Source of the DNA: a virus
Taxonomy: Duplodnaviria > Caudoviricetes
Length of the DNA stretch: 58,004 nt
IMG/VR virus record: IMGVR_UViG_3300043636_000005
Span: 1-58,004 of that record
Reading direction: 5' to 3' (one strand)
Position numbers and translations under genes: made by a program. Each line of letters starts with the position of its first letter. Positions within the stretch are counted from its first letter, which is position 1. Below, in pieces: positions 1 through 58,004 of this stretch. The notes beneath the pieces are model-generated. The model made no database searches. It was not told the DNA's origin and worked only from the letters and a program-made list of their open reading frames with translations.

Positions 1-127
1 GGGACGGTGTACGCCATGGCCTAGACGATCACGTCCGAGGCTTCGCCGGCGGCCAGGGTCTCGGGCTCGCCAGCGGCCTGTTCGGCGGTCTGGGCGGCGG
101 CTTGCTCGGCCAGCTCGGCGGCGTCGG
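1..127. repeat. Terminal direct repeat (circular assembly overlap), copy 1
   Basis: 1-127 is identical to 57878-58004 and falls inside contiguous genes. 127 bp is a typical assembler k-mer overlap. Confidence 0.95.
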
Positions 128-611
128 CCTGGGCGGCGATGCGGCGGTCATTGGCCTTCAGCGCATCGAAGGTCTCGACGGCCTTGGCGACCAGCTTGTC
201 GTGACCGGTCTTCGGATGGAAGGCCACGCCCGCATCGGTCAGGTAGGAGCGCAGGGCGGCGGCTTCCATCTTGTCGAAGTCCGGCCGCGCATCGAGCGGC
301 TCGTGCAGCTCGGCCGGTTCTTCGAAGCCGCCTTCCAGCGCCTCGCGGGCGATCCGTTCATTGACGGTCTCGGGGGTGACGATGGAGGCCGCCAGTTCGT
401 CGGTCGGACGCTTGGGGTTGATCACCACGCCATGGCGGGCCTCGGCGATGACGAAGTGCGGCGAATGGATCTTCAGCGCGTTGATTTCCAGGTCGCTGAC
501 GTCCAGCGCCGGCGAAGTCTCGTCAGGCTTGATGTAGTGGGTGAGGCCGCCCACGAGGTTGACGCCGCGCGGGCCGGTCTTGTCCTTATTGGTGATGTAG
601 TACAGCGCCAT
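21..611 (-). CDS. Head-module protein with HeH/LEM-like motif and C-terminal SDVIV tag
   Basis: Lies between capsid and head-tail adaptor genes. DKMEAAALRSYLTDAGVAFHPKTGHDKLV resembles HeH/LEM motifs. Confidence 0.6.
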   Translation of the reverse strand: MALYYITNKDKTGPRGVNLVGGLTHYIKPDETSPALDVSDLEINALKIHSPHFVIAEARHGVVINPKRPTDELAASIVTPETVNERIAREALEGGFEEPAELHEPLDARPDFDKMEAAALRSYLTDAGVAFHPKTGHDKLVAKAVETFDALKANDRRIAAQADAAELAEQAAAQTAEQAAGEPETLAAGEASDVIV

Positions 612-665
612 GATATCGCCTTCCGAGGGTTGGGTGAGCGGACTTCAACGCTGTAGCTACCACGG

Positions 666-694
666 AAAAGGGCCCCGGATCACTCCAGGGCCCT
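666..694 (-). terminator. Rho-independent terminator after the major capsid gene
   Basis: Minus strand AGGGCCCTGGA-gtga-TCCGGGGCCCT followed by TTT. Confidence 0.7.
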
Positions 695-725
695 CGTCTA
701 TGTCGCACGTCTGTGGGTGTCGGGC

Positions 726-1664
726 TTAGAACCCGTCGCGATAGCTGATGGTCTTCGGCAAGCGGACTTCCGTCCCGCCCAGGTTCATGAGGCCGACGAC
801 TTCCCAGCTCATCGAATTGACCTGATAGGGGGCGAGGAACTCGTGGTCGCCGGGCAGGTAGAATTGCACGGCTTCCGGCGAAGCGCTGAACGCCACCATC
901 CGGCGCGTCCCGCCCGAACCGGCGGTCTCCAGGTCGCGCAGACCGCGGATCACCAGCGGTTGGCCGGTCTCCAGCGTATAGGCGTTGTTTTCGCGAACGA
1001 ACTTCAGGAGGGTGTCGGAGGTCGACCCCATCCGCTTGCCGGCCATGCCTTGAATGGCGGTGGTCGGCAGGAGCAGGCGGTTGGCGATCTCCGTCTGATT
1101 GGTGTTGTTGGTCACGTCGTAAAGCGCGGTGTTGATGTCCGCCAGGGTCTCGTCGGCGGTCTTCAGCGGCCAGGAGACCCCCGAGGCGCCGGCGGCGACG
1201 TTGGCGGTGGGAATGCCCGCGGTGTTGATCAGGCCGCTCCAGCCCTTCTCGGCGTGGCCCGAAATGGCGATGTTGTACTGGAAGGCCTGGGCGATCTTGG
1301 AGGCCGCCAGGGCCTTGCTGGCGGGCAGGTTGGTGCCCATCCGCTCGGCGCGCTTCAGCTCTTGCAGCGACCATTCATAGCCGATGGCGGCCAGATGGTT
1401 TTCCCGCAGGAACTGGGTCTGGCTGACGTCGGCCATCGGCACGTCATTGCCGCGACCGGAGATGAACTCGGCCTTACCAGCGATATCGCCGCTGTAGAAG
1501 ACCGAACCCATCTCCCACATGTCGCCTTCGGTGTTGACCGGCAGGATGGCGGCGTAATCGAACGCCGGATACTTCGTCTGATAGACGGTGTTTTCGATGC
1601 GATATTGCATCGGGGTCAAGAAGCCGAGCGCCTGTTGGGCGTCCGCGAAGTTAATCTCACGCAT
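726..1664 (-). CDS. Major capsid protein (DUF2184 family)
   Basis: 312 aa with AIGYEWSLQEL, GWSGLIN and GGTEVRLPKTISYRDG motifs. Follows the decoration and DUF2213 genes. Confidence 0.9.
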   Translation of the reverse strand: MREINFADAQQALGFLTPMQYRIENTVYQTKYPAFDYAAILPVNTEGDMWEMGSVFYSGDIAGKAEFISGRGNDVPMADVSQTQFLRENHLAAIGYEWSLQELKRAERMGTNLPASKALAASKIAQAFQYNIAISGHAEKGWSGLINTAGIPTANVAAGASGVSWPLKTADETLADINTALYDVTNNTNQTEIANRLLLPTTAIQGMAGKRMGSTSDTLLKFVRENNAYTLETGQPLVIRGLRDLETAGSGGTRRMVAFSASPEAVQFYLPGDHEFLAPYQVNSMSWEVVGLMNLGGTEVRLPKTISYRDGF

Positions 1665-1714
1665 CGTTTTGGCCTTTCAAGGCGCTAGAGGCTGAAGGGG
1701 TGAAGGGCGCCCGG

Positions 1715-2194
1715 TTAGGCTTGGTCGTCCTGGCGGATGCGGATGCGGACGAGACCCGCGGCGGTGATGGTGTCTTCGTAGCGGGCCGGCAGGATGAAGT
1801 TCACCCCCGAGGCGCTGACGTTGGTCAGCAGGCCGGCCGGCGTCACATAGACCTGATCGCCATCGGCCACCGCCACCGACGCCGCCACCCAGATGCAACC
1901 TTCGTCCAGCAGCGGGGCGGATGAATATTGCTTGTGCAGGTCGGTCGACGGCGAGGCCGGGGTGGCCTGGACGTCGTGGCGCACGATGGTGAAGCCCATG
2001 AAGGCGTTCAGCGCCGGGGTGGCGGTGCAGCCGCGGTCGCCCGCGCCGCGAAACGCCGGCTTGCCAAAGCCGATGCCGGCGGCGTCTTCCACCGTGCGGG
2101 AGAGCACGTTGCGATTGCGGGTGTCGGCGATCATGCCGGCGAAACCCGAGGGAATGGACGTGGTGTAGGTGGACTGAACGGTGTTGAGGGTCAT
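1715..2194 (-). CDS. Head decoration/cement protein
   Basis: 159 aa immediately upstream of the capsid gene. GFAGMIAD, IGFGKPAFRG and GCIWV...VADGDQVYV pattern. Confidence 0.75.
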   Translation of the reverse strand: MTLNTVQSTYTTSIPSGFAGMIADTRNRNVLSRTVEDAAGIGFGKPAFRGAGDRGCTATPALNAFMGFTIVRHDVQATPASPSTDLHKQYSSAPLLDEGCIWVAASVAVADGDQVYVTPAGLLTNVSASGVNFILPARYEDTITAAGLVRIRIRQDDQA

Positions 2195-2232
2195 GGGACC
2201 TTAATCTCCAGGGAGTTGCAGGGGGCCGAGGC

Positions 2233-3390
2233 TTAGGCTTCGGCCTTGGCCGAGAGATAGGCCGTGGACTTGCTGTCGCGCCGCGCCGCATAGGCGGTGT
2301 TGCGCTGGGTGAGGGGGTCGCTGTCGACGGTGGCGACACCCTGGCGGACGACGGCGGCGACGCCATCGCGTTGTTCGGTCTTCACCACGCCGGCGGTCAG
2401 CAGCCGGAAGGCGCCTTCCACCGAAGCGTCGGCGAACTTCGTCGCGTCGGCGGCGTCGGGGAGCTTCACGGCCACGGCCGCGCGCATGATCGCGCCATTG
2501 TCCATCCCGTCGCCGGTGAAGGCGTCGCCGAGCAAGGGCTTGGCGGCGGTGATCACGCCGGCCCGCACCGCGGCGGCCTTGGCCAGGGTCGCGGGGTTGG
2601 TGGCGTCGACCAGTTGCGCGCCGAGCGCGGCGATCTCGCCGTCCTTGGTGGCGACGGTGGCGGTCAGCGTGCCGACCTGGGCTTGGCTGGCCGCCAGGGT
2701 GGTGGCGGCGTCGGCCATCTGGCGTTGCAGCCGGGTGATCACAGCTTCGGCCGCGTCCGAGACGTCGGAAACAGGGATGCCGTCAACAAAAATGGTCTTC
2801 ACTTTGGTCTCCTGGGGTTGGGGGGTCTTGCCGTCACCGAAGACGAGGGCGGCGCCCCCGCGGGCTTGGTCACACAGCGCAAGGTGGTTGCACCGGATGT
2901 TGGTCATCTTGGCGTCGAAGCGCTGGCCGGCGTCGAGCTGGCCGTCTGGGACCACGCCGTCCTCAAGCACCAACTCGGAGCCATAGCCCCAGGACAGTTC
3001 GCGCTTGCCGGCCTTGAAGTCTGCAATGGCGCCGGCGTCCATCATCAGCAGCGGGACGCGGACGAAGTCGCCATCACGGGCGATATCGCTTCCGGCGTTG
3101 CCGATGGAGTGGTCTTTCCAGTTCTTGGACGAGACGCTCTCGGCCGGGTGGCCGTTGGTCATCGGCCGGTACGCCATGGAGGCCAGGGCGTCGGCGGCGA
3201 ACACCTCTTCCGGCGGCCGATAGACCCGGATGACGTCGGAGCCGGCCCGGTCGGTGAAGCCCAGGTCGCGGGCGGTGTAGAGCTGAATTCCGGTGCGCGC
3301 CGTGCGGGCGTTGGCCACGAGGTAGCCGTCCCGCGTCTCGCGGACGGACGCGGCGTCGATGGTCAGGGCGTCGGAGAGCTGAATGTGCAC
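2233..3390 (-). CDS. DUF2213 capsid maturation protease/scaffold
   Basis: DGYLVANARTARTGIQLY, VYRPPEEVF, PMTNGHP, RELSWGY and NHLALCDQARGG motifs, with a helical C-terminal scaffold. GTG start at 3390 is more likely than 3450. Confidence 0.85.
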   Translation of the reverse strand: MHIQLSDALTIDAASVRETRDGYLVANARTARTGIQLYTARDLGFTDRAGSDVIRVYRPPEEVFAADALASMAYRPMTNGHPAESVSSKNWKDHSIGNAGSDIARDGDFVRVPLLMMDAGAIADFKAGKRELSWGYGSELVLEDGVVPDGQLDAGQRFDAKMTNIRCNHLALCDQARGGAALVFGDGKTPQPQETKVKTIFVDGIPVSDVSDAAEAVITRLQRQMADAATTLAASQAQVGTLTATVATKDGEIAALGAQLVDATNPATLAKAAAVRAGVITAAKPLLGDAFTGDGMDNGAIMRAAVAVKLPDAADATKFADASVEGAFRLLTAGVVKTEQRDGVAAVVRQGVATVDSDPLTQRNTAYAARRDSKSTAYLSAKAEA

Positions 3391-3511
3391 GGCGAGAACT
3401 ACCCCTTGAGGTCTGTCCTGTGTGTGCCACACGATCTTGCGCCATGCCACCGCTTGGCTTTGCGACGGATGCGCCCGCCGCGAAGGGCGGTTGATATCTC
3501 GCCCTCAACGC

Positions 3512-3829
3512 GAAACGCCCCCAGGCGTGAACCGGGGGGCGTCTCCGGCCCGCCGGGGGCCGATACGGCGGAACTCTCATCCGCTTGCGCCGACAGGGTC
3601 TCACAAACCCGCCGGGGCTAGGGGCTTTCCACCCCTCTTGCAGGCTCGGGCCCATCCGCGGGACGACCGATATCCAGCGACCCCAGTTGCCGAGCGTGCG
3701 TTAGGCCACACCCCGGCAAAGGAACCGCCACCTGTCCGGCCTGGGTCGTCACCCTGGCTCGTGGCGCCCTTCGCATTCTGCGTCGGGCCCCCTGGAGCTT
3801 ATGGCCGAAGCCGCCCCCAGGGCGAAGCC
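3512..3829 (-). ncRNA. Candidate structured non-coding RNA
   Basis: No credible ORF. Many nested helices with UUCG, GAAA, GCAA and GUGA loops, an upstream TTGACG promoter and a downstream GC hairpin. Confidence 0.5.
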
Positions 3830-3859
3830 GTGATATCACCGCGTCCGGCTCGGCGTCAA
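3830..3859 (-). promoter_or_regulatory. sigma70-like promoter with GTGATATCAC at the -10 position
   Basis: Minus strand TTGACG-N14-GTGATATCAC. Confidence 0.6.
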
Positions 3860-4011
3860 GCGGCGTGCTGGCCGTGGCCGGTGGCGTCCTCGATCTCCAC
3901 GAAGCCGGGGGCTTGGCCGCCTTCGATGGTGTCGTTCCCCGGCGCCGGGTTGACGATCTCTTCGGCCGGGGCCTTCTCGGGCGCGTCGGCCGGGGGCTTG
4001 GGGTCGCTCAT
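3856..4011 (-). CDS. Small acidic hypothetical protein (51 aa)
   Basis: ATG overlaps the portal stop (TAATG). MSDPKPPADAPEKAPAEEIV...GHGQHAA. Not in the supplied ORF track. Confidence 0.55.
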   Translation of the reverse strand: MSDPKPPADAPEKAPAEEIVNPAPGNDTIEGGQAPGFVEIEDATGHGQHAA

Positions 4012-6014
4012 TAGACGATCTCCTCGAAAACTTCAGGGGCGAACAGGAAGCGCCCAACGTAGGGTTTGAGTTTCATCACGTCGAGTTCGTCGCTCTTGCG
4101 GAACGAGACGTGCGGCCGGTACTCGCGATGCGACGGGACCGCGCCGGCCTCGACAATCTGGTCGTAGCGCCATTGCAGTTCGGACGAGTTGAACTCTTGC
4201 ACGTCGCTGTCGCCGAGCTGTTCCACCACCCTCGGGCCGCCGGGCGGGATCAGCAGCCGGCCGTTGTCGGTGCGCGACCAGTCGGCCGGGACCTTCATCC
4301 AGTCGACCGGGATCAGCGAATACATCACGGTCACATGCAGGTCGCCGGCCGCCATGAGGTCCTCCACGCCCTGGCCGCGCCAATGGTTGAGGAACTCTTG
4401 CGGGTTGAGCAGCTTGCGCGAGACGTAGAGCGAGCGCGGGGTGGCGTCGCGCACCTCATCCAGGCTGATCGTCCGCAGGGTCAGGACCTCGTCGCCTACG
4501 GTGACCGTCCGCAGGCCGGTGATAGCTTCGGCGTCCAGCGCCGCCAGACCGTCCTTGGCGGCCTTCTGTGCGCCCCGGCGGGTGGCCCTGGCCGCAGACT
4601 GTCCTGGCTTGGACGGGGAAGCCCCCAGCGTCGGGGTGGCGGCCTTGGCGGTGGCCACGAGCGTGGCGTTCTTGGCCATCTCCACCGCCGGGAGCGGCGA
4701 GGTGCTGGCCGAGACGTTGTCGGCGAGGCCTGGGAAGGTCGCGCGCTCGTTCAGTTCGGACACCAGGGTCTTGGCGAGGGCGTCGTGCTGGATGAGCCCG
4801 GTGGTGGCGAGGATGTTGTAGGTGTCGGCGGTCAGGTTATCGAGTTCGGCCTGTTCCTGCGGCGTGGTCTCGGCCAGCGGGTTGAAGCTGAACGAGGCCT
4901 TGACGTCCTTCACGCCGGCCGAGGGCAACAGATAGGCGTCCATCCGCTCCAGTCGTCGGCGCAGTTCGGTGTCCTGGCGGCCCTTGACCATGGCCAGGAA
5001 GTTCTTCTCGTCGTGCTCGCCGGTGGCGTTCATGCCCTTAGGCGGCGCGCCCACGAGGCGGGTCAAGGGCATGTCGGCGGCGCCGGCGACCATCTGCAGA
5101 AAGGTCATGATCAGGTCCGGAAGGCCGCCGAAGCTCAGTTGCCGGGTTTCCCATTTCTCGCCGCTGCCCTCTGTGCCGTCGCCGCTGTCCAGGGTCACGG
5201 CGCGGAACTGCGAGCGCATCAGCTTGGCGACCTGGAGCCGCTTGGCCAAGTCCTTCTCGCCCTTGGCCGTGGACACCATGGAGGTCAGGCCGGGAATGCC
5301 GATGATATCAACCAGGGCCTCGGGGATCATCGCCGCCACCCCGCCCATGGCGGTCTCGGCGTCCATGATGGCGCTGTTGATCGCCTCCAGCTTCGGCAGA
5401 CCCCAGACCACGTCTTGCGCCAGCGTGCCGGTGCTGAGCTTAGTCGCCGGGACGCCGGGGAAGATCAGCACCCGCGAGGGGTGGACGTCCTGTTGGGTCC
5501 GGCCGGCGGCGGTGAGCTGGAACATCGTCGGCAAGCCGAAGCCCTCGGATTGCAAATCGCTGTCGAGTTCGTTGAAGGTCAGGTGATCGCGGGTGGTGAC
5601 ATAGAGGTACTTCAGGCCGCGCGGGCCGACCGTAGGCGGCGCCGGGGTGGCGGCGTCGCCATCGAGCCCCATGATGATCGCCGCCCCGCCCCGCAGCGCG
5701 CCCAGGCGCAACGCCTCATGGAACACCTCGCGGACGTTCAGCCGCTTCTCCTCGTCGCCGATGGCGTCGGCTTCCTTGCCCTCCAGGTTCCAGGCCCGCC
5801 AGTTCTTGGTCATCTCGGCAGGGATGACGTCGTGGATTTTGCGGACCAGCCAGGAGGACCGATAGGCGCTGTCGATCTCCACCGCGCTGAGTTGGCGCCC
5901 GGCGATGCTCCACCCGGAATAGGATCGCTTGTCGCGCTCCGTCCCCTGGCCGGTGACGACGTTCGCGAGCCCGTCTGTCGGGTTCACGGTGCGGGGGGAT
6001 GCGTCGTCGGCCAT
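4011..6014 (-). CDS. Portal protein (DUF1073 type) fused to a C-terminal 2H phosphoesterase (Acb1-like)
   Basis: AYRSSWLVRKIHDVIP and AGAADMPLTRLVGAPPKGMNATGEHD portal motifs. The last ~140 aa carry HVT (4329-4337) and HVS (4104-4112). Confidence 0.85.
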   Translation of the reverse strand: MADDASPRTVNPTDGLANVVTGQGTERDKRSYSGWSIAGRQLSAVEIDSAYRSSWLVRKIHDVIPAEMTKNWRAWNLEGKEADAIGDEEKRLNVREVFHEALRLGALRGGAAIIMGLDGDAATPAPPTVGPRGLKYLYVTTRDHLTFNELDSDLQSEGFGLPTMFQLTAAGRTQQDVHPSRVLIFPGVPATKLSTGTLAQDVVWGLPKLEAINSAIMDAETAMGGVAAMIPEALVDIIGIPGLTSMVSTAKGEKDLAKRLQVAKLMRSQFRAVTLDSGDGTEGSGEKWETRQLSFGGLPDLIMTFLQMVAGAADMPLTRLVGAPPKGMNATGEHDEKNFLAMVKGRQDTELRRRLERMDAYLLPSAGVKDVKASFSFNPLAETTPQEQAELDNLTADTYNILATTGLIQHDALAKTLVSELNERATFPGLADNVSASTSPLPAVEMAKNATLVATAKAATPTLGASPSKPGQSAARATRRGAQKAAKDGLAALDAEAITGLRTVTVGDEVLTLRTISLDEVRDATPRSLYVSRKLLNPQEFLNHWRGQGVEDLMAAGDLHVTVMYSLIPVDWMKVPADWSRTDNGRLLIPPGGPRVVEQLGDSDVQEFNSSELQWRYDQIVEAGAVPSHREYRPHVSFRKSDELDVMKLKPYVGRFLFAPEVFEEIV

Positions 6015-6192
6015 GCGGAGGCTCCACAGCAAAGGTGGGGCCATAGTTAGCCGATATCAGGGGGAGGCGGAACGCGGCGCGGGGCGCTCGGGCGTTCGAA
6101 AGGGTGGGCGACCGGCTTGGAGAGGGCACTCCAGCCGGTCGCCCGAGTTTGCTGTGGTGGTGGGGACGCCCAGACTGGGCCCTAGTTGGCTA

Positions 6193-6483
6193 TCAGAGCG
6201 CGCGGGCCATGTGAAGCGAGGCGATATCGCGCAACGCCCGCGGCCGGTAGCCTGCGCACATGGCGTTGATGGCGACGCGGATCGGCCCGCTGATATCACG
6301 CCGCGCGTGCTCCATCTGGACGATGAACTCGCGGCGCCGCTCGGGCGGGCCGGTCAACTCCAGGGCGTCGGCCAGCTCCAGGCACGAGACCGGGCGGCCA
6401 ATCCCGAGCTGGCGACCCAGGAACTCCCGCGCGGCGGTGATCACGCGCGGGTCGCACCCTTCGATGAGGAATGGCGTTTTCAT
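6193..6483 (-). CDS. Putative HTH DNA-binding protein
   Basis: XRE-like pattern SCLELADALEL...IVQMEHARRDISGP. Start overlaps the upstream stop. Confidence 0.5.
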   Translation of the reverse strand: MKTPFLIEGCDPRVITAAREFLGRQLGIGRPVSCLELADALELTGPPERRREFIVQMEHARRDISGPIRVAINAMCAGYRPRALRDIASLHMARAL

Positions 6484-6776
6484 CAGGTCAGACCGTGCAG
6501 AGCTTCCGAGACCCGGCCGCCATCGACGTTGAAGGCGCGGCCAATCTCGCGGTAGGAGGCGATCGGGTGGGCCTTTGCGTAGGCGCGGATTTCTTCGGCG
6601 AGGTCCGGCGTCGCCACCCTTGCCGAGATGGGCGCGCGCGGCTTGGCCGGCTTGCGCCGCACGGTCTCCATCGCCAGGGCGTCTAAGCGATCCGCCCAGG
6701 CGGAAAAGCCAGCGGCGCGCATATCAGCCGCGAGAACGATCATATCCGCGCGCACCGCGGGAATGCCGCGCTTCAC
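6483..6776 (-). CDS. HTH-containing protein
   Basis: C-terminal ASYREIGRAFNVDGGRVSEALHG helix-turn-helix. Confidence 0.6.
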   Translation of the reverse strand: MKRGIPAVRADMIVLAADMRAAGFSAWADRLDALAMETVRRKPAKPRAPISARVATPDLAEEIRAYAKAHPIASYREIGRAFNVDGGRVSEALHGLT

Positions 6777-7132
6777 TGGAAGGCCTCAAAGCCCGGCAGG
6801 ATGATGGGCGAGGACCGGTGGCCGGGCGGCGGCGCCTCCACGAACTTGACCCCGAACACCATCAGCGGCCGGTTGGGATTGCCGTCGCGCGGCCGCTTCG
6901 GAACCGTGCGGCTCTGGCGCTCGTGAAACTCCAGCGCGTGTTCCTCGTTCGGAAACACCTTGGCGTCCTCGATCTTGCCCGTCCACTCGGCGAACCCCTG
7001 GCCGCCCAAGGCCTCGTGATCGGCGTCTTTCAGATAGAGCCCATACGGCCCATCGGTGATCGCCACCCGGCCGACCACCCCCATGCATTGAATGACCACG
7101 CCGCGCTCGCGCCGCGCTTTCGCTTCGCCCAT
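6773..7132 (-). CDS. Hypothetical protein
   Basis: MGEAKARR start with GGAG RBS. Stop overlaps the next gene. Confidence 0.6.
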   Translation of the reverse strand: MGEAKARRERGVVIQCMGVVGRVAITDGPYGLYLKDADHEALGGQGFAEWTGKIEDAKVFPNEEHALEFHERQSRTVPKRPRDGNPNRPLMVFGVKFVEAPPPGHRSSPIILPGFEAFQ

Positions 7133-7133
7133 G

Positions 7134-7394
7134 TCAGTTCTCCGTTGCGATCTTGGAAGGGTAGGCGAGCCCGCTACCGCCGAACATATGGCCGCACGGG
7201 CAGACCTTGCCGCCGCCGGACAGGCTCCAGGCGTAGGCTTCGAACGTCTCGCCGCCGAACGGGCAGACGATCCGCCAGAATGAGCGACCATTGGGGCGCG
7301 GGTGATATTGTCCGGCAAACGGCCGACCTGCGGCGTGATCGGCGGCGCCCCAGGAGGTTCGCTTATGGCCGGGGGATTTCGTCCCCGGCTTCAC
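7134..7394 (-). CDS. Hypothetical Cys-containing protein
   Basis: CPFGG...CPCGH possible zinc ribbon, in the operon. Confidence 0.5.
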   Translation of the reverse strand: MKPGTKSPGHKRTSWGAADHAAGRPFAGQYHPRPNGRSFWRIVCPFGGETFEAYAWSLSGGGKVCPCGHMFGGSGLAYPSKIATEN

Positions 7395-7608
7395 AGCGCA
7401 CCCGTCAGGCGATGCGGAAGGCCACGAAGATCAGCAGCGCGAGCGTGAGGTAGACCACCGCGACCGACAGCGTCGCCATGCGAACGGCCTCGGGCCGGTG
7501 GTGCGGTCGGCGATGGAAGGTGGCTTGCATGGGGCTGGCGCGGGCTCCGTCCTCCCGCACTAGAAGCGAATTCGGTCATAACTGTGTTCCCTGGCGGTGA
7601 TGGCTGAC

Positions 7609-7908
7609 TTAGCGGCGCTTGCGCCATCCGCCGAAGCCGTTCGGCTCATAGTCCCGCTCGCGGAGCTGCATCAGCGTATCTCGGCGATACATCGTGCCGT
7701 CGTGCTCAATGTGCAGATCATCGACCGCGAAGACCGGCTCGGCGCCGTAGGGCCCCGACGTAACGCCGATGGGGAGGCCTAGCCGATAGGTAGTGAATTC
7801 GCCGCCGCGGATGGGATGGCCAACCGATGTGCAAATGGTGTCGCCGGCCTTCACGTCAGCGCCGCAGCTCAGCGCCTCGCGGCCTTCGAAGGTGAACCAA
7901 ACGGTCAT
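7609..7908 (-). CDS. Hypothetical protein
   Basis: GGAG RBS, downstream of the 8021 promoter and a leader hairpin. Confidence 0.55.
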   Translation of the reverse strand: MTVWFTFEGREALSCGADVKAGDTICTSVGHPIRGGEFTTYRLGLPIGVTSGPYGAEPVFAVDDLHIEHDGTMYRRDTLMQLRERDYEPNGFGGWRKRR

Positions 7909-8020
7909 CGTCTCGTCTCCATGACGTGGGCCGGTGGCCCGATGAGGGGTCGGGGGCGGCGCTGACGGGGTGTTATGGACCCCTCAGACTTCCGCGGGCT
8001 GAACCGTCGCCCCCGACGTC

Positions 8021-8065
8021 GTGATATCACCCGAACCGGCAGGCGGCGTCAAGCGGCGATATCAC
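8021..8065 (-). promoter_or_regulatory. Promoter flanked by two GATATC palindromes
   Basis: Minus strand GTGATATCGC-cgc-TTGACG-N16-GTGATATCAC. Confidence 0.6.
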
Positions 8066-8358
8066 GCGACGTGTTGGCCGCACGGGCCTTTTTGCTCGGG
8101 CCGGTGGAGGCTGATCGACAGCCTGGAGGTGACGGTGGTCTGGGTGACCGCCACGACCTCCACCGGGTGACCGTGGCGGGCGAGGCCCTCGGCGACAAAC
8201 ACCGCTGTCTCCAGGATCGTCAGGCCCCGCATATGGACGTAGCCATCTTCGGTCCAGGCCGACGACAGTTGCGATGGCGCCGAGAGCCCGGTGGCGATGA
8301 TGTCAAAGGTCACGGTGGAGAGGGTTTCTTCCCCGCGGTGGTCGCTGCGATTGGTCAT
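8062..8358 (-). CDS. Hypothetical protein
   Basis: CCAGGAGCC RBS before ATG. Confidence 0.55.
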   Translation of the reverse strand: MTNRSDHRGEETLSTVTFDIIATGLSAPSQLSSAWTEDGYVHMRGLTILETAVFVAEGLARHGHPVEVVAVTQTTVTSRLSISLHRPEQKGPCGQHVA

Positions 8359-8416
8359 GATGGCTCCTGGGGTTGCGGTTTCGTGATATCGCGCGCGGGT
8401 TAACTGGTGGTGAAGA

Positions 8417-8788
8417 TCAGCCGCGCTCGCCGATGAACTCCGCCAACAGAGCCCGCCAGTCCGGCCACAGCGCCGGGCGGTCGACCTTGCGCAGGATCGT
8501 CGGCGCCGGGGTCAGCGGCGCGCGGTAAGCGATGGGCGCCACCGGGCGCAGAGGCGGGCCGACACGGTCCACCCGACACCAGACCTTGCGCGGCGGCGCC
8601 GGCATGGTCCGGTAATCGCTCCCCTCGCGCGGCCAGACGTAGGTGTCGCTGATCGTGCTCGGGTAGGCGTCGCCTATGTCGACGTCCAGACAGCGGGCGG
8701 TCTCGACGTACTGGCCAGAGCCAGCCACCGCAGGTCCGGCCATAGCCAGGGCGGCGATGAGGGCGAGGCCCAGGGCTTCAGTCTTCAT
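8417..8788 (-). CDS. Hypothetical protein with signal peptide
   Basis: MKTEALGLALIAALAMAGPAVA resembles a Sec signal. Confidence 0.55.
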   Translation of the reverse strand: MKTEALGLALIAALAMAGPAVAGSGQYVETARCLDVDIGDAYPSTISDTYVWPREGSDYRTMPAPPRKVWCRVDRVGPPLRPVAPIAYRAPLTPAPTILRKVDRPALWPDWRALLAEFIGERG

Positions 8789-9110
8789 GGCTGGGCTCTA
8801 TCCGCTTGAGGAGGGGGACGGGGCGGGTGACGTAAAGGCCGGTGTCATGCGTACCCCAGGCGTATTCGCCATGAAGGGCGATCACTTCGATTATGTTGCC
8901 GCCGTCATCCACCACCCGATCCCCGACAGCTATCGGAGCCTCTAGGATCTCGATCTTGAAGGTTGGGGCGGAGAGTTCAGCGGGGGTGAAATCGGTTTCT
9001 GGACAGCCGCCGTCGAGTTGAACGGTCAGGAAGCCGCCGTCATCGACCTCCGTCGCCACCCCCTCCATGGTCAGCCGGACGCGGTCTCCTGGCTTGGGTT
9101 CAGGCTTCAT
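8778..9110 (-). CDS. Hypothetical protein (two SH3/KOW-like repeats)
   Basis: KPGDRVRL and AVGDRVVD repeats. Overlapping operon structure. Confidence 0.55.
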   Translation of the reverse strand: MKPEPKPGDRVRLTMEGVATEVDDGGFLTVQLDGGCPETDFTPAELSAPTFKIEILEAPIAVGDRVVDDGGNIIEVIALHGEYAWGTHDTGLYVTRPVPLLKRIEPSHED

Positions 9111-9306
9111 GGTCGGCGGCGCTCCAGACGTAGGGCTCAGGGATCGCCTGACCGTCCTTCAGGGGCTCACCCTCGTAGGTGTAGCTTTCGCGCTCAGGTC
9201 CGACGCAATGGTCATGGACGACGCCGCCGCTCTCATCGGGATAGTAGCGGTCGCCGATCTCAAGCGGCTTGAGACAGGCGATGCATTTCGCAGCTTCAGG
9301 CTTCAT
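9100..9306 (-). CDS. Hypothetical Zn-finger protein
   Basis: CIAC...HDHC. Confidence 0.55.
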   Translation of the reverse strand: MKPEAAKCIACLKPLEIGDRYYPDESGGVVHDHCVGPERESYTYEGEPLKDGQAIPEPYVWSAADHEA

Positions 9307-10033
9307 GGGTCTCTCCAGTAGGGTTGCCGGGGTACAGGCCGCGCCTGACCTCCTCGTAATCCGCATCGGTGTAGCGGCGGGCCTCGGCGAGCTGGGCGGC
9401 GGTGTATGTGCGCTCGGGCTCGCCGGCCGGCTCGGCGGCAGAGGGTGGAGCCTTGAGGGCAGCTATGGCGTGATCGCAGAGCGCGGCATAGGCGGCGTTG
9501 GTCATCGCCTTCTCATCGCCTTCGGCCGTCTCCTTCGCCTTGTGCGACAGGGCGTAGCGGTGGAACTGATCCCGACACTGGGTCAGCGCCTCGACAGCAA
9601 GAGCCGTCCGGGCTTCGGCGGTCTCGGCTCGGCATCGCTGATTAATCGACGCCGTGATCCAACCGTCCCGTTCCTTCACCGCTTCAGCAAGGGAAGCCTC
9701 GGCGGTCTCGGCGCGATTGACCGCTTCGTACACCTCGTTGCGAAAGCTGGTTTCCTTGGCCTCTGCGGCCTCGGCTCGTTCGGTCAAGGCGCAGATCTTA
9801 CCGTGATCACCGAGCGCCTGGAGGTTCAACCGCCCCTGTTCCCGCTCAGCCGCTTCAGCCCGCCCCTTCCAGTCTTCGGAGGGGGTGAGGGGCCACCCAT
9901 TTGGATTGCAGGAGGGACACGGCTTTCCCGCCCCGCCACAGCAGTTGTCGCCCAACCATGCGACGTCCGGATGATTTTCACAGACCCAGCGCTCGCCCTC
10001 GCAACGCGGGCAGGGCTTCAGTTCCTCAGACAT
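9296..10033 (-). CDS. Zn-finger plus coiled-coil protein
   Basis: MSEELKPCPRC...CCGGAGKPCPSCN followed by repeated RAEAAE heptads. Confidence 0.6.
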   Translation of the reverse strand: MSEELKPCPRCEGERWVCENHPDVAWLGDNCCGGAGKPCPSCNPNGWPLTPSEDWKGRAEAAEREQGRLNLQALGDHGKICALTERAEAAEAKETSFRNEVYEAVNRAETAEASLAEAVKERDGWITASINQRCRAETAEARTALAVEALTQCRDQFHRYALSHKAKETAEGDEKAMTNAAYAALCDHAIAALKAPPSAAEPAGEPERTYTAAQLAEARRYTDADYEEVRRGLYPGNPTGETHEA

Positions 10034-10328
10034 TGCCGTCCGTTCCGTCTGTGGGGTGGAGGAGGGCGGCGGCTTGGCGGACCATGCCAACGGTGACGCG
10101 GCGGCCCCAATTGTGCTGATTGGCGGTCCAGTGATCAGGATCGCCCGGCCAGATGCGGTCCCCATTCTCGGTGTTCCCGCTGACCAAGTCCGCGAACGGC
10201 TTCAGCCCCGCCTCTAGCTCCACGATGCGGGCGAGGGCTTCGCGGAGGACGGCTACGGTCTCGCCGTCCTTCACGAAACCGAATACGGCCTCGGCCTCCA
10301 GCCGCTCTTTCAGGTCAGACATTGCCAT
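10026..10328 (-). CDS. Hypothetical protein
   Basis: MSDLKERL...RIVELEAGLKPFA phage early-gene pattern. Confidence 0.55.
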   Translation of the reverse strand: MAMSDLKERLEAEAVFGFVKDGETVAVLREALARIVELEAGLKPFADLVSGNTENGDRIWPGDPDHWTANQHNWGRRVTVGMVRQAAALLHPTDGTDGNV

Positions 10329-10629
10329 CTCCGTTGGAGGGGGTGAGGCCTTCGATCAGGTCGTCAAGATCATCGACGGACCAGCGAGCACGGAAGGCGA
10401 CGGCGGCGGCCAGGAGGCGCTCGTTGTGGCCGCTTTGGGCTTTCCGATTGGCATCCAGGCTACGCCACTCCGGCGCGTCAGGAGAGCAGGCCCGATGCTG
10501 CGTCACGTAGGCGTCTGCCTTCTCGCGCCAGCGGTATTCGCCAGCCTCTATCGGCTTTCCGCAGGAACAGCAGACCATTAGGCCGTGCCGGCTTCCGGCG
10601 GCCGTAGCAACGCCGCTCCAGGCCTTCAC
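10315..10629 (-). CDS. Hypothetical Zn-binding protein
   Basis: CCSCGKPI...HRAC. Confidence 0.55.
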   Translation of the reverse strand: MKAWSGVATAAGSRHGLMVCCSCGKPIEAGEYRWREKADAYVTQHRACSPDAPEWRSLDANRKAQSGHNERLLAAAVAFRARWSVDDLDDLIEGLTPSNGDGNV

Positions 10630-11174
10630 GACCCTTCCCCCTCGGATGCCTTAACCCCTTGGGGTTGAAGGGAGGAGAGAGCGGTCCCAACGATGTCCTG
10701 GATATCCACCAGCCGAGTGATCTCGTGGTCGTGCCGGATAGACGTCCTCCACACCTTCTGGATGACCTTCAGAAGGGTTTCGGAACGGGCTTCGGCGTCA
10801 CTCAGCAGGTTGAGCAGGTCCACCACGATCTCGGCGGGGTCGTCAGCCGGAGACCACCCTTTGATCGGCCCGTCGCGCGTGTTGAGGTCGATGGCGTCCA
10901 TCAGCGACTTGCCGACGTTCGCCATGTCCTCGACGTCGGCGAGGTCACGACAGCCGGTCATCACGATCAGGTCGGCTTGCTCCTTCAGGGCGGTGTCACG
11001 CTGTGAGAGGAGGGCGGAAAGGAGCTTGGCGGCTTCCCGGCGCTCGATCAGCAGTTGATCGACCTTGCGCGCCGCGGGGAAGCCGAGGTGTTGCCATGGC
11101 ACGCCCATCTTTGCGACCAGCTCGCGCACTTCCTCTCCAGTAGGGTTTAGTTCAGGGGTCGGGGCGTCTGTCAT
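10626..11174 (-). CDS. Hypothetical protein
   Basis: CCAGGAGCC RBS. First gene after the 11197 promoter. Confidence 0.6.
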   Translation of the reverse strand: MTDAPTPELNPTGEEVRELVAKMGVPWQHLGFPAARKVDQLLIERREAAKLLSALLSQRDTALKEQADLIVMTGCRDLADVEDMANVGKSLMDAIDLNTRDGPIKGWSPADDPAEIVVDLLNLLSDAEARSETLLKVIQKVWRTSIRHDHEITRLVDIQDIVGTALSSLQPQGVKASEGEGS

Positions 11175-11196
11175 GCGGGCTCCTGGCGTTTGATCG

Positions 11197-11236
11197 GTGA
11201 TATCACCGGATGCGGACTGGCCGCAAATGATATCAC
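11197..11236 (-). promoter_or_regulatory. Promoter with paired palindromes
   Basis: Minus strand GTGATATCAT-TTGCGG-N14-GTGATATCAC. Confidence 0.6.
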
Positions 11237-11628
11237 CACATCCAGTGGTATCCGAAGCTGTCCGCCAACAGCTCGTGTCCCTTGTCGGTCAACCTCACGT
11301 AAACGTCTGACGAGCCGGCCGGGGAACTCTCGACGTAGCCGGCGAGCGCGAGCTTTTCGGCCGCCTCCAGCGTGTCGACGTCATTGGAGAAAATCACGCG
11401 GTCGCCAGGAATGCCGCCCAGGCTGCGCAACAGCCGTCGCTCGTCCGTGCTCATCGTCAGGAACTCCAGGCCCTTGGGCGGTAGGGGGCGGCCAGAAGTA
11501 GGCGCGGCGCCCCAGCCCTCAGCCTCTTGAACGGCGGGGGCGGCGTTGGCTGGCTCCAAGTGCTGGGCGATCTTCGCGAGCGAGATGGCGATGGAGGACA
11601 GCGAGCGCCGGACACTGGGATAGATCAC
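11233..11628 (-). CDS. Protein with C-terminal winged-helix-like segment
   Basis: AEKLALAGYVE...YVRLTDKGHELL. Likely GTG start overlapping the upstream stop. Confidence 0.5.
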   Translation of the reverse strand: MIYPSVRRSLSSIAISLAKIAQHLEPANAAPAVQEAEGWGAAPTSGRPLPPKGLEFLTMSTDERRLLRSLGGIPGDRVIFSNDVDTLEAAEKLALAGYVESSPAGSSDVYVRLTDKGHELLADSFGYHWMW

Positions 11629-11771
11629 TTGCGGGTCTCCGGGGGTCTGGCCTTGCGCCGCACCCAACCGGAGTGTGCGCCGCGTCGGCGGTTGGACAGC
11701 AGCATGGGCGGCGGGGGTGGTGGTGGCGGCCCTGGCGGCGCTGGCGGACCTGGGGCATCCGCCGGGCTCAT
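11625..11771 (-). CDS. Small polyproline/basic peptide (48 aa)
   Basis: ATGA and GTGA overlaps with both neighbours. MSPADAPGPPAPPGPPPPPPPPMLLSNRRR... Confidence 0.45.
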   Translation of the reverse strand: MSPADAPGPPAPPGPPPPPPPPMLLSNRRRGAHSGWVRRKARPPETRK

Positions 11772-11974
11772 CTGTTTGGTATCCTGTCGGCGATCAGCTC
11801 CAGAATGCTGCCGTGGGTGTCGGTTCCGGCGAGCACGTCGGCGATGCGCTTCAGGCTGATGGCGATGGAGTAGAGCGGCGCTCGCTCGTCCATGCTGTGC
11901 TTCAGCTCCGGCTCAAGCTTGCCGTCGAGAATGCTGGCGACCTCGTCGGCGGCCTGATCTGGGTGCGGTCCCAT
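11768..11974 (-). CDS. Hypothetical protein
   Basis: Operon position. SIAISLKRIAD motif. Confidence 0.55.
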   Translation of the reverse strand: MGPHPDQAADEVASILDGKLEPELKHSMDERAPLYSIAISLKRIADVLAGTDTHGSILELIADRIPNR

Positions 11975-12421
11975 TCAGCCCTCCCGCTTCAGGCCGAGGG
12001 CCTCGCGGCCGTCCGCGGTGGCGTGCCAGACGCAGACCCCGGCGCCGAGACGCAGGGTGCAGAGCTGTTCGCGCTCCATGGCGCGCAGGCCGCGCAGGGT
12101 GTCGGACGACAACCGGAATTCGTGGCCATCGTTGTCGACCATGGATTGCAGCAGGTCGCGGAGCGAAACCACGTCGCGATAGTCCATCTCCAGCCGGCGC
12201 AAGCGGACCTCGGGGAGCACGGGGTGGTGCGGCTCGTCATTGGCCGCGGTCGGCTCGCCAGCCAGGACGCCCAGGAGAGCGGCGCGCTCGGCGTCGGACA
12301 GGAACCCGCCCATTTGCTGGCCGGTGTTGGGGTTGGTCATGGTCAGGGTGGCGCGGTCGTCGCTGACGCTGACGCTGATCACGCAATGTTCGGTCAGTTG
12401 GATTTTCAAGGTGGCTTGCAT
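11975..12421 (-). CDS. Hypothetical protein
   Basis: CCAGGAGCC RBS. Confidence 0.6.
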   Translation of the reverse strand: MQATLKIQLTEHCVISVSVSDDRATLTMTNPNTGQQMGGFLSDAERAALLGVLAGEPTAANDEPHHPVLPEVRLRRLEMDYRDVVSLRDLLQSMVDNDGHEFRLSSDTLRGLRAMEREQLCTLRLGAGVCVWHATADGREALGLKREG

Positions 12422-12519
12422 GGTGGCTCCTGGCGTTGAGCGTGGGTGTCACGCCAGAAGGCCCGCCGCTGTTTCCAGCTCGGGCCTTGGGGGCGCTTTC
12501 TCGCCCGGCTGGGGTGATA

Positions 12520-12726
12520 TCAGCTCTCGCCAATCCAGAAGAGGCCGAACCCGTCCGCATCCTTCACGCGAACCTGATAGCCCACGATTGAGCGGTCGGC
12601 TGCGTACACCGCCAAAACCTCGTACTGGCGCTCGCTCGTGTGGCTGCACTCATAGGCAAGGGCCGCCGAGAGTGCATCGCTGGCGAAATCGAAGGTGTGC
12701 GGGGCGTTTTGGGTGGTGAAGGTCAT
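12520..12726 (-). CDS. Hypothetical protein
   Basis: MTFTTQNAPH start with AAGGA RBS. Confidence 0.5.
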   Translation of the reverse strand: MTFTTQNAPHTFDFASDALSAALAYECSHTSERQYEVLAVYAADRSIVGYQVRVKDADGFGLFWIGES

Positions 12727-12730
12727 GCGC

Positions 12731-12943
12731 TCAATCCTTCCAGGCGACGAAGCCGGGATGGCTCTCGATCTTGCGCACGGCCGCGTCCATCGAGCGGAAC
12801 ACCATGGGCCGCCAGCCGGGGGCGTAGAACTGGACGCCATCGGCGCCAGCCGCGCGGGCCTTGGACTTGCTGACCCGGACTTCCTCGTCCATCCGGCCGT
12901 AGGCGGTCCAAGGGTTGTAGATGGTGGCGGTGCGGGATTTCAT
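12731..12943 (-). CDS. Hypothetical protein
   Basis: MKSRTATIYNPW. First gene after the near-consensus promoter. Confidence 0.5.
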   Translation of the reverse strand: MKSRTATIYNPWTAYGRMDEEVRVSKSKARAAGADGVQFYAPGWRPMVFRSMDAAVRKIESHPGFVAWKD

Positions 12944-12988
12944 GATCTTGTCTCGCGCTGGGCGTGGGCCGGCGGCCCCGATGTCTCC

Positions 12989-13032
12989 CTTATAGGTGAT
13001 ATCACGCCGGCCTGTCAACGGCGTGATATCAC
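12989..13032 (-). promoter_or_regulatory. Near-consensus sigma70 promoter with two operator-like palindromes
   Basis: Minus strand GTGATATCAC-gccg-TTGACA-(18 bp containing GTGATATCAC)-TATAAG. Confidence 0.75.
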
Positions 13033-13040
13033 CACCTGCG

Positions 13041-13499
13041 TTATTCCGGCTGACGCCCGGTCTCCAGGTAGGATCGCAGCAACAGGATCAGGTTGCGCTC
13101 GGCGTGAAAGTCGCTGCGGTCGTCGTCGGTGACCGCCGCTTCCTGTTCGGCGGCGTAGCTGTCGCCCTCGGCGTTGTCGCACACCTCCCGCAGCAGCCGG
13201 AACGGGACGGTCACCATGATATCGCCCGCATAGGTCTCCGCCGTGGGCCAGGGCGCGGGCGCCGCCGGTTCGGGCTTGGTATAGTCGACGGGCGTCACCG
13301 GGAGCTGGGCGGGCGGCGGCGGCTTCACGGCCACAGGATCGTCGCTGAACCACACCCAGGCGTCGCCCTCGGGCTTCTCAAGCGCGCCGCTGAACGCCCG
13401 CGGCTGGCCGTTCTCCATGTAAGCCCAGCGCTTGGAGACCTTGGACGCTGCGGCGGGAACGAGCGGCGAGGCGTGGTTGAAGAACTTGGAACGGTTCAT
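13041..13499 (-). CDS. Hypothetical protein
   Basis: ATGA-coupled to the upstream gene. Confidence 0.55.
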   Translation of the reverse strand: MNRSKFFNHASPLVPAAASKVSKRWAYMENGQPRAFSGALEKPEGDAWVWFSDDPVAVKPPPPAQLPVTPVDYTKPEPAAPAPWPTAETYAGDIMVTVPFRLLREVCDNAEGDSYAAEQEAAVTDDDRSDFHAERNLILLLRSYLETGRQPE

Positions 13500-14089
13500 G
13501 CGGTCTTCCCTTCGGCCAGGGACAGCAGCCCACGCAGGGCGTCGGGGTCAACCGACCACCCTTCGAGATACGCGCTCCAGACGTCGCTGGTGTCCACCAC
13601 CTTGCGAAGCCACCCGCCCACGTAAGCGCGACGCATGGCGATGAAGACGGGATCGGGCTCCAGCTTCGGCGCCTTGTACGTCTGGAACTCCACGCCGCCG
13701 ATGTTGACGGTCTCGCGCTCTGGCGGGGAAATGCCACGCGAGGCGTCGACGGTGAACGCCGCATAGTCTGGATGGGCCTCGGGAAGGCGCTCGTCTGCGA
13801 TCCACTCGCCGCTCGCCTTGCCGATCCCCGATAGCGCCTCCTGGGCGACATCGACCATCTCGCCGGGCGGGATCTGGGTCGGGTCGAGGGTCAACGGTTG
13901 GAGGTCTGGCGTCTCCTCCTCCGCGGAGCTCAACAGGTCGATGAGTTCCAGCATGTGGCAGGTCAGCAAGGTGGCGGCCGTGAGGGCTTCTTTGACCGAT
14001 CCGGTAGGGCTGTAGCGGCGATGGGCGGTAAGGGAGCTGGCGAGGGCTGCTAGCTCGTCCTTGAGGGTGTTTAGCTTCTGGGTGTCCAT
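13496..14089 (-). CDS. Hypothetical protein
   Basis: MDTQKL start with CCAGGA RBS, downstream of the palindrome at 14128. Confidence 0.55.
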   Translation of the reverse strand: MDTQKLNTLKDELAALASSLTAHRRYSPTGSVKEALTAATLLTCHMLELIDLLSSAEEETPDLQPLTLDPTQIPPGEMVDVAQEALSGIGKASGEWIADERLPEAHPDYAAFTVDASRGISPPERETVNIGGVEFQTYKAPKLEPDPVFIAMRRAYVGGWLRKVVDTSDVWSAYLEGWSVDPDALRGLLSLAEGKTA

Positions 14090-14133
14090 GGTCCTGGCGT
14101 TCCGGGGTTTGGGTGGTCGGGATACGGGTGATA

Positions 14134-14523
14134 TCACGCCTTGCGGTGATCGCCTTCGAAATGGCGCTTGAGGCGTTCGTACTGTTCGCGCTTCACGGCC
14201 TCGGCTTCAGCGGCGAATAGGGCGGATTTGGCCTCTTCCTGCTCCGCATGGGCGTGAAGGGCCGTTTTCAGGAGGTCGACGTCCCACAGGTAGGCGGCGG
14301 GGAATTTCACGCTCTTCGCAAACGGGAATTCCGAGCCGGTCTCTGACCAATGGAACGTCACGATATCACCGTCGAGGGTGACGCGCGTCAGGTCGTCATC
14401 CTCAAAGTCCGGCTCGCTCGTTCCGAGGAAGCTCGGGAAGGTGAGGAGGATGGTGCGAGCGGCCAACACCATGGCGTCATGGATGGTGATTGCCGCGCGG
14501 ATGTTGGTTTCAGCGTCACCCAC
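14134..14523 (-). CDS. Hypothetical protein
   Basis: Likely GTG start overlapping the upstream gene. Confidence 0.5.
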   Translation of the reverse strand: MGDAETNIRAAITIHDAMVLAARTILLTFPSFLGTSEPDFEDDDLTRVTLDGDIVTFHWSETGSEFPFAKSVKFPAAYLWDVDLLKTALHAHAEQEEAKSALFAAEAEAVKREQYERLKRHFEGDHRKA

Positions 14524-14725
14524 GGGTCGCACCCAAGAGCATGGCGACGAAGACGCCGAGACAGGCGACGAAGAACAGCCGGCCGATGAGCTGGCCATAG
14601 TCGCGGCGTTCGGCGGGGCTCCAGCCCTGGAAGCACGGGTGGGGGATCGGGCGGCCGTTGGCGCCGATGACGACGGGGCGCACGGTCTTGGGGTCTGCGT
14701 ACTGGCTGGTTGGTGCTAGAGCCAT
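14516..14725 (-). CDS. Small membrane protein
   Basis: C-terminal hydrophobic helix LFFVACLGVFVAMLLGA. AAGGAG RBS. Confidence 0.55.
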   Translation of the reverse strand: MALAPTSQYADPKTVRPVVIGANGRPIPHPCFQGWSPAERRDYGQLIGRLFFVACLGVFVAMLLGATRG

Positions 14726-14827
14726 GATATCACTCCTTGGGTTTGCCGCAGAGGGCGGCGTGGAAGTGCGCGGTGGCGAGGCGGACCAGCGCCAGGGCGA
14801 GGCCGCCTAGGGCGCGGGCGAGGTCTC

Positions 14828-15154
14828 TCACGCCACCACCTGGGGCGGGCGCTTGCGCCTGTAGAGGTGGCGGCCGAGCGGCTTGACCTTCGGCGCCGGC
14901 GGTTCGGCGCAGACCACCACGTCCGCCGCGTCCAGCGGCAGTTCCTGCGGGTTGGCGATGATCCACGCCGCCAGGGTGTCCAGCTCGGTCGGGGACAGCA
15001 GGACGGGGGCGCCTTGCTTATCGCTGACCGCGAGGAAGGTGACGTGCGCCGGCGCGTCGCCTTGCGGGTGGAGATAGCGCAGCCGCAGCAGCGCGTTGAT
15101 CGGCGCGTTCCCGGCGGGCTCGATAGTCATGTCGACGGTGTGGAGGGTTTCCAT
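14828..15154 (-). CDS. Hypothetical protein
   Basis: CCAGGAGCC RBS. Confidence 0.55.
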   Translation of the reverse strand: METLHTVDMTIEPAGNAPINALLRLRYLHPQGDAPAHVTFLAVSDKQGAPVLLSPTELDTLAAWIIANPQELPLDAADVVVCAEPPAPKVKPLGRHLYRRKRPPQVVA

Positions 15155-15204
15155 GGGGCTCCTGGCGTGGGGCAGGGTGGAGGGGGCCGAAGCCCCCGCC
15201 TGGG

Positions 15205-15675
15205 CTACTTGGTGACGACGGTCGCCGGCAAAATCACCACCTCAGCATAATATCCGCCGCTGCGGGCGGTGTTCGCGGCGGCCATAGCCAGCCGTTCAGA
15301 GCCGTTCCAGCCCAACACGCTCCACCGCTCAAAATTTCCAGCCAGGCGGTCGGCCTCCAGTTGGGCGAGGCGCTCTTGGCGAAGGTGGGCGGCGTACGCA
15401 TCGCGGCTCCCGAAGGCGGCGATTTCCGACCACCGCGCCCGCTCGCCGGCGTTAGTGAACTGGCTATACGCGTGCGGGTGGCGGCCTTCGTGGCACGACA
15501 GATAATAGTCGAAATTCTTGCGGTCTTGCTCGTCCAGTCGGTCGGCGACCGCGAGCGCGCGGGGGTAGTTGGCGCGGGTCGCGACACAATGGGTATAGGT
15601 GCGGTTTTCCGAGGTGCGGGTGGCGGTCTCGCCGTTCGGGAGGGTGGCGGTGTGGATGTTCTTGGACTTGGCCAT
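15205..15675 (-). CDS. Hypothetical protein
   Basis: TRTSENRTYTHCV motif. First gene after the 15725 promoter. Confidence 0.6.
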   Translation of the reverse strand: MAKSKNIHTATLPNGETATRTSENRTYTHCVATRANYPRALAVADRLDEQDRKNFDYYLSCHEGRHPHAYSQFTNAGERARWSEIAAFGSRDAYAAHLRQERLAQLEADRLAGNFERWSVLGWNGSERLAMAAANTARSGGYYAEVVILPATVVTK

Positions 15676-15724
15676 GGTGTGGTTCGCTCTCTTGCGTGGG
15701 CCGGCGGCCCGTTCCGTTGATTGA

Positions 15725-15767
15725 GTGATATCACGGCCAAATCGAAATGCGCAAGCCGTGATATCAC
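15725..15767 (-). promoter_or_regulatory. Promoter with paired palindromes
   Basis: Minus strand GTGATATCAC-ggc-TTGCGC-N14-GTGATATCAC. Confidence 0.65.
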
Positions 15768-15777
15768 CAACCGCAGA

Positions 15778-16305
15778 TTATTTGCTCAGCGCATCAGCCA
15801 GGGAGACGGCGCACGCCAGGAAAGTTCCGAACATCCACCCGCGCAGAAATTCCACAGTTCCGTTGATGTCGCCATGTTTTTTGATGGCGTCGCCGTTCCA
15901 TTTGGCCAGGGCCACCGCGACGCCGGCATAGATCACGAAGGGCACGGCGGCGACGAACGGCCAGCCATAGACCAGCACCGCCAGCACGCCGAACGCGCTC
16001 ATGATGAGGTGATGCAGCCACGTCGACTTCAGGTCGCGGCCGGTGGTGGTGTCGTCGGGGAAGCCGAAGGCCGCGCGGTAGACGCCCCAGGCGACGCCGA
16101 GCACGGCCACATGCCACCCGCCGAGCGCGTAGCAGAGCGCCAGGAGGGGCGCGGCGATGTAATAGATAGGTCGGCCGCCCAGCGGGCCGCCATGATCCTT
16201 GGTGAGCTTCTCCCATCCCAGCCCGCCGCCGATGAAGCGGTCAGCCAGCCCGAAGGCCGCGGCGTAGATGAGGGAGCGGATGGTGAGGAGGGCGAGTTCG
16301 GGCAT
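15778..16305 (-). CDS. Multi-pass membrane protein
   Basis: Several hydrophobic segments in 175 aa. GGAG RBS. Confidence 0.65.
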   Translation of the reverse strand: MPELALLTIRSLIYAAAFGLADRFIGGGLGWEKLTKDHGGPLGGRPIYYIAAPLLALCYALGGWHVAVLGVAWGVYRAAFGFPDDTTTGRDLKSTWLHHLIMSAFGVLAVLVYGWPFVAAVPFVIYAGVAVALAKWNGDAIKKHGDINGTVEFLRGWMFGTFLACAVSLADALSK

Positions 16306-16346
16306 GACGGGCTCCAGGTTGGGCCACCGCTATAACACCCGATCTC

Positions 16347-16387
16347 GTGATATCACCACTTGCAATCCACCGGCCTCGTGATATCAC
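16347..16387 (+). promoter_or_regulatory. Divergent promoter region with paired palindromes
   Basis: GTGATATCAC-cac-TTGCAA-N12-GTGATATCAC. Confidence 0.6.
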
Positions 16388-16413
16388 CGTGGACAGCAAG
16401 CCGGAGAACGCCA

Positions 16414-16617
16414 GTGCAAGTCCTGATCTTCCCCACCCAAGACCCCGAGGCCCGCAAGGCCGCCGGCGCCCTCCTGGCCAGCCTGGGCAACAGCCCCGAG
16501 CATGAAGCCCGGTTCGCCGCCCGCATGGAGCGCGAGCGCGCCGAGCTGGCCGCCACCGCCCACCTGTCGGGCGTTGAGCGCCTGGGCGCCCTCCTGGCCC
16601 TGCGGGGGCTGTCGTGA
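16414..16617 (+). CDS. Hypothetical protein
   Basis: GTG start with GGAG RBS. First of a small plus-strand operon. Confidence 0.5.
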   Translation: MQVLIFPTQDPEARKAAGALLASLGNSPEHEARFAARMERERAELAATAHLSGVERLGALLALRGLS

Positions 16618-16718
16618 TGCGGCGGCTCTGGAGCGCCCTGGCCAGGGCGCTGCGCAGCTACCTTGCCGATGTCTTCGCGCCGACCACCGATGACGAACAT
16701 TGGGACGGGATCGTCTGA
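16617..16718 (+). CDS. 33-aa peptide ending DDEHWDGIV
   Basis: TGATG-coupled at both ends. MRRLWSALARALRSYLADVFAPTTDDEHWDGIV. Confidence 0.45.
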   Translation: MRRLWSALARALRSYLADVFAPTTDDEHWDGIV

Positions 16719-16885
16719 TGTCGCGCCACGAACTCCGCGCCCTCGTGGTGGTGCTGGGCTCCATCCTGGCCTTCGGGCTCTGGGGTGTCGCCTGCGTCTA
16801 CGGCGGCGCGCTCAACAAATCCGACTGGGACGTCGCCCGCTCGCAACTCGACAACCGCCCGACGTGGCAAAGGAACGGCCAATGA
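16718..16885 (+). CDS. Small membrane protein
   Basis: Hydrophobic helix LVVVLGSILAFGLWGVAC. Confidence 0.5.
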   Translation: MSRHELRALVVVLGSILAFGLWGVACVYGGALNKSDWDVARSQLDNRPTWQRNGQ

Positions 16886-16986
16886 CCTCACTCAACCTCC
16901 GCATCGTTCTCGGCCTCATCGGCGTGACGGTCTTCGCGGCCGCGCTCTCGATGGGCTGCAACGCGCTGTTCGGCCCGCTGTCATGA
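16882..16986 (+). CDS. Small hydrophobic peptide, possible lipoprotein
   Basis: ATGA coupling. IVLGLIGVTVFAAALSMGC. Confidence 0.4.
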   Translation: MTSLNLRIVLGLIGVTVFAAALSMGCNALFGPLS

Positions 16987-17219
16987 GCGACGGACATTGG
17001 GTCGGCTTGCCGCCCGGCGTGACCGCGCGCCGCATCGGCGACGAATGGGTGTTCGAAGGGGCCCCCGAGGCGCCGGGGTGCTACTCGCCGCGCTATGTCG
17101 AGACGGTCGCCGTGCAGCGGGGACGCCTGCCGGCGTTCACCATCACGCTCGCCGATCCCGCACCGACGCCGCCGGGGTTCAACCGCCGGGCCCGGCGCGC
17201 GCGGTGTTCGCGCCGCTAA
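16983..17219 (+). CDS. Hypothetical protein
   Basis: ATGA coupling. NRRARRAR C-terminus. Confidence 0.45.
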   Translation: MSDGHWVGLPPGVTARRIGDEWVFEGAPEAPGCYSPRYVETVAVQRGRLPAFTITLADPAPTPPGFNRRARRARCSRR

Positions 17220-18925
17220 GCCAGCGCGCCGGGGTCGTAATAGGGCCCGACCGGAGCCCAGGTGAGGACCAGCGCGTCCGCATAGTCCGGCGAGAGGATG
17301 CCGCGCTTTTTCAGGGCGACCTTCGTTTCGATGACGATCTTGCCGGCGGTGTTGGTGTCGGCCTTCACCACCGACAGCTCCACGCCCAGCTTATCGCTTT
17401 CCGGGTCGCCCGAGGGGAGCAACAGGCATTCCTCGATATCATGGTCGACGCCGAGCCTGACGCCGTCCTCGTCAACCTCGCGGTCGATCCACTGGAGCTT
17501 CTCGTGGGACTTCTGGCAGGCTGTCCGACATGACCACCACAGGTCGCCCTTGAGGTTGCCGAACGTCTCATAGGAGGTCCGCTTGTCGGGCCATTTCTTG
17601 TTCTTCGGGGCCGGGTTGCCGGTGTTGATCGGCCGGACGGTCAGGTCAGCGGGCTTGTTCTCGGCGTGCTTGAGCCCCGATGTCACCCCCACGCCCACGC
17701 CGGGGGCGTCGTAGTTCAGCCGGCCGCAACCGTGCTCCACCGCCAGCGCCAGGGCCCACAGCGCGGTTCCGGTGGTGTCGGGGTCGCCCCTGGAGACCGG
17801 GCGGCGCACGCGCGGACCGTTGCGGCTGATGAAGACGGAGACGGCCTTGCCCGCCCCGACGTCCAGGCCCGCCACCGAAGGGGTGAGCCGCGGCGCCGGG
17901 CGAATGAGCTTGGCGAGGCGCTGGGCGGACTGCACCCAGGCGGCGGGGATGCAAACGCCCTCCAGGGAGGCCGCATAGTCGATCTCGTATTCCGACGCCC
18001 AGGCCGTGGGGTTGTGCTTGAGGCTCTCTTTTTTCGCCTTGACCCACGCCGGCGTCTTGCGGGGATCTGAGCTGTAATGCAGCCGGAAGACCCTGGCGGG
18101 GTCCATGCTCATCCGCTTGCGGAAGAACAAATTCCCCATGCCGTTGGCCGAACTGACCATCATCAGGGCGTCGGTGTTGGCGGAAATCGCCCGCTCGATC
18201 CCATCGGCGCCTTCGCTGAACGCCGTCTCATCCCAGACATAGACGGTGGAGCGGCCGCCCCGGCCCATCTCCTTGCCGGCCTCGCCGCCGATGGAGGCCC
18301 CGTTGGCCGGGTTGGTGAGCTTCATCAGCGAGGAGTGCTCGCGCCAGTTGAAGCCCTTGGGGACCATCCATTCGGGGAGCCGGCGGAGCATGATCCGCAG
18401 CTTTTCGAACAGGCTGTCTGCGTCGTCCTTGTCATCGACGTATTCGGCCTTGCGCGAGCCGAACGCCAGCTTGAAGCCGTCGACAAACAGCCAATGGTGC
18501 AGGCCCAGGCCGCAACACAGGTACGACACCCCGGTATCGCGCGACTTCTCGGTTATGCCCTCCTGGCCGGTGTCCCAGAGGTTGGCCGCCCAGCGAACCC
18601 AATCTTCCTGTTCGGTCCAGAGCTTGAACTGAACGAAGGGGATGCGGCGCTTTCCGGTCAGAGGGTCGATCTGCTGGAGGAGGCGGGGGTCATAGGTCCA
18701 GAGGTAGGCGTTGAAGAAATAGACCACGTCGGCGGCGCATTTGGCCATCTCGGCCTCGCGCCACTTCGCCTCGCTGGCGTCGACCGACCGGGAGGCGCGC
18801 GCGGCCCGCTCGGCCTCCTCGGCTTGCTCTCGGCCCTCGATCTCCCGCAGGCGCGCGGCGGCGGCCTTGGCGAGCTTGGCGCGGTTGGCGGGGTGCTGGA
18901 GGAGGTCGGCGACCTGGACGGACAT
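17216..18925 (-). CDS. terL: Terminase large subunit
   Basis: EKSRDTGVS Walker A, VYVWDE Walker B, GLDVG and SPDYADAL nuclease motifs. Confidence 0.93.
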   Translation of the reverse strand: MSVQVADLLQHPANRAKLAKAAAARLREIEGREQAEEAERAARASRSVDASEAKWREAEMAKCAADVVYFFNAYLWTYDPRLLQQIDPLTGKRRIPFVQFKLWTEQEDWVRWAANLWDTGQEGITEKSRDTGVSYLCCGLGLHHWLFVDGFKLAFGSRKAEYVDDKDDADSLFEKLRIMLRRLPEWMVPKGFNWREHSSLMKLTNPANGASIGGEAGKEMGRGGRSTVYVWDETAFSEGADGIERAISANTDALMMVSSANGMGNLFFRKRMSMDPARVFRLHYSSDPRKTPAWVKAKKESLKHNPTAWASEYEIDYAASLEGVCIPAAWVQSAQRLAKLIRPAPRLTPSVAGLDVGAGKAVSVFISRNGPRVRRPVSRGDPDTTGTALWALALAVEHGCGRLNYDAPGVGVGVTSGLKHAENKPADLTVRPINTGNPAPKNKKWPDKRTSYETFGNLKGDLWWSCRTACQKSHEKLQWIDREVDEDGVRLGVDHDIEECLLLPSGDPESDKLGVELSVVKADTNTAGKIVIETKVALKKRGILSPDYADALVLTWAPVGPYYDPGALA

Positions 18926-19284
18926 CAGCCGCCTTCAGCCAGGGCCTTGAGCTTGTCGGTGTCCATGTTGGCCACGAGCTGGGCGGCCTCGGCCTCGGTC
19001 AGGCGAAGGCCGATGCTGTTCCCGAAGCCCAGGTGCTTGCCCTTGCGCTCCAGAAACCACCGGGAGGTCGGCAGGTCGCCGGCGTGGATCGCCTGGGAGA
19101 TGTTGCCGCGCGCCGCGTTGAGGTCGATTTCCTCGGCGGCGGCGAGCACGGCTTGCAATCCCTCATCCTTCCTTAGCCGCTCCCAGAGCGCCACCCGGTC
19201 CATGCCGTACTCACGGGCGACAGCGGCGACGTTGCCGTCGTGCTTGATCAGGGCGGCGCCGAAGGCCTTGCGGGATAGTTTCAC
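18925..19284 (-). CDS. terS: Terminase small subunit
   Basis: HTH (GNVAAVAREYGMDRVALW) plus WFLERKGK. Coupled directly upstream of terL. Confidence 0.75.
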   Translation of the reverse strand: MKLSRKAFGAALIKHDGNVAAVAREYGMDRVALWERLRKDEGLQAVLAAAEEIDLNAARGNISQAIHAGDLPTSRWFLERKGKHLGFGNSIGLRLTEAEAAQLVANMDTDKLKALAEGG

Positions 19285-19288
19285 GGGG

Positions 19289-19645
19289 TCACGCTGTACG
19301 GTTGGAGGTGATGATGGCGCGGAAGGCCAGGACGGCGGCGTCCACGGTCTGGGCGGCTTTGCGAAGGGTCACGCTGTCACGGTCGACGCAGGAGACGACC
19401 TCGCCGCCGACCACCACCCGCCAGCCCTCCAGCTCCTCATGGTCGGACCCCACGGTCATGCGGTCCAGCCGCGGGCGGCCCTGATCGTCCATCGGGACAT
19501 GCACCCATCGCTTGATTGGACTGGAGACCTCCGCCAGGGCCCCGAGGAGGGCCGAGAGGTCGGCGCCAAGCTCGGTTCCGACCTGGGACACCGCGAAAGC
19601 CGTCAGGCGGTCCAGGCGGGCCTTGCTGAGGTCTCTGGCGTTCAT
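19289..19645 (-). CDS. Hypothetical protein
   Basis: GAGGA RBS, MNARDL start. Confidence 0.5.
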   Translation of the reverse strand: MNARDLSKARLDRLTAFAVSQVGTELGADLSALLGALAEVSSPIKRWVHVPMDDQGRPRLDRMTVGSDHEELEGWRVVVGGEVVSCVDRDSVTLRKAAQTVDAAVLAFRAIITSNRTA

Positions 19646-19658
19646 CGGGTAGCGGTCC

Positions 19659-19877
19659 TCAGAGGTCGGGGATTTTCGAGCCGTGCTCGGCCTGATATTG
19701 CTCCATAGCGTCAGCATGAGCCCGCGCGCTGGCGACGAGGCGTGGTGACGCACCCAGGCGCTCAGCTTCCGAGGCGTAGGCCCGAACAGACGCCGGCGCC
19801 GCGCGGTCCCTTGCCCGCACCACAAACACAGGCTCGTCATCGGCGATTTCCCCGAGGGTCCGACCGAACTCAGCCAT
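19659..19877 (-). CDS. Hypothetical protein
   Basis: DDEPVFVVRARDRAAP...KIPD, a recurrent small phage protein pattern. Confidence 0.6.
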   Translation of the reverse strand: MAEFGRTLGEIADDEPVFVVRARDRAAPASVRAYASEAERLGASPRLVASARAHADAMEQYQAEHGSKIPDL

Positions 19878-20034
19878 GGCCCTTGCCTTTCTTCGTGCGG
19901 CGCTCGTGGGCCGCCCTGGCGACCGCGGCGAACCGCGGGCCGTGGGTGTTGGCCGTGAGCGCCTGGGCGGTGTCCAGCGCCGCCAGCTTGGCCCGCTCGG
20001 CGGTCTCGTCAGCGATCGCGCGGCGCGACGACAT
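19870..20034 (-). CDS. Hypothetical protein
   Basis: TGATG-coupled to the upstream gene. Confidence 0.5.
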   Translation of the reverse strand: MSSRRAIADETAERAKLAALDTAQALTANTHGPRFAAVARAAHERRTKKGKGHG

Positions 20035-20459
20035 CAGACAATCACCTCGTCGTCGTCCTTGACCGCCGGCGCCGGGGGTTTCTTGCCCGGCTTCGGCTTG
20101 GCCTCGTGGCGCTTGCCGATCGACAGCTTGTCCAGCCGGGAGCCCGGCGCGGACGTGGCCGGGGTCAGCGGCGCGCCGATCTTGGAGGCGATGGAGACCG
20201 GTTCGGCGTCGAGCTGCGCCAGCATGGCCGCGCGGGTCTCGTCGGTCAGGTCGCCCCAGGCCATCGCCGCGAGGATGAAGCCGTGGTTCCGACTGCCGAT
20301 CTTCTCGCGCGCCACGCGGGCGTCCAGGGCGTCCAAGATCGCCTTGGGGATGCGCTGGGCGAGCGGGACCTTGGTCATATCGAACCGCTGACCCGTGAAG
20401 GCAACGGCGGGCTTCGCCGACTTGGTGGGCTTGGCCTTGGGGGTGGGTTTCTTTGCCAT
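20034..20459 (-). CDS. Putative ribbon-helix-helix regulator with C-terminal DDDEVIV
   Basis: VPLAQRIPKAILDALDARVAREKIGSRNHGFILAAM resembles the CopG/Arc fold. Lys/Pro-rich arms. Confidence 0.55.
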   Translation of the reverse strand: MAKKPTPKAKPTKSAKPAVAFTGQRFDMTKVPLAQRIPKAILDALDARVAREKIGSRNHGFILAAMAWGDLTDETRAAMLAQLDAEPVSIASKIGAPLTPATSAPGSRLDKLSIGKRHEAKPKPGKKPPAPAVKDDDEVIV

Positions 20460-20465
20460 GACCCT

Positions 20466-20510
20466 CTGATATCACCCATCCGCGATATCGTGCAAGACGG
20501 ATGATATCAG
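20466..20510 (-). promoter_or_regulatory. Promoter with three GATATC palindromes
   Basis: Minus strand CTGATATCAT-N5-TTGCAC-gatatc...-GTGATATCAG. Confidence 0.65.
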
Positions 20511-20521
20511 AGGTCGCAGGC

Positions 20522-21970
20522 CTAGGCGGGGACGGATGGCTCCCCGAAGCGCTCCACGAAGGCTTTTGCCGCCAGCGGCTTTTCACGCATGTCGATCTTG
20601 CCGGCCGGCGCCGGGGTCTTGCCGGTGCGGTGGACGACGTTGCTGGAGAAGCTCAGCGCGGTCTCGGCGTCGGAGGCGAAACGGTCCCAGTAGCCCAGGC
20701 AATAGAGCTTGCCGGCCTTGCGCCATTTCAGGGCGCGCTGATAGATGCCGTCGATGTAGACCGGGTCATCGCCGCCGGTCTTGCCGTTGTAGAGCAAGGG
20801 CAGGCCCTTGGCGTCGCGCGGGATGCCGGTCCTGTCGTCCCAGCCGGTCCCCCATTCGATCATCCCCAGCTTGACGTCCGGCCCGAGCTTGGCGGCGATG
20901 GCCTCCATGCGGTCGAACAGCGGGCCGCCCTCGGCTTTCCAGCGGGCGGACAGCACGGCGTCGCGCTGCGCCGGGGTCATTTCGTTGGTGACCTGCGAGG
21001 CCCTGGAGTAGCAGCCGTTATAGGGGTCGTTGCTGACCACCTTCACATTGAGCGGCGTGCCGGCCTTGACCACGCCCACGAGGCCGGTGGCGGTCATCGC
21101 CGCCGCGTCGGCCGCTGAAATCCACACGCTGTCTTCCAGCGGCGCCATGCCGCCCGAGACCTGACGTGCGGCGTTCCAGATCATCTTGGCGCCCGGCATG
21201 ACGGAATGGATGGTGTCGCCGATGTGGTTCATCGCCAAAATCCACCACCCGGCCTCGCCGATCTTGGCGCTGTTGGGGAACCAATCGCCGGTGTGTTCCT
21301 GGCTGCGGAAGTCGGCCTCTATGTGGTTGTCGACCAGCCTTTGCACCAAGGCGCGGAGCTGCGGGAAATAGGCCTTGGCCGGGCCGTTCGGGCCTTGCGC
21401 CAGCTCCCGCAGGGTGAAGGCCGGGCGGTTGGCCGGGCGCAGCGAGACCGTCGCGACCTTGGCGATATCATTGGCCGCCTTGGCCGCGTCCCAGCTCTTT
21501 TGCGCCGCCGCCAGGGTCTCGGCGTTCGGCCAGCGCTCCACCGGGTTGTTCAGCGGAAGCGCGATGATCGGGCGTTCGCCGGCCCGGATCTTGCCGAGGA
21601 AGGTGCGGGCGTTGTTGGCGAACGGATAGTCCGCGTGCGCCTTCTGGTCGTTCCAGATGACCCAGTTCAGCAGCGGCTCGTTATTGACGAAGCACAGGGC
21701 GAAGCTCGTCGGATAGCCCAGCAGGCCGGTGATATTGCCTTCGGCTTCGCTATAGCGCGCCATGACCCCACGAAACGGGCTGGTCGTGTGCTTGAAGATG
21801 AAGTCGGCTTCCTTGCCGACGCCGGGCCGGTTGACCGGGGCGAATGGATCGGCCGGCGGCCAAGCCTTCTGCAGGGCGGCCAAGGCCAGCTCGGCGGCGG
21901 CCGTGTCGCCGCCGGCGGCTTTCAGGTCCGCGAGTAATTTGGTGAGCGCGTCGAAGGGACTGGCGTCCAT
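20522..21970 (-). CDS. Glycoside hydrolase, GH26-like (clan GH-A)
   Basis: FRSQEHTGDWF (acid/base-like) and LGMIEWG (nucleophile-like) motifs. Confidence 0.55.
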   Translation of the reverse strand: MDASPFDALTKLLADLKAAGGDTAAAELALAALQKAWPPADPFAPVNRPGVGKEADFIFKHTTSPFRGVMARYSEAEGNITGLLGYPTSFALCFVNNEPLLNWVIWNDQKAHADYPFANNARTFLGKIRAGERPIIALPLNNPVERWPNAETLAAAQKSWDAAKAANDIAKVATVSLRPANRPAFTLRELAQGPNGPAKAYFPQLRALVQRLVDNHIEADFRSQEHTGDWFPNSAKIGEAGWWILAMNHIGDTIHSVMPGAKMIWNAARQVSGGMAPLEDSVWISAADAAAMTATGLVGVVKAGTPLNVKVVSNDPYNGCYSRASQVTNEMTPAQRDAVLSARWKAEGGPLFDRMEAIAAKLGPDVKLGMIEWGTGWDDRTGIPRDAKGLPLLYNGKTGGDDPVYIDGIYQRALKWRKAGKLYCLGYWDRFASDAETALSFSSNVVHRTGKTPAPAGKIDMREKPLAAKAFVERFGEPSVPA

Positions 21971-22045
21971 GGGTCTGGCCTTTCGGGTGGGGTGAGCGCG
22001 CCATGATAGGCCGCCCACCCCTGCCGAAACAGCCTGACCGCGGTC

Positions 22046-25000
22046 CTAGTTGGTGGACCGCAGATAGATCGGCGTCACGTCGCCCGCATTGGTCAGTTCA
22101 TAAGCGATGGTTCCGGCCGTCGAGGTGTCGCCATAGGTCAGGGCGAGGGGGGCGACGTTGTTGGTGACCGACATCGCCGCGATGATCCCGAGGCTTTCCG
22201 CGGCGACGCCCATGGCGGGCTCCATCCGGTAGGACGACCACGCCCGAGCGGAGAAGCTCGGATGGGTCGGGGTCGCGTAGTTGGTGCAGACCGCCGCATC
22301 GGGGACGAAGGCCTCCAGGGGCTCGGGGATGATTTGGTTGGTCCCCCCGGAGCTGCCGCCGATCCCGCCTTGCAACATGATCCGCACGCCGGCCCCGGTG
22401 CTGTCGTCGTAGGCGCAGACCCGCAACAGGTGGCTGTCGGCCGGGTAGGAGTGACAGCCGATGGTCTTCAGCGACCGCGGCGCCGAGCCGTCCGCCATGT
22501 TGCTGTCGTTGGCGTCGAACATGAAGCCGGCGTTCTTCATCTGATAGACCGGCTGGCGGACATAGTTCTGGTCTGGGAACCACAGCCGCCCCGTCCCTGG
22601 CTCGACTTCCGTCATTTGCAGGGCGTCGAGGGAGTAGGTGGAGGCCATCGCCGTGGCCACCGCCGCGGGAATGCGGCTGTCGCCGCTGTTGGCGTGCCAG
22701 TAGATCAGCCCCAGGACGAAGTTGTGGACGTTGGCGAACACCTGGGTCCGTTGGGTCAGGTTGCCGCCGGCCGCCGACAGCGCCAGACCGGATTGCGGCA
22801 TGTCGCTGGAGAGGCCCGAGGGGCTGTTGTTGCAGTCGTAATAGTTGCCCAGGGCGTCGGTGTAGATCTGCCCGAAGCTCATCACGTCCATGATGGTGGG
22901 CGTGGTGCCGAGCGCCGCCGCCGCGGCATAGGCCCGCGCCGTGAACTCGTAGTTAGCGGCGGAGTAGTTCGGCGGAACATCGCGCACGGTCGGGGCCCAC
23001 CGGGTCTTAGCGGTGGTCATCGGCGTGCGGATGGTCATCGGCTGGACGGCAGGGTCAGCCGCGCCAACCGTCAGCGCCGGCGCCGCCACGACATTGGCGA
23101 TCAGCCCCGAGGCCGAAACCCCCGGCGTCACATAGGGGTCGACCGTCACCGACGTCGTGCCGGCGACGCCCGCGGAGGGCGAGCCGTACTTCGGGAGCAC
23201 GGACGGGAGCCGATAGCCCGCCGTGGCTTCCGAGCCCGTCCCGGCGGCGTCCATGCCGGTGCGGTAGGGGATGCTGAGCAAGGGCAGGGCCGTGCCGATA
23301 TAGTCCGCGCCGATCAGGAAGCCGCAATTGAAGGTGCGGCCGTCCGCGGTGGTGAAGCTCGTCACCTTGGTGCCGGTCTTGGTGACCGCGTTCATCCCGC
23401 CCGAAAGATAGATCGGAATGTCCTTGCCCGGCATGGCGCCGGTGGTCTTGGTCGGGTCGAGCATCCGCCGCGCAATGGCGTTCCAGTGCCGGCTTTCCGC
23501 ATCGACGGCGGTTTGCTGGTCGCTGGCGTTCTGAACGGTCGGATCGAAGTTGGTCCGGTTGCCGTACTTGTTGGCGTTAATCCAGGTGATCATGTCCTTG
23601 AAGATGCCGGACACGTAAACGTTGCCGGTGGCCTTGGCGTAGTTGATGTCCATCAGGTCGAGGCCCTGCGCCAAGAGCCCGCCGAGGCGCCAGAGGTGGG
23701 TTTGCCCCTCGTCCCCGACGATCACCACGGACAGCGCCGGGTTCTTCCGCTTCGCCGCGTAAGCCGCGATCACCGCCGGCATGGTCAGGCCGTAGACCAC
23801 GATATCAGCGGTGACCGTCGCGGGTTGATAGCCGGGTTCGAAGACGTTCGGCCGTCCCGAGGTCTGCGGGCCGTGGATGTCTTCGATGGCCGCGCCGATC
23901 TCCTCCGTCAGGGCGCGGGTTTTGCCAGCGCAGAGCAGGAAGCAAGACAGGCTTCGGGCCGATCCGGTGGAGTTGCCCGGCGCGTGGCCGATGCCGATTT
24001 CAACCGCCGAGGTGATCGCCGCCGAGACCGACGACACCGCCCCGTCGACCACCGGCCCGCGGTGCGAGGCCATGAAGGTGGCGCTCGTGGTGCGGCTGAC
24101 CGCACACCAGCCTTGGCCGTTGAAGTAGCCGACCGAAGGGGCCGTGACGATGGCCCCCATCATCCGGGTGCGCATCTGCACCGCGGTGTCGCAGCAGACG
24201 ATTTGCAAACCGTTGGCGCTGACATCCTGGGCGCCGCAGTCGACGTTGACCGCCGTCGCCCCCGTGGTGTTCGAATAGACGCCCATGAAGGCGCTGTTCG
24301 GGTCGATCTGCGACAGGTTGAAGCCGGTCCCGAGGTAGATCACCGACGAGAAGCCAGACCAGCCGGTCCCGGCCGTGAAAGTCACCGTCCCATATTCCGT
24401 CAGGACCGCCCCGGTGGGGTTGATCCAGTTGATTTTGGACTGCGCCTTGTTGACCGCGAACTTGCATTCCCAGAAGCCCGCGGGCTTGCCGGCGGCGAAG
24501 TCCGCATAGACCCCGGCGGCCTTCAGGCGCCGCACGAGGCGGTCCATGTGCCATTGGATGGCGGTCGAAGGCGCCGTGCCGCCATTTGCGGCGGCGTAGG
24601 CGGTGACCACCGCCTGGGTCTCGGCCTGGATAGCGAAGGTCGGGAGCACCGCCGACGGGGTGACGGTGAAGGTGACCGTGGTCGTGCGCGGGCTGTTCGG
24701 CGAGCCCACGAGGGTCTCGACAATCGGCCCCGAGAAGTTGCCGGCCGTCGCCGCGCCAGGGCCGACCAGGACTTGGGTCTGGTCGGAGCTGATCTTGTAG
24801 CGGGTCTCGCCGGTGGGGACCGATAGGGTGGACCCCGCCGTCTTGCCGCCGATGGTGCCGATGACGGTCCCTTCGGCGTCGCCCTGGGTGAAGGTGGCCG
24901 GCGAGACAGTCAGGCCCGACAGCGAAGCGACCGGCGGGGCGATGACGCGGATTTGCCGGCAACGCAGGAAGCTGCCGATGACCGACGCATCCGGGGCGTG

Positions 25001-28000
25001 CGGCGGGGTGGCGTATTCGTCGTTCCAGTGCGAGCGCAGGGCGTAGTTCAAGATCACGACCATCGGCACGTTCAGGTAGCCGTTGTTGGCGATCTTGCGC
25101 ATCGAAACGCCGTCCACGAACCACTCGACGGTCGTGGCGGTCCAGACGAGCGAATAGGTGTGGAACTCGGTCTTGTCCCAGCCCACCGGCATATCAACAA
25201 TCGAGGCGCCGGTGATCGACGGAGGCTCAGCGCCGGAGACCAGATAGCCCGGCGTATGGAATTCAAGCCGCCGGTCGTTGTCGGTGAGGATTTCGACAAT
25301 GTCGATTTCCTTGCTGGTCGCCTGATCATAGAGCCAGAAGGCCGGGTGGCCGCCGGGCTGGTAGACCGCCGGCATGGAGATTTCGGCTTCGAACGTCCCA
25401 TACTTCTGGGCGAAGCTCGGGAGCGAATTGATCATCCCCGAGCCGCGGGTGAACAGCGCGCCGTTGGCCACCACCGGCGGTGGCAATCCGCTGCCCAGAT
25501 CGTTCGGGTAGGCGCCTTGGAAATAGGTGTTGGTCCCGGTCAGCGCGCCGACAGTGATCCGCAGGCCTTCGCCAGGGACAATCGAGAGCGGCTGATAACC
25601 TTGCTTGTCCTGGGTGGAATAGAGCTGCCATTCCCACGGAAGCGAGCGGCTGGCCGGCAAGCCCCAGACGCCGTCCGAGGTGTTGAAGGTCGGCGCCGGG
25701 CGCCAGAAGCCGCCATGATTGGTCGGGCTGTAGAGGTCGAGGGTGGCGAACTTCTCTTGCAGGAGATAGCTCACGGTCCCAACCGCGTCGATCATCATCC
25801 GCTCGGCGTTGCGCACGTCCTGCGAGCGCACGGCGTCGGACGAGACCATGACTTGCGCAATGGCCCCGCTAAACCCGAAGACGCTGTCCCAGGTCGTGGC
25901 GCTGTTCTTGATCGCCCCGAGGGTCAGTTGGCCCAGGGTTTGCGAGGTCGAGGAGGCGCCGTTGCCCGAGGCCAGGAAGTAGCCGTCCTTGAAGAGGCTG
26001 ACCGTGGTCCCGTCGAACACGATGGTGACGACGTGCGGTTCATCGACGGTGAAGCCCGCCGCCGGCGAGGAGATGTTGGCCCCGCCGGTGCGCGAGACCC
26101 CGACGCCGTCATTGGCGGCGAAGAACACCTGGATGGGCGAGCCCGAGCCGGTCTGACCGATGGCGATGGGCCGCGAGCTGACGCCGGGCGCGCCGCGGGT
26201 CATCGCCAGAACCATGGTGAAGGGCTTGTTCACCCCGCCAAGTTCGGTCTGGAAGACGGATGACACCGCATCCAGGTGGGTCGGGGTGGCCTTGGTGAAC
26301 CCGCCCATGGGGACGCCGCCGACCAGCTTATAGACCGGCCGCGACGCCGAGACCGCGTTGGAGAGGTCCGCCGCGCCCATCTTGTCCTTGACCAGGGCGA
26401 TGGTCTGCGTGCCCGAGGTCGGGACCGCAGGCGTGGCGCCGGCGGTGTCGGAGAACACCTTGGTGGTGTCGGTGAAGTCCCACCAATGCTTGAGGTTGGA
26501 CCAGGACAGCGGCGTCCAGATGGTCGAGACGTTGATTGCGATGGCGAACGGCGTCGACTGGCCGGCGGCGTTGGTCGCGAAGCCCGTCACGTTGACGGTC
26601 TGGGTGAGGTTCGGCGCGGTGCCGGCGATGGTGAACGAGCGGTTCCCCGCGCCCATGGTGACGACTGCCCAGCTCTGGTCGGAGGCCACCGACGTATAGG
26701 TGTGGGTCAGGTCGCCGGAGTGGAAATCGGTATAGGCCACGGTCTGGTTGAGCGATCCGTTGGCGTTGACGCCGATCACGGACGGGAACGAGGCCTGTTT
26801 GACCGGGGCCACCTTGAAGGTCAGCCGCGCGCGCCGGCCAGCGCCGCCGGCGTTGAAGCTGCCGAGGAAGTAGACGCAGACCGTGCCGCCTTCGGTGGCC
26901 GGCGGGGTCCAAGAGACCGTCTTGGTGGCCGCGTTGTACGTCATGCCGCCGGGGAGCTTGGTGGTGGCGTTGCGGGTCAGGGCGCCGGGGCTGTCGTAGC
27001 CGTAGAAGCCGCCGACCACCTCCACGACGTCAGGGACCGAACCGCCGTTCCACACCGTGCCGGGCAGGACCCAAGGCGTGATGGGCGTCCCCGCCACGGC
27101 CGCGACCGTGCCGAGGTCGACGGTGGCGAGGTTGCGCGGCGAGCCTTGCGGCGACCACGAGCGGACCATGAGCAGCTTGGTGTCGGACGGCCATTCGATG
27201 GCGTTGAAGGCCCGCGCGGACATGCCGGACTGGCCGTAGGGGCCGGCTCCGGCGCCCAGGCGCAGGTCATGCGCGCCCTTGAAGCGGCCGATGTTGTTGA
27301 CCGCCTCGCCGCGCTTGGCGAGCACGCCCTGAACATCGAAGTCATCGTAGAATTCGATCTTCGTGGCGGTCTTCTTCGCCATGAACCAATAGGGGCGGTC
27401 GTCGCGGATATCGAGGAAGTAGGGGGTTTCCGAGCCCGCGCCGCCGCCGTCGACGCCGTTGATGATCGAGTTCACCCGGATGAAGGTCTGTCCGAGCGTG
27501 CGCGTCGGGGTGTCGGCGGGTTGGCCCTTGAAGATTTCGGGAACGTCCAGCTCGCCGCCGTCCGGCCAGAACTGCGCCGAGGTCCAGAGGAACGAAGACC
27601 AGTAGCCGACCAGCGATCCGGCCGGGGACTGGAACTTGCACTCCACGATGAAGTCGCCCTTGGCCGACAGCACATAGCCGGGCGCGGAGTAGATCATGCC
27701 GGCCAACAGCGAGGGCTTGCCGCCAGGGCAAAGCGAGAAGGTCGTCGGAAGCGTCGGGAGTAGAACGCTGTCAGGCTCGCGGATGTTGAAGTTGCAGCCG
27801 TTGCCGCCGCCGTTCGCGGTGATGGTGTCGAGGCCGAAGGCGGTCGGCGACTGGCTCCGCGCCCCGCGCCAATATTGGTCCATCCCCATCGACCAGCCGC
27901 CGGACGGGTCCAGGCCCATCCACGGCACATGAATGGGGCCGGTCTTCCAGGCCGCGTTGGGCGCCTCGTTCGGGTGCCAGCGGGGCGGGGCGGCGCTGAA

Positions 28001-29329
28001 GTCGGTCCCGAAGTCGAATTGGAAGCCCGCATAAAGGCCGGCGCCAACATCGTTGATCGAATAGCCCCCGATGGTCCCGGCGGCGGCGGCGACGTCGATG
28101 GTGAACGGCGCGCTGTCGATGAAGAACCCGGCGCTGTCCGTCGCCCGCATCTTGATCCCCGGATAGGAGCCCGCGGTGGTCGGGGTTCCGCCTAAGGTGT
28201 TGGTGCTCCGGGTGATGCCCGGCGGAAGCGCGGCGCTGTCCGGCGCGAGGCTCCAGGTGTAGCCGCCCGAGCCGCCGGCGGCGGCGAACGAGGAGCCCGC
28301 ATAGGCCGAGCCCTGGGTGGCCGAGGTCACCACGGTCGGGGTCATGCTGAGCGCGGCGGTGACGGTGATGTTGAAGGCCGCCAACAGGGCCGGCGTATTG
28401 ACCCCGTCCGAGGCCCGCAGGACGATGCCGTTATAAGCGCCGGGCGGGGCGGTGATGATCGAACCACCGAACAGGCCCGAGATGGCGTTGACTGCGAAGC
28501 CCGCCGGCGGCGTGCCGCTGGCCACGTCGTAGGTGTAGGGCCCGCCGGTCCCGCCGAAGGCCTCCAGGTCGCCAGTCGGCAGGACGCGGCCCTGGACGAC
28601 GGTCGTAGCCGGCGCCGGGGTCGAGGTGATGGACAGGGTGGAGGAGGCGGCGGCGACCTTCAGGGTGAAGGCCGGGAGCTTCTGGATGGCGCCGGTGATC
28701 TTGTCGCGGACCTGGAGGATGATCCCCGCATAGTCGCCCGGCGTGGTCGGCAGGCCGGAATAGAGGCCGGTATTGACGTCAATCGTCACGCCAGGGACCA
28801 AGCCGGCGAACACCGAATAGGCGAACTGACCGGAGCCGCCGGTGCCGACGATCTGGAAGCCGTCATAGTTCGCGCCCGCCTGGGCGGTGGTGACCGGCGA
28901 GCCGAAGACGCCCAACGCCTGGGCGGTCGGGGCCTGACCGGGGATGAAGATCGACCCCGCCGGCGCCGCAGCGGTCTTGGCGAGGTTGGCGTTAAAGCCC
29001 GTGATATTGCCCGTGCCGGCGAACCGGACGCGGAGCGATGCGCCTTCGCCGACGATAGCCCCCTGCGAGCCGTTGGCGGTCAGCGTCGCAACTGTGATCC
29101 ACGTTGCGCCGTCCGGGTCCAGCGCTTCCAGAACGGCTTGGCGGGTTCCCCAATTGCTGGCGCTGTAGGACAGAACATAGGCGCCGTTGAGGATGTTCGG
29201 CGTGATGGGCGACGTGGTCGACCCCGTGTAGGCCTTGACCAGCGGATAGGTTTTCCCCGCGTCATAGCTCGGTTGCGCGTCGACCATCTGGCCGGCGTTG
29301 TTCTGGGCGACGGGAGGGATGGCGGACAT
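22046..29329 (-). CDS. Giant multi-domain protein: Ig repeats, two GH16-like, LamG-like and FAD-oxidoreductase-like domains
   Basis: GGxGxYxY/W...LPxG...GTPT Ig repeats, GELDVPE and KEIDIVE GH16 motifs, HVVTIVFDGTTVSLFKDG LamG, and ADIVVYG...IGADYIG...RMEP. Confidence 0.7.
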   Translation of the reverse strand: MSAIPPVAQNNAGQMVDAQPSYDAGKTYPLVKAYTGSTTSPITPNILNGAYVLSYSASNWGTRQAVLEALDPDGATWITVATLTANGSQGAIVGEGASLRVRFAGTGNITGFNANLAKTAAAPAGSIFIPGQAPTAQALGVFGSPVTTAQAGANYDGFQIVGTGGSGQFAYSVFAGLVPGVTIDVNTGLYSGLPTTPGDYAGIILQVRDKITGAIQKLPAFTLKVAAASSTLSITSTPAPATTVVQGRVLPTGDLEAFGGTGGPYTYDVASGTPPAGFAVNAISGLFGGSIITAPPGAYNGIVLRASDGVNTPALLAAFNITVTAALSMTPTVVTSATQGSAYAGSSFAAAGGSGGYTWSLAPDSAALPPGITRSTNTLGGTPTTAGSYPGIKMRATDSAGFFIDSAPFTIDVAAAAGTIGGYSINDVGAGLYAGFQFDFGTDFSAAPPRWHPNEAPNAAWKTGPIHVPWMGLDPSGGWSMGMDQYWRGARSQSPTAFGLDTITANGGGNGCNFNIREPDSVLLPTLPTTFSLCPGGKPSLLAGMIYSAPGYVLSAKGDFIVECKFQSPAGSLVGYWSSFLWTSAQFWPDGGELDVPEIFKGQPADTPTRTLGQTFIRVNSIINGVDGGGAGSETPYFLDIRDDRPYWFMAKKTATKIEFYDDFDVQGVLAKRGEAVNNIGRFKGAHDLRLGAGAGPYGQSGMSARAFNAIEWPSDTKLLMVRSWSPQGSPRNLATVDLGTVAAVAGTPITPWVLPGTVWNGGSVPDVVEVVGGFYGYDSPGALTRNATTKLPGGMTYNAATKTVSWTPPATEGGTVCVYFLGSFNAGGAGRRARLTFKVAPVKQASFPSVIGVNANGSLNQTVAYTDFHSGDLTHTYTSVASDQSWAVVTMGAGNRSFTIAGTAPNLTQTVNVTGFATNAAGQSTPFAIAINVSTIWTPLSWSNLKHWWDFTDTTKVFSDTAGATPAVPTSGTQTIALVKDKMGAADLSNAVSASRPVYKLVGGVPMGGFTKATPTHLDAVSSVFQTELGGVNKPFTMVLAMTRGAPGVSSRPIAIGQTGSGSPIQVFFAANDGVGVSRTGGANISSPAAGFTVDEPHVVTIVFDGTTVSLFKDGYFLASGNGASSTSQTLGQLTLGAIKNSATTWDSVFGFSGAIAQVMVSSDAVRSQDVRNAERMMIDAVGTVSYLLQEKFATLDLYSPTNHGGFWRPAPTFNTSDGVWGLPASRSLPWEWQLYSTQDKQGYQPLSIVPGEGLRITVGALTGTNTYFQGAYPNDLGSGLPPPVVANGALFTRGSGMINSLPSFAQKYGTFEAEISMPAVYQPGGHPAFWLYDQATSKEIDIVEILTDNDRRLEFHTPGYLVSGAEPPSITGASIVDMPVGWDKTEFHTYSLVWTATTVEWFVDGVSMRKIANNGYLNVPMVVILNYALRSHWNDEYATPPHAPDASVIGSFLRCRQIRVIAPPVASLSGLTVSPATFTQGDAEGTVIGTIGGKTAGSTLSVPTGETRYKISSDQTQVLVGPGAATAGNFSGPIVETLVGSPNSPRTTTVTFTVTPSAVLPTFAIQAETQAVVTAYAAANGGTAPSTAIQWHMDRLVRRLKAAGVYADFAAGKPAGFWECKFAVNKAQSKINWINPTGAVLTEYGTVTFTAGTGWSGFSSVIYLGTGFNLSQIDPNSAFMGVYSNTTGATAVNVDCGAQDVSANGLQIVCCDTAVQMRTRMMGAIVTAPSVGYFNGQGWCAVSRTTSATFMASHRGPVVDGAVSSVSAAITSAVEIGIGHAPGNSTGSARSLSCFLLCAGKTRALTEEIGAAIEDIHGPQTSGRPNVFEPGYQPATVTADIVVYGLTMPAVIAAYAAKRKNPALSVVIVGDEGQTHLWRLGGLLAQGLDLMDINYAKATGNVYVSGIFKDMITWINANKYGNRTNFDPTVQNASDQQTAVDAESRHWNAIARRMLDPTKTTGAMPGKDIPIYLSGGMNAVTKTGTKVTSFTTADGRTFNCGFLIGADYIGTALPLLSIPYRTGMDAAGTGSEATAGYRLPSVLPKYGSPSAGVAGTTSVTVDPYVTPGVSASGLIANVVAAPALTVGAADPAVQPMTIRTPMTTAKTRWAPTVRDVPPNYSAANYEFTARAYAAAAALGTTPTIMDVMSFGQIYTDALGNYYDCNNSPSGLSSDMPQSGLALSAAGGNLTQRTQVFANVHNFVLGLIYWHANSGDSRIPAAVATAMASTYSLDALQMTEVEPGTGRLWFPDQNYVRQPVYQMKNAGFMFDANDSNMADGSAPRSLKTIGCHSYPADSHLLRVCAYDDSTGAGVRIMLQGGIGGSSGGTNQIIPEPLEAFVPDAAVCTNYATPTHPSFSARAWSSYRMEPAMGVAAESLGIIAAMSVTNNVAPLALTYGDTSTAGTIAYELTNAGDVTPIYLRSTN

Positions 29330-29454
29330 GTCGGGGGCTCCGGGGTTCTCCCCCGTGTATCACCCGAACGGTCCCGCTTTCCAATGGGCCAGGACCGCGC
29401 GCCCGTCCTACATGTGGAGGTCTCGCCCCCGCGCCCCGCAACCGGTTGTGTCGA

Positions 29455-30246
29455 TCAGACGATGACCTCGTCATCCAGGTCGACAGCCGGCGGCGCCGGG
29501 CGATTGATCGGAACCCCGGCCGAGCGGGCCGCGTCGGTCGAACGCCGCAGGGTCTCGGCGACCTGTTGGGGCGTGCCATGATGGGGCTTGATCGACCCCG
29601 CCGGCATGGCCTTCAGGCCGCTGCCCAGCCCGACCACCCGGCCATCCTCGGTCATGTAGCCGGCCGCCACCATCTCCGCCCGCGTCATCCGCTTGATGGG
29701 CTCGGCAGGCTTGGGCGGGCCCCACTCGGCGGCCCGCTTGCAGCGCCAGCGCATCGACGCCAGGGCGACCTTGGCCTTGACGCACCCGTCATAGAGCTGC
29801 GCCGGCCGGGGGTAGAAGCTCCGCGCCATGGCGTCGGTCACCACCTCGCCGCGGTCCCAGGCCAGAAACCCAGCCTCGATGATATCAGCCGAAAACTCGG
29901 TCAGCAGCGCCAGATAGGGCGCGGCCATCAACGCCCAGGCCTCGGGGCTCTTGTCCTGAAAGTCCAGCCCGTACGCCGGCCCCTTGGCGGCCATGACGAT
30001 CAGGATATCCTGCGGCGTCGCGTGGCCGGACAAGGCCGCCTCCAGCGCCGGGAGCGCGGAAGCGGCCTCCTCCTTCAGCTTCGGGGCCCGCGCAATCTGG
30101 GCGATGATCTGGCCGTTCTCACGCTGCCCCACGGCTCCGCTGGGCTCGGTCAGCAGCGAGTGCAAAGCCGGCGACGAGGTTAGACGTCCGTCGATCAGCG
30201 CTGGCGGCGCGTGCGTCCCCGCGAGGGTCAGTTGCTGGCGATCCAC
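29455..30246 (-). CDS. Replication accessory protein (possible helicase loader) with C-terminal DDEVIV
   Basis: Follows the initiator. YLALL...SFYPRPAQL pattern. Start uncertain. Confidence 0.5.
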   Translation of the reverse strand: MDRQQLTLAGTHAPPALIDGRLTSSPALHSLLTEPSGAVGQRENGQIIAQIARAPKLKEEAASALPALEAALSGHATPQDILIVMAAKGPAYGLDFQDKSPEAWALMAAPYLALLTEFSADIIEAGFLAWDRGEVVTDAMARSFYPRPAQLYDGCVKAKVALASMRWRCKRAAEWGPPKPAEPIKRMTRAEMVAAGYMTEDGRVVGLGSGLKAMPAGSIKPHHGTPQQVAETLRRSTDAARSAGVPINRPAPPAVDLDDEVIV

Positions 30247-31012
30247 TCTGGCGCTCCCGGTGGTAGAAGCCCTCGTGAAGCTTCGTGAACGAGGACTGTT
30301 GCAGGAAAAAGTCAAAGGTCGGCGAGAAGTTCGCACCCGTCTTCCCGGTGAGGAACGCCGACGTTTCCGCTGATATCATGATATCACGCCACGCGTCAAA
30401 CCCGCCAGCATCCCGAACCCGGAGCGGGATGGCTTTCCGCCGACTATCGTTGAGGATCTTAAGCGCCCCCCAGTGCGGCCAGCGATCGGCGATATCACGA
30501 TAGACCGCCGCGCACTTTTCGACCAAGGGCCGGTCGTCGGTCGCCCGCGCTAACTCCTTCAATCCATCTAAATCTATAGGTAGCTCTATAGGTACGGCGG
30601 AACGTGGAGTGAGGGGTTTATGTCTTTCGGTTCCGGCGTTTGTTTGGCGTTCCGGGGTTTCTTCGTCTCCGCGTTCCGGGGATTTTCGCGGCCTTCCGCG
30701 CCTTCCAGCCTCCAGATCCTCGTCATCGTCAGGGTCCATCTTGACCATGAATTCGGCCGGTATTTCCAATCGAATGATATCGCTGAACCCCGGCCTCGAT
30801 TTGGTGGTGATCAAGCCCAGGCCTTCCAGAGCGGCGATAGCTGATCGAACGTGACGCTCTGTCCGGTGGATCATCTTGGCGACCCATCTGGCCGAATGCC
30901 TGACCTCCCGAGGTCTGGCGAGGTCAGCCAGCGCCAGCAACACGAGCAGATGGTTGCCGTTCTCGACACGCTCGGTTTGGCCCCAAGCCCAAGCGGTGGC
31001 TTTGAAGCTCAT
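30119..31012 (-). CDS. Replication initiator (N-terminal wHTH)
   Basis: MSFKATAWAW...LVLLALADLA...TERHVRSAIAALEGLGLI, with C-terminal FLTGK...TFDFFL...KLHEGFY. Confidence 0.8.
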   Translation of the reverse strand: MSFKATAWAWGQTERVENGNHLLVLLALADLARPREVRHSARWVAKMIHRTERHVRSAIAALEGLGLITTKSRPGFSDIIRLEIPAEFMVKMDPDDDEDLEAGRRGRPRKSPERGDEETPERQTNAGTERHKPLTPRSAVPIELPIDLDGLKELARATDDRPLVEKCAAVYRDIADRWPHWGALKILNDSRRKAIPLRVRDAGGFDAWRDIMISAETSAFLTGKTGANFSPTFDFFLQQSSFTKLHEGFYHRERQSGSPATDPRGDARAASADRRTSNLVAGFALAADRAQRSRGAA

Positions 31013-31332
31013 GTGTAACCTACTTCTGACATGTAGCTGTAAAGGCGGTCCCTAACGATCTCTTCGGCGACGTTAACACCGCATCGAAACCACTCGTCGG
31101 TGGGGCCAGACCCTGGCGCCCGATACATTCTCAGGCGCTCATGAGAACGTTGCTCAACCCGGAAGGACATGGGGCGAGGATAGAACAGGGTCCAATAAGA
31201 GACGCGAAGGCTGCGGTTGGACTGTGCGCTAAGGACCTTGCAGCGGGTTGTGGGGTCCTGAGAGATGCCGATTTTTATCAGCTTTGGGTCATCCAGGTCC
31301 GAAAGGACGTAGATCCGCGCGCTCTGGCTCAT
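31009..31332 (-). CDS. GIY-YIG (T5orf172-like) protein
   Basis: IYVL...IKIGISQDPTTR...VEQRSH...EWF. Confidence 0.8.
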   Translation of the reverse strand: MSQSARIYVLSDLDDPKLIKIGISQDPTTRCKVLSAQSNRSLRVSYWTLFYPRPMSFRVEQRSHERLRMYRAPGSGPTDEWFRCGVNVAEEIVRDRLYSYMSEVGYT

Positions 31333-31946
31333 GCGATCCCCTGGGCGAGAAGCTTCTTATATTCGCGCAGCCCGTGCATGACCGACGTGTGGTCCATCGG
31401 GAGTGGGCGGCCGAAGCGGACCAGGGACGCCCCGATCATCGGCAGGCTGTAGCGGCGCGAACCATCGGCGCGGCGAACCTCGCGGGCGATGGTGAAATAT
31501 TCCCAGCGGGCGCGCGAGAGCGGCCGGGTGCGGATGTCGAGGGCGACTTGCGAGGGGCGCAGGCCGCGGCGCCAACAGACCTCGCGGAACATGCCCTTGA
31601 GGTCGGTGCCGAAGACCGGCGCGCCCAACGGTAGCTCCCAGGGCTCGTCTTCGATCAGCTCTGGCGGGTGATTGTGGTTGCGCGGCGCCGGGGCGTGCGG
31701 CCGGGCCGGCGCCTGTCCGAAATCGACGTCGCCGAATAACAAAAGAGGTGGTGGGGCGTTTGAAACCATCCCCAGCGTGTCGCCGGGCTGGAGTGGTACG
31801 AGTGATGGCGCGCGGCTATGTTGGGCCGTGAGCATTGGCCGATCCTTTCCGAGAGGAGGCTGATGTTGCGGGCGCGGGTCGGGAAACCCGCGTCCGCCGT
31901 CACTGTGCATCTGATCAATTGACGCATCAAGGTTAAGCCGCCGCAT
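31329..31946 (-). CDS. Protein with DnaA domain IV-like HTH
   Basis: RTRPLSRAR...YSLPMIG...DHTSVMHG matches the DnaA C-terminal signature. True start is probably downstream of 31946. Confidence 0.7.
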   Translation of the reverse strand: MRRLNLDASIDQMHSDGGRGFPDPRPQHQPPLGKDRPMLTAQHSRAPSLVPLQPGDTLGMVSNAPPPLLLFGDVDFGQAPARPHAPAPRNHNHPPELIEDEPWELPLGAPVFGTDLKGMFREVCWRRGLRPSQVALDIRTRPLSRARWEYFTIAREVRRADGSRRYSLPMIGASLVRFGRPLPMDHTSVMHGLREYKKLLAQGIA

Positions 31947-32089
31947 TTTTGCCCCATGAGCGCCAATGTCGCGGCTGGGTTGCGGATCGCGCCGGAAGCT
32001 GACACCTAAAGGGCGTGGGTTGCTGGCGTTCGTCCTCGCGGACGCCGAGCCTGGGGCGGCCCGTTCTGGCGTTCGGGTCGCCCCCTCCC

Positions 32090-32281
32090 CTACCGCTCCG
32101 CCGCCCGCAGCACGCCCGCGAAGAACGCCCGGTTCAGGTCGGGATCAATCGGCCGGAACGGCTTATATTCCTCCCGACAGGCCTCGCAGTAGGGCGCCCG
32201 CAGCGCCGCTTGGCCGCAGAGCCTAAAATCCTTCTCGCCCATCGTGCCCTTCGGCCATTGGCAAATCCCCTGAATTCTCAA
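32090..32281 (-). CDS. GcrA C-terminal-domain-like protein
   Basis: CQWPKG...DFRLCG...PYCEAC resembles the GcrA pattern CxWPxG...FCG...PYCxxH. Confidence 0.65.
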   Translation of the reverse strand: MRIQGICQWPKGTMGEKDFRLCGQAALRAPYCEACREEYKPFRPIDPDLNRAFFAGVLRAAER

Positions 32282-32826
32282 AGCAACAGGCCCCCCAGCC
32301 TTGCGAGCCAGGGGGCGGCGGCCGATCCGTCAACCTCACTGAGCCCGATCATCCAGACGCCCACCGCGTCGGCGGCGTCCTCTCGCCCCTCATCCTTGGT
32401 TGTGGGCAAGGGAATGCCTAAACCCATCGCTGCACGAACGACCTGCGACTTTGTGGCCTGATGGTCGCCGGTCATGACCTTTTTCACCCGCCGCAAGTCG
32501 ACCTCGGCCACCCGCACGCCGAAGCGGACGCAGGTCAGCTCCAGCACCACGCCCAGGCCATAGATGCGGCGCAGGTCGGCCAGGGTGTCGGATCTCCCGC
32601 CATGGCGGCCCTTGGTCACCAGAATGGGCGCCTCATAGGCCACGAGGTCGGGCTGATGCTCGCGGATCAGCGCGCCGGCCTGATCCTGCATATGCGCCGC
32701 CAGGGCGCCGAGGTCGTCGCCGAGCGGCGGAAACCTCCAGGCGCCGGCGGTGGGCACGCCCTGGCCATCGCCAACGCAGTATCCCGACGAGCCGGGGGCG
32801 AGGTCGAAGGCCAGGACGCACGCCAT
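32278..32826 (-). CDS. RuvC-like Holliday junction resolvase
   Basis: VLAFDLA, VAYE, KKVMTG...ATKSQV and DAADAVGV catalytic motifs. Confidence 0.85.
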   Translation of the reverse strand: MACVLAFDLAPGSSGYCVGDGQGVPTAGAWRFPPLGDDLGALAAHMQDQAGALIREHQPDLVAYEAPILVTKGRHGGRSDTLADLRRIYGLGVVLELTCVRFGVRVAEVDLRRVKKVMTGDHQATKSQVVRAAMGLGIPLPTTKDEGREDAADAVGVWMIGLSEVDGSAAAPWLARLGGLLL

Positions 32827-33797
32827 TAGACGATGACGTCCGGGTCGGCTTCCTTGGCCGCCTGGACCGCGGCGCGGGTGGTTTGCGCCGCCAGTTCCTC
32901 GGGGGTGGCTTCGAAGCCGTCGCTGGCCGGGTTGTCGGCTGCGAAGTCCGCTGCCGCCTGGAGCTTGGTGATGGCGGTCAGGATGTGCGGCGGGGCGGTC
33001 CCGCCCTCGGCGACGATCTGGTCGCGCTTGGCGATCAGGCCTTCAAGGGTCGGCTGGCCGTCTTCGCCCAGGCCGATTTTCGCCAGGGCTTCCTTGCCGA
33101 TTTTCTCCTCGCGCTTCTCGCGCACCCGGCGCTCCACCTCGGTCTCCTCGGGCTCAACCGGGGCGGCCACCGGCGCCTTGGTCTTGGTCATCGCCAGGGC
33201 GAGGATTTTCTGGCCGTTGGTCCACCCGGTCTCATAGCGGTTTCCGTGCCCGGCCTTGACGCACTCCAGCGGCGCATCCTTGTCCGCGCCGCTGACGCCG
33301 TCCGTGTAGCCGACGCCTTCCCAATACTGGCCGTCCTGTTCCACCGGCGGGAGGCGGTGGTGCAGCTCCAATTCCTCCTGGGAGATATCACCCACCGGCA
33401 GGCCCATGGCGCGGCGGAAGCGGGCGCGCACGGCTTCGTTGTGCTGGACGTTGCGTCGCTCGGAGGGCGAGCTGTCCTTGACGAGGTCCATGATGCGGCC
33501 GCGTTCGAACTCTTTCGACTGCGCCTTCGCGGACAGCAGAATGGAGTTGACCTTGTCCTGGGCGGCCTTCAGCACCACCCGCGCGGCCTCAACCTCGGGG
33601 AGCGCCTGTTTGACCCTGGCCACCACGCTCATGAGCTGGATAGTCTCGGCCTCCTCGCGAGCCTTCTTTTCGGCGAACGCGGCCTTGAGCTTGTCTTCGG
33701 GGCTCATGTTGTCGACCACGGTCAGGGTCCGGCCGTTGCCGCCCTTGCCCGCGCCCTTGGCGCCACGGGCGCCGCCTCCGGTGATCTTCCCGGCCAT
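32826..33797 (-). CDS. Hypothetical helical protein with C-terminal DPDVIV
   Basis: ATG with GAGGA RBS. Weak GapR-like helix and an RMF-like GYxDG...YxxGWxxG motif. Confidence 0.6.
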   Translation of the reverse strand: MAGKITGGGARGAKGAGKGGNGRTLTVVDNMSPEDKLKAAFAEKKAREEAETIQLMSVVARVKQALPEVEAARVVLKAAQDKVNSILLSAKAQSKEFERGRIMDLVKDSSPSERRNVQHNEAVRARFRRAMGLPVGDISQEELELHHRLPPVEQDGQYWEGVGYTDGVSGADKDAPLECVKAGHGNRYETGWTNGQKILALAMTKTKAPVAAPVEPEETEVERRVREKREEKIGKEALAKIGLGEDGQPTLEGLIAKRDQIVAEGGTAPPHILTAITKLQAAADFAADNPASDGFEATPEELAAQTTRAAVQAAKEADPDVIV

Positions 33798-33895
33798 GCT
33801 GTGTCTCTGTCCTCGTGATTGGCGTTCCGCCCGTGATATCGCCGAGCGTTGAGCCACCCTGTCCCCGCGCGTGCTTCGGGACAAGTCGAGAGGGC

Positions 33896-33935
33896 TTGCG
33901 ACGCGATATCACTTGGGGATAGGGTGTGATATCAC
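33896..33935 (+). promoter_or_regulatory. Divergent promoter region with palindromes
   Basis: TTGCGA-(18 bp containing GCGATATCAC)-TAGGGT-GTGATATCAC, plus another near copy at ~33833. Confidence 0.6.
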
Positions 33936-33973
33936 GCGAGCCGAACGCCAGTCAGGCCGCCCAGAGGGACATC

Positions 33974-35341
33974 ATGCGCATCATCGAATTTTCGGCGGAG
34001 AATTTCGCCAAGCTCAAGGTCGTGACGATCCGGCCAGATAAGGGGCTCGTGGTCCTGTCTGGGCGAAATCGTCAGGGCAAGAGCAGTGCGCTGAACGCCA
34101 TCTCCACCGCCTTGCAAGGCCTGTCCGCCGCGCCGGCTGAGCCGATCCACGAGGGTTGCGAGCGCTCGCGGGTCCGCTTGGAGCTGGGCGGCGAAGAGGT
34201 GGAGATGATCGTCACGCGGACGTTCACCGTCGACCCCGAGGAGCCGCGCGGCTGGACGTCGAGCTTCGATGTCCGCACCGGCGCCGGGGCCAAGGTGAAG
34301 TCGCCGCAAGACGCCTTGAACGCCATCCTTGGCAAGATCGCTTTCGATCCGCTGTCGTTCAGCCGGGCCGACGACGACGACAAGCTGAAGATGCTGCGGC
34401 CGCTCGTGCCCGAGGTCGACTTTGACGCCGAGAAGGCCGCCCGCGCCAAGGATTACGACGCCCGCACCTTGGTCAACGCCGAGGCCAAGCGTCTGCGCAG
34501 TCAGGCCGAGGCGGTCATTCTCCCGCCGGGCCCGGTCCCCGCCCGCATCGCCTTCCAAGAGCTGGAGGACGAGTTGGCCGGCGCGGCGCAGTTCAACGCC
34601 GAGATTGAGACCCGCAAAGCCAACCGGTCGGCGGCGCGGGCGCAGGCCGAGCAGCTCACCGCCGAGGTCTTGGAGCTTCGGGACCGGCTGGCCTATGCCG
34701 AGGAAAAGTTGGCGACCATTGAAGCCAAACTCGCCACCGCCGAACCGCTCGCCGAGCCCAAGGACATTCTAGCCATCCGCGCCAGACTGACCGAAGCCCG
34801 CACCAAGAACGAGGTGGCGGACAAGGCCGCCCGCAAGATCGCGCTCGCCACCGAAGCCGCAGCGGCGGAAACTAAGGCGCTCGCCCTGACCAAGGCGATT
34901 GAAGCCCGCGACGCGGCCAACGCGGCGGCGGTGGCCAAGGCGGTCGACCGCGTGCCCGGCCTGACCTTCGCCGCCGGCCGGCTGATGCTCAACGGCCACG
35001 CCTTCTCGATGGCGTCCGACGCTGAGCAGTTGGAAGCCGCGGTGGCGGTGGCGGGCTTGCTGAACCCGACCTTGCGGGTGGTCCGCATCCGCGACGGGTC
35101 GTTGCTGGACGAGGACGCCATGGCGGCGCTGGAGCGGATCGCCGAGCGCCTGGATTTGCAGGTTTGGCTAGAAGTCGTCTCCAACACTGGCGACGTCGGC
35201 TTCGTGCTGGAAGACGGCGAGCTGAAGGGGCCGGGAACCAAGCCGGCGCCGCGGCCCAACTTCAGGGCCGACCTCGCCATGGCCCATATGGCCGCTCGCC
35301 TTCCCGCTTCCACTGATCCCGACGACGAGGTGATAGTTTGA
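33974..35341 (+). CDS. SMC/SbcC-like ATPase with C-terminal DDEVIV
   Basis: ENFAKL, GRNRQGKSS Walker A, coiled coil, ASDAEQ signature and RIRDGSLLD. Confidence 0.85.
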   Translation: MRIIEFSAENFAKLKVVTIRPDKGLVVLSGRNRQGKSSALNAISTALQGLSAAPAEPIHEGCERSRVRLELGGEEVEMIVTRTFTVDPEEPRGWTSSFDVRTGAGAKVKSPQDALNAILGKIAFDPLSFSRADDDDKLKMLRPLVPEVDFDAEKAARAKDYDARTLVNAEAKRLRSQAEAVILPPGPVPARIAFQELEDELAGAAQFNAEIETRKANRSAARAQAEQLTAEVLELRDRLAYAEEKLATIEAKLATAEPLAEPKDILAIRARLTEARTKNEVADKAARKIALATEAAAAETKALALTKAIEARDAANAAAVAKAVDRVPGLTFAAGRLMLNGHAFSMASDAEQLEAAVAVAGLLNPTLRVVRIRDGSLLDEDAMAALERIAERLDLQVWLEVVSNTGDVGFVLEDGELKGPGTKPAPRPNFRADLAMAHMAARLPASTDPDDEVIV

Positions 35342-35958
35342 TCCTGGCTTTCGACACCGAAACCACCGGCCTCCCTGATTGGGGCGCGCCGTCTGACGCC
35401 AAGCATCAGCCGCACCTCGTGCAACTGGCGATGATCCTTCTCGATGACGATCTGACCGAACGCGCCAGCGTGTCGCTTATCGTGCGCCCAGACGGCTGGG
35501 TGATCCCCGATGATGTCGCGAAAATTCATGGGATTACGACGGAGATGGCCGAGCGCCTGGGTGTGCCCGAGAAGGTCGCGACCGCACTCTATGCGCAACT
35601 GCTCTACGGGACCGGCGCCACGGTGGTGGCTCACAACGTCAAGTTTGACCTGCGCATCATGCGGATCGCCATGCTCCGCGCCGGCTGGGCGAAGGACAAA
35701 CTGGACGCGCGAAAGCCCGACAGCTTTTGCACGCTAAACGCTGCTACGCCGCTCGTGAACCTGCCGCCGACGCCGAAGATGGTCGCCGCCGGGTTCAAAA
35801 AGCCGAAGCCCCCGAAGCTCTCGGAGTGCATCGAGTTTTTCTTTCAGGAGACCTTGGTGGGAGCGCACGACGCGCTCGTGGACGTGCGGGCTTGCCTGCG
35901 GGTCTATCGCCACATTGTGCAACTCTCCGCCGCTCCAGATGACGAGGTGATCGTTTGA
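35338..35958 (+). CDS. DEDDh 3'-5' exonuclease with C-terminal DDEVIV
   Basis: FDTETTG, AHNVKFD and HDALVD motifs. Confidence 0.9.
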   Translation: MILAFDTETTGLPDWGAPSDAKHQPHLVQLAMILLDDDLTERASVSLIVRPDGWVIPDDVAKIHGITTEMAERLGVPEKVATALYAQLLYGTGATVVAHNVKFDLRIMRIAMLRAGWAKDKLDARKPDSFCTLNAATPLVNLPPTPKMVAAGFKKPKPPKLSECIEFFFQETLVGAHDALVDVRACLRVYRHIVQLSAAPDDEVIV

Positions 35959-36206
35959 GCCTGCCCCCGATCTATTCCGCCGAAGACGCGACCGCGCCGG
36001 CGCATCTGCGCGCCGTGGCTTGGATGTCGCAGGATGGGCCCGGCAAGCACTGGACCTGCGCCGCGCCCAGCCAGGAGGAGGCGCGGGCCAAGCTCTCGGC
36101 CTTCTGGCTGAAGTGCGAGGCCGCGAAGCCGGCGCGGCCGCCGCCCCGCAAAAAGGCCGCATTGTCGGGCTCTCCAGAGCTTGACGACGACGAGGTGATT
36201 GTCTGA
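35955..36206 (+). CDS. Hypothetical protein with C-terminal DDDEVIV
   Basis: TTGA-coupled start. Confidence 0.6.
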   Translation: MSLPPIYSAEDATAPAHLRAVAWMSQDGPGKHWTCAAPSQEEARAKLSAFWLKCEAAKPARPPPRKKAALSGSPELDDDEVIV

Positions 36207-36487
36207 TGCCGGTTGCGCCCTACCTTCCGACCGAACGTCTCCGCATCGCGCGGCCGGACGGCCTGGGCGAGGCCTGGGCGGAGTTTCGCGTGTGGCCGGG
36301 CCTCCTCTGCGTCGAGGACGACAACCCGGCCCACGCGCCTGCGGTGTTCGTGGACCGCATCGTGTTGGACGACGGCGCGCCGGTGCCGATGACCGCCGCC
36401 GTGCGCGAGGCCCTGCGCTGGGCGATCCAGGCCAGCGACCCGCGTTTCGACGTCATCCCCGCTTGGGTGATATCGCCGCCCAATTAG
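36206..36487 (+). CDS. Hypothetical protein
   Basis: TGATG-coupled start. Confidence 0.55.
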   Translation: MPVAPYLPTERLRIARPDGLGEAWAEFRVWPGLLCVEDDNPAHAPAVFVDRIVLDDGAPVPMTAAVREALRWAIQASDPRFDVIPAWVISPPN

Positions 36488-36520
36488 CGCTTGCGTGATA
36501 TCACGCATTGCGGCCATATG
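36467..36520 (+). promoter_or_regulatory. Promoter for recE-recT with palindromes
   Basis: GTGATATCGC, then TTGCGT overlapping GTGATATCAC, 18 bp, then CATATG. Confidence 0.55.
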
Positions 36521-36557
36521 GGCCTCGCCGGACGCCAGCCGGTTTCGAGGACCACAC

Positions 36558-37613
36558 ATGAGCGATATCATTCCGGCGCCGGTCGATTTGCGCCGTCTCG
36601 TCACCGCCTGGAAGGGCGAGAAGATCGCCCGGCCGGGCATTTATTCGAATGTCCCCATGGGGGTCTATCACGACGACCTCTGTATCGGCCCGAGCGTCAG
36701 CCACTCGACGCTGTGGCGCCTGGACAGCAAGAGCCCGCGCCACGCATGGCGGGAGTGGTACGGCAACCCGAACCGCAAAGAGCCCGAGGAAAAGCCCCAC
36801 CTCGCGCTCGGCCGGGCGATCCACCACCTTGCGGGCGGCGAGGCCCAGTTCGCCAAACACTTCTGCGTCCGGCCGGCGAAATGGGATAGCTGGCGGACCA
36901 AGGAAGCCAAGGAATGGCGCGCTGAGCAAATGCGGCTCGGCATGGGCGTTCTGACCGCCGAGGACATCGACACCATCCAGGGCGTCGCCGACAGCCTGAA
37001 CGAGCACCCGACCATCCAGGCCGGCATTCTGAAGGGGCTGGTCGAGATGACGGTGGTCTATCAGGACCCCGTGACCGGACTTTGGGTGAAGGCGCGCCCC
37101 GACGTCATCCCGCTGTCGTCGGCGATGATCCCCGACCTGAAGACCATCGCCGAGGCGACCCGCAAAAAGTGCGAAACCGCCATCGGTGAATATGGCTACT
37201 TCGGGCAGATGGCGATCATTGACGAGGCGCTGTGGCAGGTCGCGGGCTTCGAAGCCACGGACCATGTTCTGGTCTTCATCGAGAAGTCTGACCCGTGGTG
37301 CATCAACCTCAAGCCGCTGCCGTCGTGCGATATCGAGTGGGGCCGCGCCTACGCCCGCCGCGCGCTCGACAAGTTCGCCGCCTGTCTGGAAAGCGGCGAT
37401 TGGCACGGGTACGACGACGACGAACGCGAAGGCGGGATGCCGGCGTGGAAGCGCGCCCAATTCGCCTATGAGGCGGAGAACGGGATGCTCCCGAAGCTCC
37501 GCGACCGCCAGCCGCGCGACGCCACGCTGAAAGCCATGGCCGCCCGCGCTTCCACCACCGCCAAAGCCCTCGCCGCGCCGTCCCTGGATGACGCTGACGA
37601 GGTCATCGTTTAA
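36558..37613 (+). CDS. RecE/exonuclease VIII-like PD-(D/E)XK nuclease with C-terminal DADEVIV
   Basis: GIYSNV...YH, LGRAIH, KARPD, DLKT and YGYFGQMA motifs. Confidence 0.85.
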   Translation: MSDIIPAPVDLRRLVTAWKGEKIARPGIYSNVPMGVYHDDLCIGPSVSHSTLWRLDSKSPRHAWREWYGNPNRKEPEEKPHLALGRAIHHLAGGEAQFAKHFCVRPAKWDSWRTKEAKEWRAEQMRLGMGVLTAEDIDTIQGVADSLNEHPTIQAGILKGLVEMTVVYQDPVTGLWVKARPDVIPLSSAMIPDLKTIAEATRKKCETAIGEYGYFGQMAIIDEALWQVAGFEATDHVLVFIEKSDPWCINLKPLPSCDIEWGRAYARRALDKFAACLESGDWHGYDDDEREGGMPAWKRAQFAYEAENGMLPKLRDRQPRDATLKAMAARASTTAKALAAPSLDDADEVIV

Positions 37614-37641
37614 TATCTGATATCACCTAACAGGAGCCGAA

Positions 37642-39489
37642 ATGTCCGAAACCGACAACGCCAGCACCACCGCAGAACCCCAGTCGACCGCCGTTTCCGT
37701 GGTCGACCCCAAGCCGAAGCCGCCGCGCCTCATCTCGACGTCAGACGTGGCGATCTGGGACACCGCCGCCCTCGATCACATGGGCCGGGTGGGTCGCCTG
37801 ATGGCGGACAGCGGCTTGGCGAGCGAGACCATCTTCAAGGACGGAGACCAGCCCGCCGCCGACCATACCGTCGTCGCCCGCATGGTGATGATCGCCAACC
37901 TCGCCCGCGAGTGCGCCGCGAACCCTTTGATGTTCCTTCAGGGCTGTTCGATCATCTCCCGTAAGCTCCATCTGGAGGGCAAGGTGGTCAACGCCATCAT
38001 CCGCGCCCGCACCGGCGTGGTGCTGCGCTTCACCTTTGGCGTCTGGGACACCGACCACATCGAGTTCCCGCCGATGATCCCGCAGCTCGATCCGGCCGGC
38101 GAGCAAATGGTGGGTCTCGACGGCAAGCCGTTGTTCATCGCGGATCCGGCCTTCTTCCATAACGTCGGCGAGCGGCTGGCGGTGCGGGTCTCCGATCCCG
38201 ACGACCCCGAGCGCTTCGTGGACGGGTCGGTGGGGCTCTGGAAGACCGATCGCAAGGGCTCGCCCTGGACGGCGCAAGGCAACTGGCGCCGGCAATTGCG
38301 CTATCGCGGCGCGCCGGAATGGGCGCGGGCCTATGAGCCGGGCGCGGTCCTGGGCTTCTACAGCGATGCGGACGAGGATCTTGACCCCATCGAGCCGACC
38401 GTGCGCGGCCCCAAGCCGAAGCGCGATCTGGCCGCCAAGCTCTCCAATGAGACCCACGGCGGCGAACATGGCGCCGAGGGCTTCAACCGCGAGGGGATCG
38501 CCGAGAGCCTGAATGGCGGCGCCATGGCCGAGGAGGTCCCGCACAACCCCGAGACTGGCGAGGTGCTGGACGCCCAGTTTGAGGACAAGGGCGCTGACGT
38601 AGCCGCCGAGGGCGCAAACGCCGCCGACGAGGCGCAAATCGGCCACGACATGGAGGAAGACGAGGAAGAGGGCGTGTTCTCCGCCGACGTGATGGCGGCG
38701 GCCGCACAGTTGGCGACGATCTCCCCGCTGGACGAGGAGGTGGAGGTGATCGCCTCACGCCTCGCCGCCGCCGAGGAAAACGGCGAGGCCATCACCATGG
38801 GCCACGCGGAAGCTGGCGAGAAATACGTCATCGGCGGCGAAGGGACCAACCCCGAGGGCCGGCGCTGCGTCTACAAGGACGGCGCGCGCTTCAGCACCGC
38901 CAAGGACGTCTCCAAGCTGAAGGCCTATGCGATCCACGCCGAGGCGCCCGAGGCCGACGAAAACCCTACTTCGCCGGCGGACGCTACCGTGACGGATGGT
39001 GCCCAGACTGTGGCGGCCGAACCGGCTTCGTCGGCCTCTGCCACCCCTGCGCCTTCCGCTACAGCGGCGGCGAACTCTTCCCCTGGAAGCACCGGGGCGG
39101 CGTCGGACGCTGGCGAGGACACGACCCTGTTGGGCCGGATGTCGCGGATGACCTCCTGGGCGGAAATCAAGGCCGCCTGGGCGGAGATGAACCGGACGAC
39201 CGATTGGATGGCCGCCAGCGAGGCCGATAAGGACGACCTGCGCCGCGCCGTCTGGGAACAGGTGCTCCGCGTCAAGGCCGAGCACAAGGACCCGGTCGAC
39301 CACGCCACCGACCCCAGCGCCTTCGGGATCTGGTTGGCCACGCAGTACGGCAAGGATGGCGCCGAGGCTGCAATCGGGACGCTGGACGTGCTGCGCAACC
39401 AAGCGATCTGGGAGAAGATGCCCCAGGCCAGCCGCGACACGCTGCAAGCCCGCGCCACCGCGCGCGCCAAGTGCGCTGCGCCGAGCTGA
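37642..39489 (+). CDS. RecT-like annealase with long acidic C-terminal extension
   Basis: LEGKVVNAII and QLRYRGAPEWARAYEPGAVLGFY. Directly downstream of the RecE-like gene. Confidence 0.75.
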   Translation: MSETDNASTTAEPQSTAVSVVDPKPKPPRLISTSDVAIWDTAALDHMGRVGRLMADSGLASETIFKDGDQPAADHTVVARMVMIANLARECAANPLMFLQGCSIISRKLHLEGKVVNAIIRARTGVVLRFTFGVWDTDHIEFPPMIPQLDPAGEQMVGLDGKPLFIADPAFFHNVGERLAVRVSDPDDPERFVDGSVGLWKTDRKGSPWTAQGNWRRQLRYRGAPEWARAYEPGAVLGFYSDADEDLDPIEPTVRGPKPKRDLAAKLSNETHGGEHGAEGFNREGIAESLNGGAMAEEVPHNPETGEVLDAQFEDKGADVAAEGANAADEAQIGHDMEEDEEEGVFSADVMAAAAQLATISPLDEEVEVIASRLAAAEENGEAITMGHAEAGEKYVIGGEGTNPEGRRCVYKDGARFSTAKDVSKLKAYAIHAEAPEADENPTSPADATVTDGAQTVAAEPASSASATPAPSATAAANSSPGSTGAASDAGEDTTLLGRMSRMTSWAEIKAAWAEMNRTTDWMAASEADKDDLRRAVWEQVLRVKAEHKDPVDHATDPSAFGIWLATQYGKDGAEAAIGTLDVLRNQAIWEKMPQASRDTLQARATARAKCAAPS

Positions 39490-39495
39490 TATCAT

Positions 39496-39521
39496 GAGCC
39501 TCGGCCTTCGGGCCGGGGCTC
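39496..39521 (+). terminator. UUCG-loop hairpin after the RecT-like gene
   Basis: GAGCCTCGGCC-TTCG-GGCCGGGGCTC, with a weak U tract. Confidence 0.5.
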
Positions 39522-39667
39522 TCCGGGGAAGGGCGGCGCGCATCACAAGGCCAGTGCTGACAGGCGGACCCGGTTTCGGGCGTAAGTCCTTAGCAGGCCG
39601 AAGCCATGATTTGGCTACTTCAGATGCGTTCGCCGCCCTTCCACCCGAGAGCCCAGGAGCAACGCCA

Positions 39668-39922
39668 GTGAAGATCACCAAGCCAACCCCCGGCCAGTTG
39701 GCCGCCCGCAAGACGCTGGAGGACGCATTGCGAGAGCATCAGCACCTTGACGCCATCGAAATGTGCGCCGTGGTCTCGCACTTCCTTGGCCAACTCATCG
39801 CGCTGCAAGACCAGACGAAATACACCCCCGCCCAGGTCATGCACCTCGTGTCGGAGAACATCGAGCAGGGCAACGCCGAGGTGATCCAGTCGCTTCTGAA
39901 TGGCGAAGGCGGCCGGGCATGA
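39668..39922 (+). CDS. Hypothetical protein
   Basis: GTG start with CCAGGAG RBS. Confidence 0.6.
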   Translation: MKITKPTPGQLAARKTLEDALREHQHLDAIEMCAVVSHFLGQLIALQDQTKYTPAQVMHLVSENIEQGNAEVIQSLLNGEGGRA

Positions 39923-40119
39923 GCGCCGACCGCCCCCGCACCTCCATGGACGACATGGTCAAGGCCGCCGAGCGTGAGTTGCGGTTGCGGCTTCACGTCT
40001 ACCCTCGCCGCGTCGCCAACGGCCAGATGACCCAGGCGCTCGCAGATCGCGAGACCCGCGCCATGGAGGACATCGCCGAGACCCTCCGAGGCCTTCAGCA
40101 GTCCAACCGCCTGATATGA
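39919..40119 (+). CDS. Hypothetical protein
   Basis: AERELRLRLHVYPRRVANGQMT, a recurrent small phage protein pattern. Confidence 0.65.
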   Translation: MSADRPRTSMDDMVKAAERELRLRLHVYPRRVANGQMTQALADRETRAMEDIAETLRGLQQSNRLI

Positions 40120-40370
40120 GCGTCACAGCTCGCCATCCGCGCATCGCCTGCGCCGTGCCGTTCTGCCGCTGCGGGAGCACGACATTTCCGCCTGGGTGGG
40201 AATTCCTTTGCGCCAAGCACTGGCGGCTCGTGGATCGGGAGTTAAAGCGACTGCGGGCCCTGGCCCGGCGCCGGCGCGGGAATGGTGAGCGATACCGGCG
40301 TCTTGAAAGGCTGATCTGGCGGCGCATGAAGCGTCAGGCGATCACGCGAGCCGCCGGATCGCCGATATGA
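40116..40370 (+). CDS. Hypothetical Cys-containing protein
   Basis: CAVPFC...CAKHW. Confidence 0.6.
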   Translation: MSVTARHPRIACAVPFCRCGSTTFPPGWEFLCAKHWRLVDRELKRLRALARRRRGNGERYRRLERLIWRRMKRQAITRAAGSPI

Positions 40371-40795
40371 ACGACAAGCCCCGGCGCCGGCCGATGACCC
40401 CGGCCCGCAAGCGGCGCATTCACGACTGCCAACGCGCGCGCCTGGGGATCGCGGACGGCCCGACGCGTTGCGGGAATGGCTGCGGCGCGGCGGTCCCGCT
40501 GGAAGGTCCCGGCGTGATCTATGAGCACGTCGAACTGTTCTGGATGCGCCCCGATCTGGATGACGACGGGCCGAACGTGCAAGCGTGGTGCGCCGCGTGC
40601 GCCAAGGCGAAGAACGCCCGCGGCGCCGACCCGACACGCCTCGCCAAGACCAAGCGGCAGGCGAAAATGAGCCTGGACGTAGAACGGCCCCCGCCGACGA
40701 TGCGCAGCGGGGGCCGTAAGCTTGCGGGCCGCGGCTTTGGAAAGCAGCACCGCCCTATGCAGTCGCGCAATTCCTTCCGCGACCGCCGAGGTTAG
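40367..40795 (+). CDS. HNH endonuclease-like protein
   Basis: CGNGC...EH...NVQAWCAAC. Confidence 0.65.
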   Translation: MNDKPRRRPMTPARKRRIHDCQRARLGIADGPTRCGNGCGAAVPLEGPGVIYEHVELFWMRPDLDDDGPNVQAWCAACAKAKNARGADPTRLAKTKRQAKMSLDVERPPPTMRSGGRKLAGRGFGKQHRPMQSRNSFRDRRG

Positions 40796-41100
40796 GGCGC
40801 TCGCCCAGGGTCCGGCGGGGGCGGACAGTCGAGCCCCTTGGCCCCCATGCTGCCCGCCCACCGACAAAGCCGGCCGATCTGGCGCCACTCGGCGTCGCCC
40901 CAGGCCTCCAGGGCGTTGTCATAGTCCGCCCCGGCGATATCCGAGGTGGCGATATCATCGCCAGGGATCGGTTTGTCCGGCGGCCGCAGCTCACTTGCAG
41001 CCGGGAACGAGACGGCCGGGGTGGGCGATGCGCAAGCGCTGGCAAGCGAGAGCGTTGCGCACAGCGCTAGGCTTGCCATCCGGAAGTGACGCATAGGCAT
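40792..41100 (-). CDS. o-spanin lipoprotein
   Basis: LASAC lipobox, Pro-rich, overlaps the i-spanin 3' end. Confidence 0.7.
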   Translation of the reverse strand: MPMRHFRMASLALCATLSLASACASPTPAVSFPAASELRPPDKPIPGDDIATSDIAGADYDNALEAWGDAEWRQIGRLCRWAGSMGAKGLDCPPPPDPGRAP

Positions 41101-41395
41101 TGGTCCTGGCCTCCTGTTGGGCCGCCACGGCGGCGGCGTCGGTGGATTTCTGCGAGAGCGCCAGGGCGTCAGCCTTGGATTTGGCGACCTGGAGCGCGGC
41201 GGCTTCGGCCTTGGCCTTGGCCTCCCAGCGGTGGCGCTCGCCCATGACGCCTTGGTGATGGACGAACCACAGCAGCAGCAGGACCAACAGCACCGCGGCG
41301 GCGGCGTCGATCACCCGCGCCAGCGTCTTGTTGCGGCCCGCCCAGACCATGAAGGGACCAAGCCCCGGAATGAACGATGCGATGAACGTGATCAT
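40991..41395 (-). CDS. i-spanin
   Basis: Single TM plus Ala-rich coiled coil after the endolysin. Confidence 0.7.
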   Translation of the reverse strand: MITFIASFIPGLGPFMVWAGRNKTLARVIDAAAAVLLVLLLLWFVHHQGVMGERHRWEAKAKAEAAALQVAKSKADALALSQKSTDAAAVAAQQEARTNAYASLPDGKPSAVRNALACQRLRIAHPGRLVPGCK

Positions 41396-42177
41396 AGCCA
41401 GCCTCCAGCGGTGAGCGCGTCTTGGAAGGCTACGGCGTAGGCGGCGATATCAGCCGCCCGGTCTGTGCCGTTGACGATCCGCCGCGCGTTGGTGAATTGG
41501 GTCAGGTCGCCTTTCGACCGGACGTAATCGTTGAGCTTCTTCCCCGTAAACCAGCCCTCGCGCATCCCCTGGACGATGATCTCCGCCGACAGGTCGGGGC
41601 GCAACGCGAGGTCGGGGTCCGCCAGGAGGTCGCCGGGCTTGATCAGCTTCAGGGCGGCCAGCTTGGCGTCGGCGCGCTGGTACAGTCTCGCGCCGGTCAA
41701 TTGGACGTCGCCGCGCCCGGCCCACTTGATCCCGTCGCCATCGGCCTGCGGGGTGTTGCCCAGCGCCTCGGCGAGCCGGCCGGTGTCGTATTTCGACAGG
41801 TAGGCGTCGCCGCCCTTCTCGTGCACCGGGACCATCAGGTGGCCGGTCTCGTGGTAGCCGGTGGCCAGCACATAGGCCATCCAACCCAGCGGCAGGAAGC
41901 CCGCGCCGGCGACGCACAGCCGCAGACAGCCGGCGCGCTGGTCATCGAGCAACTTGCCGCCGAACACCACGCGAGACGCCGCCAGGGCGGTGGTGAACGG
42001 GGCGAGGGTCTGGAGCCCTGCGCCATCCTTGGCTATCCAGTCCGCAGGCGTGGGCGCAGAGGGCCTTGGCGGCGCCGGCGGGCCACCGGCCTCAAGTCGG
42101 GCGGCGAAGGCCTCTAGCGCGCTCGCCTGGGCGCGTAAGCCGGCGGCGACCTCTAGGAGTTGGGTGGCGTCGGTCAC
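41392..42177 (-). CDS. Endolysin, GH19 family
   Basis: AYVLATGYHET, GRGDVQLTG, GWFTGKKL and ARRIVNGTDRA. Confidence 0.88.
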   Translation of the reverse strand: MTDATQLLEVAAGLRAQASALEAFAARLEAGGPPAPPRPSAPTPADWIAKDGAGLQTLAPFTTALAASRVVFGGKLLDDQRAGCLRLCVAGAGFLPLGWMAYVLATGYHETGHLMVPVHEKGGDAYLSKYDTGRLAEALGNTPQADGDGIKWAGRGDVQLTGARLYQRADAKLAALKLIKPGDLLADPDLALRPDLSAEIIVQGMREGWFTGKKLNDYVRSKGDLTQFTNARRIVNGTDRAADIAAYAVAFQDALTAGGWL

Positions 42178-42623
42178 TTCTCAACCTTCAGCTCGGGCGG
42201 AAGCTCGCCGTCCTCGCTTTGCGTCGGGGTCTCGGCCTCCACCTTGACGCTCTCGCCGGGCGCCAGGGTGACCCCTGAGGCGTCGAGCGTGCCCGAGGTT
42301 GGAGCGGCGGCCGCCAGGGCCTCGCCCGCGGTCTGGGCGGTGGCCGCCATGGCGGCGGAGGCCTGGGTGGCGGACTGGATGGCCCGGTCTTTGCGGCGGC
42401 TGGAAGAATTGTCGCCGAAATAATAGCCCAGCACGAGCACAAGCACGGTCTCCACCACCTTGGAGCCGTTGGCGATGATATCGCCCGTTCGGCCGGTGGG
42501 GACCTGGAGCCAGTAGGGAAGGAGGGTCTGAACCGCGAACAGCCAGATGATCACGCTGGATATCAGGTTGCGCGGGGTCAACAGCTTGTCGTCGTCGGGG
42601 TGGTCGTCCATCGGCTCGCTCAT
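42174..42623 (-). CDS. Holin-like membrane protein
   Basis: Two TM helices ending VLGYYFG, upstream of the endolysin. Confidence 0.6.
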   Translation of the reverse strand: MSEPMDDHPDDDKLLTPRNLISSVIIWLFAVQTLLPYWLQVPTGRTGDIIANGSKVVETVLVLVLGYYFGDNSSSRRKDRAIQSATQASAAMAATAQTAGEALAAAAPTSGTLDASGVTLAPGESVKVEAETPTQSEDGELPPELKVEK

Positions 42624-43090
42624 CGCGCGGCGCCTTCTCTCGGGTGGAAGATATAGACGCCGTTGATCCAGAGGTTCGGCAGGGTCGGGGCCGCCATCAG
42701 GGCGTCCACCTCCTCAAGCTCGGCCGGCGTCGGCTGGCCGGTCTCGACGGCTTTGCGAAACTCGCGGATGCGCGCCCAGACCTCTGGCGGATAGGTCCTG
42801 GCGATGATGAAGCACAAGCACCCGAAGGCCACGGTGTTGAGCGAGAAGGTCGACAGGAAGCCCAGCGCGGTGGCGTGACCGGAGACGCTTTGCTGATGCA
42901 GGCCGGCGCCGATCAGCTCCACGCCGCGAAACAGGAACAGGCATGAGGCGATGGGCAGGGGGAGCCGGATATAGCCCGGCAGGTGGGCCCAATATTCCCG
43001 CTTGGGGGAGGTCAGTACGTGGATCACCGACAGCACCGCCGCCAGCCAGAGGGTGGCCACCCCCGTTGCAAAATCAAGGCCGCCGTTCAC
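42620..43090 (-). CDS. Membrane protein (lysis cassette)
   Basis: About three hydrophobic segments. GTGA/ATGA coupling. Confidence 0.55.
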   Translation of the reverse strand: MNGGLDFATGVATLWLAAVLSVIHVLTSPKREYWAHLPGYIRLPLPIASCLFLFRGVELIGAGLHQQSVSGHATALGFLSTFSLNTVAFGCLCFIIARTYPPEVWARIREFRKAVETGQPTPAELEEVDALMAAPTLPNLWINGVYIFHPREGAAR

Positions 43091-43428
43091 TTGGAACCCT
43101 TTCCGAACAAAAGGCCCGCCCGTGATATCGCCTCGTCCAAGACCGCCGGGCCGAGGCGGTGGAAGGCGTAACCGACCGCGACGCCGATGGCGGGGAGCTG
43201 ATGGGGGCCGGGGCGGCCCATCCAGCTAAACCCCTGCGCCAACAGCGCCGGCGTGAGGGCGGCCGACGCGGCGGCCCCGGTCATCACGCCCACGACGAAA
43301 TCCACGATGCAAAAGCCCGACCGCTCGCCCGTCTGCGACTTGGCGTAAAGGCAGGCTGAGAGCTTTGGACCGGCATAGATGAAGCCTCCAATCAGTCCCC
43401 ACAGGGCGGCTTTACTAAACACGTCCAA
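43087..43428 (-). CDS. Holin-like membrane protein
   Basis: About three hydrophobic segments. First gene of the lysis operon. Confidence 0.55.
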   Translation of the reverse strand: MDVFSKAALWGLIGGFIYAGPKLSACLYAKSQTGERSGFCIVDFVVGVMTGAAASAALTPALLAQGFSWMGRPGPHQLPAIGVAVGYAFHRLGPAVLDEAISRAGLLFGKGSK

Positions 43429-43519
43429 GGGGGTCTCCAGATACGCAGAGGGGACGGCGTAAGGTGTGCTTACGTCGTCCCCAGTTAGACCACCACCCTG
43501 GCGCGATTATAGGCGGGGA

Positions 43520-44143
43520 CTAGTAACCCGGATCGGCGTCCCACCACTCCAGGCACACCCGACCCATGCCGCCGACCGCGGTGGCGCTATAGCCCCGAAA
43601 GCCGCTGCTATCCCACTTCGGAAACAGGAAGCCGCCGCCGCCGAAGATGCCCGGCGCTTGGTTGAGCTTCCCGCCCCAGCCATCGAACCCCAGCGAGGCG
43701 AAATCGGCGCTGTCGCCGCCGGGCAGGCCGCCGTCGCCCAGGCCCGCCGCGCCGTCGCGCTTGACGTCGCCGAACGACAGCGAGGCCTTGCCGTTGGTGC
43801 CGTCGCCGCGCCCGCGGTCGGCATAGACGATCAGCTCGCCCGAGCCCGCCGCGCCCTTCCAGACGGCGCTGTCGCCGGCCGATGAGGCGGTGGAGGTGTC
43901 GCCCACCTGCACCGAATAGGTCCAGCTCGCATCGGTGAGCTTGCGGGTCCTGGCGAAGGCGCCGCCGCCGCCGATCGCCGTAGGGCCGTCGCCGCCGCAG
44001 CCCTGCGCCAGGGCCCGGAGGTATTTTGCCCCGGCCGGCGGGGTGATCCCGAGAAAGGGCCCCGGCCGCTTGAACCAATCGCGCCGCAGCAGCGAGGCCG
44101 CCGGGACTTCGATGTCCGGTATCCACAGGATCGACATGCTCAA
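43520..44143 (-). CDS. Glycine-rich tail-fibre-associated protein, paralog 2
   Basis: GGGGAFART, GDVKRDG and VCLEWWDADPGY. Confidence 0.65.
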   Translation of the reverse strand: MSMSILWIPDIEVPAASLLRRDWFKRPGPFLGITPPAGAKYLRALAQGCGGDGPTAIGGGGAFARTRKLTDASWTYSVQVGDTSTASSAGDSAVWKGAAGSGELIVYADRGRGDGTNGKASLSFGDVKRDGAAGLGDGGLPGGDSADFASLGFDGWGGKLNQAPGIFGGGGFLFPKWDSSGFRGYSATAVGGMGRVCLEWWDADPGY

Positions 44144-44811
44144 TATCCGGGGTCGAGGTTAAAGAACTCGATGCACACGAGGCCGGGGCCGGCGGCGATA
44201 TTGTCCGAAACCTCGGAGTTGAGCGGCCGCCAGACGCCGCCGCCGCCGGGGTTGGGCGAGCGCGCATCGTTGGCCACGCTGTATTGCGCCCGCGCGCCGT
44301 CGCCGCCGAAGCCCAAGGCGCCCATATCGCCCTCGTCGCCCGCCGCCGCGCCGCCATAGAAGGGGTAGGACGAGACCTGCCCAACCCCGCCCGAGCGCTT
44401 GACGTCGCCGATGCAGTCCGCGGCGGCGCCCGGCGCTGTGCTGGTGTTGCCGCCGACCGCCTTACAGATCACCACGCTGTCGGAATTGCGGGTCAAGAGG
44501 CTGTGTTGGGCGGGGAAGTATGCCGAATTGTCCTCCACCGCTCGGCCGACCTGGAGGGTGAAGGCGTCGCCCGGCGCGCTGGAGACCTTGGTCCTGGCGA
44601 AGGCCGCGCCACAGCCCGCGCCATTGCCGCCCAGGTTGTTCATGCCGCTTCCGCCGGCGCCGACCATCGACACCCGCAGCAAGGTGGCCTTGGCCGGGGT
44701 GATGATGGCGACCGGCGCGGGCAGGGTCGAGACCCCGCCGGCGTTGCTTTGGCCCTGATACCACCGGCGCAAGACCAGCCCAGGGTCAGGAAAGAGTTCG
44801 CTCCAAAGCAT
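44140..44811 (-). CDS. Glycine-rich tail-fibre-associated protein, paralog 1
   Basis: VGAGGSG, GAAFART, GDVKRSG and VCIEFFNLDPGY. Confidence 0.65.
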   Translation of the reverse strand: MLWSELFPDPGLVLRRWYQGQSNAGGVSTLPAPVAIITPAKATLLRVSMVGAGGSGMNNLGGNGAGCGAAFARTKVSSAPGDAFTLQVGRAVEDNSAYFPAQHSLLTRNSDSVVICKAVGGNTSTAPGAAADCIGDVKRSGGVGQVSSYPFYGGAAAGDEGDMGALGFGGDGARAQYSVANDARSPNPGGGGVWRPLNSEVSDNIAAGPGLVCIEFFNLDPGY

Positions 44812-44814
44812 GGC

Positions 44815-45765
44815 TCAAACCCTCCAGGTCGCGCCGTCGAAGACCATGTGGACGGTCTGGAAGTCCTTGTTCAGCACCAAGTCGTCGGCGACGCCTTCGA
44901 TGGTCTGGCCGTTGCGGTGGACGGTGATGTTGTGGGTGACGAACTTGCCCTTGATCCAGACTTCGTCGCTGGGCGCCGGGCTGGCGGGGAGATTGACGTC
45001 CAGGCCCGAGCCGGTGGGGTTGACGATGTAGCGCCCGCCCGAGACCGCGGTGATATCGGCCGCCACCACCTGCCAAGGCGACAGCGCCGCGCCGCCGCCC
45101 CCGCCGCCGCCGCCCGAGCCGATGGCGATGGTCGGTTGCGACGGGTGAGCGGTGATGTTCGGGGCGGTGATGGAGGTCGCCCCGTAGGCGACAGCGATCA
45201 GCCACAGCGGGACCTTGCCGGCGTCGACCGCCGGGGCCGTGGCCGAGCCGGTGGCGGCGGCCGCGCCGGCCTTCAGGCTGAGCGTCGCTTTGGCGCGCCG
45301 GTTGGTCGAGATGGGCTCCGAGCGCGGGGCGTTGGGGTTGGTGGAGTTCCAGAATTGTTGCGAGCTGTCGGCGTCGTCGGTTTCGGAATAGAGCGACTGG
45401 ACGAGATAGATGATCGTCTGACCGGCGGTCCCCGGCGCGGTCAGGTCGAATTGCACCGTCCCGCGCAACAGGCCTTGCTTGAGGATTTTGTGGTCCGTCA
45501 GCACGTCGGCGTCCATGCCGCCCTGGCCGAACAGCTTGCCCCAGTCCTCGGCGTCGAGCACGTCGAGCTGATAGTGCCGGCCGGGCCGGACGAGCACGCT
45601 CATCGAGGCCGGCGAGGTCGGCACGCAGGCGAACCCCGCCACCGCCGGGCCGTCGCCGATCAGGTCGCGACCGAACAGTCCAAACGCCTCCATGGCGTAG
45701 CGCTGCGGCTCCAGAATGTGCGTTTCGAGCGGGACTTGGTCGCGGTAGACAGAAACGCGGTCCAT
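44815..45765 (-). CDS. Baseplate-proximal tail fibre protein
   Basis: MDRVSVYRDQVPLET, ILKQG and APAVDAGKVPLW. Follows the baseplate wedge genes. Confidence 0.7.
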   Translation of the reverse strand: MDRVSVYRDQVPLETHILEPQRYAMEAFGLFGRDLIGDGPAVAGFACVPTSPASMSVLVRPGRHYQLDVLDAEDWGKLFGQGGMDADVLTDHKILKQGLLRGTVQFDLTAPGTAGQTIIYLVQSLYSETDDADSSQQFWNSTNPNAPRSEPISTNRRAKATLSLKAGAAAATGSATAPAVDAGKVPLWLIAVAYGATSITAPNITAHPSQPTIAIGSGGGGGGGGAALSPWQVVAADITAVSGGRYIVNPTGSGLDVNLPASPAPSDEVWIKGKFVTHNITVHRNGQTIEGVADDLVLNKDFQTVHMVFDGATWRV

Positions 45766-45787
45766 GAGGGCTTCCTATGGTTGAGGG

Positions 45788-46483
45788 TCAGGACCCGAAG
45801 GGGTTCACGAACCGGATATAGATGGCCACCCCGGCGGCGCGGACGGCGTCGATGGAGCGAATGATGTCTTCCTTGGTCGGGCCGCTGCCGACGATCTCGC
45901 CGGCGTCGACATAGCGGAAGTTCGATCCCGCGGCGCCATAGCCGAACTGGCCAGAGCCCCAGCCCGGCGTGTTGGGGATGCCGTAGCCTTGCGGCTCGGG
46001 GAGCACGACGATGCTCTCATTCGGCGCGCCGTTGGAGCCGTAGCGCCCGGCCCGGCCGTAGGCGAGACAGCCGGCCGCGCCATAGCCGCCGTTGGTGGTG
46101 ACGTCCCAGCCTTCGAACACCTCGATAGGCTCGGCGCCGGTGAGGTCGCGGACAATGTCGATGATCGCTTGCCGGGTGACGCGGCGGCGGAACACCTCGC
46201 GCCGCAGCCGCAGCCGATAGGTGGCGTCGGTGTCGCCCTTGAAGCGGCGGAAGCCATCGGGGCCGAAGAAATCCAGCGCCGCGAGGTCCAGCCAGCCGCC
46301 GTCCATGGTGGCCAGCCTTGCTTGGCGGCGCGCGAACGTCAGCAGGTCCCAGATGGAGGCGAAGGCCGCCGCCAGCCCGTAGAGCAGGGCGTCCAGCACC
46401 GGCGTGGGGTCGGTGGTGCGGCCGTACCATCGCGGCATATAGCGCCGGATGCGCAGCGCGATATCGTCGGGGTCGCCGATCAC
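45788..46483 (-). CDS. Baseplate wedge protein (gpI-like)
   Basis: RQARLAT...WLDLAALDFFG...DATYRLR. Downstream of gpJ. Confidence 0.75.
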   Translation of the reverse strand: MIGDPDDIALRIRRYMPRWYGRTTDPTPVLDALLYGLAAAFASIWDLLTFARRQARLATMDGGWLDLAALDFFGPDGFRRFKGDTDATYRLRLRREVFRRRVTRQAIIDIVRDLTGAEPIEVFEGWDVTTNGGYGAAGCLAYGRAGRYGSNGAPNESIVVLPEPQGYGIPNTPGWGSGQFGYGAAGSNFRYVDAGEIVGSGPTKEDIIRSIDAVRAAGVAIYIRFVNPFGS

Positions 46484-47640
46484 AGCGGCGTTCCCGTGAC
46501 GGTCCCGGCCTTGACCACCTTGTACTTCAGCGGGGTGATATCAGCCGTCCCGCCGTTGATCGTCAGACCGATGACCTCGCGGATGCTGTCGGCGGCGTCA
46601 TAGATCGCCCCATAAAGGCGGTTGTAGATCAGCTTTTCCCCCAGCTCGCGGCCGTCGACGTAGAGCCGCGCGGCCGCCTGCGCCGCCGACAGGTCGGCCG
46701 CCTCGTGGCCGGTGGCCTGGAGGTCCAGGGTGTAGGCGATGTTGACCGGGATCACGGTCGGGGCGTAGACGGCGGCCTGCACCCCATCGGCGCGGTGAAG
46801 CCGGACCTGGGCGGAAGCCGCCTCGATCAGGCTTGCCGGGGGATAGCCGGTGCCGTCGTCCACGATCACATAGAAGAACCCGCCGCGCGGCGTGCCGTCG
46901 AGGTCTTCGAACTCCACCACCTTGGCTTGAACGCCCGAGCCGAGCGCCTCGATGTTGGCGACAATGGCGTCGTCCGTGCCCTCCCGCAGCGAGCGCACCC
47001 AGGCGCGGAACCGGATCTTGTAGGCCTCGTCTTGCTCCGCATCGAGACCGCCGGCGAAGTCCGCCGGGTTGCTCACGAGGTCGACGCCGGGAATGGCGGT
47101 GGTGATGACCGATATCGCCCCGGCCTGGACGTTGGAGGCCATGCCGCCGGTCACCGCCTGGGCGGGGACCTGGAGGCTGGCCACGGTGTTGGCCATCAGG
47201 TAGCCGTCGAGGTCCGGCCGCCAGGAGGTCAAGGTGGCGTCGAGAGTGACCTTGAAGCGCTGGCGGTTGTCGCGGGTCTCCACCGTGGCGCCGAGCGGGA
47301 TCAGCACTTCGCCAGTCGCCGACAGCCGGGAGAACTCCACCAAGCCCTTGGAGGGCGCGGCGCTGAACCGCGCCAGCAAGGGCGTATCGCCATCGGTCAT
47401 CGGCCCGGCGAAGTCGGCGACGAAGCTGTCGACGTCGAGGCTGGCGGAGGTGGTGAGGCGGGTCATCCTGAGCACCGCCAGGACGTTGGCTTGCAGCCAC
47501 AGCGCCACCCCGCCGACCGCCTGGATAAGCGCCCGCAGGACGGAGCCCTGACCGAAGTCCAGCAACCCGGAAGCCTTGGATTGGACGGCGGCGGCCTGGA
47601 GCTGGACTAGCTCCCGGTGGGTCTTCTGCGTCACCGCCAT
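46480..47640 (-). CDS. Baseplate J-like protein
   Basis: GSVLRAL, GNVQAGAIS-like motif and AGGLDAEQDEAYKIR. Confidence 0.88.
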   Translation of the reverse strand: MAVTQKTHRELVQLQAAAVQSKASGLLDFGQGSVLRALIQAVGGVALWLQANVLAVLRMTRLTTSASLDVDSFVADFAGPMTDGDTPLLARFSAAPSKGLVEFSRLSATGEVLIPLGATVETRDNRQRFKVTLDATLTSWRPDLDGYLMANTVASLQVPAQAVTGGMASNVQAGAISVITTAIPGVDLVSNPADFAGGLDAEQDEAYKIRFRAWVRSLREGTDDAIVANIEALGSGVQAKVVEFEDLDGTPRGGFFYVIVDDGTGYPPASLIEAASAQVRLHRADGVQAAVYAPTVIPVNIAYTLDLQATGHEAADLSAAQAAARLYVDGRELGEKLIYNRLYGAIYDAADSIREVIGLTINGGTADITPLKYKVVKAGTVTGTPL

Positions 47641-47651
47641 CGGGGTTGGTC

Positions 47652-48041
47652 CTATTCGGTCAGGTCGAAACTCAGCGACACAGGTTGCTTATCAGGCAGG
47701 GTCCAATAGGTCACGGCGACGCTTAGGCCGTTGGCGATCTCGCGGACGTTGATCTGTGGAGCAGGGGCGGTTGCGACGCTGGCCTCAAGCGCGAGCTGGC
47801 CGCGGACGATGGCGCGGACCTTGGCGAGGTCGACATTGGCGCCGATGTCCTGCGGCAGGCCGGCGCCATAGGCGGGCTCCCAGATGTATTCGGCGCCGGC
47901 GCGCGCGGTCATCAGCCGGCGCAAAAGCCGTTGCTGCGTGCGCTGCGCCCCGTTGGCGCGGGCGAGGTCGCCGGACGGCGAAAGCTGGAGGTCCTGGCCC
48001 CAGACGTGGGCGATATCATCGAGCGTTGGGGTGCTGGCCAT
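47652..48041 (-). CDS. Baseplate gp25/W-like protein
   Basis: DLQLSPSGDL...QRLLRRLMT...YGAGL. Confidence 0.75.
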   Translation of the reverse strand: MASTPTLDDIAHVWGQDLQLSPSGDLARANGAQRTQQRLLRRLMTARAGAEYIWEPAYGAGLPQDIGANVDLAKVRAIVRGQLALEASVATAPAPQINVREIANGLSVAVTYWTLPDKQPVSLSFDLTE

Positions 48042-48047
48042 GGGGTC

Positions 48048-48626
48048 CTAGCTCGGGTTGGGCGGGTCGGTCGGTTGCTGGGCGTCGCCGTGGCTGTCGT
48101 TCGGCTGGTCGTGGTTGTGTTCGGACAGGCTGATGTCGCCGGCCTTGACCAGCCCGCCGGCCAGCACGTCGACGCCCACCGTGACGGTCTCGGAGACATG
48201 CAGCGGCCCGACGTGGGTCCACTCGCCGCGCGAGGTGATGGTGCCGTCCTGGCCCAGCACGATGGCGGCGGTGTCGTCGCGGGCGCGCAGGTGGATTTCC
48301 CCCGGCATGATGCGCGGCGGCGGGTCCTGATCGCTGGACAGCGCGCCGATGATCACCCCGGAGTTGATATCGCCCTGGATGAACAGCACGATCACCTGAT
48401 CGTCAATCGACGGGCCGAAGTAGGCGCCCCAGGCCTGCCCGGCCATGCCCACGGCGATGGGGAGCCAGCCGCTTTCGACGTCTTCCGGCATGACCCGCAC
48501 CTTGGCGATGTAGCCGTCTGGGTCATAGGAGGAGACCAGCCCGACGCGCGCCACCATCCGGCCTCTGTCGGCCGAGGCCATCATGGCCCCGAGGTTGGAC
48601 GTGAGCTTCTGGTAGCCGGCGGTCAT
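48048..48626 (-). CDS. Baseplate central spike (gpV-like)
   Basis: GLVSSYDP, SGWLP, PSIDDQV and C-terminal HNH metal-binding tip. Confidence 0.85.
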   Translation of the reverse strand: MTAGYQKLTSNLGAMMASADRGRMVARVGLVSSYDPDGYIAKVRVMPEDVESGWLPIAVGMAGQAWGAYFGPSIDDQVIVLFIQGDINSGVIIGALSSDQDPPPRIMPGEIHLRARDDTAAIVLGQDGTITSRGEWTHVGPLHVSETVTVGVDVLAGGLVKAGDISLSEHNHDQPNDSHGDAQQPTDPPNPS

Positions 48627-49741
48627 AGCGCGCCTTGATCTTCGGTCGGGTGGTTCTTCGCCGAGAGCGTCATGCTGTAGCCCTCGTCCACCGACCATTC
48701 GCGCCCGATGGCCTCGGGATAGTACAGCGCATCAAAGGTGGTCCCGGTCCCCTCCAGGCGGATGAGGTCGGAAATCCCGACGTTCAGGCCGGGCCCGCTA
48801 TAGTCCAACTTCCGCTCGTGCTGCGATAGCTCGGCGAGCAGTTGATTGGCCTTTTGCTGCGCCTGATCGGCCGAAAGTCCGGGGATATTGTAGGAGAACT
48901 CTTGCTTGGTCCCGCCGCCCTGGCGCTTGGCGGTCTTGGTGACGCTGGTCTTCGATTTCTGACCCCACGAACGAACAGTCACGGTGATATCGCCGGCCAC
49001 AGTGAGCGTCCGGTGGGTCTCCAGGCGGCTGTAATTGCCGGTCGCCACCGCGTCGGCGGCCAACTGGCTGCGGTTGATTACGAAGGGCGTGGCGGCCTCT
49101 TCGGTGGTGCGCGGGCCGAAATACAGCGTCCGGCCCTGGACATAGGTCACGAAGCCGCTTTCGCGCGCCAGCCAGGACAACAGGTCCCATTCGGTGCGTT
49201 CCGACTGGATTTCCACGTTGTCGGCCTTGTAGAGCCGGCCGACCTTGTCGGTGGTGGCGGTGACCACCGCGTCGAGGCCGTACTTTTTCGCCAGGGTCTC
49301 GGCGACGTCGCTGGCGGTGCGGTTGATGAACTTTTCGGAGGTCTTGGCCTCCATCAGCTTGGCGGTCAGGTCGCGGCCCGAGACGATCAGCTCGCCGGTC
49401 ATCCAGTCGTTCGTAATGTCGTCCATCGCCCCGACGAACACCAAGGGCAGGTCCGAGGCCGTGAAGCTGAACGGGTCGTTGACGTAGCCGCAGCGGATTT
49501 CCAGCTCGGCGCCGACCTCCAGGCTGTCGAACCACGCCGCCCCACGATCCTTCGGCAAGGTCGCCTCCGCCCAGACGGCGCCGAAGCTGTCGGGCGAGCT
49601 GAACTCGTTCTCAGAGGTCGACCACGATATCAACCCGCCGATGTCCTCGCCGTTGATCAGCACCGCGGCGCGCGGGTAGCGCACCGGCTCGTCCCGGCGC
49701 CGGCCGATCACCACGACTTCGGAGATGGTGGTTTCAGCCAT
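48623..49741 (-). CDS. Baseplate hub (gpD/late control D-like)
   Basis: SGRDLTAKL and TEWDLLSWLARESG. Confidence 0.8.
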   Translation of the reverse strand: MAETTISEVVVIGRRRDEPVRYPRAAVLINGEDIGGLISWSTSENEFSSPDSFGAVWAEATLPKDRGAAWFDSLEVGAELEIRCGYVNDPFSFTASDLPLVFVGAMDDITNDWMTGELIVSGRDLTAKLMEAKTSEKFINRTASDVAETLAKKYGLDAVVTATTDKVGRLYKADNVEIQSERTEWDLLSWLARESGFVTYVQGRTLYFGPRTTEEAATPFVINRSQLAADAVATGNYSRLETHRTLTVAGDITVTVRSWGQKSKTSVTKTAKRQGGGTKQEFSYNIPGLSADQAQQKANQLLAELSQHERKLDYSGPGLNVGISDLIRLEGTGTTFDALYYPEAIGREWSVDEGYSMTLSAKNHPTEDQGAL

Positions 49742-50687
49742 TGAGCACGCCGCCGGTGTCTTGCGGGTTGGGGGGAATGACGAGGTCTTGCGCGCCGATC
49801 AAATCCGGGTCCAGCAAGCCGTTGGCCCGCGCGATGGTCGACCACTCCGCGGCGTCGCCATAGACCCGCTGGGCGATGCTGAACAGGTTGCCGTTGGCGA
49901 TGGTCACCACCGAACCGTTGGTGCCGATGGCCTGTAGATTGGTCTCCATCCGCCCCAGGAAGGCGTCGGCTTCGAACGCCGCCACTCCGTCGCGCGCGGC
50001 CTCCACCTGCGCCAGGAGCCCGCCGGTGAGGTCGCGGGCGTAGAGGCCAGGGACCACGCCGCCGACCGCGCTGACGGAGCCCATGACGGTCTCGGCGGCC
50101 TGGAAGACGTCGTCCACCGCCGCGCGCGCCGCCAACACCGGGCGCAGCACCGAATTAAGCTGGTCCTGCGTGGCCTGGGCGAAATCCCGCACCTTGCCGA
50201 CCGCCGCGGTGACGCCGGACAGCGCGCCCGACAGCGCCGACACCCCGCTGACGGACTTGGCCGCCGACCCGAGGTCGCCATTGATCATCTGCGTCGGGCC
50301 GACCGAAGCCGCCTGGGCGGCGCCGGCGGTGTCGTTGGTGACGACTTCCAGATGGATCGAATAGAGGATTTCCCGCGGCGACTGGAAGCGCGTCCCGAAG
50401 TCCACGATGAGGACCGTGTAAGCCCGCTCAGCCCAGGTCAGGGTGACCGGCTTCATGGCGCGGAACAGCCCGTCTATGGCGTTCGCGCGGTCCTGGGCGT
50501 CGGGGCCGCGGAACCGGCCGCTCCACTCCATCGGCCGCTCATCGACGCCCATGACGTGGAAGCGCTTGGCGCCGCCCGCCAGCCGGAAGGTCTTGACCTC
50601 CAGCGAGCCGCCGGCGCCCATCTCCTCGGGGACTTCGAAGCCGCGGAACTCGGTCCCGCCGAGCACGAGGTGAACGGTCTGGCTCAT
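49734..50687 (-). CDS. Tail tube initiator with C-terminal LysM-like domain
   Basis: Real start MSQTVHL is ATGA-coupled to the tape measure gene. LFSIAQRVYGDAAEWSTIARANGL. Confidence 0.75.
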   Translation of the reverse strand: MSQTVHLVLGGTEFRGFEVPEEMGAGGSLEVKTFRLAGGAKRFHVMGVDERPMEWSGRFRGPDAQDRANAIDGLFRAMKPVTLTWAERAYTVLIVDFGTRFQSPREILYSIHLEVVTNDTAGAAQAASVGPTQMINGDLGSAAKSVSGVSALSGALSGVTAAVGKVRDFAQATQDQLNSVLRPVLAARAAVDDVFQAAETVMGSVSAVGGVVPGLYARDLTGGLLAQVEAARDGVAAFEADAFLGRMETNLQAIGTNGSVVTIANGNLFSIAQRVYGDAAEWSTIARANGLLDPDLIGAQDLVIPPNPQDTGGVLNG

Positions 50688-52576
50688 CGGTGATAGCCTC
50701 CAGCGGTCGCGGCGGGGGTGGCGGACGGGTCGTGGCGGACCACGCCGACGCGGGTCTGGCTGGTCGCCTTGGCCTGATGGCCGGAGACGATCTCGCCGAC
50801 CTTGCGGCCGTCCATCATCACCACCCCGCCCGAGGCGAAACGGTTCATGGCGGCGGCCGATGGCACGTAGGGCGAGCGCTTGCGCTCCCCGCCGCCGAGA
50901 AGGTTGGTCTGTTCGGTGGTGACCACGCCGGGCGCGCCGATGCCGAGCATGTCGGCGATGCCGTTCTTGACCTTGCGGAAAAAGGCCGAAATCTGCGGCC
51001 AGAAGGTGATGAGCAGGGCTACAGCGGTGATGACCAGCCCAATCGGCCCCATGAACCGCAGGAACAGCAGCCCGAGCCGGCCGATCCACGGCAACAGGCC
51101 CTCGATCATGAGAATGCTCATCGCCGCCCGCAGCCGGCCGAGCCCGACCACCACGCCCGCAATCACCCCGCCGCCGCCGAGCATGCTGAACACCAGCCCG
51201 AGCCCGATGAAGGCCGCCCGCAGCAGCAGGACGTAACCGCCGATCACCGCCATAATCGACAGGCCGGTGAACCCCAGGATCAGCGCCTTGAACATGCCGG
51301 GGTGCTTGAGGCTGAAGTCTGATATCGCCTTCAGCACCGGCAGGAAGGCCCCGAGCGCGGCGACCGCCAAGGGGATCAGGGCTTCGCCGGCGGCTTCCTT
51401 GACGTTGGCCCACTGAGCGGAGACCTGGATGCGCCGGCCCGCCAGGGTGCGCCCGCCGACCGCGGCGGCTTGCTCGGGCGTCATGGCGACCCGCTGCGCC
51501 TCCACCGACGCTTCGATGACGTGCTGTTGGCGGCGGAAGACGGAAAACATCATGCCGCCGGTGCGCCCGCCGATCAGGGCGTCTTCGCGGTCCATTTGCT
51601 GCGGCGTGAAGCCGGCGCGCTGATACCACGGCAGGACGTTGGCCTTGTACCAATCGAACTGCGAGGTCCCGAAGGTCTGGGCGTCACGCAGCGGGTTGCC
51701 GGCGAACGCCTTGATGCCGCCCTGGCTGTTCCAGGTGATCTTGGAGCCGTCCCAGATGCCAGCGTTGACGAGGTCGTGGGCCACCTGATTGGGCAGCTTC
51801 ACCAGCCCGTTAAGCCGGTTGAACGAGGTCATGTAGGCGGTGCCGGCGCGCGACTTCAGTTCGCCAATCACCGGCTCCATCTGGCCGAACATGGCGGTGT
51901 CGCTCATCCCCTGGCCGGCGACGCCCGAGGTGGCGAGGAACTGGCGATACAGCTCCCAGGAGACATTTCCCTTAGAGCCCTGGATAGCCTTGTAACCCTG
52001 GGTGGCGATCTCCTTGAACCGCTGCGGCGAGTTCAGCCCGCCGCGCATCTCCACAAAGCGCAACATGGCCATCGAACTGGCGTCCATCTTGCCGGCCTCG
52101 TCCGGGTGCAATGAGGCGTTGGCGAAGCGCATTTGCGCCAGGAACGGCGTGGCGAGCTTCGCCGCCGCCAGCGCGCCGGGACCGCTGACGCCGGACTGGC
52201 GGAAGACCCCCTGGGCCTCGGTGAACAGCCGCATTTTCTCGGTCCACGACACCCCGATGACGTCCATCGCCTTGACGAACTTCACCGCGTCCTGGGTCGC
52301 CGCCTCGCCGATGCCGAGGGTGCGGAGGTTGGCGACTTCGGTCTGGAACTTCCTGGCCTCCTCCAGGCCCGCGCGCATGGCGTGGAGCCCCATCATCCCG
52401 CCGCCGAGCAAGGCCGCGCCGCCCATGGTCAAGGCGCCCATCGCGCGAAGCTTGCCATGGAGGTTTTCGACGTCGCGCCCGGTGGTCGCCAGGGCGGTGG
52501 ACATCCTGGCAAGGCCGTGAGTTACGTCCTGGACAAGCGAGACGCGCACGGCCACGGAATATGCGCTGAAGGCCAT
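50684..52576 (-). CDS. Tape measure protein
   Basis: 630 aa Ala/Gly-rich helical protein with hydrophobic segments, downstream of the tail chaperone. Confidence 0.8.
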   Translation of the reverse strand: MAFSAYSVAVRVSLVQDVTHGLARMSTALATTGRDVENLHGKLRAMGALTMGGAALLGGGMMGLHAMRAGLEEARKFQTEVANLRTLGIGEAATQDAVKFVKAMDVIGVSWTEKMRLFTEAQGVFRQSGVSGPGALAAAKLATPFLAQMRFANASLHPDEAGKMDASSMAMLRFVEMRGGLNSPQRFKEIATQGYKAIQGSKGNVSWELYRQFLATSGVAGQGMSDTAMFGQMEPVIGELKSRAGTAYMTSFNRLNGLVKLPNQVAHDLVNAGIWDGSKITWNSQGGIKAFAGNPLRDAQTFGTSQFDWYKANVLPWYQRAGFTPQQMDREDALIGGRTGGMMFSVFRRQQHVIEASVEAQRVAMTPEQAAAVGGRTLAGRRIQVSAQWANVKEAAGEALIPLAVAALGAFLPVLKAISDFSLKHPGMFKALILGFTGLSIMAVIGGYVLLLRAAFIGLGLVFSMLGGGGVIAGVVVGLGRLRAAMSILMIEGLLPWIGRLGLLFLRFMGPIGLVITAVALLITFWPQISAFFRKVKNGIADMLGIGAPGVVTTEQTNLLGGGERKRSPYVPSAAAMNRFASGGVVMMDGRKVGEIVSGHQAKATSQTRVGVVRHDPSATPAATAGGYHR

Positions 52577-52611
52577 GATATCGCTCCACCCCGGCCCATG
52601 AGCTAGACCAC

Positions 52612-52920
52612 ATGCCCCGTTATAGCCGCTTTGCGTACGACTACCGAAGCCTCCACGGGGTGTTGCCTGGGGACGATGAGGTGGAAGACGCCGAGTTCAC
52701 GGTGGTCGAGGATCGTTCGGGCCTGCAACGCGCGCTCGGGGCCGGATCACCGCCGGCGGGCCGCGACCTGCGGGCCGAGGACCTCAAGTTCCAGAGGCTC
52801 GCGCGGCTTGGCCTGGGCGTCCTGTTCGCCGTGCTCTGCGTGGTCTTCGGCTTGCTGGTCGGGGCCTTGATCGCCGGGCTGGGAATGCTGGTCGCCACCG
52901 CGATATCACTGGCGACCTAG
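52612..52920 (+). CDS. Membrane protein on the opposite strand in the tail operon
   Basis: Acidic N-terminus and a ~35-aa hydrophobic C-terminus. Fills the gap exactly. Confidence 0.6.
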   Translation: MPRYSRFAYDYRSLHGVLPGDDEVEDAEFTVVEDRSGLQRALGAGSPPAGRDLRAEDLKFQRLARLGLGVLFAVLCVVFGLLVGALIAGLGMLVATAISLAT

Positions 52921-53408
52921 CCGATGCGGTAGAGCGCCTTGGCCTGATTGACGTCGCCCATCAGGCCGGCGACCGCCGCGGCGCCCAGGAGCTTGGCGAT
53001 GGCCTCGCCATTGCGCAGCGCCGCCGGACCCCAGACCGGACGCGGCGGCATTTTCGCCGTGCCGAGTTCATGCCACAGCATCTTTTCATCGGTGGCGCCG
53101 GCGATGACCTCCAGCCGGCCGGGGTCGACCTCGTGTTGAAACGAGGCGAGCATTTCCCCGGTCCTGACCAATGGGTTCGGCGTGGCGTATCCGCTGCGGC
53201 CCTTCTCGGCCTCGTAGGCGGGGCTGAGCGGCGCCCAGGCTGGGAAGGGACCGACAGCCCCTTGATAGTCCCCCAGCTCGGCGCGCGCGGTGTTCTCGAT
53301 CAGCGCCCCTACCTGTTCCAGGCCGTGGTTCAGGGCCATGACGACTTCGGTCTGGGCGATGACCATATGCGCGGCCAGCTCTAGCAGCGATCCGAAGCGC
53401 CGTTCCAT
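52917..53408 (-). CDS. Virion morphogenesis/tail completion protein
   Basis: WAPLS, PLVRTGEMLAS and HELGTAKMPPRP. Confidence 0.75.
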   Translation of the reverse strand: MERRFGSLLELAAHMVIAQTEVVMALNHGLEQVGALIENTARAELGDYQGAVGPFPAWAPLSPAYEAEKGRSGYATPNPLVRTGEMLASFQHEVDPGRLEVIAGATDEKMLWHELGTAKMPPRPVWGPAALRNGEAIAKLLGAAAVAGLMGDVNQAKALYRIG

Positions 53409-53409
53409 C

Positions 53410-53595
53410 TCACCCTCCCTTGGGGTCTTCGAACTGCATCGTATCCCAGTTGAAGCGGTTGCCGTGCATCTCGGAGAAGTTGATGGCGAAGGCGATGCGT
53501 TCCCGCTCGCCCAGCGAAAACGCCAGATCGAACGGGACGCCGTTTTTAACGAGCCACAGCGCCTCTTGCAGCGCTGGGCTCGTGGCTAGTTTTTT
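53410..53595 (-). CDS. -1 frameshift extension of the tail assembly chaperone
   Basis: A_AAA_AAC at 53589-53595 opens LATSPALQEALWLVKNGVPFDLAF...NWDTMQFEDPKGG. Confidence 0.75.
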   Translation of the reverse strand, partial: KKLATSPALQEALWLVKNGVPFDLAFSLGERERIAFAINFSEMHGNRFNWDTMQFEDPKGG

Positions 53596-54047
53596 AGGAG
53601 GGCCTTTTCCCGCTCGGCCTTGGCCGCAGCGCCCATGCTGTCCATCATCGGTTGAATGATGTTGATCGCGTACCAGCCGAACAGCCGTTCCTGGCCGGCG
53701 TGGCCGAGGCGCAGCAACATGGCCTCGATTTCGGTCTTGGTGCTCGGCAGGGCCTCGGGCGTGCCATCGAGCGCGCCGACGTACACCAAGGGATTAATCA
53801 TATCCATGTAGGCGCCGTTGGAGGAGGAGGCGCCGGCGGCCTCAACAATGCGGAATTGCGCCAGGGCGTCGGGGCGGCGCACGCCGATGGAGCCGGGCGT
53901 GCCGTCGTCCTTGGTGTAATCGAGCACTTCCGCCTTGATGGCGTTCTTGATCAGTTGTTCGGACGGAGTGAGGGGGGCGCTCGATGCGCCCCCCTCGGAG
54001 GTGTCTTTGATGGAGAGGTTTGGAGCGCTGGCGTTGATATCGGCCAT
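53586..54047 (-). CDS. Tail assembly chaperone
   Basis: Follows the tail tube gene and ends at a slippery site. Confidence 0.75.
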   Translation of the reverse strand: MADINASAPNLSIKDTSEGGASSAPLTPSEQLIKNAIKAEVLDYTKDDGTPGSIGVRRPDALAQFRIVEAAGASSSNGAYMDMINPLVYVGALDGTPEALPSTKTEIEAMLLRLGHAGQERLFGWYAINIIQPMMDSMGAAAKAEREKALLKN

Positions 54048-54054
54048 GGGGTCC

Positions 54055-54486
54055 TCAGAGGATTTTAATCTTCCGCGTGGCGAAGCCCGCGAGAGCTTGT
54101 TTTGTAACCTCGTTCCCGCTCCAGGTCCCGGCGTTCGTCAGTTTCAGCGAAACGCCTGTGTAGCGGTATTGCGTAATCGACTGATCGCGCTCGCGGATGG
54201 TCTCTGTGACGGAGACGTTCGGGACCTCGCCGCCGTTGAAATAGATCGCCTCGCGCGATGCGAAGTAATCTTCCGCCGTGCCGTCCTTGCGGTCGAGGTC
54301 GAATTCCAGGTTATGGCCGTTCGGGATGACGTCATGCAGCGGCAGGCCGTTGAGGTCCTTGGACTGGATGTCGACATATTGCGGGGTCGATTTGAACCCG
54401 GTCTTGATGGTGAACTTGATCACCCCTAGCAGCGGGTCGACCACGTCCAAGGACACGTCGCGACCGATAGAGAATTCCTTAGCCAT
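54055..54486 (-). CDS. Tail tube protein
   Basis: 143 aa after the sheath gene. FSIGRDVSL...ETIRE...QYRY. Confidence 0.8.
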   Translation of the reverse strand: MAKEFSIGRDVSLDVVDPLLGVIKFTIKTGFKSTPQYVDIQSKDLNGLPLHDVIPNGHNLEFDLDRKDGTAEDYFASREAIYFNGGEVPNVSVTETIRERDQSITQYRYTGVSLKLTNAGTWSGNEVTKQALAGFATRKIKIL

Positions 54487-54529
54487 GATATCACTCCAGG
54501 GCGCGCGGCCCGCTTAAGGGTTGAGCCGC

Positions 54530-56029
54530 TTAGACGAGCGGGGATTGGCTGGCGATCTGCACCGTCTGGCCGCCGGTGAGGTCGATCAGGAACGTCTCGA
54601 TGACCGCCAGATATTGCACCCGCACCTTGGCTTTCTGGATGCCCTGGAGGATGGCGGCGTTGTCGATCTCCACCGAATAGGGGAGCGTGCCGGCGGCGTT
54701 GCCGATGCGCTCGGCGTCCCACTCCAGTTGCAGGAACGAGCCGATGGTGGACTGGGCTTCGCGGGCCTCCTCGGCGGTGGCGTTGCGGCCGATGAACCGG
54801 CCGGTCCCGGCCTTGGTGTCGAACGAGCGGGCGAGATAGTTGGTCATGCCCGTGTAGGTGTCCTGGCGGGTGGCCTGATCGGACGAGCTGTTGTGACCGA
54901 AGGCGCAGGACGGATATTCACCACCCGGCGACGACATGGTGATGATATCGCCGCGCGCCTGCCCGATGAGCTGGAGTTGCGCCGGATCCCAGACCTTGCC
55001 GGCCAGCGAGCTTTGCGTGCCGATGATCCCATATATCGGCTTGTTCAGCAGCGAGTTCTGCGGGCCGAGCGAGACCTTGCGGCCGGCGGCCACCGCCGAG
55101 GGGGCGATGAGCCGGGTGATCTTGTTCACCCCGTCGAGGATGTACGTCCAATCGCCGAACAGCACCTTGAACCACGGGTCGTCCTGGCCAGCCATGCCGG
55201 TGGCGAAGGCCGAAGTCGTGTCTCCCGAGGGCGAGGAGCCGAAGCCATAGGCCATTTCGGACTTGGCGAAGGCGGTTTGCGCCGCATAGGTCGCGCTGTC
55301 GTCGCAGTCGACCAGGAAGAACACCGCCGCGCCGGACGAGCGCAGGGCGTACATGCCGGTGCGCGGGACGGTGTCGGAGCCGACCAACATGGTGGTGGTG
55401 ACGCCCGACGCGCCGTCCGATCCGCCGGCCAGGGGGAAGGTCCCATCGGCTGGGGCGGTCGCCAGGGCGCCGGCGGAGGTCACGACCAAGCTGGAGTTGG
55501 TGTTGATCGCATCGCGCAGCGCCAGCCAGGAGGCGTTGGAGGCCGCGGTGGCGGCGATGTTGTCGATCACCTCGGCTTGGTGGCCGGGCATGGAGATGAC
55601 CACCCGCTTGGTCGAGGGCTTGGTGCCGGGGCCGATCTGCACCTTGATCCCCGCGCCGAGCGAGCCGGTGTATTTGGCGGTGACCGCCAAGCCCGTGCCG
55701 CCGCCGATCTGCGCCGCCGCCGCGGTCTCGGTCCCATCGGTGACCCGCACGCCACGGAAGTTGCCCGCGCCGTTCATCGCCGCCGCGTGGACCCCGGTCG
55801 AGAGGTCGTATTTGCGGTTCGCCATCGGCCCGAAGGCCACCGCTGCGCCGGCCTCGTCGCTGAACGCCACCTGGACGCCCACCGGACCCCAGGAGGCGAC
55901 CCCGGCGAGGGCGAGGATGTCCGATGGCGCGCCGGTCAGCGGAGCCGAGGGCGGCGGCTGGACATTGACCACCACGCCGGGAACGCCGGAGGCGGTGGGA
56001 TTGGCGTTGCCGAAATTGAAAGTCGTCAT
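54530..56029 (-). CDS. Contractile tail sheath protein
   Basis: VPGVVV, GVASWGPV, VRVTDGT, TAKYTGSLG, TGMYAL and VQYLAVIETF. Confidence 0.88.
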   Translation of the reverse strand: MTTFNFGNANPTASGVPGVVVNVQPPPSAPLTGAPSDILALAGVASWGPVGVQVAFSDEAGAAVAFGPMANRKYDLSTGVHAAAMNGAGNFRGVRVTDGTETAAAAQIGGGTGLAVTAKYTGSLGAGIKVQIGPGTKPSTKRVVISMPGHQAEVIDNIAATAASNASWLALRDAINTNSSLVVTSAGALATAPADGTFPLAGGSDGASGVTTTMLVGSDTVPRTGMYALRSSGAAVFFLVDCDDSATYAAQTAFAKSEMAYGFGSSPSGDTTSAFATGMAGQDDPWFKVLFGDWTYILDGVNKITRLIAPSAVAAGRKVSLGPQNSLLNKPIYGIIGTQSSLAGKVWDPAQLQLIGQARGDIITMSSPGGEYPSCAFGHNSSSDQATRQDTYTGMTNYLARSFDTKAGTGRFIGRNATAEEAREAQSTIGSFLQLEWDAERIGNAAGTLPYSVEIDNAAILQGIQKAKVRVQYLAVIETFLIDLTGGQTVQIASQSPLV

Positions 56030-56077
56030 GGCCGTGAGGCTCCAGGCTGAAGGCGTGAGGGACTGAGGCGCGCGGCC

Positions 56078-56272
56078 TTAGGTCTTCGGGGCGGCCGGCT
56101 TGATCGGCGGCGGCGAATTGATGTCGTTCGCCTCGGGCCGGTCGCCGGCCTTGCTGCGGACCACGAACTCCGGGTTGCTGGCCAGGGCGGCCTTAACCTC
56201 CTCCGCAACGGTGATATCGTCCCCGACCGCGTAGCCCGCGAACGGCTGAATGACGGTGAGTTTGTAGTTCAT
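56078..56272 (-). CDS. Small protein upstream of the sheath gene
   Basis: LTVIQPFAGYAVGDDIT. Confidence 0.6.
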   Translation of the reverse strand: MNYKLTVIQPFAGYAVGDDITVAEEVKAALASNPEFVVRSKAGDRPEANDINSPPPIKPAAPKT

Positions 56273-56277
56273 CGGAG

Positions 56278-57126
56278 CTACTCCAGGTCGGTGGCGATGG
56301 TGACGCCGGACGGGGTTTGCAGCGCCGTCTGGAACGCCACGATTTCAGGGGCCGCCACCGTCAAGGTGGTTGGGACCTCCACTGTGTAAATCAAGTCCCG
56401 GCAGTACGCACCCGCGCGCGCCGATCCGTCGCTGTCGGTGGCCCCGGTGGGCTTAATTCTTGCGGAGAAGTCGTTGGCGAAGCGCAGGAAGGGGACGCTG
56501 TCGAGCGCGGGCTTGATGGCCTTGCCCAGCGTCGCACGGTCCTCGGGGCTCGGCGCCCAGATGGTCAGTTGCCAGCCCTTCTCGGTTCGCGACACCTCGT
56601 GCACCGCCGAGCCGATCACCCCGACCCTGGCGAAGCTGATGCGGTGCGGCGCGGCGATGGTGATATCAACCCCGTTGACCGTCACCCCGACGCCGGTGGC
56701 GGCGATCTTGGCGCCGAGGTCGGCGGCCACCTGAAGGGCGCTGTCGCCCGGCGCCGGGCCATGCAGCACCGGATAGGGGCTGTCCAACCCCAGGGCGATG
56801 TTGTGGACGTGGTGCGGGTTGGGCGCCGCGCCGCTGACGGTGATGGTCTGGCCGAGCAAGGTCAGGGCGTAGGTTTTCGCTGGCCCGGCGATCTCCATTT
56901 CGCCGTCGTCTATGTTGGTCTTGTCGCGATCCATCTTCGGCATGTTGAAGATCGACACATGGGAAATCCCAGCCTTCAGGTCCTTGTCAATCTCGGCTTC
57001 CGCCGGCCAACCAGGGTAGACCTTGACCGGGCGGCCGGTGAGCGACGGCTGGGCGTCGCCGTTCGGATAGACGATGGTCGTGATGACCTCCGCGAGGGCC
57101 TGGGTCACGTCGCTGATGTCGACCAC
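56278..57126 (-). CDS. Tail terminator/neck protein
   Basis: MVDISDV...VYPNG...VYPGWP. Position before the sheath gene. Confidence 0.65.
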   Translation of the reverse strand: MVDISDVTQALAEVITTIVYPNGDAQPSLTGRPVKVYPGWPAEAEIDKDLKAGISHVSIFNMPKMDRDKTNIDDGEMEIAGPAKTYALTLLGQTITVSGAAPNPHHVHNIALGLDSPYPVLHGPAPGDSALQVAADLGAKIAATGVGVTVNGVDITIAAPHRISFARVGVIGSAVHEVSRTEKGWQLTIWAPSPEDRATLGKAIKPALDSVPFLRFANDFSARIKPTGATDSDGSARAGAYCRDLIYTVEVPTTLTVAAPEIVAFQTALQTPSGVTIATDLE

Positions 57127-57127
57127 G

Positions 57128-57502
57128 TCAGACCTCCAGTTGGTCGCAGAGCAGTCGCCAGCCCATCGGCGAGGGCTCGGCGGCGAAGATCAGGAACGAG
57201 CGGGCGATATCATCCTTCACCACGAGGCCGCGGTAGACGTCGGCTTCCGAGGGAATGGCTGCGCCGGGGGCCACGAGCACCGCCCATTGGGCCTTGGAGG
57301 CCTCGCCAGGGATATCCGCCCCGCCGCCGCGCTGGCGGCCCCTGGGCTGGATGCCGGCCAGGACGCCGGAGAACAGCACCTCGTCCTTGGCGCCGTCGAC
57401 GGTGCGGCCGCCGTAGGGCTTCAGCCCGCCAACCTTGCCGTCGATGGGGTCCAGGCTGGCGTCGCGGACGATTGATATCACGCGGTCATAGAGCCAGCTC
57501 AT
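57128..57502 (-). CDS. Head closure/neck protein
   Basis: MSWLYDR start is TGATG-coupled. Position after the adaptor. Confidence 0.6.
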   Translation of the reverse strand: MSWLYDRVISIVRDASLDPIDGKVGGLKPYGGRTVDGAKDEVLFSGVLAGIQPRGRQRGGGADIPGEASKAQWAVLVAPGAAIPSEADVYRGLVVKDDIARSFLIFAAEPSPMGWRLLCDQLEV

Positions 57503-57894
57503 CAATACACCCGCGGGCCAGAGAACATCCGGCGCAGCAGGTCGTTTAGTTCCGCGCCATAGGGCGAGCCCGCGAGGCCGCCGGAGCTGGAGGCCGCGCC
57601 GCCAAGCTCGGAGGGCGAGAAGAATTCCTCCATGCGGTCGCCGGCTTGGCGCTTCTTCAGCCCGGCCGGAGCGTCGCCGCCCGAGGCTGCGGCGCCGGGG
57701 CCGTAGCCGCCGCGATAGAGGAAATGCGCGGTGACGAGGTAGACCCCGAGGGTGAACCGCGCTTGGCTCGGCCAACTGTCGTCCACGTATTCGTCGCGGC
57801 GATCCATGGCGGCCTGGACCGGGCCGTCCGCCACCCCGCCGAACGCTGGATAGGCGGTTCTGAACTCGGCAAGGGTGGGGACGGTGTACGCCAT
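57502..57894 (-). CDS. Head-tail adaptor (DUF4054-like)
   Basis: EFRTAYPAF...LVTAHFL...SPYG. Confidence 0.75.
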   Translation of the reverse strand: MAYTVPTLAEFRTAYPAFGGVADGPVQAAMDRRDEYVDDSWPSQARFTLGVYLVTAHFLYRGGYGPGAAASGGDAPAGLKKRQAGDRMEEFFSPSELGGAASSSGGLAGSPYGAELNDLLRRMFSGPRVY

Positions 57895-58004
57895 GGCCTA
57901 GACGATCACGTCCGAGGCTTCGCCGGCGGCCAGGGTCTCGGGCTCGCCAGCGGCCTGTTCGGCGGTCTGGGCGGCGGCTTGCTCGGCCAGCTCGGCGGCG
58001 TCGG
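57878..58004. repeat. Terminal direct repeat, copy 2
   Basis: Identical to 1-127. Confidence 0.95.

Follow-up and report, generated by a model that had tools for sequence, protein, structure and literature searches.

In bacteriophage T4, gp55, gp33, and gp43 bind the gp45 clamp through acidic-hydrophobic C-terminal epitopes carried on divergent linkers, and the epitopes are interchangeable, as described in one study (PMC2988020). Another report describes recognition of the last seven residues of SSB by RecT and Red-beta (bioRxiv 10.1101/2020.04.14.041095). The window analyzed here, a complete phage genome of 58 kb, encodes a C-terminal tag that would act as these T4 epitopes, or the C-terminal tip of SSB, do. 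The original prediction likened the tag to the SSB C-terminus, and there is a resemblance: the tag reads D[LP]DDEVIV in the window and an SSB of Phenylobacterium, the likely host clade, ends in DLDDEIPF. IPF tips are also found on non-SSB proteins in other phages, including an ATPase homolog. The phage was also said to have no SSB gene, and PF00436 indeed had no match in the window at E ≤ 1. Each of the three tag-bearing phage genomes that are complete lacks SSB.

Tagged proteins of the 58-kb genome

A home-made gene call based on codon likelihood gave 82 genes, with uncertain starts and with tails set only by frame and stop. Ile-Val-stop closes ten of the 82 (DEVIV in six, DVIV in two, EEIV in one, and DGIV in one), all reading as originally claimed, while about 0.3 were expected from the internal Ile-Val frequency of 63 in 17,244 (binomial P = 7e-13). 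DEVIV occurs six times in the whole proteome and is C-terminal each time; for VIV this is so in eight of 11 occurrences. An 18-nt tail consensus, with up to three mismatches allowed, had six matches versus none for the reversed-pattern control. The tail thus exists on about one in ten of the proteins of this phage, mostly DNA-working enzymes. Linker sequences upstream of the tails are flexible and, as had been described, Ala/Pro-rich.

Four DEVIV genes lie close together on the plus strand. The SMC/SbcC-like ATPase (AAA_23, phrog_1499; 33926-35341) ends in DPDDEVIV (tag 35324-35338), its GTT TGA overlapping the TTG at which the following gene starts. The DEDDh (RNase_T/DnaQ-like) exonuclease (35338-35958) ends in APDDEVIV (tag 35941-35955) and an 83-aa protein of no assigned family (35955-36206) in LDDDEVIV (tag 36189-36203). 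The fourth is a RecE-like PD-(D/E)XK exonuclease (DUF3799, phrog_412; 36558-37613, in an ORF open from 36495) ending in DDADEVIV (tag 37596-37610). On the minus strand, a 141-aa protein (20034-20459; tag codons 20037-20051, stop 20034-20036) ends in KDDDEVIV and a 236-aa protein (29455-30165, in an ORF open to 30336; tag 29458-29472) in DLDDEVIV. Neither is assigned to a family: the 141-aa protein had no match in Pfam or PHROG, and the earlier names for the two, RHH-like regulator and replication accessory protein, found no backing from Pfam or PHROGs.

Both DVIV genes are also on the minus strand. A 323-aa all-helical protein encoded upstream of RuvC (32826-33797) ends in DPDVIV (tag 32829-32840). 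It has a conserved FEATPEELAAQ motif plus an acidic linker, and 48 of 92 representatives of its family have a [DE]-x-[VILF] end. The RuvC-like resolvase (32278-32826, minus strand) is itself untagged, with a conserved GGLL-type end of its own, and all four tag-bearing genomes encode it. The second DVIV protein (196 aa; 21-611), ending in EASDVIV (tag 24-35), is encoded immediately after the major head protein. Its positional counterpart in the related genome G001 is a 227-aa protein ending in DTGEAV, and pairwise comparison of the two showed a short common motif at E = 1e-4.

The remaining two ends, originally listed as weaker variants of the tag, probably do not belong to the set. The portal-Acb1 fusion (4011-6044, minus strand) is a doubtful member because its FEEIV falls within the part matched by Pfam Acb1 (538-676 of 677 residues) and because the portal ortholog in G001 ends in ETIQEA and so is untagged. 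The 34-aa ORF ending in DGIV (16614-16718, plus strand) is doubtful both as a gene and as a member; its coding score of 9 is barely over the threshold of 8. Where functions can be assigned, the tagged proteins act on DNA, namely the RecE-like nuclease, the SMC-like ATPase, the DEDDh exonuclease, and, in relatives, DNA methyltransferases. This supports the claim of a tag on unrelated proteins mainly of DNA metabolism.

Shine-Dalgarno overlap and translational coupling

Tight coupling to the next gene was found for eight of the ten tagged genes, seven directly and the gene at 21-611 across the terminal repeat, where the ATG of the gene at 57502-57894 comes 4 nt past its stop. Behind the 141-aa protein gene (20034-20459), the next gene begins with an ATG that overlaps the stop (TGATG), and GAGGTGAT in the tail is an 8-nt anti-SD match. 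Over all four coupled DEVIV tails, GAGGTGAT(C) is perfectly complementary to the 16S 3' end over 8-9 nt. GTG is used in all four of these genes versus GTC in both uncoupled ones, and GTT is chosen where the TTG start overlaps the stop. In these four coupled genes, GAG GTG AT doubles as SD for the next gene (dual coding). The DNA-level contribution to the tails is real, and the SD explains only part of them.

These features, and the clear DNA-level cassettes known in relatives (G002, L084, and Ala-Ala ends), would also fit a tail that is the mere translation of an SD-plus-spacer-plus-stop/start cassette (GAGGTGATnGTnTGATG) reused at junctions. However, two DEVIV genes have no coupled gene downstream, both with GAGGTC: at 29455 (GAG GTC ATC GTC) the nearest next start is 125 nt off, and at 37613 (GAG GTC ATC GTT TAA) the next gene is 28 nt on, with an AGGAG of its own. 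The DVIV tail at 32826 (GAC GTC ATC GTC) has no SD likeness. Tail variation is synonymous throughout, all differences among the six DEVIV sites being at third codon positions with no nonsynonymous change, and the codon variation claimed earlier (GTG/GTC, ATT/ATC/ATA, GTC/GTT, and TGA/TAA/TAG) was confirmed. GAC encodes the invariant Asp at -5, a position at which AAG would lengthen the SD, and an SD explains neither the final Val nor the acidic residues from -6 to -8 nor the long conserved linkers.

Its place relative to the stop codon, rather than the start, is what is constant in the motif, with the next start at -4, -1, or +4 or absent. The tag is missing from 22 coupled junctions, and the usual SDs of this phage are GGAG, 6-8 nt 5' of the start. 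GAGGTGAT occurs 12 times in the genome, four times at tails, and the other eight are not ahead of starts. On a Phenylobacterium contig (G003c31), six of the seven tagged genes are uncoupled and the tail, encoded by GGCGACGTCGTC, is not SD-like. Tagging and coupling are unassociated in G001 (P = 0.34). The last residue (V, L, I, F) also changes in step in different families, as a spacer would not. A cassette as the origin of the tails is accordingly very improbable. As their sole cause, coupling is largely refuted by the uncoupled tags, the synonymous variation, and the co-varying last residue.

Selection on the tail acts at the peptide level. Orthologs keep the type of peptide and not GAGGTGAT, and the GD[VI]V ends of G003c31 have no SD likeness; the original prediction was thus not refuted by the ortholog test set for it. 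The earlier statement that conservation is at the peptide level rather than that of a DNA repeat is supported; it needs qualifying for the four genes in which GAG GTG AT is also an SD of 8-9 nt. On the opposing side, DNA-level cassettes can yield shared tails, as with EKKD-stop-CCCCG in G002, the GGE tails in L084, and Ala-Ala ends tied to ATGA/GTGA overlaps.

Tails of related genomes

Relatives of this phage have tails of their own. An E[AF][IV] end is found on 11 of 76 genes in G001 (P = 5e-17) and a GD[VI]V end on seven of 37 genes in G003c31 (P = 1e-12 for [DE][VI]V), the latter encoded by GGC GAC GTC GTC and synonymous variants with variation at every codon. G002 has four tagged genes out of 98. 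Relatives in protein databases end in DEVIL, EEAV, EEAI, ETV, or ETF. The tag is not unique to this phage but belongs, as one variant, to a genome-specific code used across the clade. The original interpretation is supported in part: it stands as to a peptide-level tag with a linker on unrelated proteins of a phage without SSB, but probably not as to the two weak variants.

Orthologs of four unrelated families carry the genome-specific tail, which co-varies across them genome by genome. The 236-aa protein ends in DEVIV in the window, EEAI in G001 (EVEEAI), GDVV in G003c31 (EVGDVV), and EAI in G002 (NEAEAI), and its homologs P0202 and P0203 end in DEVIL. For the 323-aa protein, DVIV in the window corresponds to EAV in G001, GDVV in G003c31, and EAV in G002 (ortholog ends DGAEAV, REDEAV, and EGGDVV). 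The ATPase has DEVIV in the window, EEAI in G001 (DGEEAI), and GDVV in G003c31 (EIGDVV), with no entry for G002. The RecE-like nuclease has DEVIV in the window and EEAI in G001, with no entry for the other two. For the DEDDh exonuclease, with entries for the window (DEVIV) and G003c31 (GDVV; PVGDVV), the bodies are 72% identical over 178 aa and yet each has the tail of its resident phage. The 83-aa protein has a 77-aa ortholog in G003c31 ending in DVGDIV.

Among same-contig pairs from different families, with the window excluded, the last three residues were identical in 12 of 17, versus 12.7% of 822 pairs between different contigs, and none of 20,000 shuffles reached 12; database proteins were put on a common contig by length match only, and the related phages in this sample are not independent. 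Tails within one genome are not perfectly alike, and proteins of the 323-aa family often have another last residue (EAV beside EAI; GEIV beside DEVIL). For three families, the 20 closest homologs were scored, and the tail type is present in 18 for the RecE-like nuclease, 16 for the ATPase, and 17 for the third family, versus an internal frequency of 2.1%. Two alignments (A2 and A5) combine a conserved terminus with a linker whose length and sequence vary, and the terminal Glu is invariant in the RecE-like one (A2).

Tails lie at gene boundaries, which are recombination sites of mosaic phage genomes, and junction sequences could be homogenized without function by recombination or gene conversion between modules. 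We give this almost no credence: copies in the window, G001, and G003c31 differ synonymously and hence are not homogenized as DNA, 15 bp with mismatches is a poor recombination substrate, and the tails were kept while protein bodies diverged to 40-70% identity.

Possible roles of the tail and its reader

Acidic C-terminal tails of SSB, T7 gp2.5, and T4 gp32 act in cis on their own surfaces. With this precedent, each tail could fold back on the DNA-binding or catalytic surface of its own protein, mimicking DNA or setting activity like a rheostat, so that no common reader would be involved; every assignable tagged protein binds DNA. A further precedent is Che9c RecE, also DUF3799, where an extended C-terminal loop tunes exonuclease activity and is portable, according to a 2026 preprint (bioRxiv 10.64898/2026.10.29.762211). 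However, unrelated folds need neither common last three residues nor a change in step between genomes, and the conserved part is only the 4-5 terminal residues with a hydrophobic end, which is usual for ligands that bind in a pocket but not for charge mimics. Autoregulation is therefore improbable.

Classical degrons include non-polar C-termini that end in a free carboxylate, as in ssrA LAA and the AAV, ASV, and LVA variants. Tagged early and DNA-acting proteins might be sent to ClpXP, ClpAP, Lon, FtsH, or a phage adaptor for timed removal; the set includes nucleases potentially harmful late in infection, and our searches for a docking partner gave none. RecE-like nucleases in more distant relatives have an ssrA-like AAEANDNxxxxxEAA end, and 317 of 1,055 genes of those relatives have Ala-Ala ends, but stop/start overlaps account for most of the latter. 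We consider a degron unlikely, as conserved host AAA+ proteases would let degenerate degrons drift protein by protein, whereas the tails are near-uniform and switch together between genomes. Acidic residues beside the C-terminal end, as in these tails, disfavor ClpX C-motif-1 recognition, and DNA methylases and a structural-module protein are also tagged.

Localization to a capsid, phage-made compartment, or condensate, or packaging into the virion, would let the proteins accompany the phage DNA or accumulate on it. Such a role would be consistent with a tagged protein encoded directly after the major head protein, here and in G001, and with the fusion of Acb1 to the portal, by which the phage ships enzymes in the particle. 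It is nonetheless highly improbable, since most tagged genes are in the early recombination module, the G001 portal is untagged, and no capsid-targeting signal known to us is a C-terminal pentapeptide.

We favor, with a probability of roughly 55%, a tethered C-terminal docking motif for one co-evolving reader that is probably phage-encoded. The tails are uniform per genome and differ between related genomes; therefore, a reader must co-evolve with them and most likely is encoded by the phage. The tail would be a short linear motif of an acidic patch, two or three aliphatic residues, and a free carboxylate. We infer a single reader and its phage origin, and likewise its identity, the best candidate being perhaps a conserved module at the C-terminus of the RecT-like annealase, which has no tag itself (615 aa; 37642-39489, plus strand). 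The N-terminal part of this protein is a RecT-like domain, the middle is acidic and disordered, and the C-terminal part (about residues 496-615) is a confident helical domain. G001, G002, and G003c31 all conserve this module, there too without a tag, and it is also present in the relatives L074 and L110, both without multi-gene tagging; a fold search with it gave no significant match. PDZ_2, DnaN-N, T4 gp45-type (DNA_PPF), and SSB domains were not found in the three complete tag-bearing genomes. Alternatively, the reader may be a host protein that differs between host genera.

With docking, a disordered Ala/Pro-rich linker would hold the tail, and about a tenth of the phage proteins would be marked for one common reader. 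Related phages each have their own version of the tail, which suggests a private docking label. The tag would then serve as a tool-belt address gathering enzymes on phage DNA or recombination intermediates.

C-terminal tails in the phage genome

The window is a complete IMG/VR virus record of 58,004 bp with direct terminal repeats and a G+C content of 63-69%. The codon-likelihood caller made for this analysis, from which all gene calls used here derive, placed 82 genes in it; 30 of the 82 proteins were covered by the Pfam scan and 37 by PHROGs. Both collections identify the terminase large subunit (17216-18925) and a structural module with a head protease, a major head protein and tail genes. 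The recombination module encodes a RuvC-like resolvase (32278-32826, minus strand), an SMC/SbcC-like ATPase (33926-35341), a DEDDh exonuclease (35338-35958), a RecE-like PD-(D/E)XK nuclease (36558-37613) and a RecT-like annealase of 615 amino acids (37642-39489). Of cultured phages, Caulobacter phage Sansa and Erythrobacter phage R6L come closest, with an ATPase identity of about 37%, and one relative sits in a Phenylobacterium MAG. An alphaproteobacterial host from the Caulobacterales is therefore probable.

All ten C-terminal ends listed in the original prediction read as it stated them. Ile-Val ends close 10 of the 82 genes against about 0.3 expected (P = 7e-13), and DEVIV occurs six times in the window proteome, each time as the last five residues. 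Bearers include nucleases, an ATPase and other proteins, as judged by Pfam and PHROGs. The Ala/Pro-rich, low-complexity linkers claimed to come before the tails are present, with an acidic run directly ahead of the end (D[LP]DDEVIV, KDDDEVIV, DDADEVIV). Copies of the tail differ at synonymous sites, which bears out the proposed conservation at the peptide level and led us to drop a DNA repeat or mobile element as the source of the tag. Non-functional concerted evolution, by which the ends would have become alike with no role for the peptide, is less likely given the same synonymous differences. Two of the ten ends, the FEEIV of the portal and that of a 34-aa ORF, were dropped as true members. 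Fusion of ATPase and exonuclease by frameshift or readthrough was likewise dropped, no evidence for it having been found. Taken with the comparisons below, we consider it roughly 85% probable that the tail is a peptide motif under selection.

Several other features of the genome were recorded. The portal is fused to an Acb1 domain (4011-6044, minus strand; Pfam Acb1 E = 2.8e-19). This anti-CBASS domain forms the C-terminal part of the fusion, and the portal of the related phage G001 is of similar size (653 aa) with a different end. Matches of the glycoside hydrolase 16, FAD-dependent oxidoreductase-like and Ig-like types were obtained for a 2,427-aa protein (22046-29329, minus strand), probably a giant protein of the tail or of injection. 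The palindrome TGATATCA is found in 28 copies against 0.11 expected, mostly intergenic, often paired 25-35 bp apart and close to gene starts or ends (for example 11198/11228, 12997/13024, 15726/15759, 16348/16379, 20467/20502, 30371/30379, 33927, 37618 and 39487); it probably serves a phage regulator as operator or promoter element. Three copies lie within 30166-31328, about 1.2 kb without a confident gene call, which is covered by the stretch of lowest G+C in the window (0.626, at 30001-32000) and may be a regulatory region or origin.

Tails of homologs and relatives

Megablast of 29000-38000 against GenBank phages gave no match, and the ATPase alone as query found no relative in IMG/VR. Searches with the RecE-like alignment returned 64 and a further 11 IMG/VR loci, 80 metagenome loci and one GTDB locus, all at 48% identity or less and most without a multi-gene tag. 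The nearest relatives, at 65-69% identity and of the DEVIL type, are known as Logan-assembly proteins alone. Among the 20 closest homologs, an acidic-aliphatic tail closes 18 RecE-like nucleases, 16 ATPases and 17 members of the family of the 323-aa protein (tag end at 32826); across the whole of the latter family it is found in 48 of 92. The same pattern has a background of 2.1% at internal positions. Linkers of the homologs vary in length and sequence, and the end is conserved.

Database proteins were presumed to share a contig where their recorded longest_contig sizes were equal. By that assignment, proteins of different families on one contig tend to have the same tail: DEVIL with DEVIL (56,673 nt and again 13,339 nt), DEEAV with DEEAV and GEAV (57,753 nt), DGEAI with DGEAI and NEAV (18,448 nt), EEEAV with EEEAV (5,020 nt), EETV with AETV (30,922 nt and 56,528 nt) and QETF with AETF (3,379 nt). 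With the window excluded, the last three residues are identical in 12 of 17 same-contig, different-family pairs, compared with 12.7% of 822 different-contig pairs, and none of 20,000 shuffles reached 12, related phages being non-independent samples in these statistics. All five mismatches involve the 323-aa family (EAV/EAI, GEIV/DEVIL, ETV/EVF).

Two further tag-bearing genomes, G001 and G003c31, were reached via the 323-aa family. G001, a complete 52-kb IMG/VR phage, has E[AF][IV] ends in 11 of its 76 genes, with varying codons (GAA/GAG, GCG/GCC/GCT, ATC/ATT/ATA). In G003c31, a 25.8-kb contig of the Phenylobacterium MAG, [DE][VI]V ends close 7 of 37 genes, mostly as G-D-V-V, which is encoded as GGC GAC GTC GTC, GGC GAC GTA GTT, GGC GAT ATC GTT, GGG GAC GTT GTG and in other ways. 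A third relative, G002, has four tagged genes.

The original prediction had proposed comparing the tails in related phages; each ortholog proved to have the tail of its resident genome. The 236-aa protein (tag end at 29455) closes with DEVIV in the window, EEAI in G001, GDVV in G003c31 and EAI in G002, and the 323-aa protein with DVIV, EAV, GDVV and EAV in the same order. For the ATPase the ends are DEVIV, EEAI and GDVV, with no entry for G002. The 83-aa protein (tag end at 36206) has DEVIV in the window and GDIV in G003c31 and the RecE-like nuclease DEVIV in the window and EEAI in G001, neither with an entry for the other two genomes. The DEDDh exonucleases of the window and G003c31 share 72% identity across 178 residues that reach as far as the last helix, past which they end in ...SAAPDDEVIV and ...KVEPVGDVV. 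A DNA methyltransferase is tagged as well in G001 and G003c31 (RAEAV, RRLEVV), as is the product of the gene just after the major head protein in the window and G001. The RuvC-like resolvases of the four tag-bearing genomes have a common end of their own (LGGLLL, GRGGLL, KGWLL or RGGLI), a second conserved C-terminal motif separate from the tag.

Shine-Dalgarno coupling at tagged genes

In 8 of the 10 tagged genes the start of the following gene lies no more than 4 nt from the stop codon, with junctions of the form TGATG, TAATG, TTGA or, across the terminal repeat, an ATG at +4. In four DEVIV genes GAG GTG AT pairs with the 3' end of 16S rRNA over 8-9 nt; GAGGTGATC, within GAC GAG GTG ATC GTC TGA, is the complement of that end. 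The tail could therefore be only a Shine-Dalgarno (SD) cassette at stop/start junctions that happens to be translated. Such cassettes do exist in relatives, as EKKD, GGE and Ala-Ala ends. Three small genes of G002 (the record of locus L007) at 59605-60754 on the minus strand end in EKKD and have identical DNA after the stop, CCCCG (AGAAGGACTAGCCCCG). This set is a clear DNA-level SD cassette yielding a common peptide tail, and was used as a negative control. GGE gene ends are found in L084, another relative. Ala-Ala closes 317 of the 1,055 called genes in 31 distant RecE-containing loci (e.g. L059, L038, L056 and L100), most of them at ATGA/GTGA overlaps, with enrichment at GCATGA/GCGTGA stop-start overlaps (odds ratio 2.9) and 91 uncoupled; these ends could be a second genome-wide C-terminal signature or a coupling artefact.

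For DEVIV, a pure DNA-level reading does not fit several facts. The 236-aa protein (29455) and the RecE-like nuclease (37613) have DEVIV without a coupled downstream gene and with GAG GTC, which breaks the SD, and the DVIV at 32826 has no SD likeness. The six DEVIV sites differ at third codon positions only. Asp at -5 is invariably GAC, though AAG would extend the SD, and no SD would reach the final Val or the acidic run at -6 to -8. The position of the motif is tied to the stop codon, with the next start at -4, -1, +4 or absent, and 22 coupled junctions lack the tag. The usual SDs of this phage are GGAG, 6-8 nt upstream, and only four of the 12 occurrences of GAGGTGAT are at tails. In the relatives, SD distance and complementarity are also absent for six of the seven tagged G003c31 genes, of which one is coupled and none is SD-like. 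Tagging in G001 was not associated with coupling (P = 0.34), though P values for G001, G002 and G003c31 are descriptive because their tag regexes were chosen after looking. A coupling cassette accounts neither for tags on uncoupled genes nor for variants without SD likeness, and it leaves the restriction of variation to synonymous sites and the covariation across families unexplained.

The first Val codon of the tail is GTG in all four coupled DEVIV genes and GTC in both uncoupled ones. We read this as dual coding, with the peptide primary and the codon choice tuned as an SD where a gene directly follows. In practice, a C-terminal peptide common to several genes of a compact genome calls for caution, as it can be an SD artefact; tags on uncoupled genes, variation limited to synonymous sites, variants in relatives that do not resemble an SD and cross-family covariation tell a peptide motif from one.

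Docking tips and candidate readers

The pattern is a C-terminus of 4-5 acidic and aliphatic residues on a flexible tether, common to unrelated proteins that mostly act on DNA. Uniformity of the tail inside each genome, with differences from one genome to the next, is expected of a docking motif that many proteins share and a co-evolving reader recognises, and we lean slightly towards the tail being a docking tag for one common reader. Less likely is a packaging or localisation signal, which would direct the tagged proteins to the virion or to a site in the cell.

Both cells and a few model phages organise their DNA metabolism by means of C-terminal docking tips, among them SSB-Ct, clamp-binding motifs and PIP boxes, so the principle is known already. 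To our knowledge, known tips are the tail of one protein or are common to two or three. What is new here is that 8-11 proteins per genome bear the tag, that the code is specific to each genome, that orthologs are re-addressed and that no hub is recognisable. In CC-licensed PMC and bioRxiv texts, with subscription journals and supplements outside the scope, no multi-protein, genome-specific C-terminal phage tag was found described.

Bacterial clamp-binding motifs are of the QL[SD]LF type. None of the ten tails has a Gln or an L-x-L/F pattern, and the beta-clamp motif was rejected. In T7, gp2.5 and gp4 have acidic C-terminal tails that end in Phe and bind the polymerase. The two T7 proteins, both of replication and unrelated to each other, resemble the window set in that their common tail is acidic and closes with a hydrophobic residue; they differ in that the T7 tails are acidic over a long stretch and occur on two proteins. 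No DNA polymerase was found among the 30 of 82 window proteins scanned with Pfam. PDZ ligands of classes II and III read Phi-x-Phi-COOH and [DE]-x-Phi-COOH; VIV fits class II and EAV, EAI and ETV fit class III, and PDZ_2 (PF13180) is absent from the three complete tag-bearing genomes (window, G001 and G002).

The ClpX C-motif-1 (ssrA-type) degron is a terminal Ala-Ala, or a comparable end of small non-polar residues, whose carboxylate is free. A degron function for the tail is plausible, as C-termini of this kind feed AAA+ proteases and the RecE-like nucleases of distant relatives end in the ssrA-like AAEANDNxxxxxEAA. The window tails resemble C-motif-1 in the non-polar C-terminal tripeptide (VIV), the free carboxylate and the unrelated bearers; they differ in lacking Ala-Ala, in the acidic residues adjoining the end and in their genome-specific variation. 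A conserved host protease would not predict concerted genome-specific changes.

The closest precedent for a shared docking tag is the set of gp45-binding epitopes of T4. According to PMC2988020, gp55, gp33 and gp43 bind the phage-encoded gp45 sliding clamp, a single hub on DNA, through interchangeable hydrophobic and acidic C-terminal epitopes with divergent linkers. In both cases a short acidic/hydrophobic C-terminal segment on a divergent linker is common to unrelated proteins of one phage. Unlike the T4 set with its three bearers, there are 8-11 per genome here, the tail has just 4-5 residues, and each phage lineage has its own variant. Nor is a clamp of the gp45 or DnaN type detectable in the three complete genomes (no PF02916 or PF00712 at E <= 1), a search that a very divergent clamp could escape.

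The cellular analogue of the tail is the SSB tip, whose last seven residues are read by the phage annealases RecT and Red-beta, as given in 10.1101/2020.04.14.041095 (and, for the RecT type, in PMC13490951 on ETfinder). An SSB of the Phenylobacterium MAG, from the likely host clade, ends in DLDDEIPF, which is close to D[LP]DDEVIV in the window. Tail and SSB tip share an acidic run, a hydrophobic end, a free carboxylate and a disordered linker. Unlike the Ile-Pro-Phe of SSB, the window tails end in VIV without Pro-Phe; some tails of relatives end in Phe without Pro (ETF, EAF, EVF). The tag bearers are not OB-fold SSBs, and the logic is reversed, with many proteins sharing one type of tail rather than one SSB serving many partners. 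Sansa and R6L have an SSB ending in D[DE]IPF and no shared tag. The original prediction had seen no SSB gene in the window, and PF00436 is indeed absent there and from G001 and G002. Separately, non-SSB proteins of 76-526 aa ending in [DE][IVLM]PF occur in other phages of the wider group (L012, L022, L045, L049, L053, L056, L079 and L125/L126). Among these proteins, which may be SSB-tip mimics, are an SMC-like ATPase homolog (L079, 6891-8471) and small ones encoded immediately upstream of RecE-like genes.

The tail might instead act in cis on its own enzyme. A 2026 preprint (10.64898/2026.10.29.762211) describes a portable, cis-acting C-terminal 'rheostat' loop of about 55 residues, specific to its subfamily, in Che9c-type RecE, a C-terminal extension in the same nuclease family (DUF3799). 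That loop is on one enzyme, unlike the pentapeptide common to many proteins here, and a cis-acting tail does not explain identical termini on unrelated folds.

As to what may read a docking tag, just two proteins are conserved without bearing the tag in all four genomes compared at the DNA level: RuvC and the RecT-like annealase. In G003c31 the C-terminal module of the annealase (residues ~380-610) alone is conserved; it includes a confidently predicted helical domain in about the last 120 residues. This module is the best candidate for the reader, albeit an improbable one. Its fold had no match in the PDB at E <= 0.001, and weak resemblances to 14-3-3 and TPR-like helical repeats were not significant and were set aside. 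The domain is present also in relatives without multi-gene tagging. A complex prediction of the full RecT-like protein with the last 40 residues of the RecE-like nuclease, run without controls, scored 0.01 and weighs neither way as to binding. The all-helical fold of the 323-aa protein (mean pLDDT 83) likewise had no PDB match at E <= 0.001, the sole hint being a weak RMF-like segment; Pfam gave weak GapR-like and RMF matches in 4 of 53 family members each, below reliable levels. The ESM Atlas returned sub-threshold rows only, and ten small early proteins gave nothing in Pfam and PHROGs but one PHROG of unknown function.

More tentatively, and at less than even odds, the tails could form a phage-private addressing code with a phage-encoded reader, tag and reader having shifted together in each lineage. 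A clade of phages, probably of Caulobacterales and without an SSB or clamp of their own, would thus label some 10-15% of the proteome (nucleases, an ATPase, methylases and DNA-binding proteins) with a 4-5 residue C-terminal tag in lineage variants such as DEVIV, DEVIL, EEAV, EEAI, ETV, ETF and GDVV. The joint shift would keep this tool-belt for DNA processing orthogonal both to the SSB interactome of the host and to phages or satellites that co-infect it. Genes gained by horizontal transfer would be re-addressed by replacement of the tail, as may be the case for the 72%-identical exonuclease with each phage's own tail.

One tag is here on a tenth of a phage proteome, in a lineage-specific code that tracks the genome and not the gene. 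If a co-evolving reader exists, these phages would offer natural orthogonal peptide-receptor pairs for synthetic recruitment and portable recombineering systems. Dozens of 'hypothetical' phage proteins would be placed in one functional network on sequence alone, and the family would be a tractable system for the joint change in specificity of a hub and its many ligands.

Follow-up and report, generated by a model that had tools for sequence, protein, structure and literature searches.

A non-coding, hairpin-rich stretch ahead of the head protease gene of a myovirus as a possible attenuator leader of its capsid genes

Introduction

Attenuators built on an intrinsic terminator, among them amino-acid leaders, T-boxes and riboswitch platforms, are promoter-proximal untranslated RNAs in which a GC-rich hairpin with a U tail precedes the genes. 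Further upstream, these RNAs carry a second copy of the terminator's 3' strand, which can pair with the 5' strand in its place. In the late leader of phage lambda, the promoter PR' is followed by the 194-nt 6S RNA and the terminator tR', and read-through is brought about by Q. Leaders of this type involve the Q protein, a Q-binding element between the -35 and -10 boxes and a promoter-proximal pause. Phage morons sit between structural genes as units of protein-coding cargo with a promoter and a terminator of their own.

The locus described here resembles each of these in part. It lies between the portal and head protease genes of a 58-kb phage and consists of a predicted promoter, a hairpin-rich domain without genes and a terminator-like hairpin, one strand of which is complementary to the predicted 5' end of the RNA. 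A first-pass annotation had read it as a stand-alone structured RNA of about 310 nt, and all the strings that it quoted were found on the minus strand where it had placed them. In the following, the stretch is characterised by computation and an attenuator leader is weighed against the other readings.

Results

Genome and gene neighbourhood

The DNA analysed, here called the window, is a whole virus record with the following features around the locus.

1-58,004, whole window: complete IMG/VR record of 58,004 bp, 67% GC, 127-bp terminal repeat
6044-4011, minus strand: portal protein fused to an Acb1 domain (PF06381, E 3.3e-87; PF23474, E 2.8e-19)
3856-4011, minus strand: 51-aa acidic Pro/Ala-rich ORF, coding-like (GC1/2/3 = 0.75/0.52/0.90)
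3855-3391, minus strand: gene-free stretch between the 51-aa ORF and the head protease gene
3390-2233, minus strand: DUF2213 head maturation protease/scaffold (PF09979, E 1.2e-43; PHROG 530, E 7.6e-84)
2194-1715, minus strand: cement protein (PF22758)
1664-726, minus strand: major capsid protein (PF09950)

Most genes of the 58-kb phage are on the minus strand. A tail-sheath domain was found, which makes the phage a myovirus. By its protease, the nearest isolates are Rhizobium and Sinorhizobium phages with only ~40% identity, and the best prophage relatives are those of Sandarakinorhabdus (49%) and Caulobacter hibisci (44%), so that the host is likely alphaproteobacterial. The nearest protease proteins among the matches listed (P0003-P0005) have 65-62% identity. 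The only sequencing run found to contain the DNA, probably its source, gave the source contig alone, with zero variants.

The start of the 51-aa ORF overlaps the portal stop codon, and its own stop codon TGA lies inside the -35 box of the promoter described below. No Pfam or PHROG family was found for this ORF, which is the upstream boundary of the non-coding stretch. The protease start was taken as the GTG at 3390.

The stretch is non-coding

Between ~3850 and ~3400, GC hardly differs among the three codon positions, in contrast to the flanking genes with their GC3 values of 0.83-0.97. With 570 nt, positions 3376-3946 form the longest low-periodicity run of the genome, the runner-up having 435 nt. 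The GC content of the stretch is 0.69-0.71 compared to 0.57-0.63 in the other intergenic DNA of this genome. None of the ORFs that overlap it matched a Pfam family, and the first-pass claim that no credible ORF is present was thus borne out. Positions 3391-3855 (minus strand) are non-coding and constitute a real, unusual unit.

That the stretch encodes an unrecognised small protein in spite of this is very improbable. Open frames are present, and the 73-aa GTG ORF at 3839-3618 gave two weak HMMER matches (E 1e-5 and 2.5e-4) among 1.84 billion proteins. These matches, however, are fragmented into 4-5 stretches and fall onto the far longer proteins of 459-503 aa, as is typical of compositional bias, and the first codon of the ORF falls within the -10 box, ahead of the predicted transcription start. 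The 52-aa ORF at 3776-3618, the sole ATG ORF within the transcript, has a GC3 of 0.65 compared to ~0.87 in real genes. On the plus strand, a 215-aa ORF (3422-4069) is the antisense shadow of the 51-aa gene: in the overlap of the two, its GC2 exceeds its GC1. No remnant of a gene was detected either: tblastx against the cargo genes that relatives carry at this place gave noise only, and when the Mu F-like and BTLCP-type peptidase proteins of the relatives served as tblastn queries, no trace of them was found in the gap or in the rest of the window.

Promoter and palindrome

The predicted transcript begins downstream of a promoter-like motif that overlaps the end of the 51-aa ORF.

3859-3830, minus strand: promoter with the -35 box TTGACG (3859-3854), an 18-nt spacer and TGn plus TATCAC within the palindrome GTGATATCAC
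3839-3830, minus strand: palindrome GTGATATCAC, overlapping the -10 box

The TTGACG promoter of the first-pass annotation held up as a motif. The pattern TTGAC-N15-19-TGATATC matched the genome three times (at 3859, 8052 and 30399) with 0.00 matches expected, and a sister copy at 8052-8023 has a near-identical -35/-10 context with GCCGCTTGACGCCG...GGTGATATCACG in common. No promoter was called at 3859-3830 by a strict consensus scanner. The GTGATATCAC region is read here as an extended -10 element (TGn-TATCAC). If one mismatch is allowed, the genome contains 33 sites of the 10-mer palindrome, often paired at a distance of 31-33 nt around -35-like boxes upstream of genes. Its 11-mer form was found 44 times with 0.27 expected, and its core GATATC 75 times with 5-6 expected. 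From this recurrence, the promoter is regarded as a real motif and as member of a genome-wide family of putative promoter/operators, in which the palindrome probably also serves as operator. Across IMG/VR, the paired-palindrome pattern was found in 15 stretches, none of them related to this phage.

The distance to the next start codon is unusual. It is ~430 nt here, while the sister promoter at 8052 lies ~105 nt ahead of the ORF start at 7908, with an unstructured stretch in between (z=-0.5), and at the family sites 15725 and 16347 the gene starts follow after ~40-50 nt.

Terminal hairpin and protease leader

The 3' part of the stretch is made up of a terminator-like hairpin and a proximal leader of the protease gene.

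3545-3512, minus strand: terminator-like hairpin of 14 bp, mean pair probability 0.99, dG -18.8, UUUC tail
within 3545-3512, minus strand: 5' strand of the hairpin, segment C, GAGACGCCCCCCGGU
3526-3512, minus strand: 3' strand of the hairpin, segment D, GCCUGGGGGCGUUUC, which holds the second copy of CCTGGGGGCG at 3525-3516
3511-3391, minus strand: proximal protease leader with a hairpin at 3506-3483 and the Shine-Dalgarno sequence AAGGGG at ~3407-3402

Of all structures in the element, the hairpin at 3545-3512 is the most reliably predicted. It confirms the terminator-like end that had been proposed, with a U-tract limited to UUUC. A strict terminator scan (at least five T in eight) made no call at this position. 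A hairpin of similar style follows the capsid gene at 692-669 (dG -21.4, UUUUCC tail). The hairpin at 3545-3512 sits 120 nt before the head protease gene, and the non-coding stretch continues over these 120 nt, which gives no support to the stand-alone label of the first-pass annotation. The leader hairpin at 3506-3483 has a GAGGGCG/CGCCCUU stem with GAUAUC in its loop. No promoter of the phage's own type was found at 3511-3391, the pattern matching only at 3859, 8052 and 30399. Without an own-type promoter between hairpin and protease, the abundant structural genes would need read-through.

The predicted 5' end is complementary to the terminator strand

A second segment may bear on the terminal hairpin.

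3823-3803, minus strand: segment A, GCCCUGGGGGCGGCUUCGGCC, the predicted 5' end and putative anti-terminator strand, which carries CCTGGGGGCG at 3821-3812

The transcription start at ~3823 was predicted from the -10 box. The 10-mer CCTGGGGGCG has only two copies in the 58 kb, both strands considered, and both lie within this element: one at +3 to +12 of the transcript, the other within segment D. Either copy could therefore pair with segment C, the 5' strand of the stem.

Growing transcripts from 3823 were folded stepwise. In the transcript up to 3546, the 5' end pairs with 3560-3548. In the transcript up to 3526, which stops short of the second copy, the minimum free energy (MFE) structure contains a helix of ~17 bp between 3821-3803 and 3550-3532 (probability 0.69-1.0) that occupies the 5' strand of the terminator. 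With the complete hairpin transcribed, the fold switches to the terminator and the 5' end shifts back (-172.8 compared to -160.9 kcal/mol); in this terminated form the 5' end is paired from +1.

A and C form a duplex of -35.5 to -39.8 kcal/mol. When the first 21 nt were paired with the remainder of the RNA, the most stable duplex (-39.8 kcal/mol) fell on the 5' strand of the terminator; it was matched by one of 500 dinucleotide shuffles (mean -26.2 ± 4.6) and by none of 577 genome windows (mean -22.8, minimum -35.3). This comparison is post hoc, as it was devised once the repeat had been seen, and it depends on the predicted start site. The helix reaches 8 bp past the repeated 10-mer, which a simple target-site duplication does not explain. 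By these controls, the complementarity of A and C is non-random, suggestive of an attenuator without proving one, and the pairing of the 5' end with the terminator strand has, in these folds, the signature of an anti-terminator. An anti-terminator helix that excludes the terminator and shares a strand with it was found in silico only. The closure of the 5' end onto the 3' part of the RNA in general was dropped as evidence, given that ~13% of the controls (20 of 150 shuffles, 22 of 175 genome windows) did the same.

The fold is local and its overall stability ordinary

Between segment A and the terminal hairpin, the base-pair probabilities, the MFE structure and the centroid gave the following features.

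3546-3802, minus strand: central GC-rich, hairpin-rich domain
3791-3763, minus strand: local hairpin (P>0.9) enclosing CGCA-GAA-UGCG
3754-3743, minus strand: local hairpin GGGU-GACG-ACCC (P>0.9)
3719-3687, minus strand: local hairpin of 13 bp (P>0.9), extended by 3729-3721/3684-3676 at P 0.68
3636-3620, 3618-3587, 3584-3568 and 3562-3546, minus strand: local hairpins, each P>0.9

The large multibranch fold that had been drawn for this domain did not survive. Its closing helix GGGGCCCGACG...CGTATCGGCCCC is missing from the MFE structure, from the centroid and from every helix with P>0.6, and GGGGCCC at 3791-3785 pairs locally with 3769-3763 instead. Long-range pairing shifts with the chosen 3' end; the local hairpins alone recur across the folds. 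The UUCG and GNRA hairpins singled out before have stems of just 2-3 bp. If a UUCG or GNRA hairpin is required to have 4 bp or more in its stem, the region has a single one, and one or more are present in 37.6% of 1,152 genome windows, so there is no enrichment.

Folding z-scores were -2.18 for 3512-3859, -2.75 for 3512-3822 and -1.49 for the multibranch core. Three of 35 other 311-nt minus-strand windows of the genome (mean z -0.70, sd 1.41) reach -2.75 as well. The overall stability is ordinary for this genome and the tetraloop hairpins are at chance level. The stability is strand-specific, with z-scores of -2.75 and -3.21 on the minus strand compared to -0.07 and -0.02 on the plus strand; together with the elevated GC, this favours selection at the RNA level on the minus strand. 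The domain 3546-3802 is a possible spacer or sensor domain.

Known families and homologs

Rfam contains models of riboswitches, T-boxes, tmRNA, 6S RNA, RNase P, phi29 pRNA, GOLLD/ROOL/HEARO and Mu-gpT-DE. None of the 4,227 models of Rfam 15 matched the window at gathering score, in line with the first-pass statement that the family was not recognised, and riboswitch aptamers were likewise without match in the window. At E≤10, positions 3300-4100 gave four matches, the best one to Scr4115 with 24.8 bits compared to a gathering score of 58 (E=0.8).

Homologs were searched on several levels. Blastn in distant mode against 50,697 phage records gave no match, and blastn and nhmmer against the up to 283 related loci listed (IMG/VR, metagenomes, GTDB) gave only GC-rich matches of 13-46 nt. 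No homolog of the element was present in two whole genomes. Some 1,200 alphaproteobacterial genomes were searched in total: of 401 genomes of the class, 34 gave matches, 20-65 nt long, located mainly in the terminator region and none of them a homolog, 401 genomes of the order of G001 had no match and 401 of the order of G002 a single one of 31 nt. Five related virus records yielded a single 25-nt match, and exact 21-mer and 22-mer scans of IMG/VR and GTDB genomes gave zero matches each. A single-sequence covariance model of 3822-3676 found only itself in 286 loci plus the window (2.03 Mb). By these searches, the element is a single-genome orphan among the records, loci and genomes covered and belongs to no known family. 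In PMC10690425, candidate viral RNAs are 29-151 nt long and at least three IMG/VR matches were required.

The portal/protease junction in relatives

Among the loci listed, 178 contain both the portal and the protease gene. The gap between the two is below 150 nt in 88 of them and filled with varied cargo in 90. The three loci closest among the matches listed (L003, L004 and L083) have a gene for a Mu F-like protein or a BTLCP-type peptidase in this slot. Two others have RNA genes there: L105 a permuted alphaproteobacterial tmRNA gene (65.8 bits, gathering score 47), which ends in a hairpin ~100 nt before DUF2213 and is flanked by a partial duplicate of the leader, and L156 a tRNA-like gene (40.1 bits).

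A structured leader of ~109 nt (model R1) was found directly before DUF2213 in (pro)phages of the Caulobacter type, in five of 200 loci searched. It sequesters the Shine-Dalgarno sequence and has three covarying pairs. Its presence in five relatives suggests that the region upstream of DUF2213 is regulatory in this phage group. The R1 model did not match at 3391-3515, its best match in the window (15.8 bits) lying inside the portal gene, and a MAFFT alignment of the R1 leader with the leader of this phage was not convincing. Judged from these loci, RNA cargo and cis-regulatory leaders both have precedents at the portal/protease junction.

The RNA genes at the junction bear on the idea that the element is a stand-alone RNA gene, an "RNA moron" with promoter, ~310-nt RNA and terminator, which would act in trans on the host or its defence and affect the capsid genes only incidentally. 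The layout of promoter, cargo and terminator without an ORF fits this idea, as do the variable insertion slot, the tmRNA gene and tRNA-like gene found in the same place, a GC content above the genome average, as expected of a structured RNA, and the 5' end paired from +1 in the terminated form. Nevertheless, the searches gave neither family nor homolog, the global fold varies with the transcript boundaries, and z-scores and tetraloops are unexceptional. The palindrome over the -10 box points to control with the lytic programme and not to independent expression, and the match of the 5' end to the terminator strand is left unexplained. We consider such an RNA gene the main rival of the attenuator, though somewhat unlikely. 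It is compatible with an attenuator, as one RNA could be both.

Descent from a tmRNA or tRNA-like gene, diverged or decayed, has hardly any probability. The slot, the orientation and the distance to DUF2213 are like those of the tmRNA gene in L105, and there is a superficial likeness in GGGGGCC...CGACG near the 5' end and in a 3'-terminal hairpin whose loop reads UUCACGC. Against it, no tmRNA or tRNA model matched the 801 nt at E≤10 and ARAGORN found none here (it missed the gene in L105, too). A CCA acceptor end is absent, none of the three frames contains a tag frame ending in AA-stop, the T-arm-like hairpin and the would-be acceptor strand follow each other in the wrong order, and blastn showed no significant similarity to L105. 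The coding and the tmRNA-derived readings are both largely excluded.

The stretch could also be without function: leftover spacer or decayed cargo inside a 10-bp direct repeat, with a promoter that boosts the capsid genes and hairpins that result from 70% GC. It is a singleton with no detectable conservation and ordinary overall folding statistics, the three closest loci hold protein genes at this place, and the direct repeat of the 10-mer flanks ~296 nt like a target duplication, just as the tmRNA insert in L105 is flanked by a partial leader duplicate. On the other hand, neither residual codon periodicity nor translated similarity to the relatives' cargo genes was seen. Terminal inverted repeats are absent inside the 10-bp repeats, for which reason a MITE or transposon was rejected as well. 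The 8 bp of A:C pairing beyond the 10-mer, the strand-specific stability and a GC content higher than in other intergenic DNA also speak against a mere scar, and we hold a functionless stretch to be unlikely.

Discussion

The stretch is best, if tentatively, read as a cis-acting attenuator leader that would gate the protease, cement and capsid genes, which we regard as quite possible without calling it probable. A sigma-70-type promoter overlapping an operator (3859-3830) would start the RNA at ~3823. Segment A, the first 21 nt, would pair with segment C (3550-3532), ~275 nt downstream; alternatively, C would pair with D (3526-3512) to give the terminator-like hairpin followed by UUUC. As long as A:C persisted during the synthesis of D, the polymerase would continue into the protease, cement and capsid genes. 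With A held in a local hairpin or on the C-run at 3560-3548, C:D would form and an RNA of ~310 nt would be released. The hairpin-rich middle of ~250 nt may be a spacer or the binding site of a factor that sets the choice. In this scheme, we infer the start site and the events of termination and read-through, as well as a regulator, if there is one, and whatever role the middle domain may have.

Several results argue for such an attenuator. The stretch is the longest non-coding one of the genome and GC-rich unlike its other intergenic DNA. Its promoter belongs to a recurrent motif family and has an unusual spacing of ~430 nt to the next start codon. The A:C duplex, with the CCTGGGGGCG repeat, exceeds all but one of the 500 shuffles and every one of the 577 genome windows, and the nascent RNA favours A:C while the full RNA favours the terminator. 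The stability is specific to the minus strand, no promoter of the phage's own type follows the hairpin, and five relatives have a structured leader before the same gene.

Other results argue against it. No homolog was found in the searches, hence no sign of covariation or conservation. The U-tract is only UUUC and no terminator was called by the strict scanner. As the terminator state is the more stable one by 12 kcal/mol, read-through would require kinetic control or the aid of a factor. The overall z-score is ordinary (3 of 35 windows), a spacer of 250 nt is unusual for an attenuator, transcripts of the portal operon cross the element as well, and the copies of the 10-mer could be the scar of an insertion instead of a regulatory design. 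Concerning the functions suggested in the first-pass annotation, a capsid-operon attenuator gained from the A:C pairing far above chance, whereas no result supported a ribozyme or a packaging RNA.

A bolder version would be a new phage regulatory RNA, in which a sensor of ~250 nt and the exchange of strands between 5' end and terminator time the head genes and in which the 310-nt product may act in trans; this is doubtful. Readings other than those discussed have a small chance.

If the attenuator proves true, a myovirus of soil alphaproteobacteria would control the transcription of its capsid genes through an RNA-based gate. The gate would consist in pairing between the extreme 5' end of the transcript and a terminator far downstream, a layout that was not found before phage head genes in the literature searched. 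It would also extend a pattern found in this phage group, in which cargo of various kinds, RNA genes among it, has landed between the portal and head-protease genes. At present, the value of the element is that of a testable hypothesis and not yet that of a new RNA class.

Among known systems, the locus is close to the intrinsic-terminator attenuators. It shares with them the promoter-proximal untranslated RNA, the GC-rich hairpin with a U tail before genes and the upstream segment that repeats the 3' strand of the terminator and pairs with its 5' strand. It differs in that it has no leader peptide, no known aptamer or T-box and a short U-tract, that the putative anti-terminator strand forms the very start of the RNA, with a large hairpin-rich domain and ~275 nt between it and its partner, and that the genes presumably regulated are phage head genes. 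The lambda late leader is similar in having a promoter before late structural genes and a short terminated RNA unless read-through occurs; the portal gene, however, lies upstream of the element here, and the alternative RNA pairing suggests a mechanism based on RNA and not of the Q type. With phage morons, the element has in common a unit at the portal/protease slot with its own promoter and a terminal hairpin. Its cargo is non-coding, with neither an ORF nor an RNA family, where that of a moron codes for protein, and its promoter carries the operator-like palindrome of the phage. The R1 leader of the Caulobacter-type (pro)phages is, like this element, structured, untranslated and upstream of the same gene; with ~109 nt and a sequestered Shine-Dalgarno sequence it is of another build, and it is undetectable in this window.

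Portal protein and the adjoining reading frame

4011-6044 (-): portal protein gene, encoding a C-terminal Acb1 domain (residues 538-676, about 4433-4014)
3856-4011 (-): 51-aa ORF, acidic and Pro/Ala-rich, with the protein end ...GHGQHAA

The Acb1 (anti-CBASS phosphodiesterase) domain at the C-terminus of the portal protein was assigned to PF23474 with an E-value of 2.8e-19. In 41 of 74 related loci, tblastn matches extended to the end of the portal-Acb1 fusion, suggesting that it is widespread among phages of this group. The start codon of the 51-aa ORF overlaps the portal stop codon (TAATG), which couples its translation to that of the portal gene, and the ORF's own stop codon falls within the -35 box of the promoter that opens the non-coding stretch. 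Its GC3 of 0.90 is coding-like; no family was found for it.

Cargo of the portal-DUF2213 gap in related loci

In the closest relatives, L004 and L083, a Mu F-like head-morphogenesis gene (PF04233) sits precisely in the gap between portal and DUF2213; tblastn across the whole window detected no such gene. RNA genes occupy this gap in two other relatives, the (pro)phage contig L105 and the locus L156.

L105:3121-3356 (+): tmRNA gene, permuted two-piece alphaproteobacterial (RF04321, 65.8 bits)
L156:2657-2727 (+): tRNA-like gene (Rfam tRNA, 40.1 bits; ARAGORN 'tRNA-???', 2-nt anticodon)

The tag of the L105 tmRNA ends ...NDNDFQPSAIAA, and ARAGORN gave no call for this gene. A partial duplicate (L105:3088-3153) of a structured 109-nt leader flanks the tmRNA gene; the full leader lies directly 5' of DUF2213 and is conserved in five Caulobacter-type loci with a mean identity of 89%.

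L008, L105 and L163, each at 3392-3500: DUF2213 leader
L168:3399-3507: DUF2213 leader
L154:1504-1612: DUF2213 leader

A search of 200 loci found this leader in these five, none of which gave an Rfam match. The outer helix of the leader joins CCUACCCUC to the Shine-Dalgarno region; in the small hairpin, three pairs show compensatory changes.

Features elsewhere in the window

23158-23248 (+): tRNA-Pro(cgg), 91 nt, ARAGORN call

This call lies within and antisense to a 2,427-aa ORF (22046-29329), was not made by Rfam at the gathering score and is probably a false positive.

The palindrome GTGATATCAC was found at 33 sites in the whole window at ≤1 mismatch, and its core GATATC occurs 75 times versus 5-6 expected. 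The sites are often paired, 31-33 nt apart, on either side of -35 boxes upstream of genes.

Example sites: 8021/8056, 11197/11227, 12996/13023, 15725/15758, 16347/16378, 33903/33926 and 36467/36495

Taken together, the sites look like an operator/promoter code used by a phage regulator. Neither Pfam nor PHROG gave a family for the candidate regulator genes, which lie at the divergent region 15778-16617.
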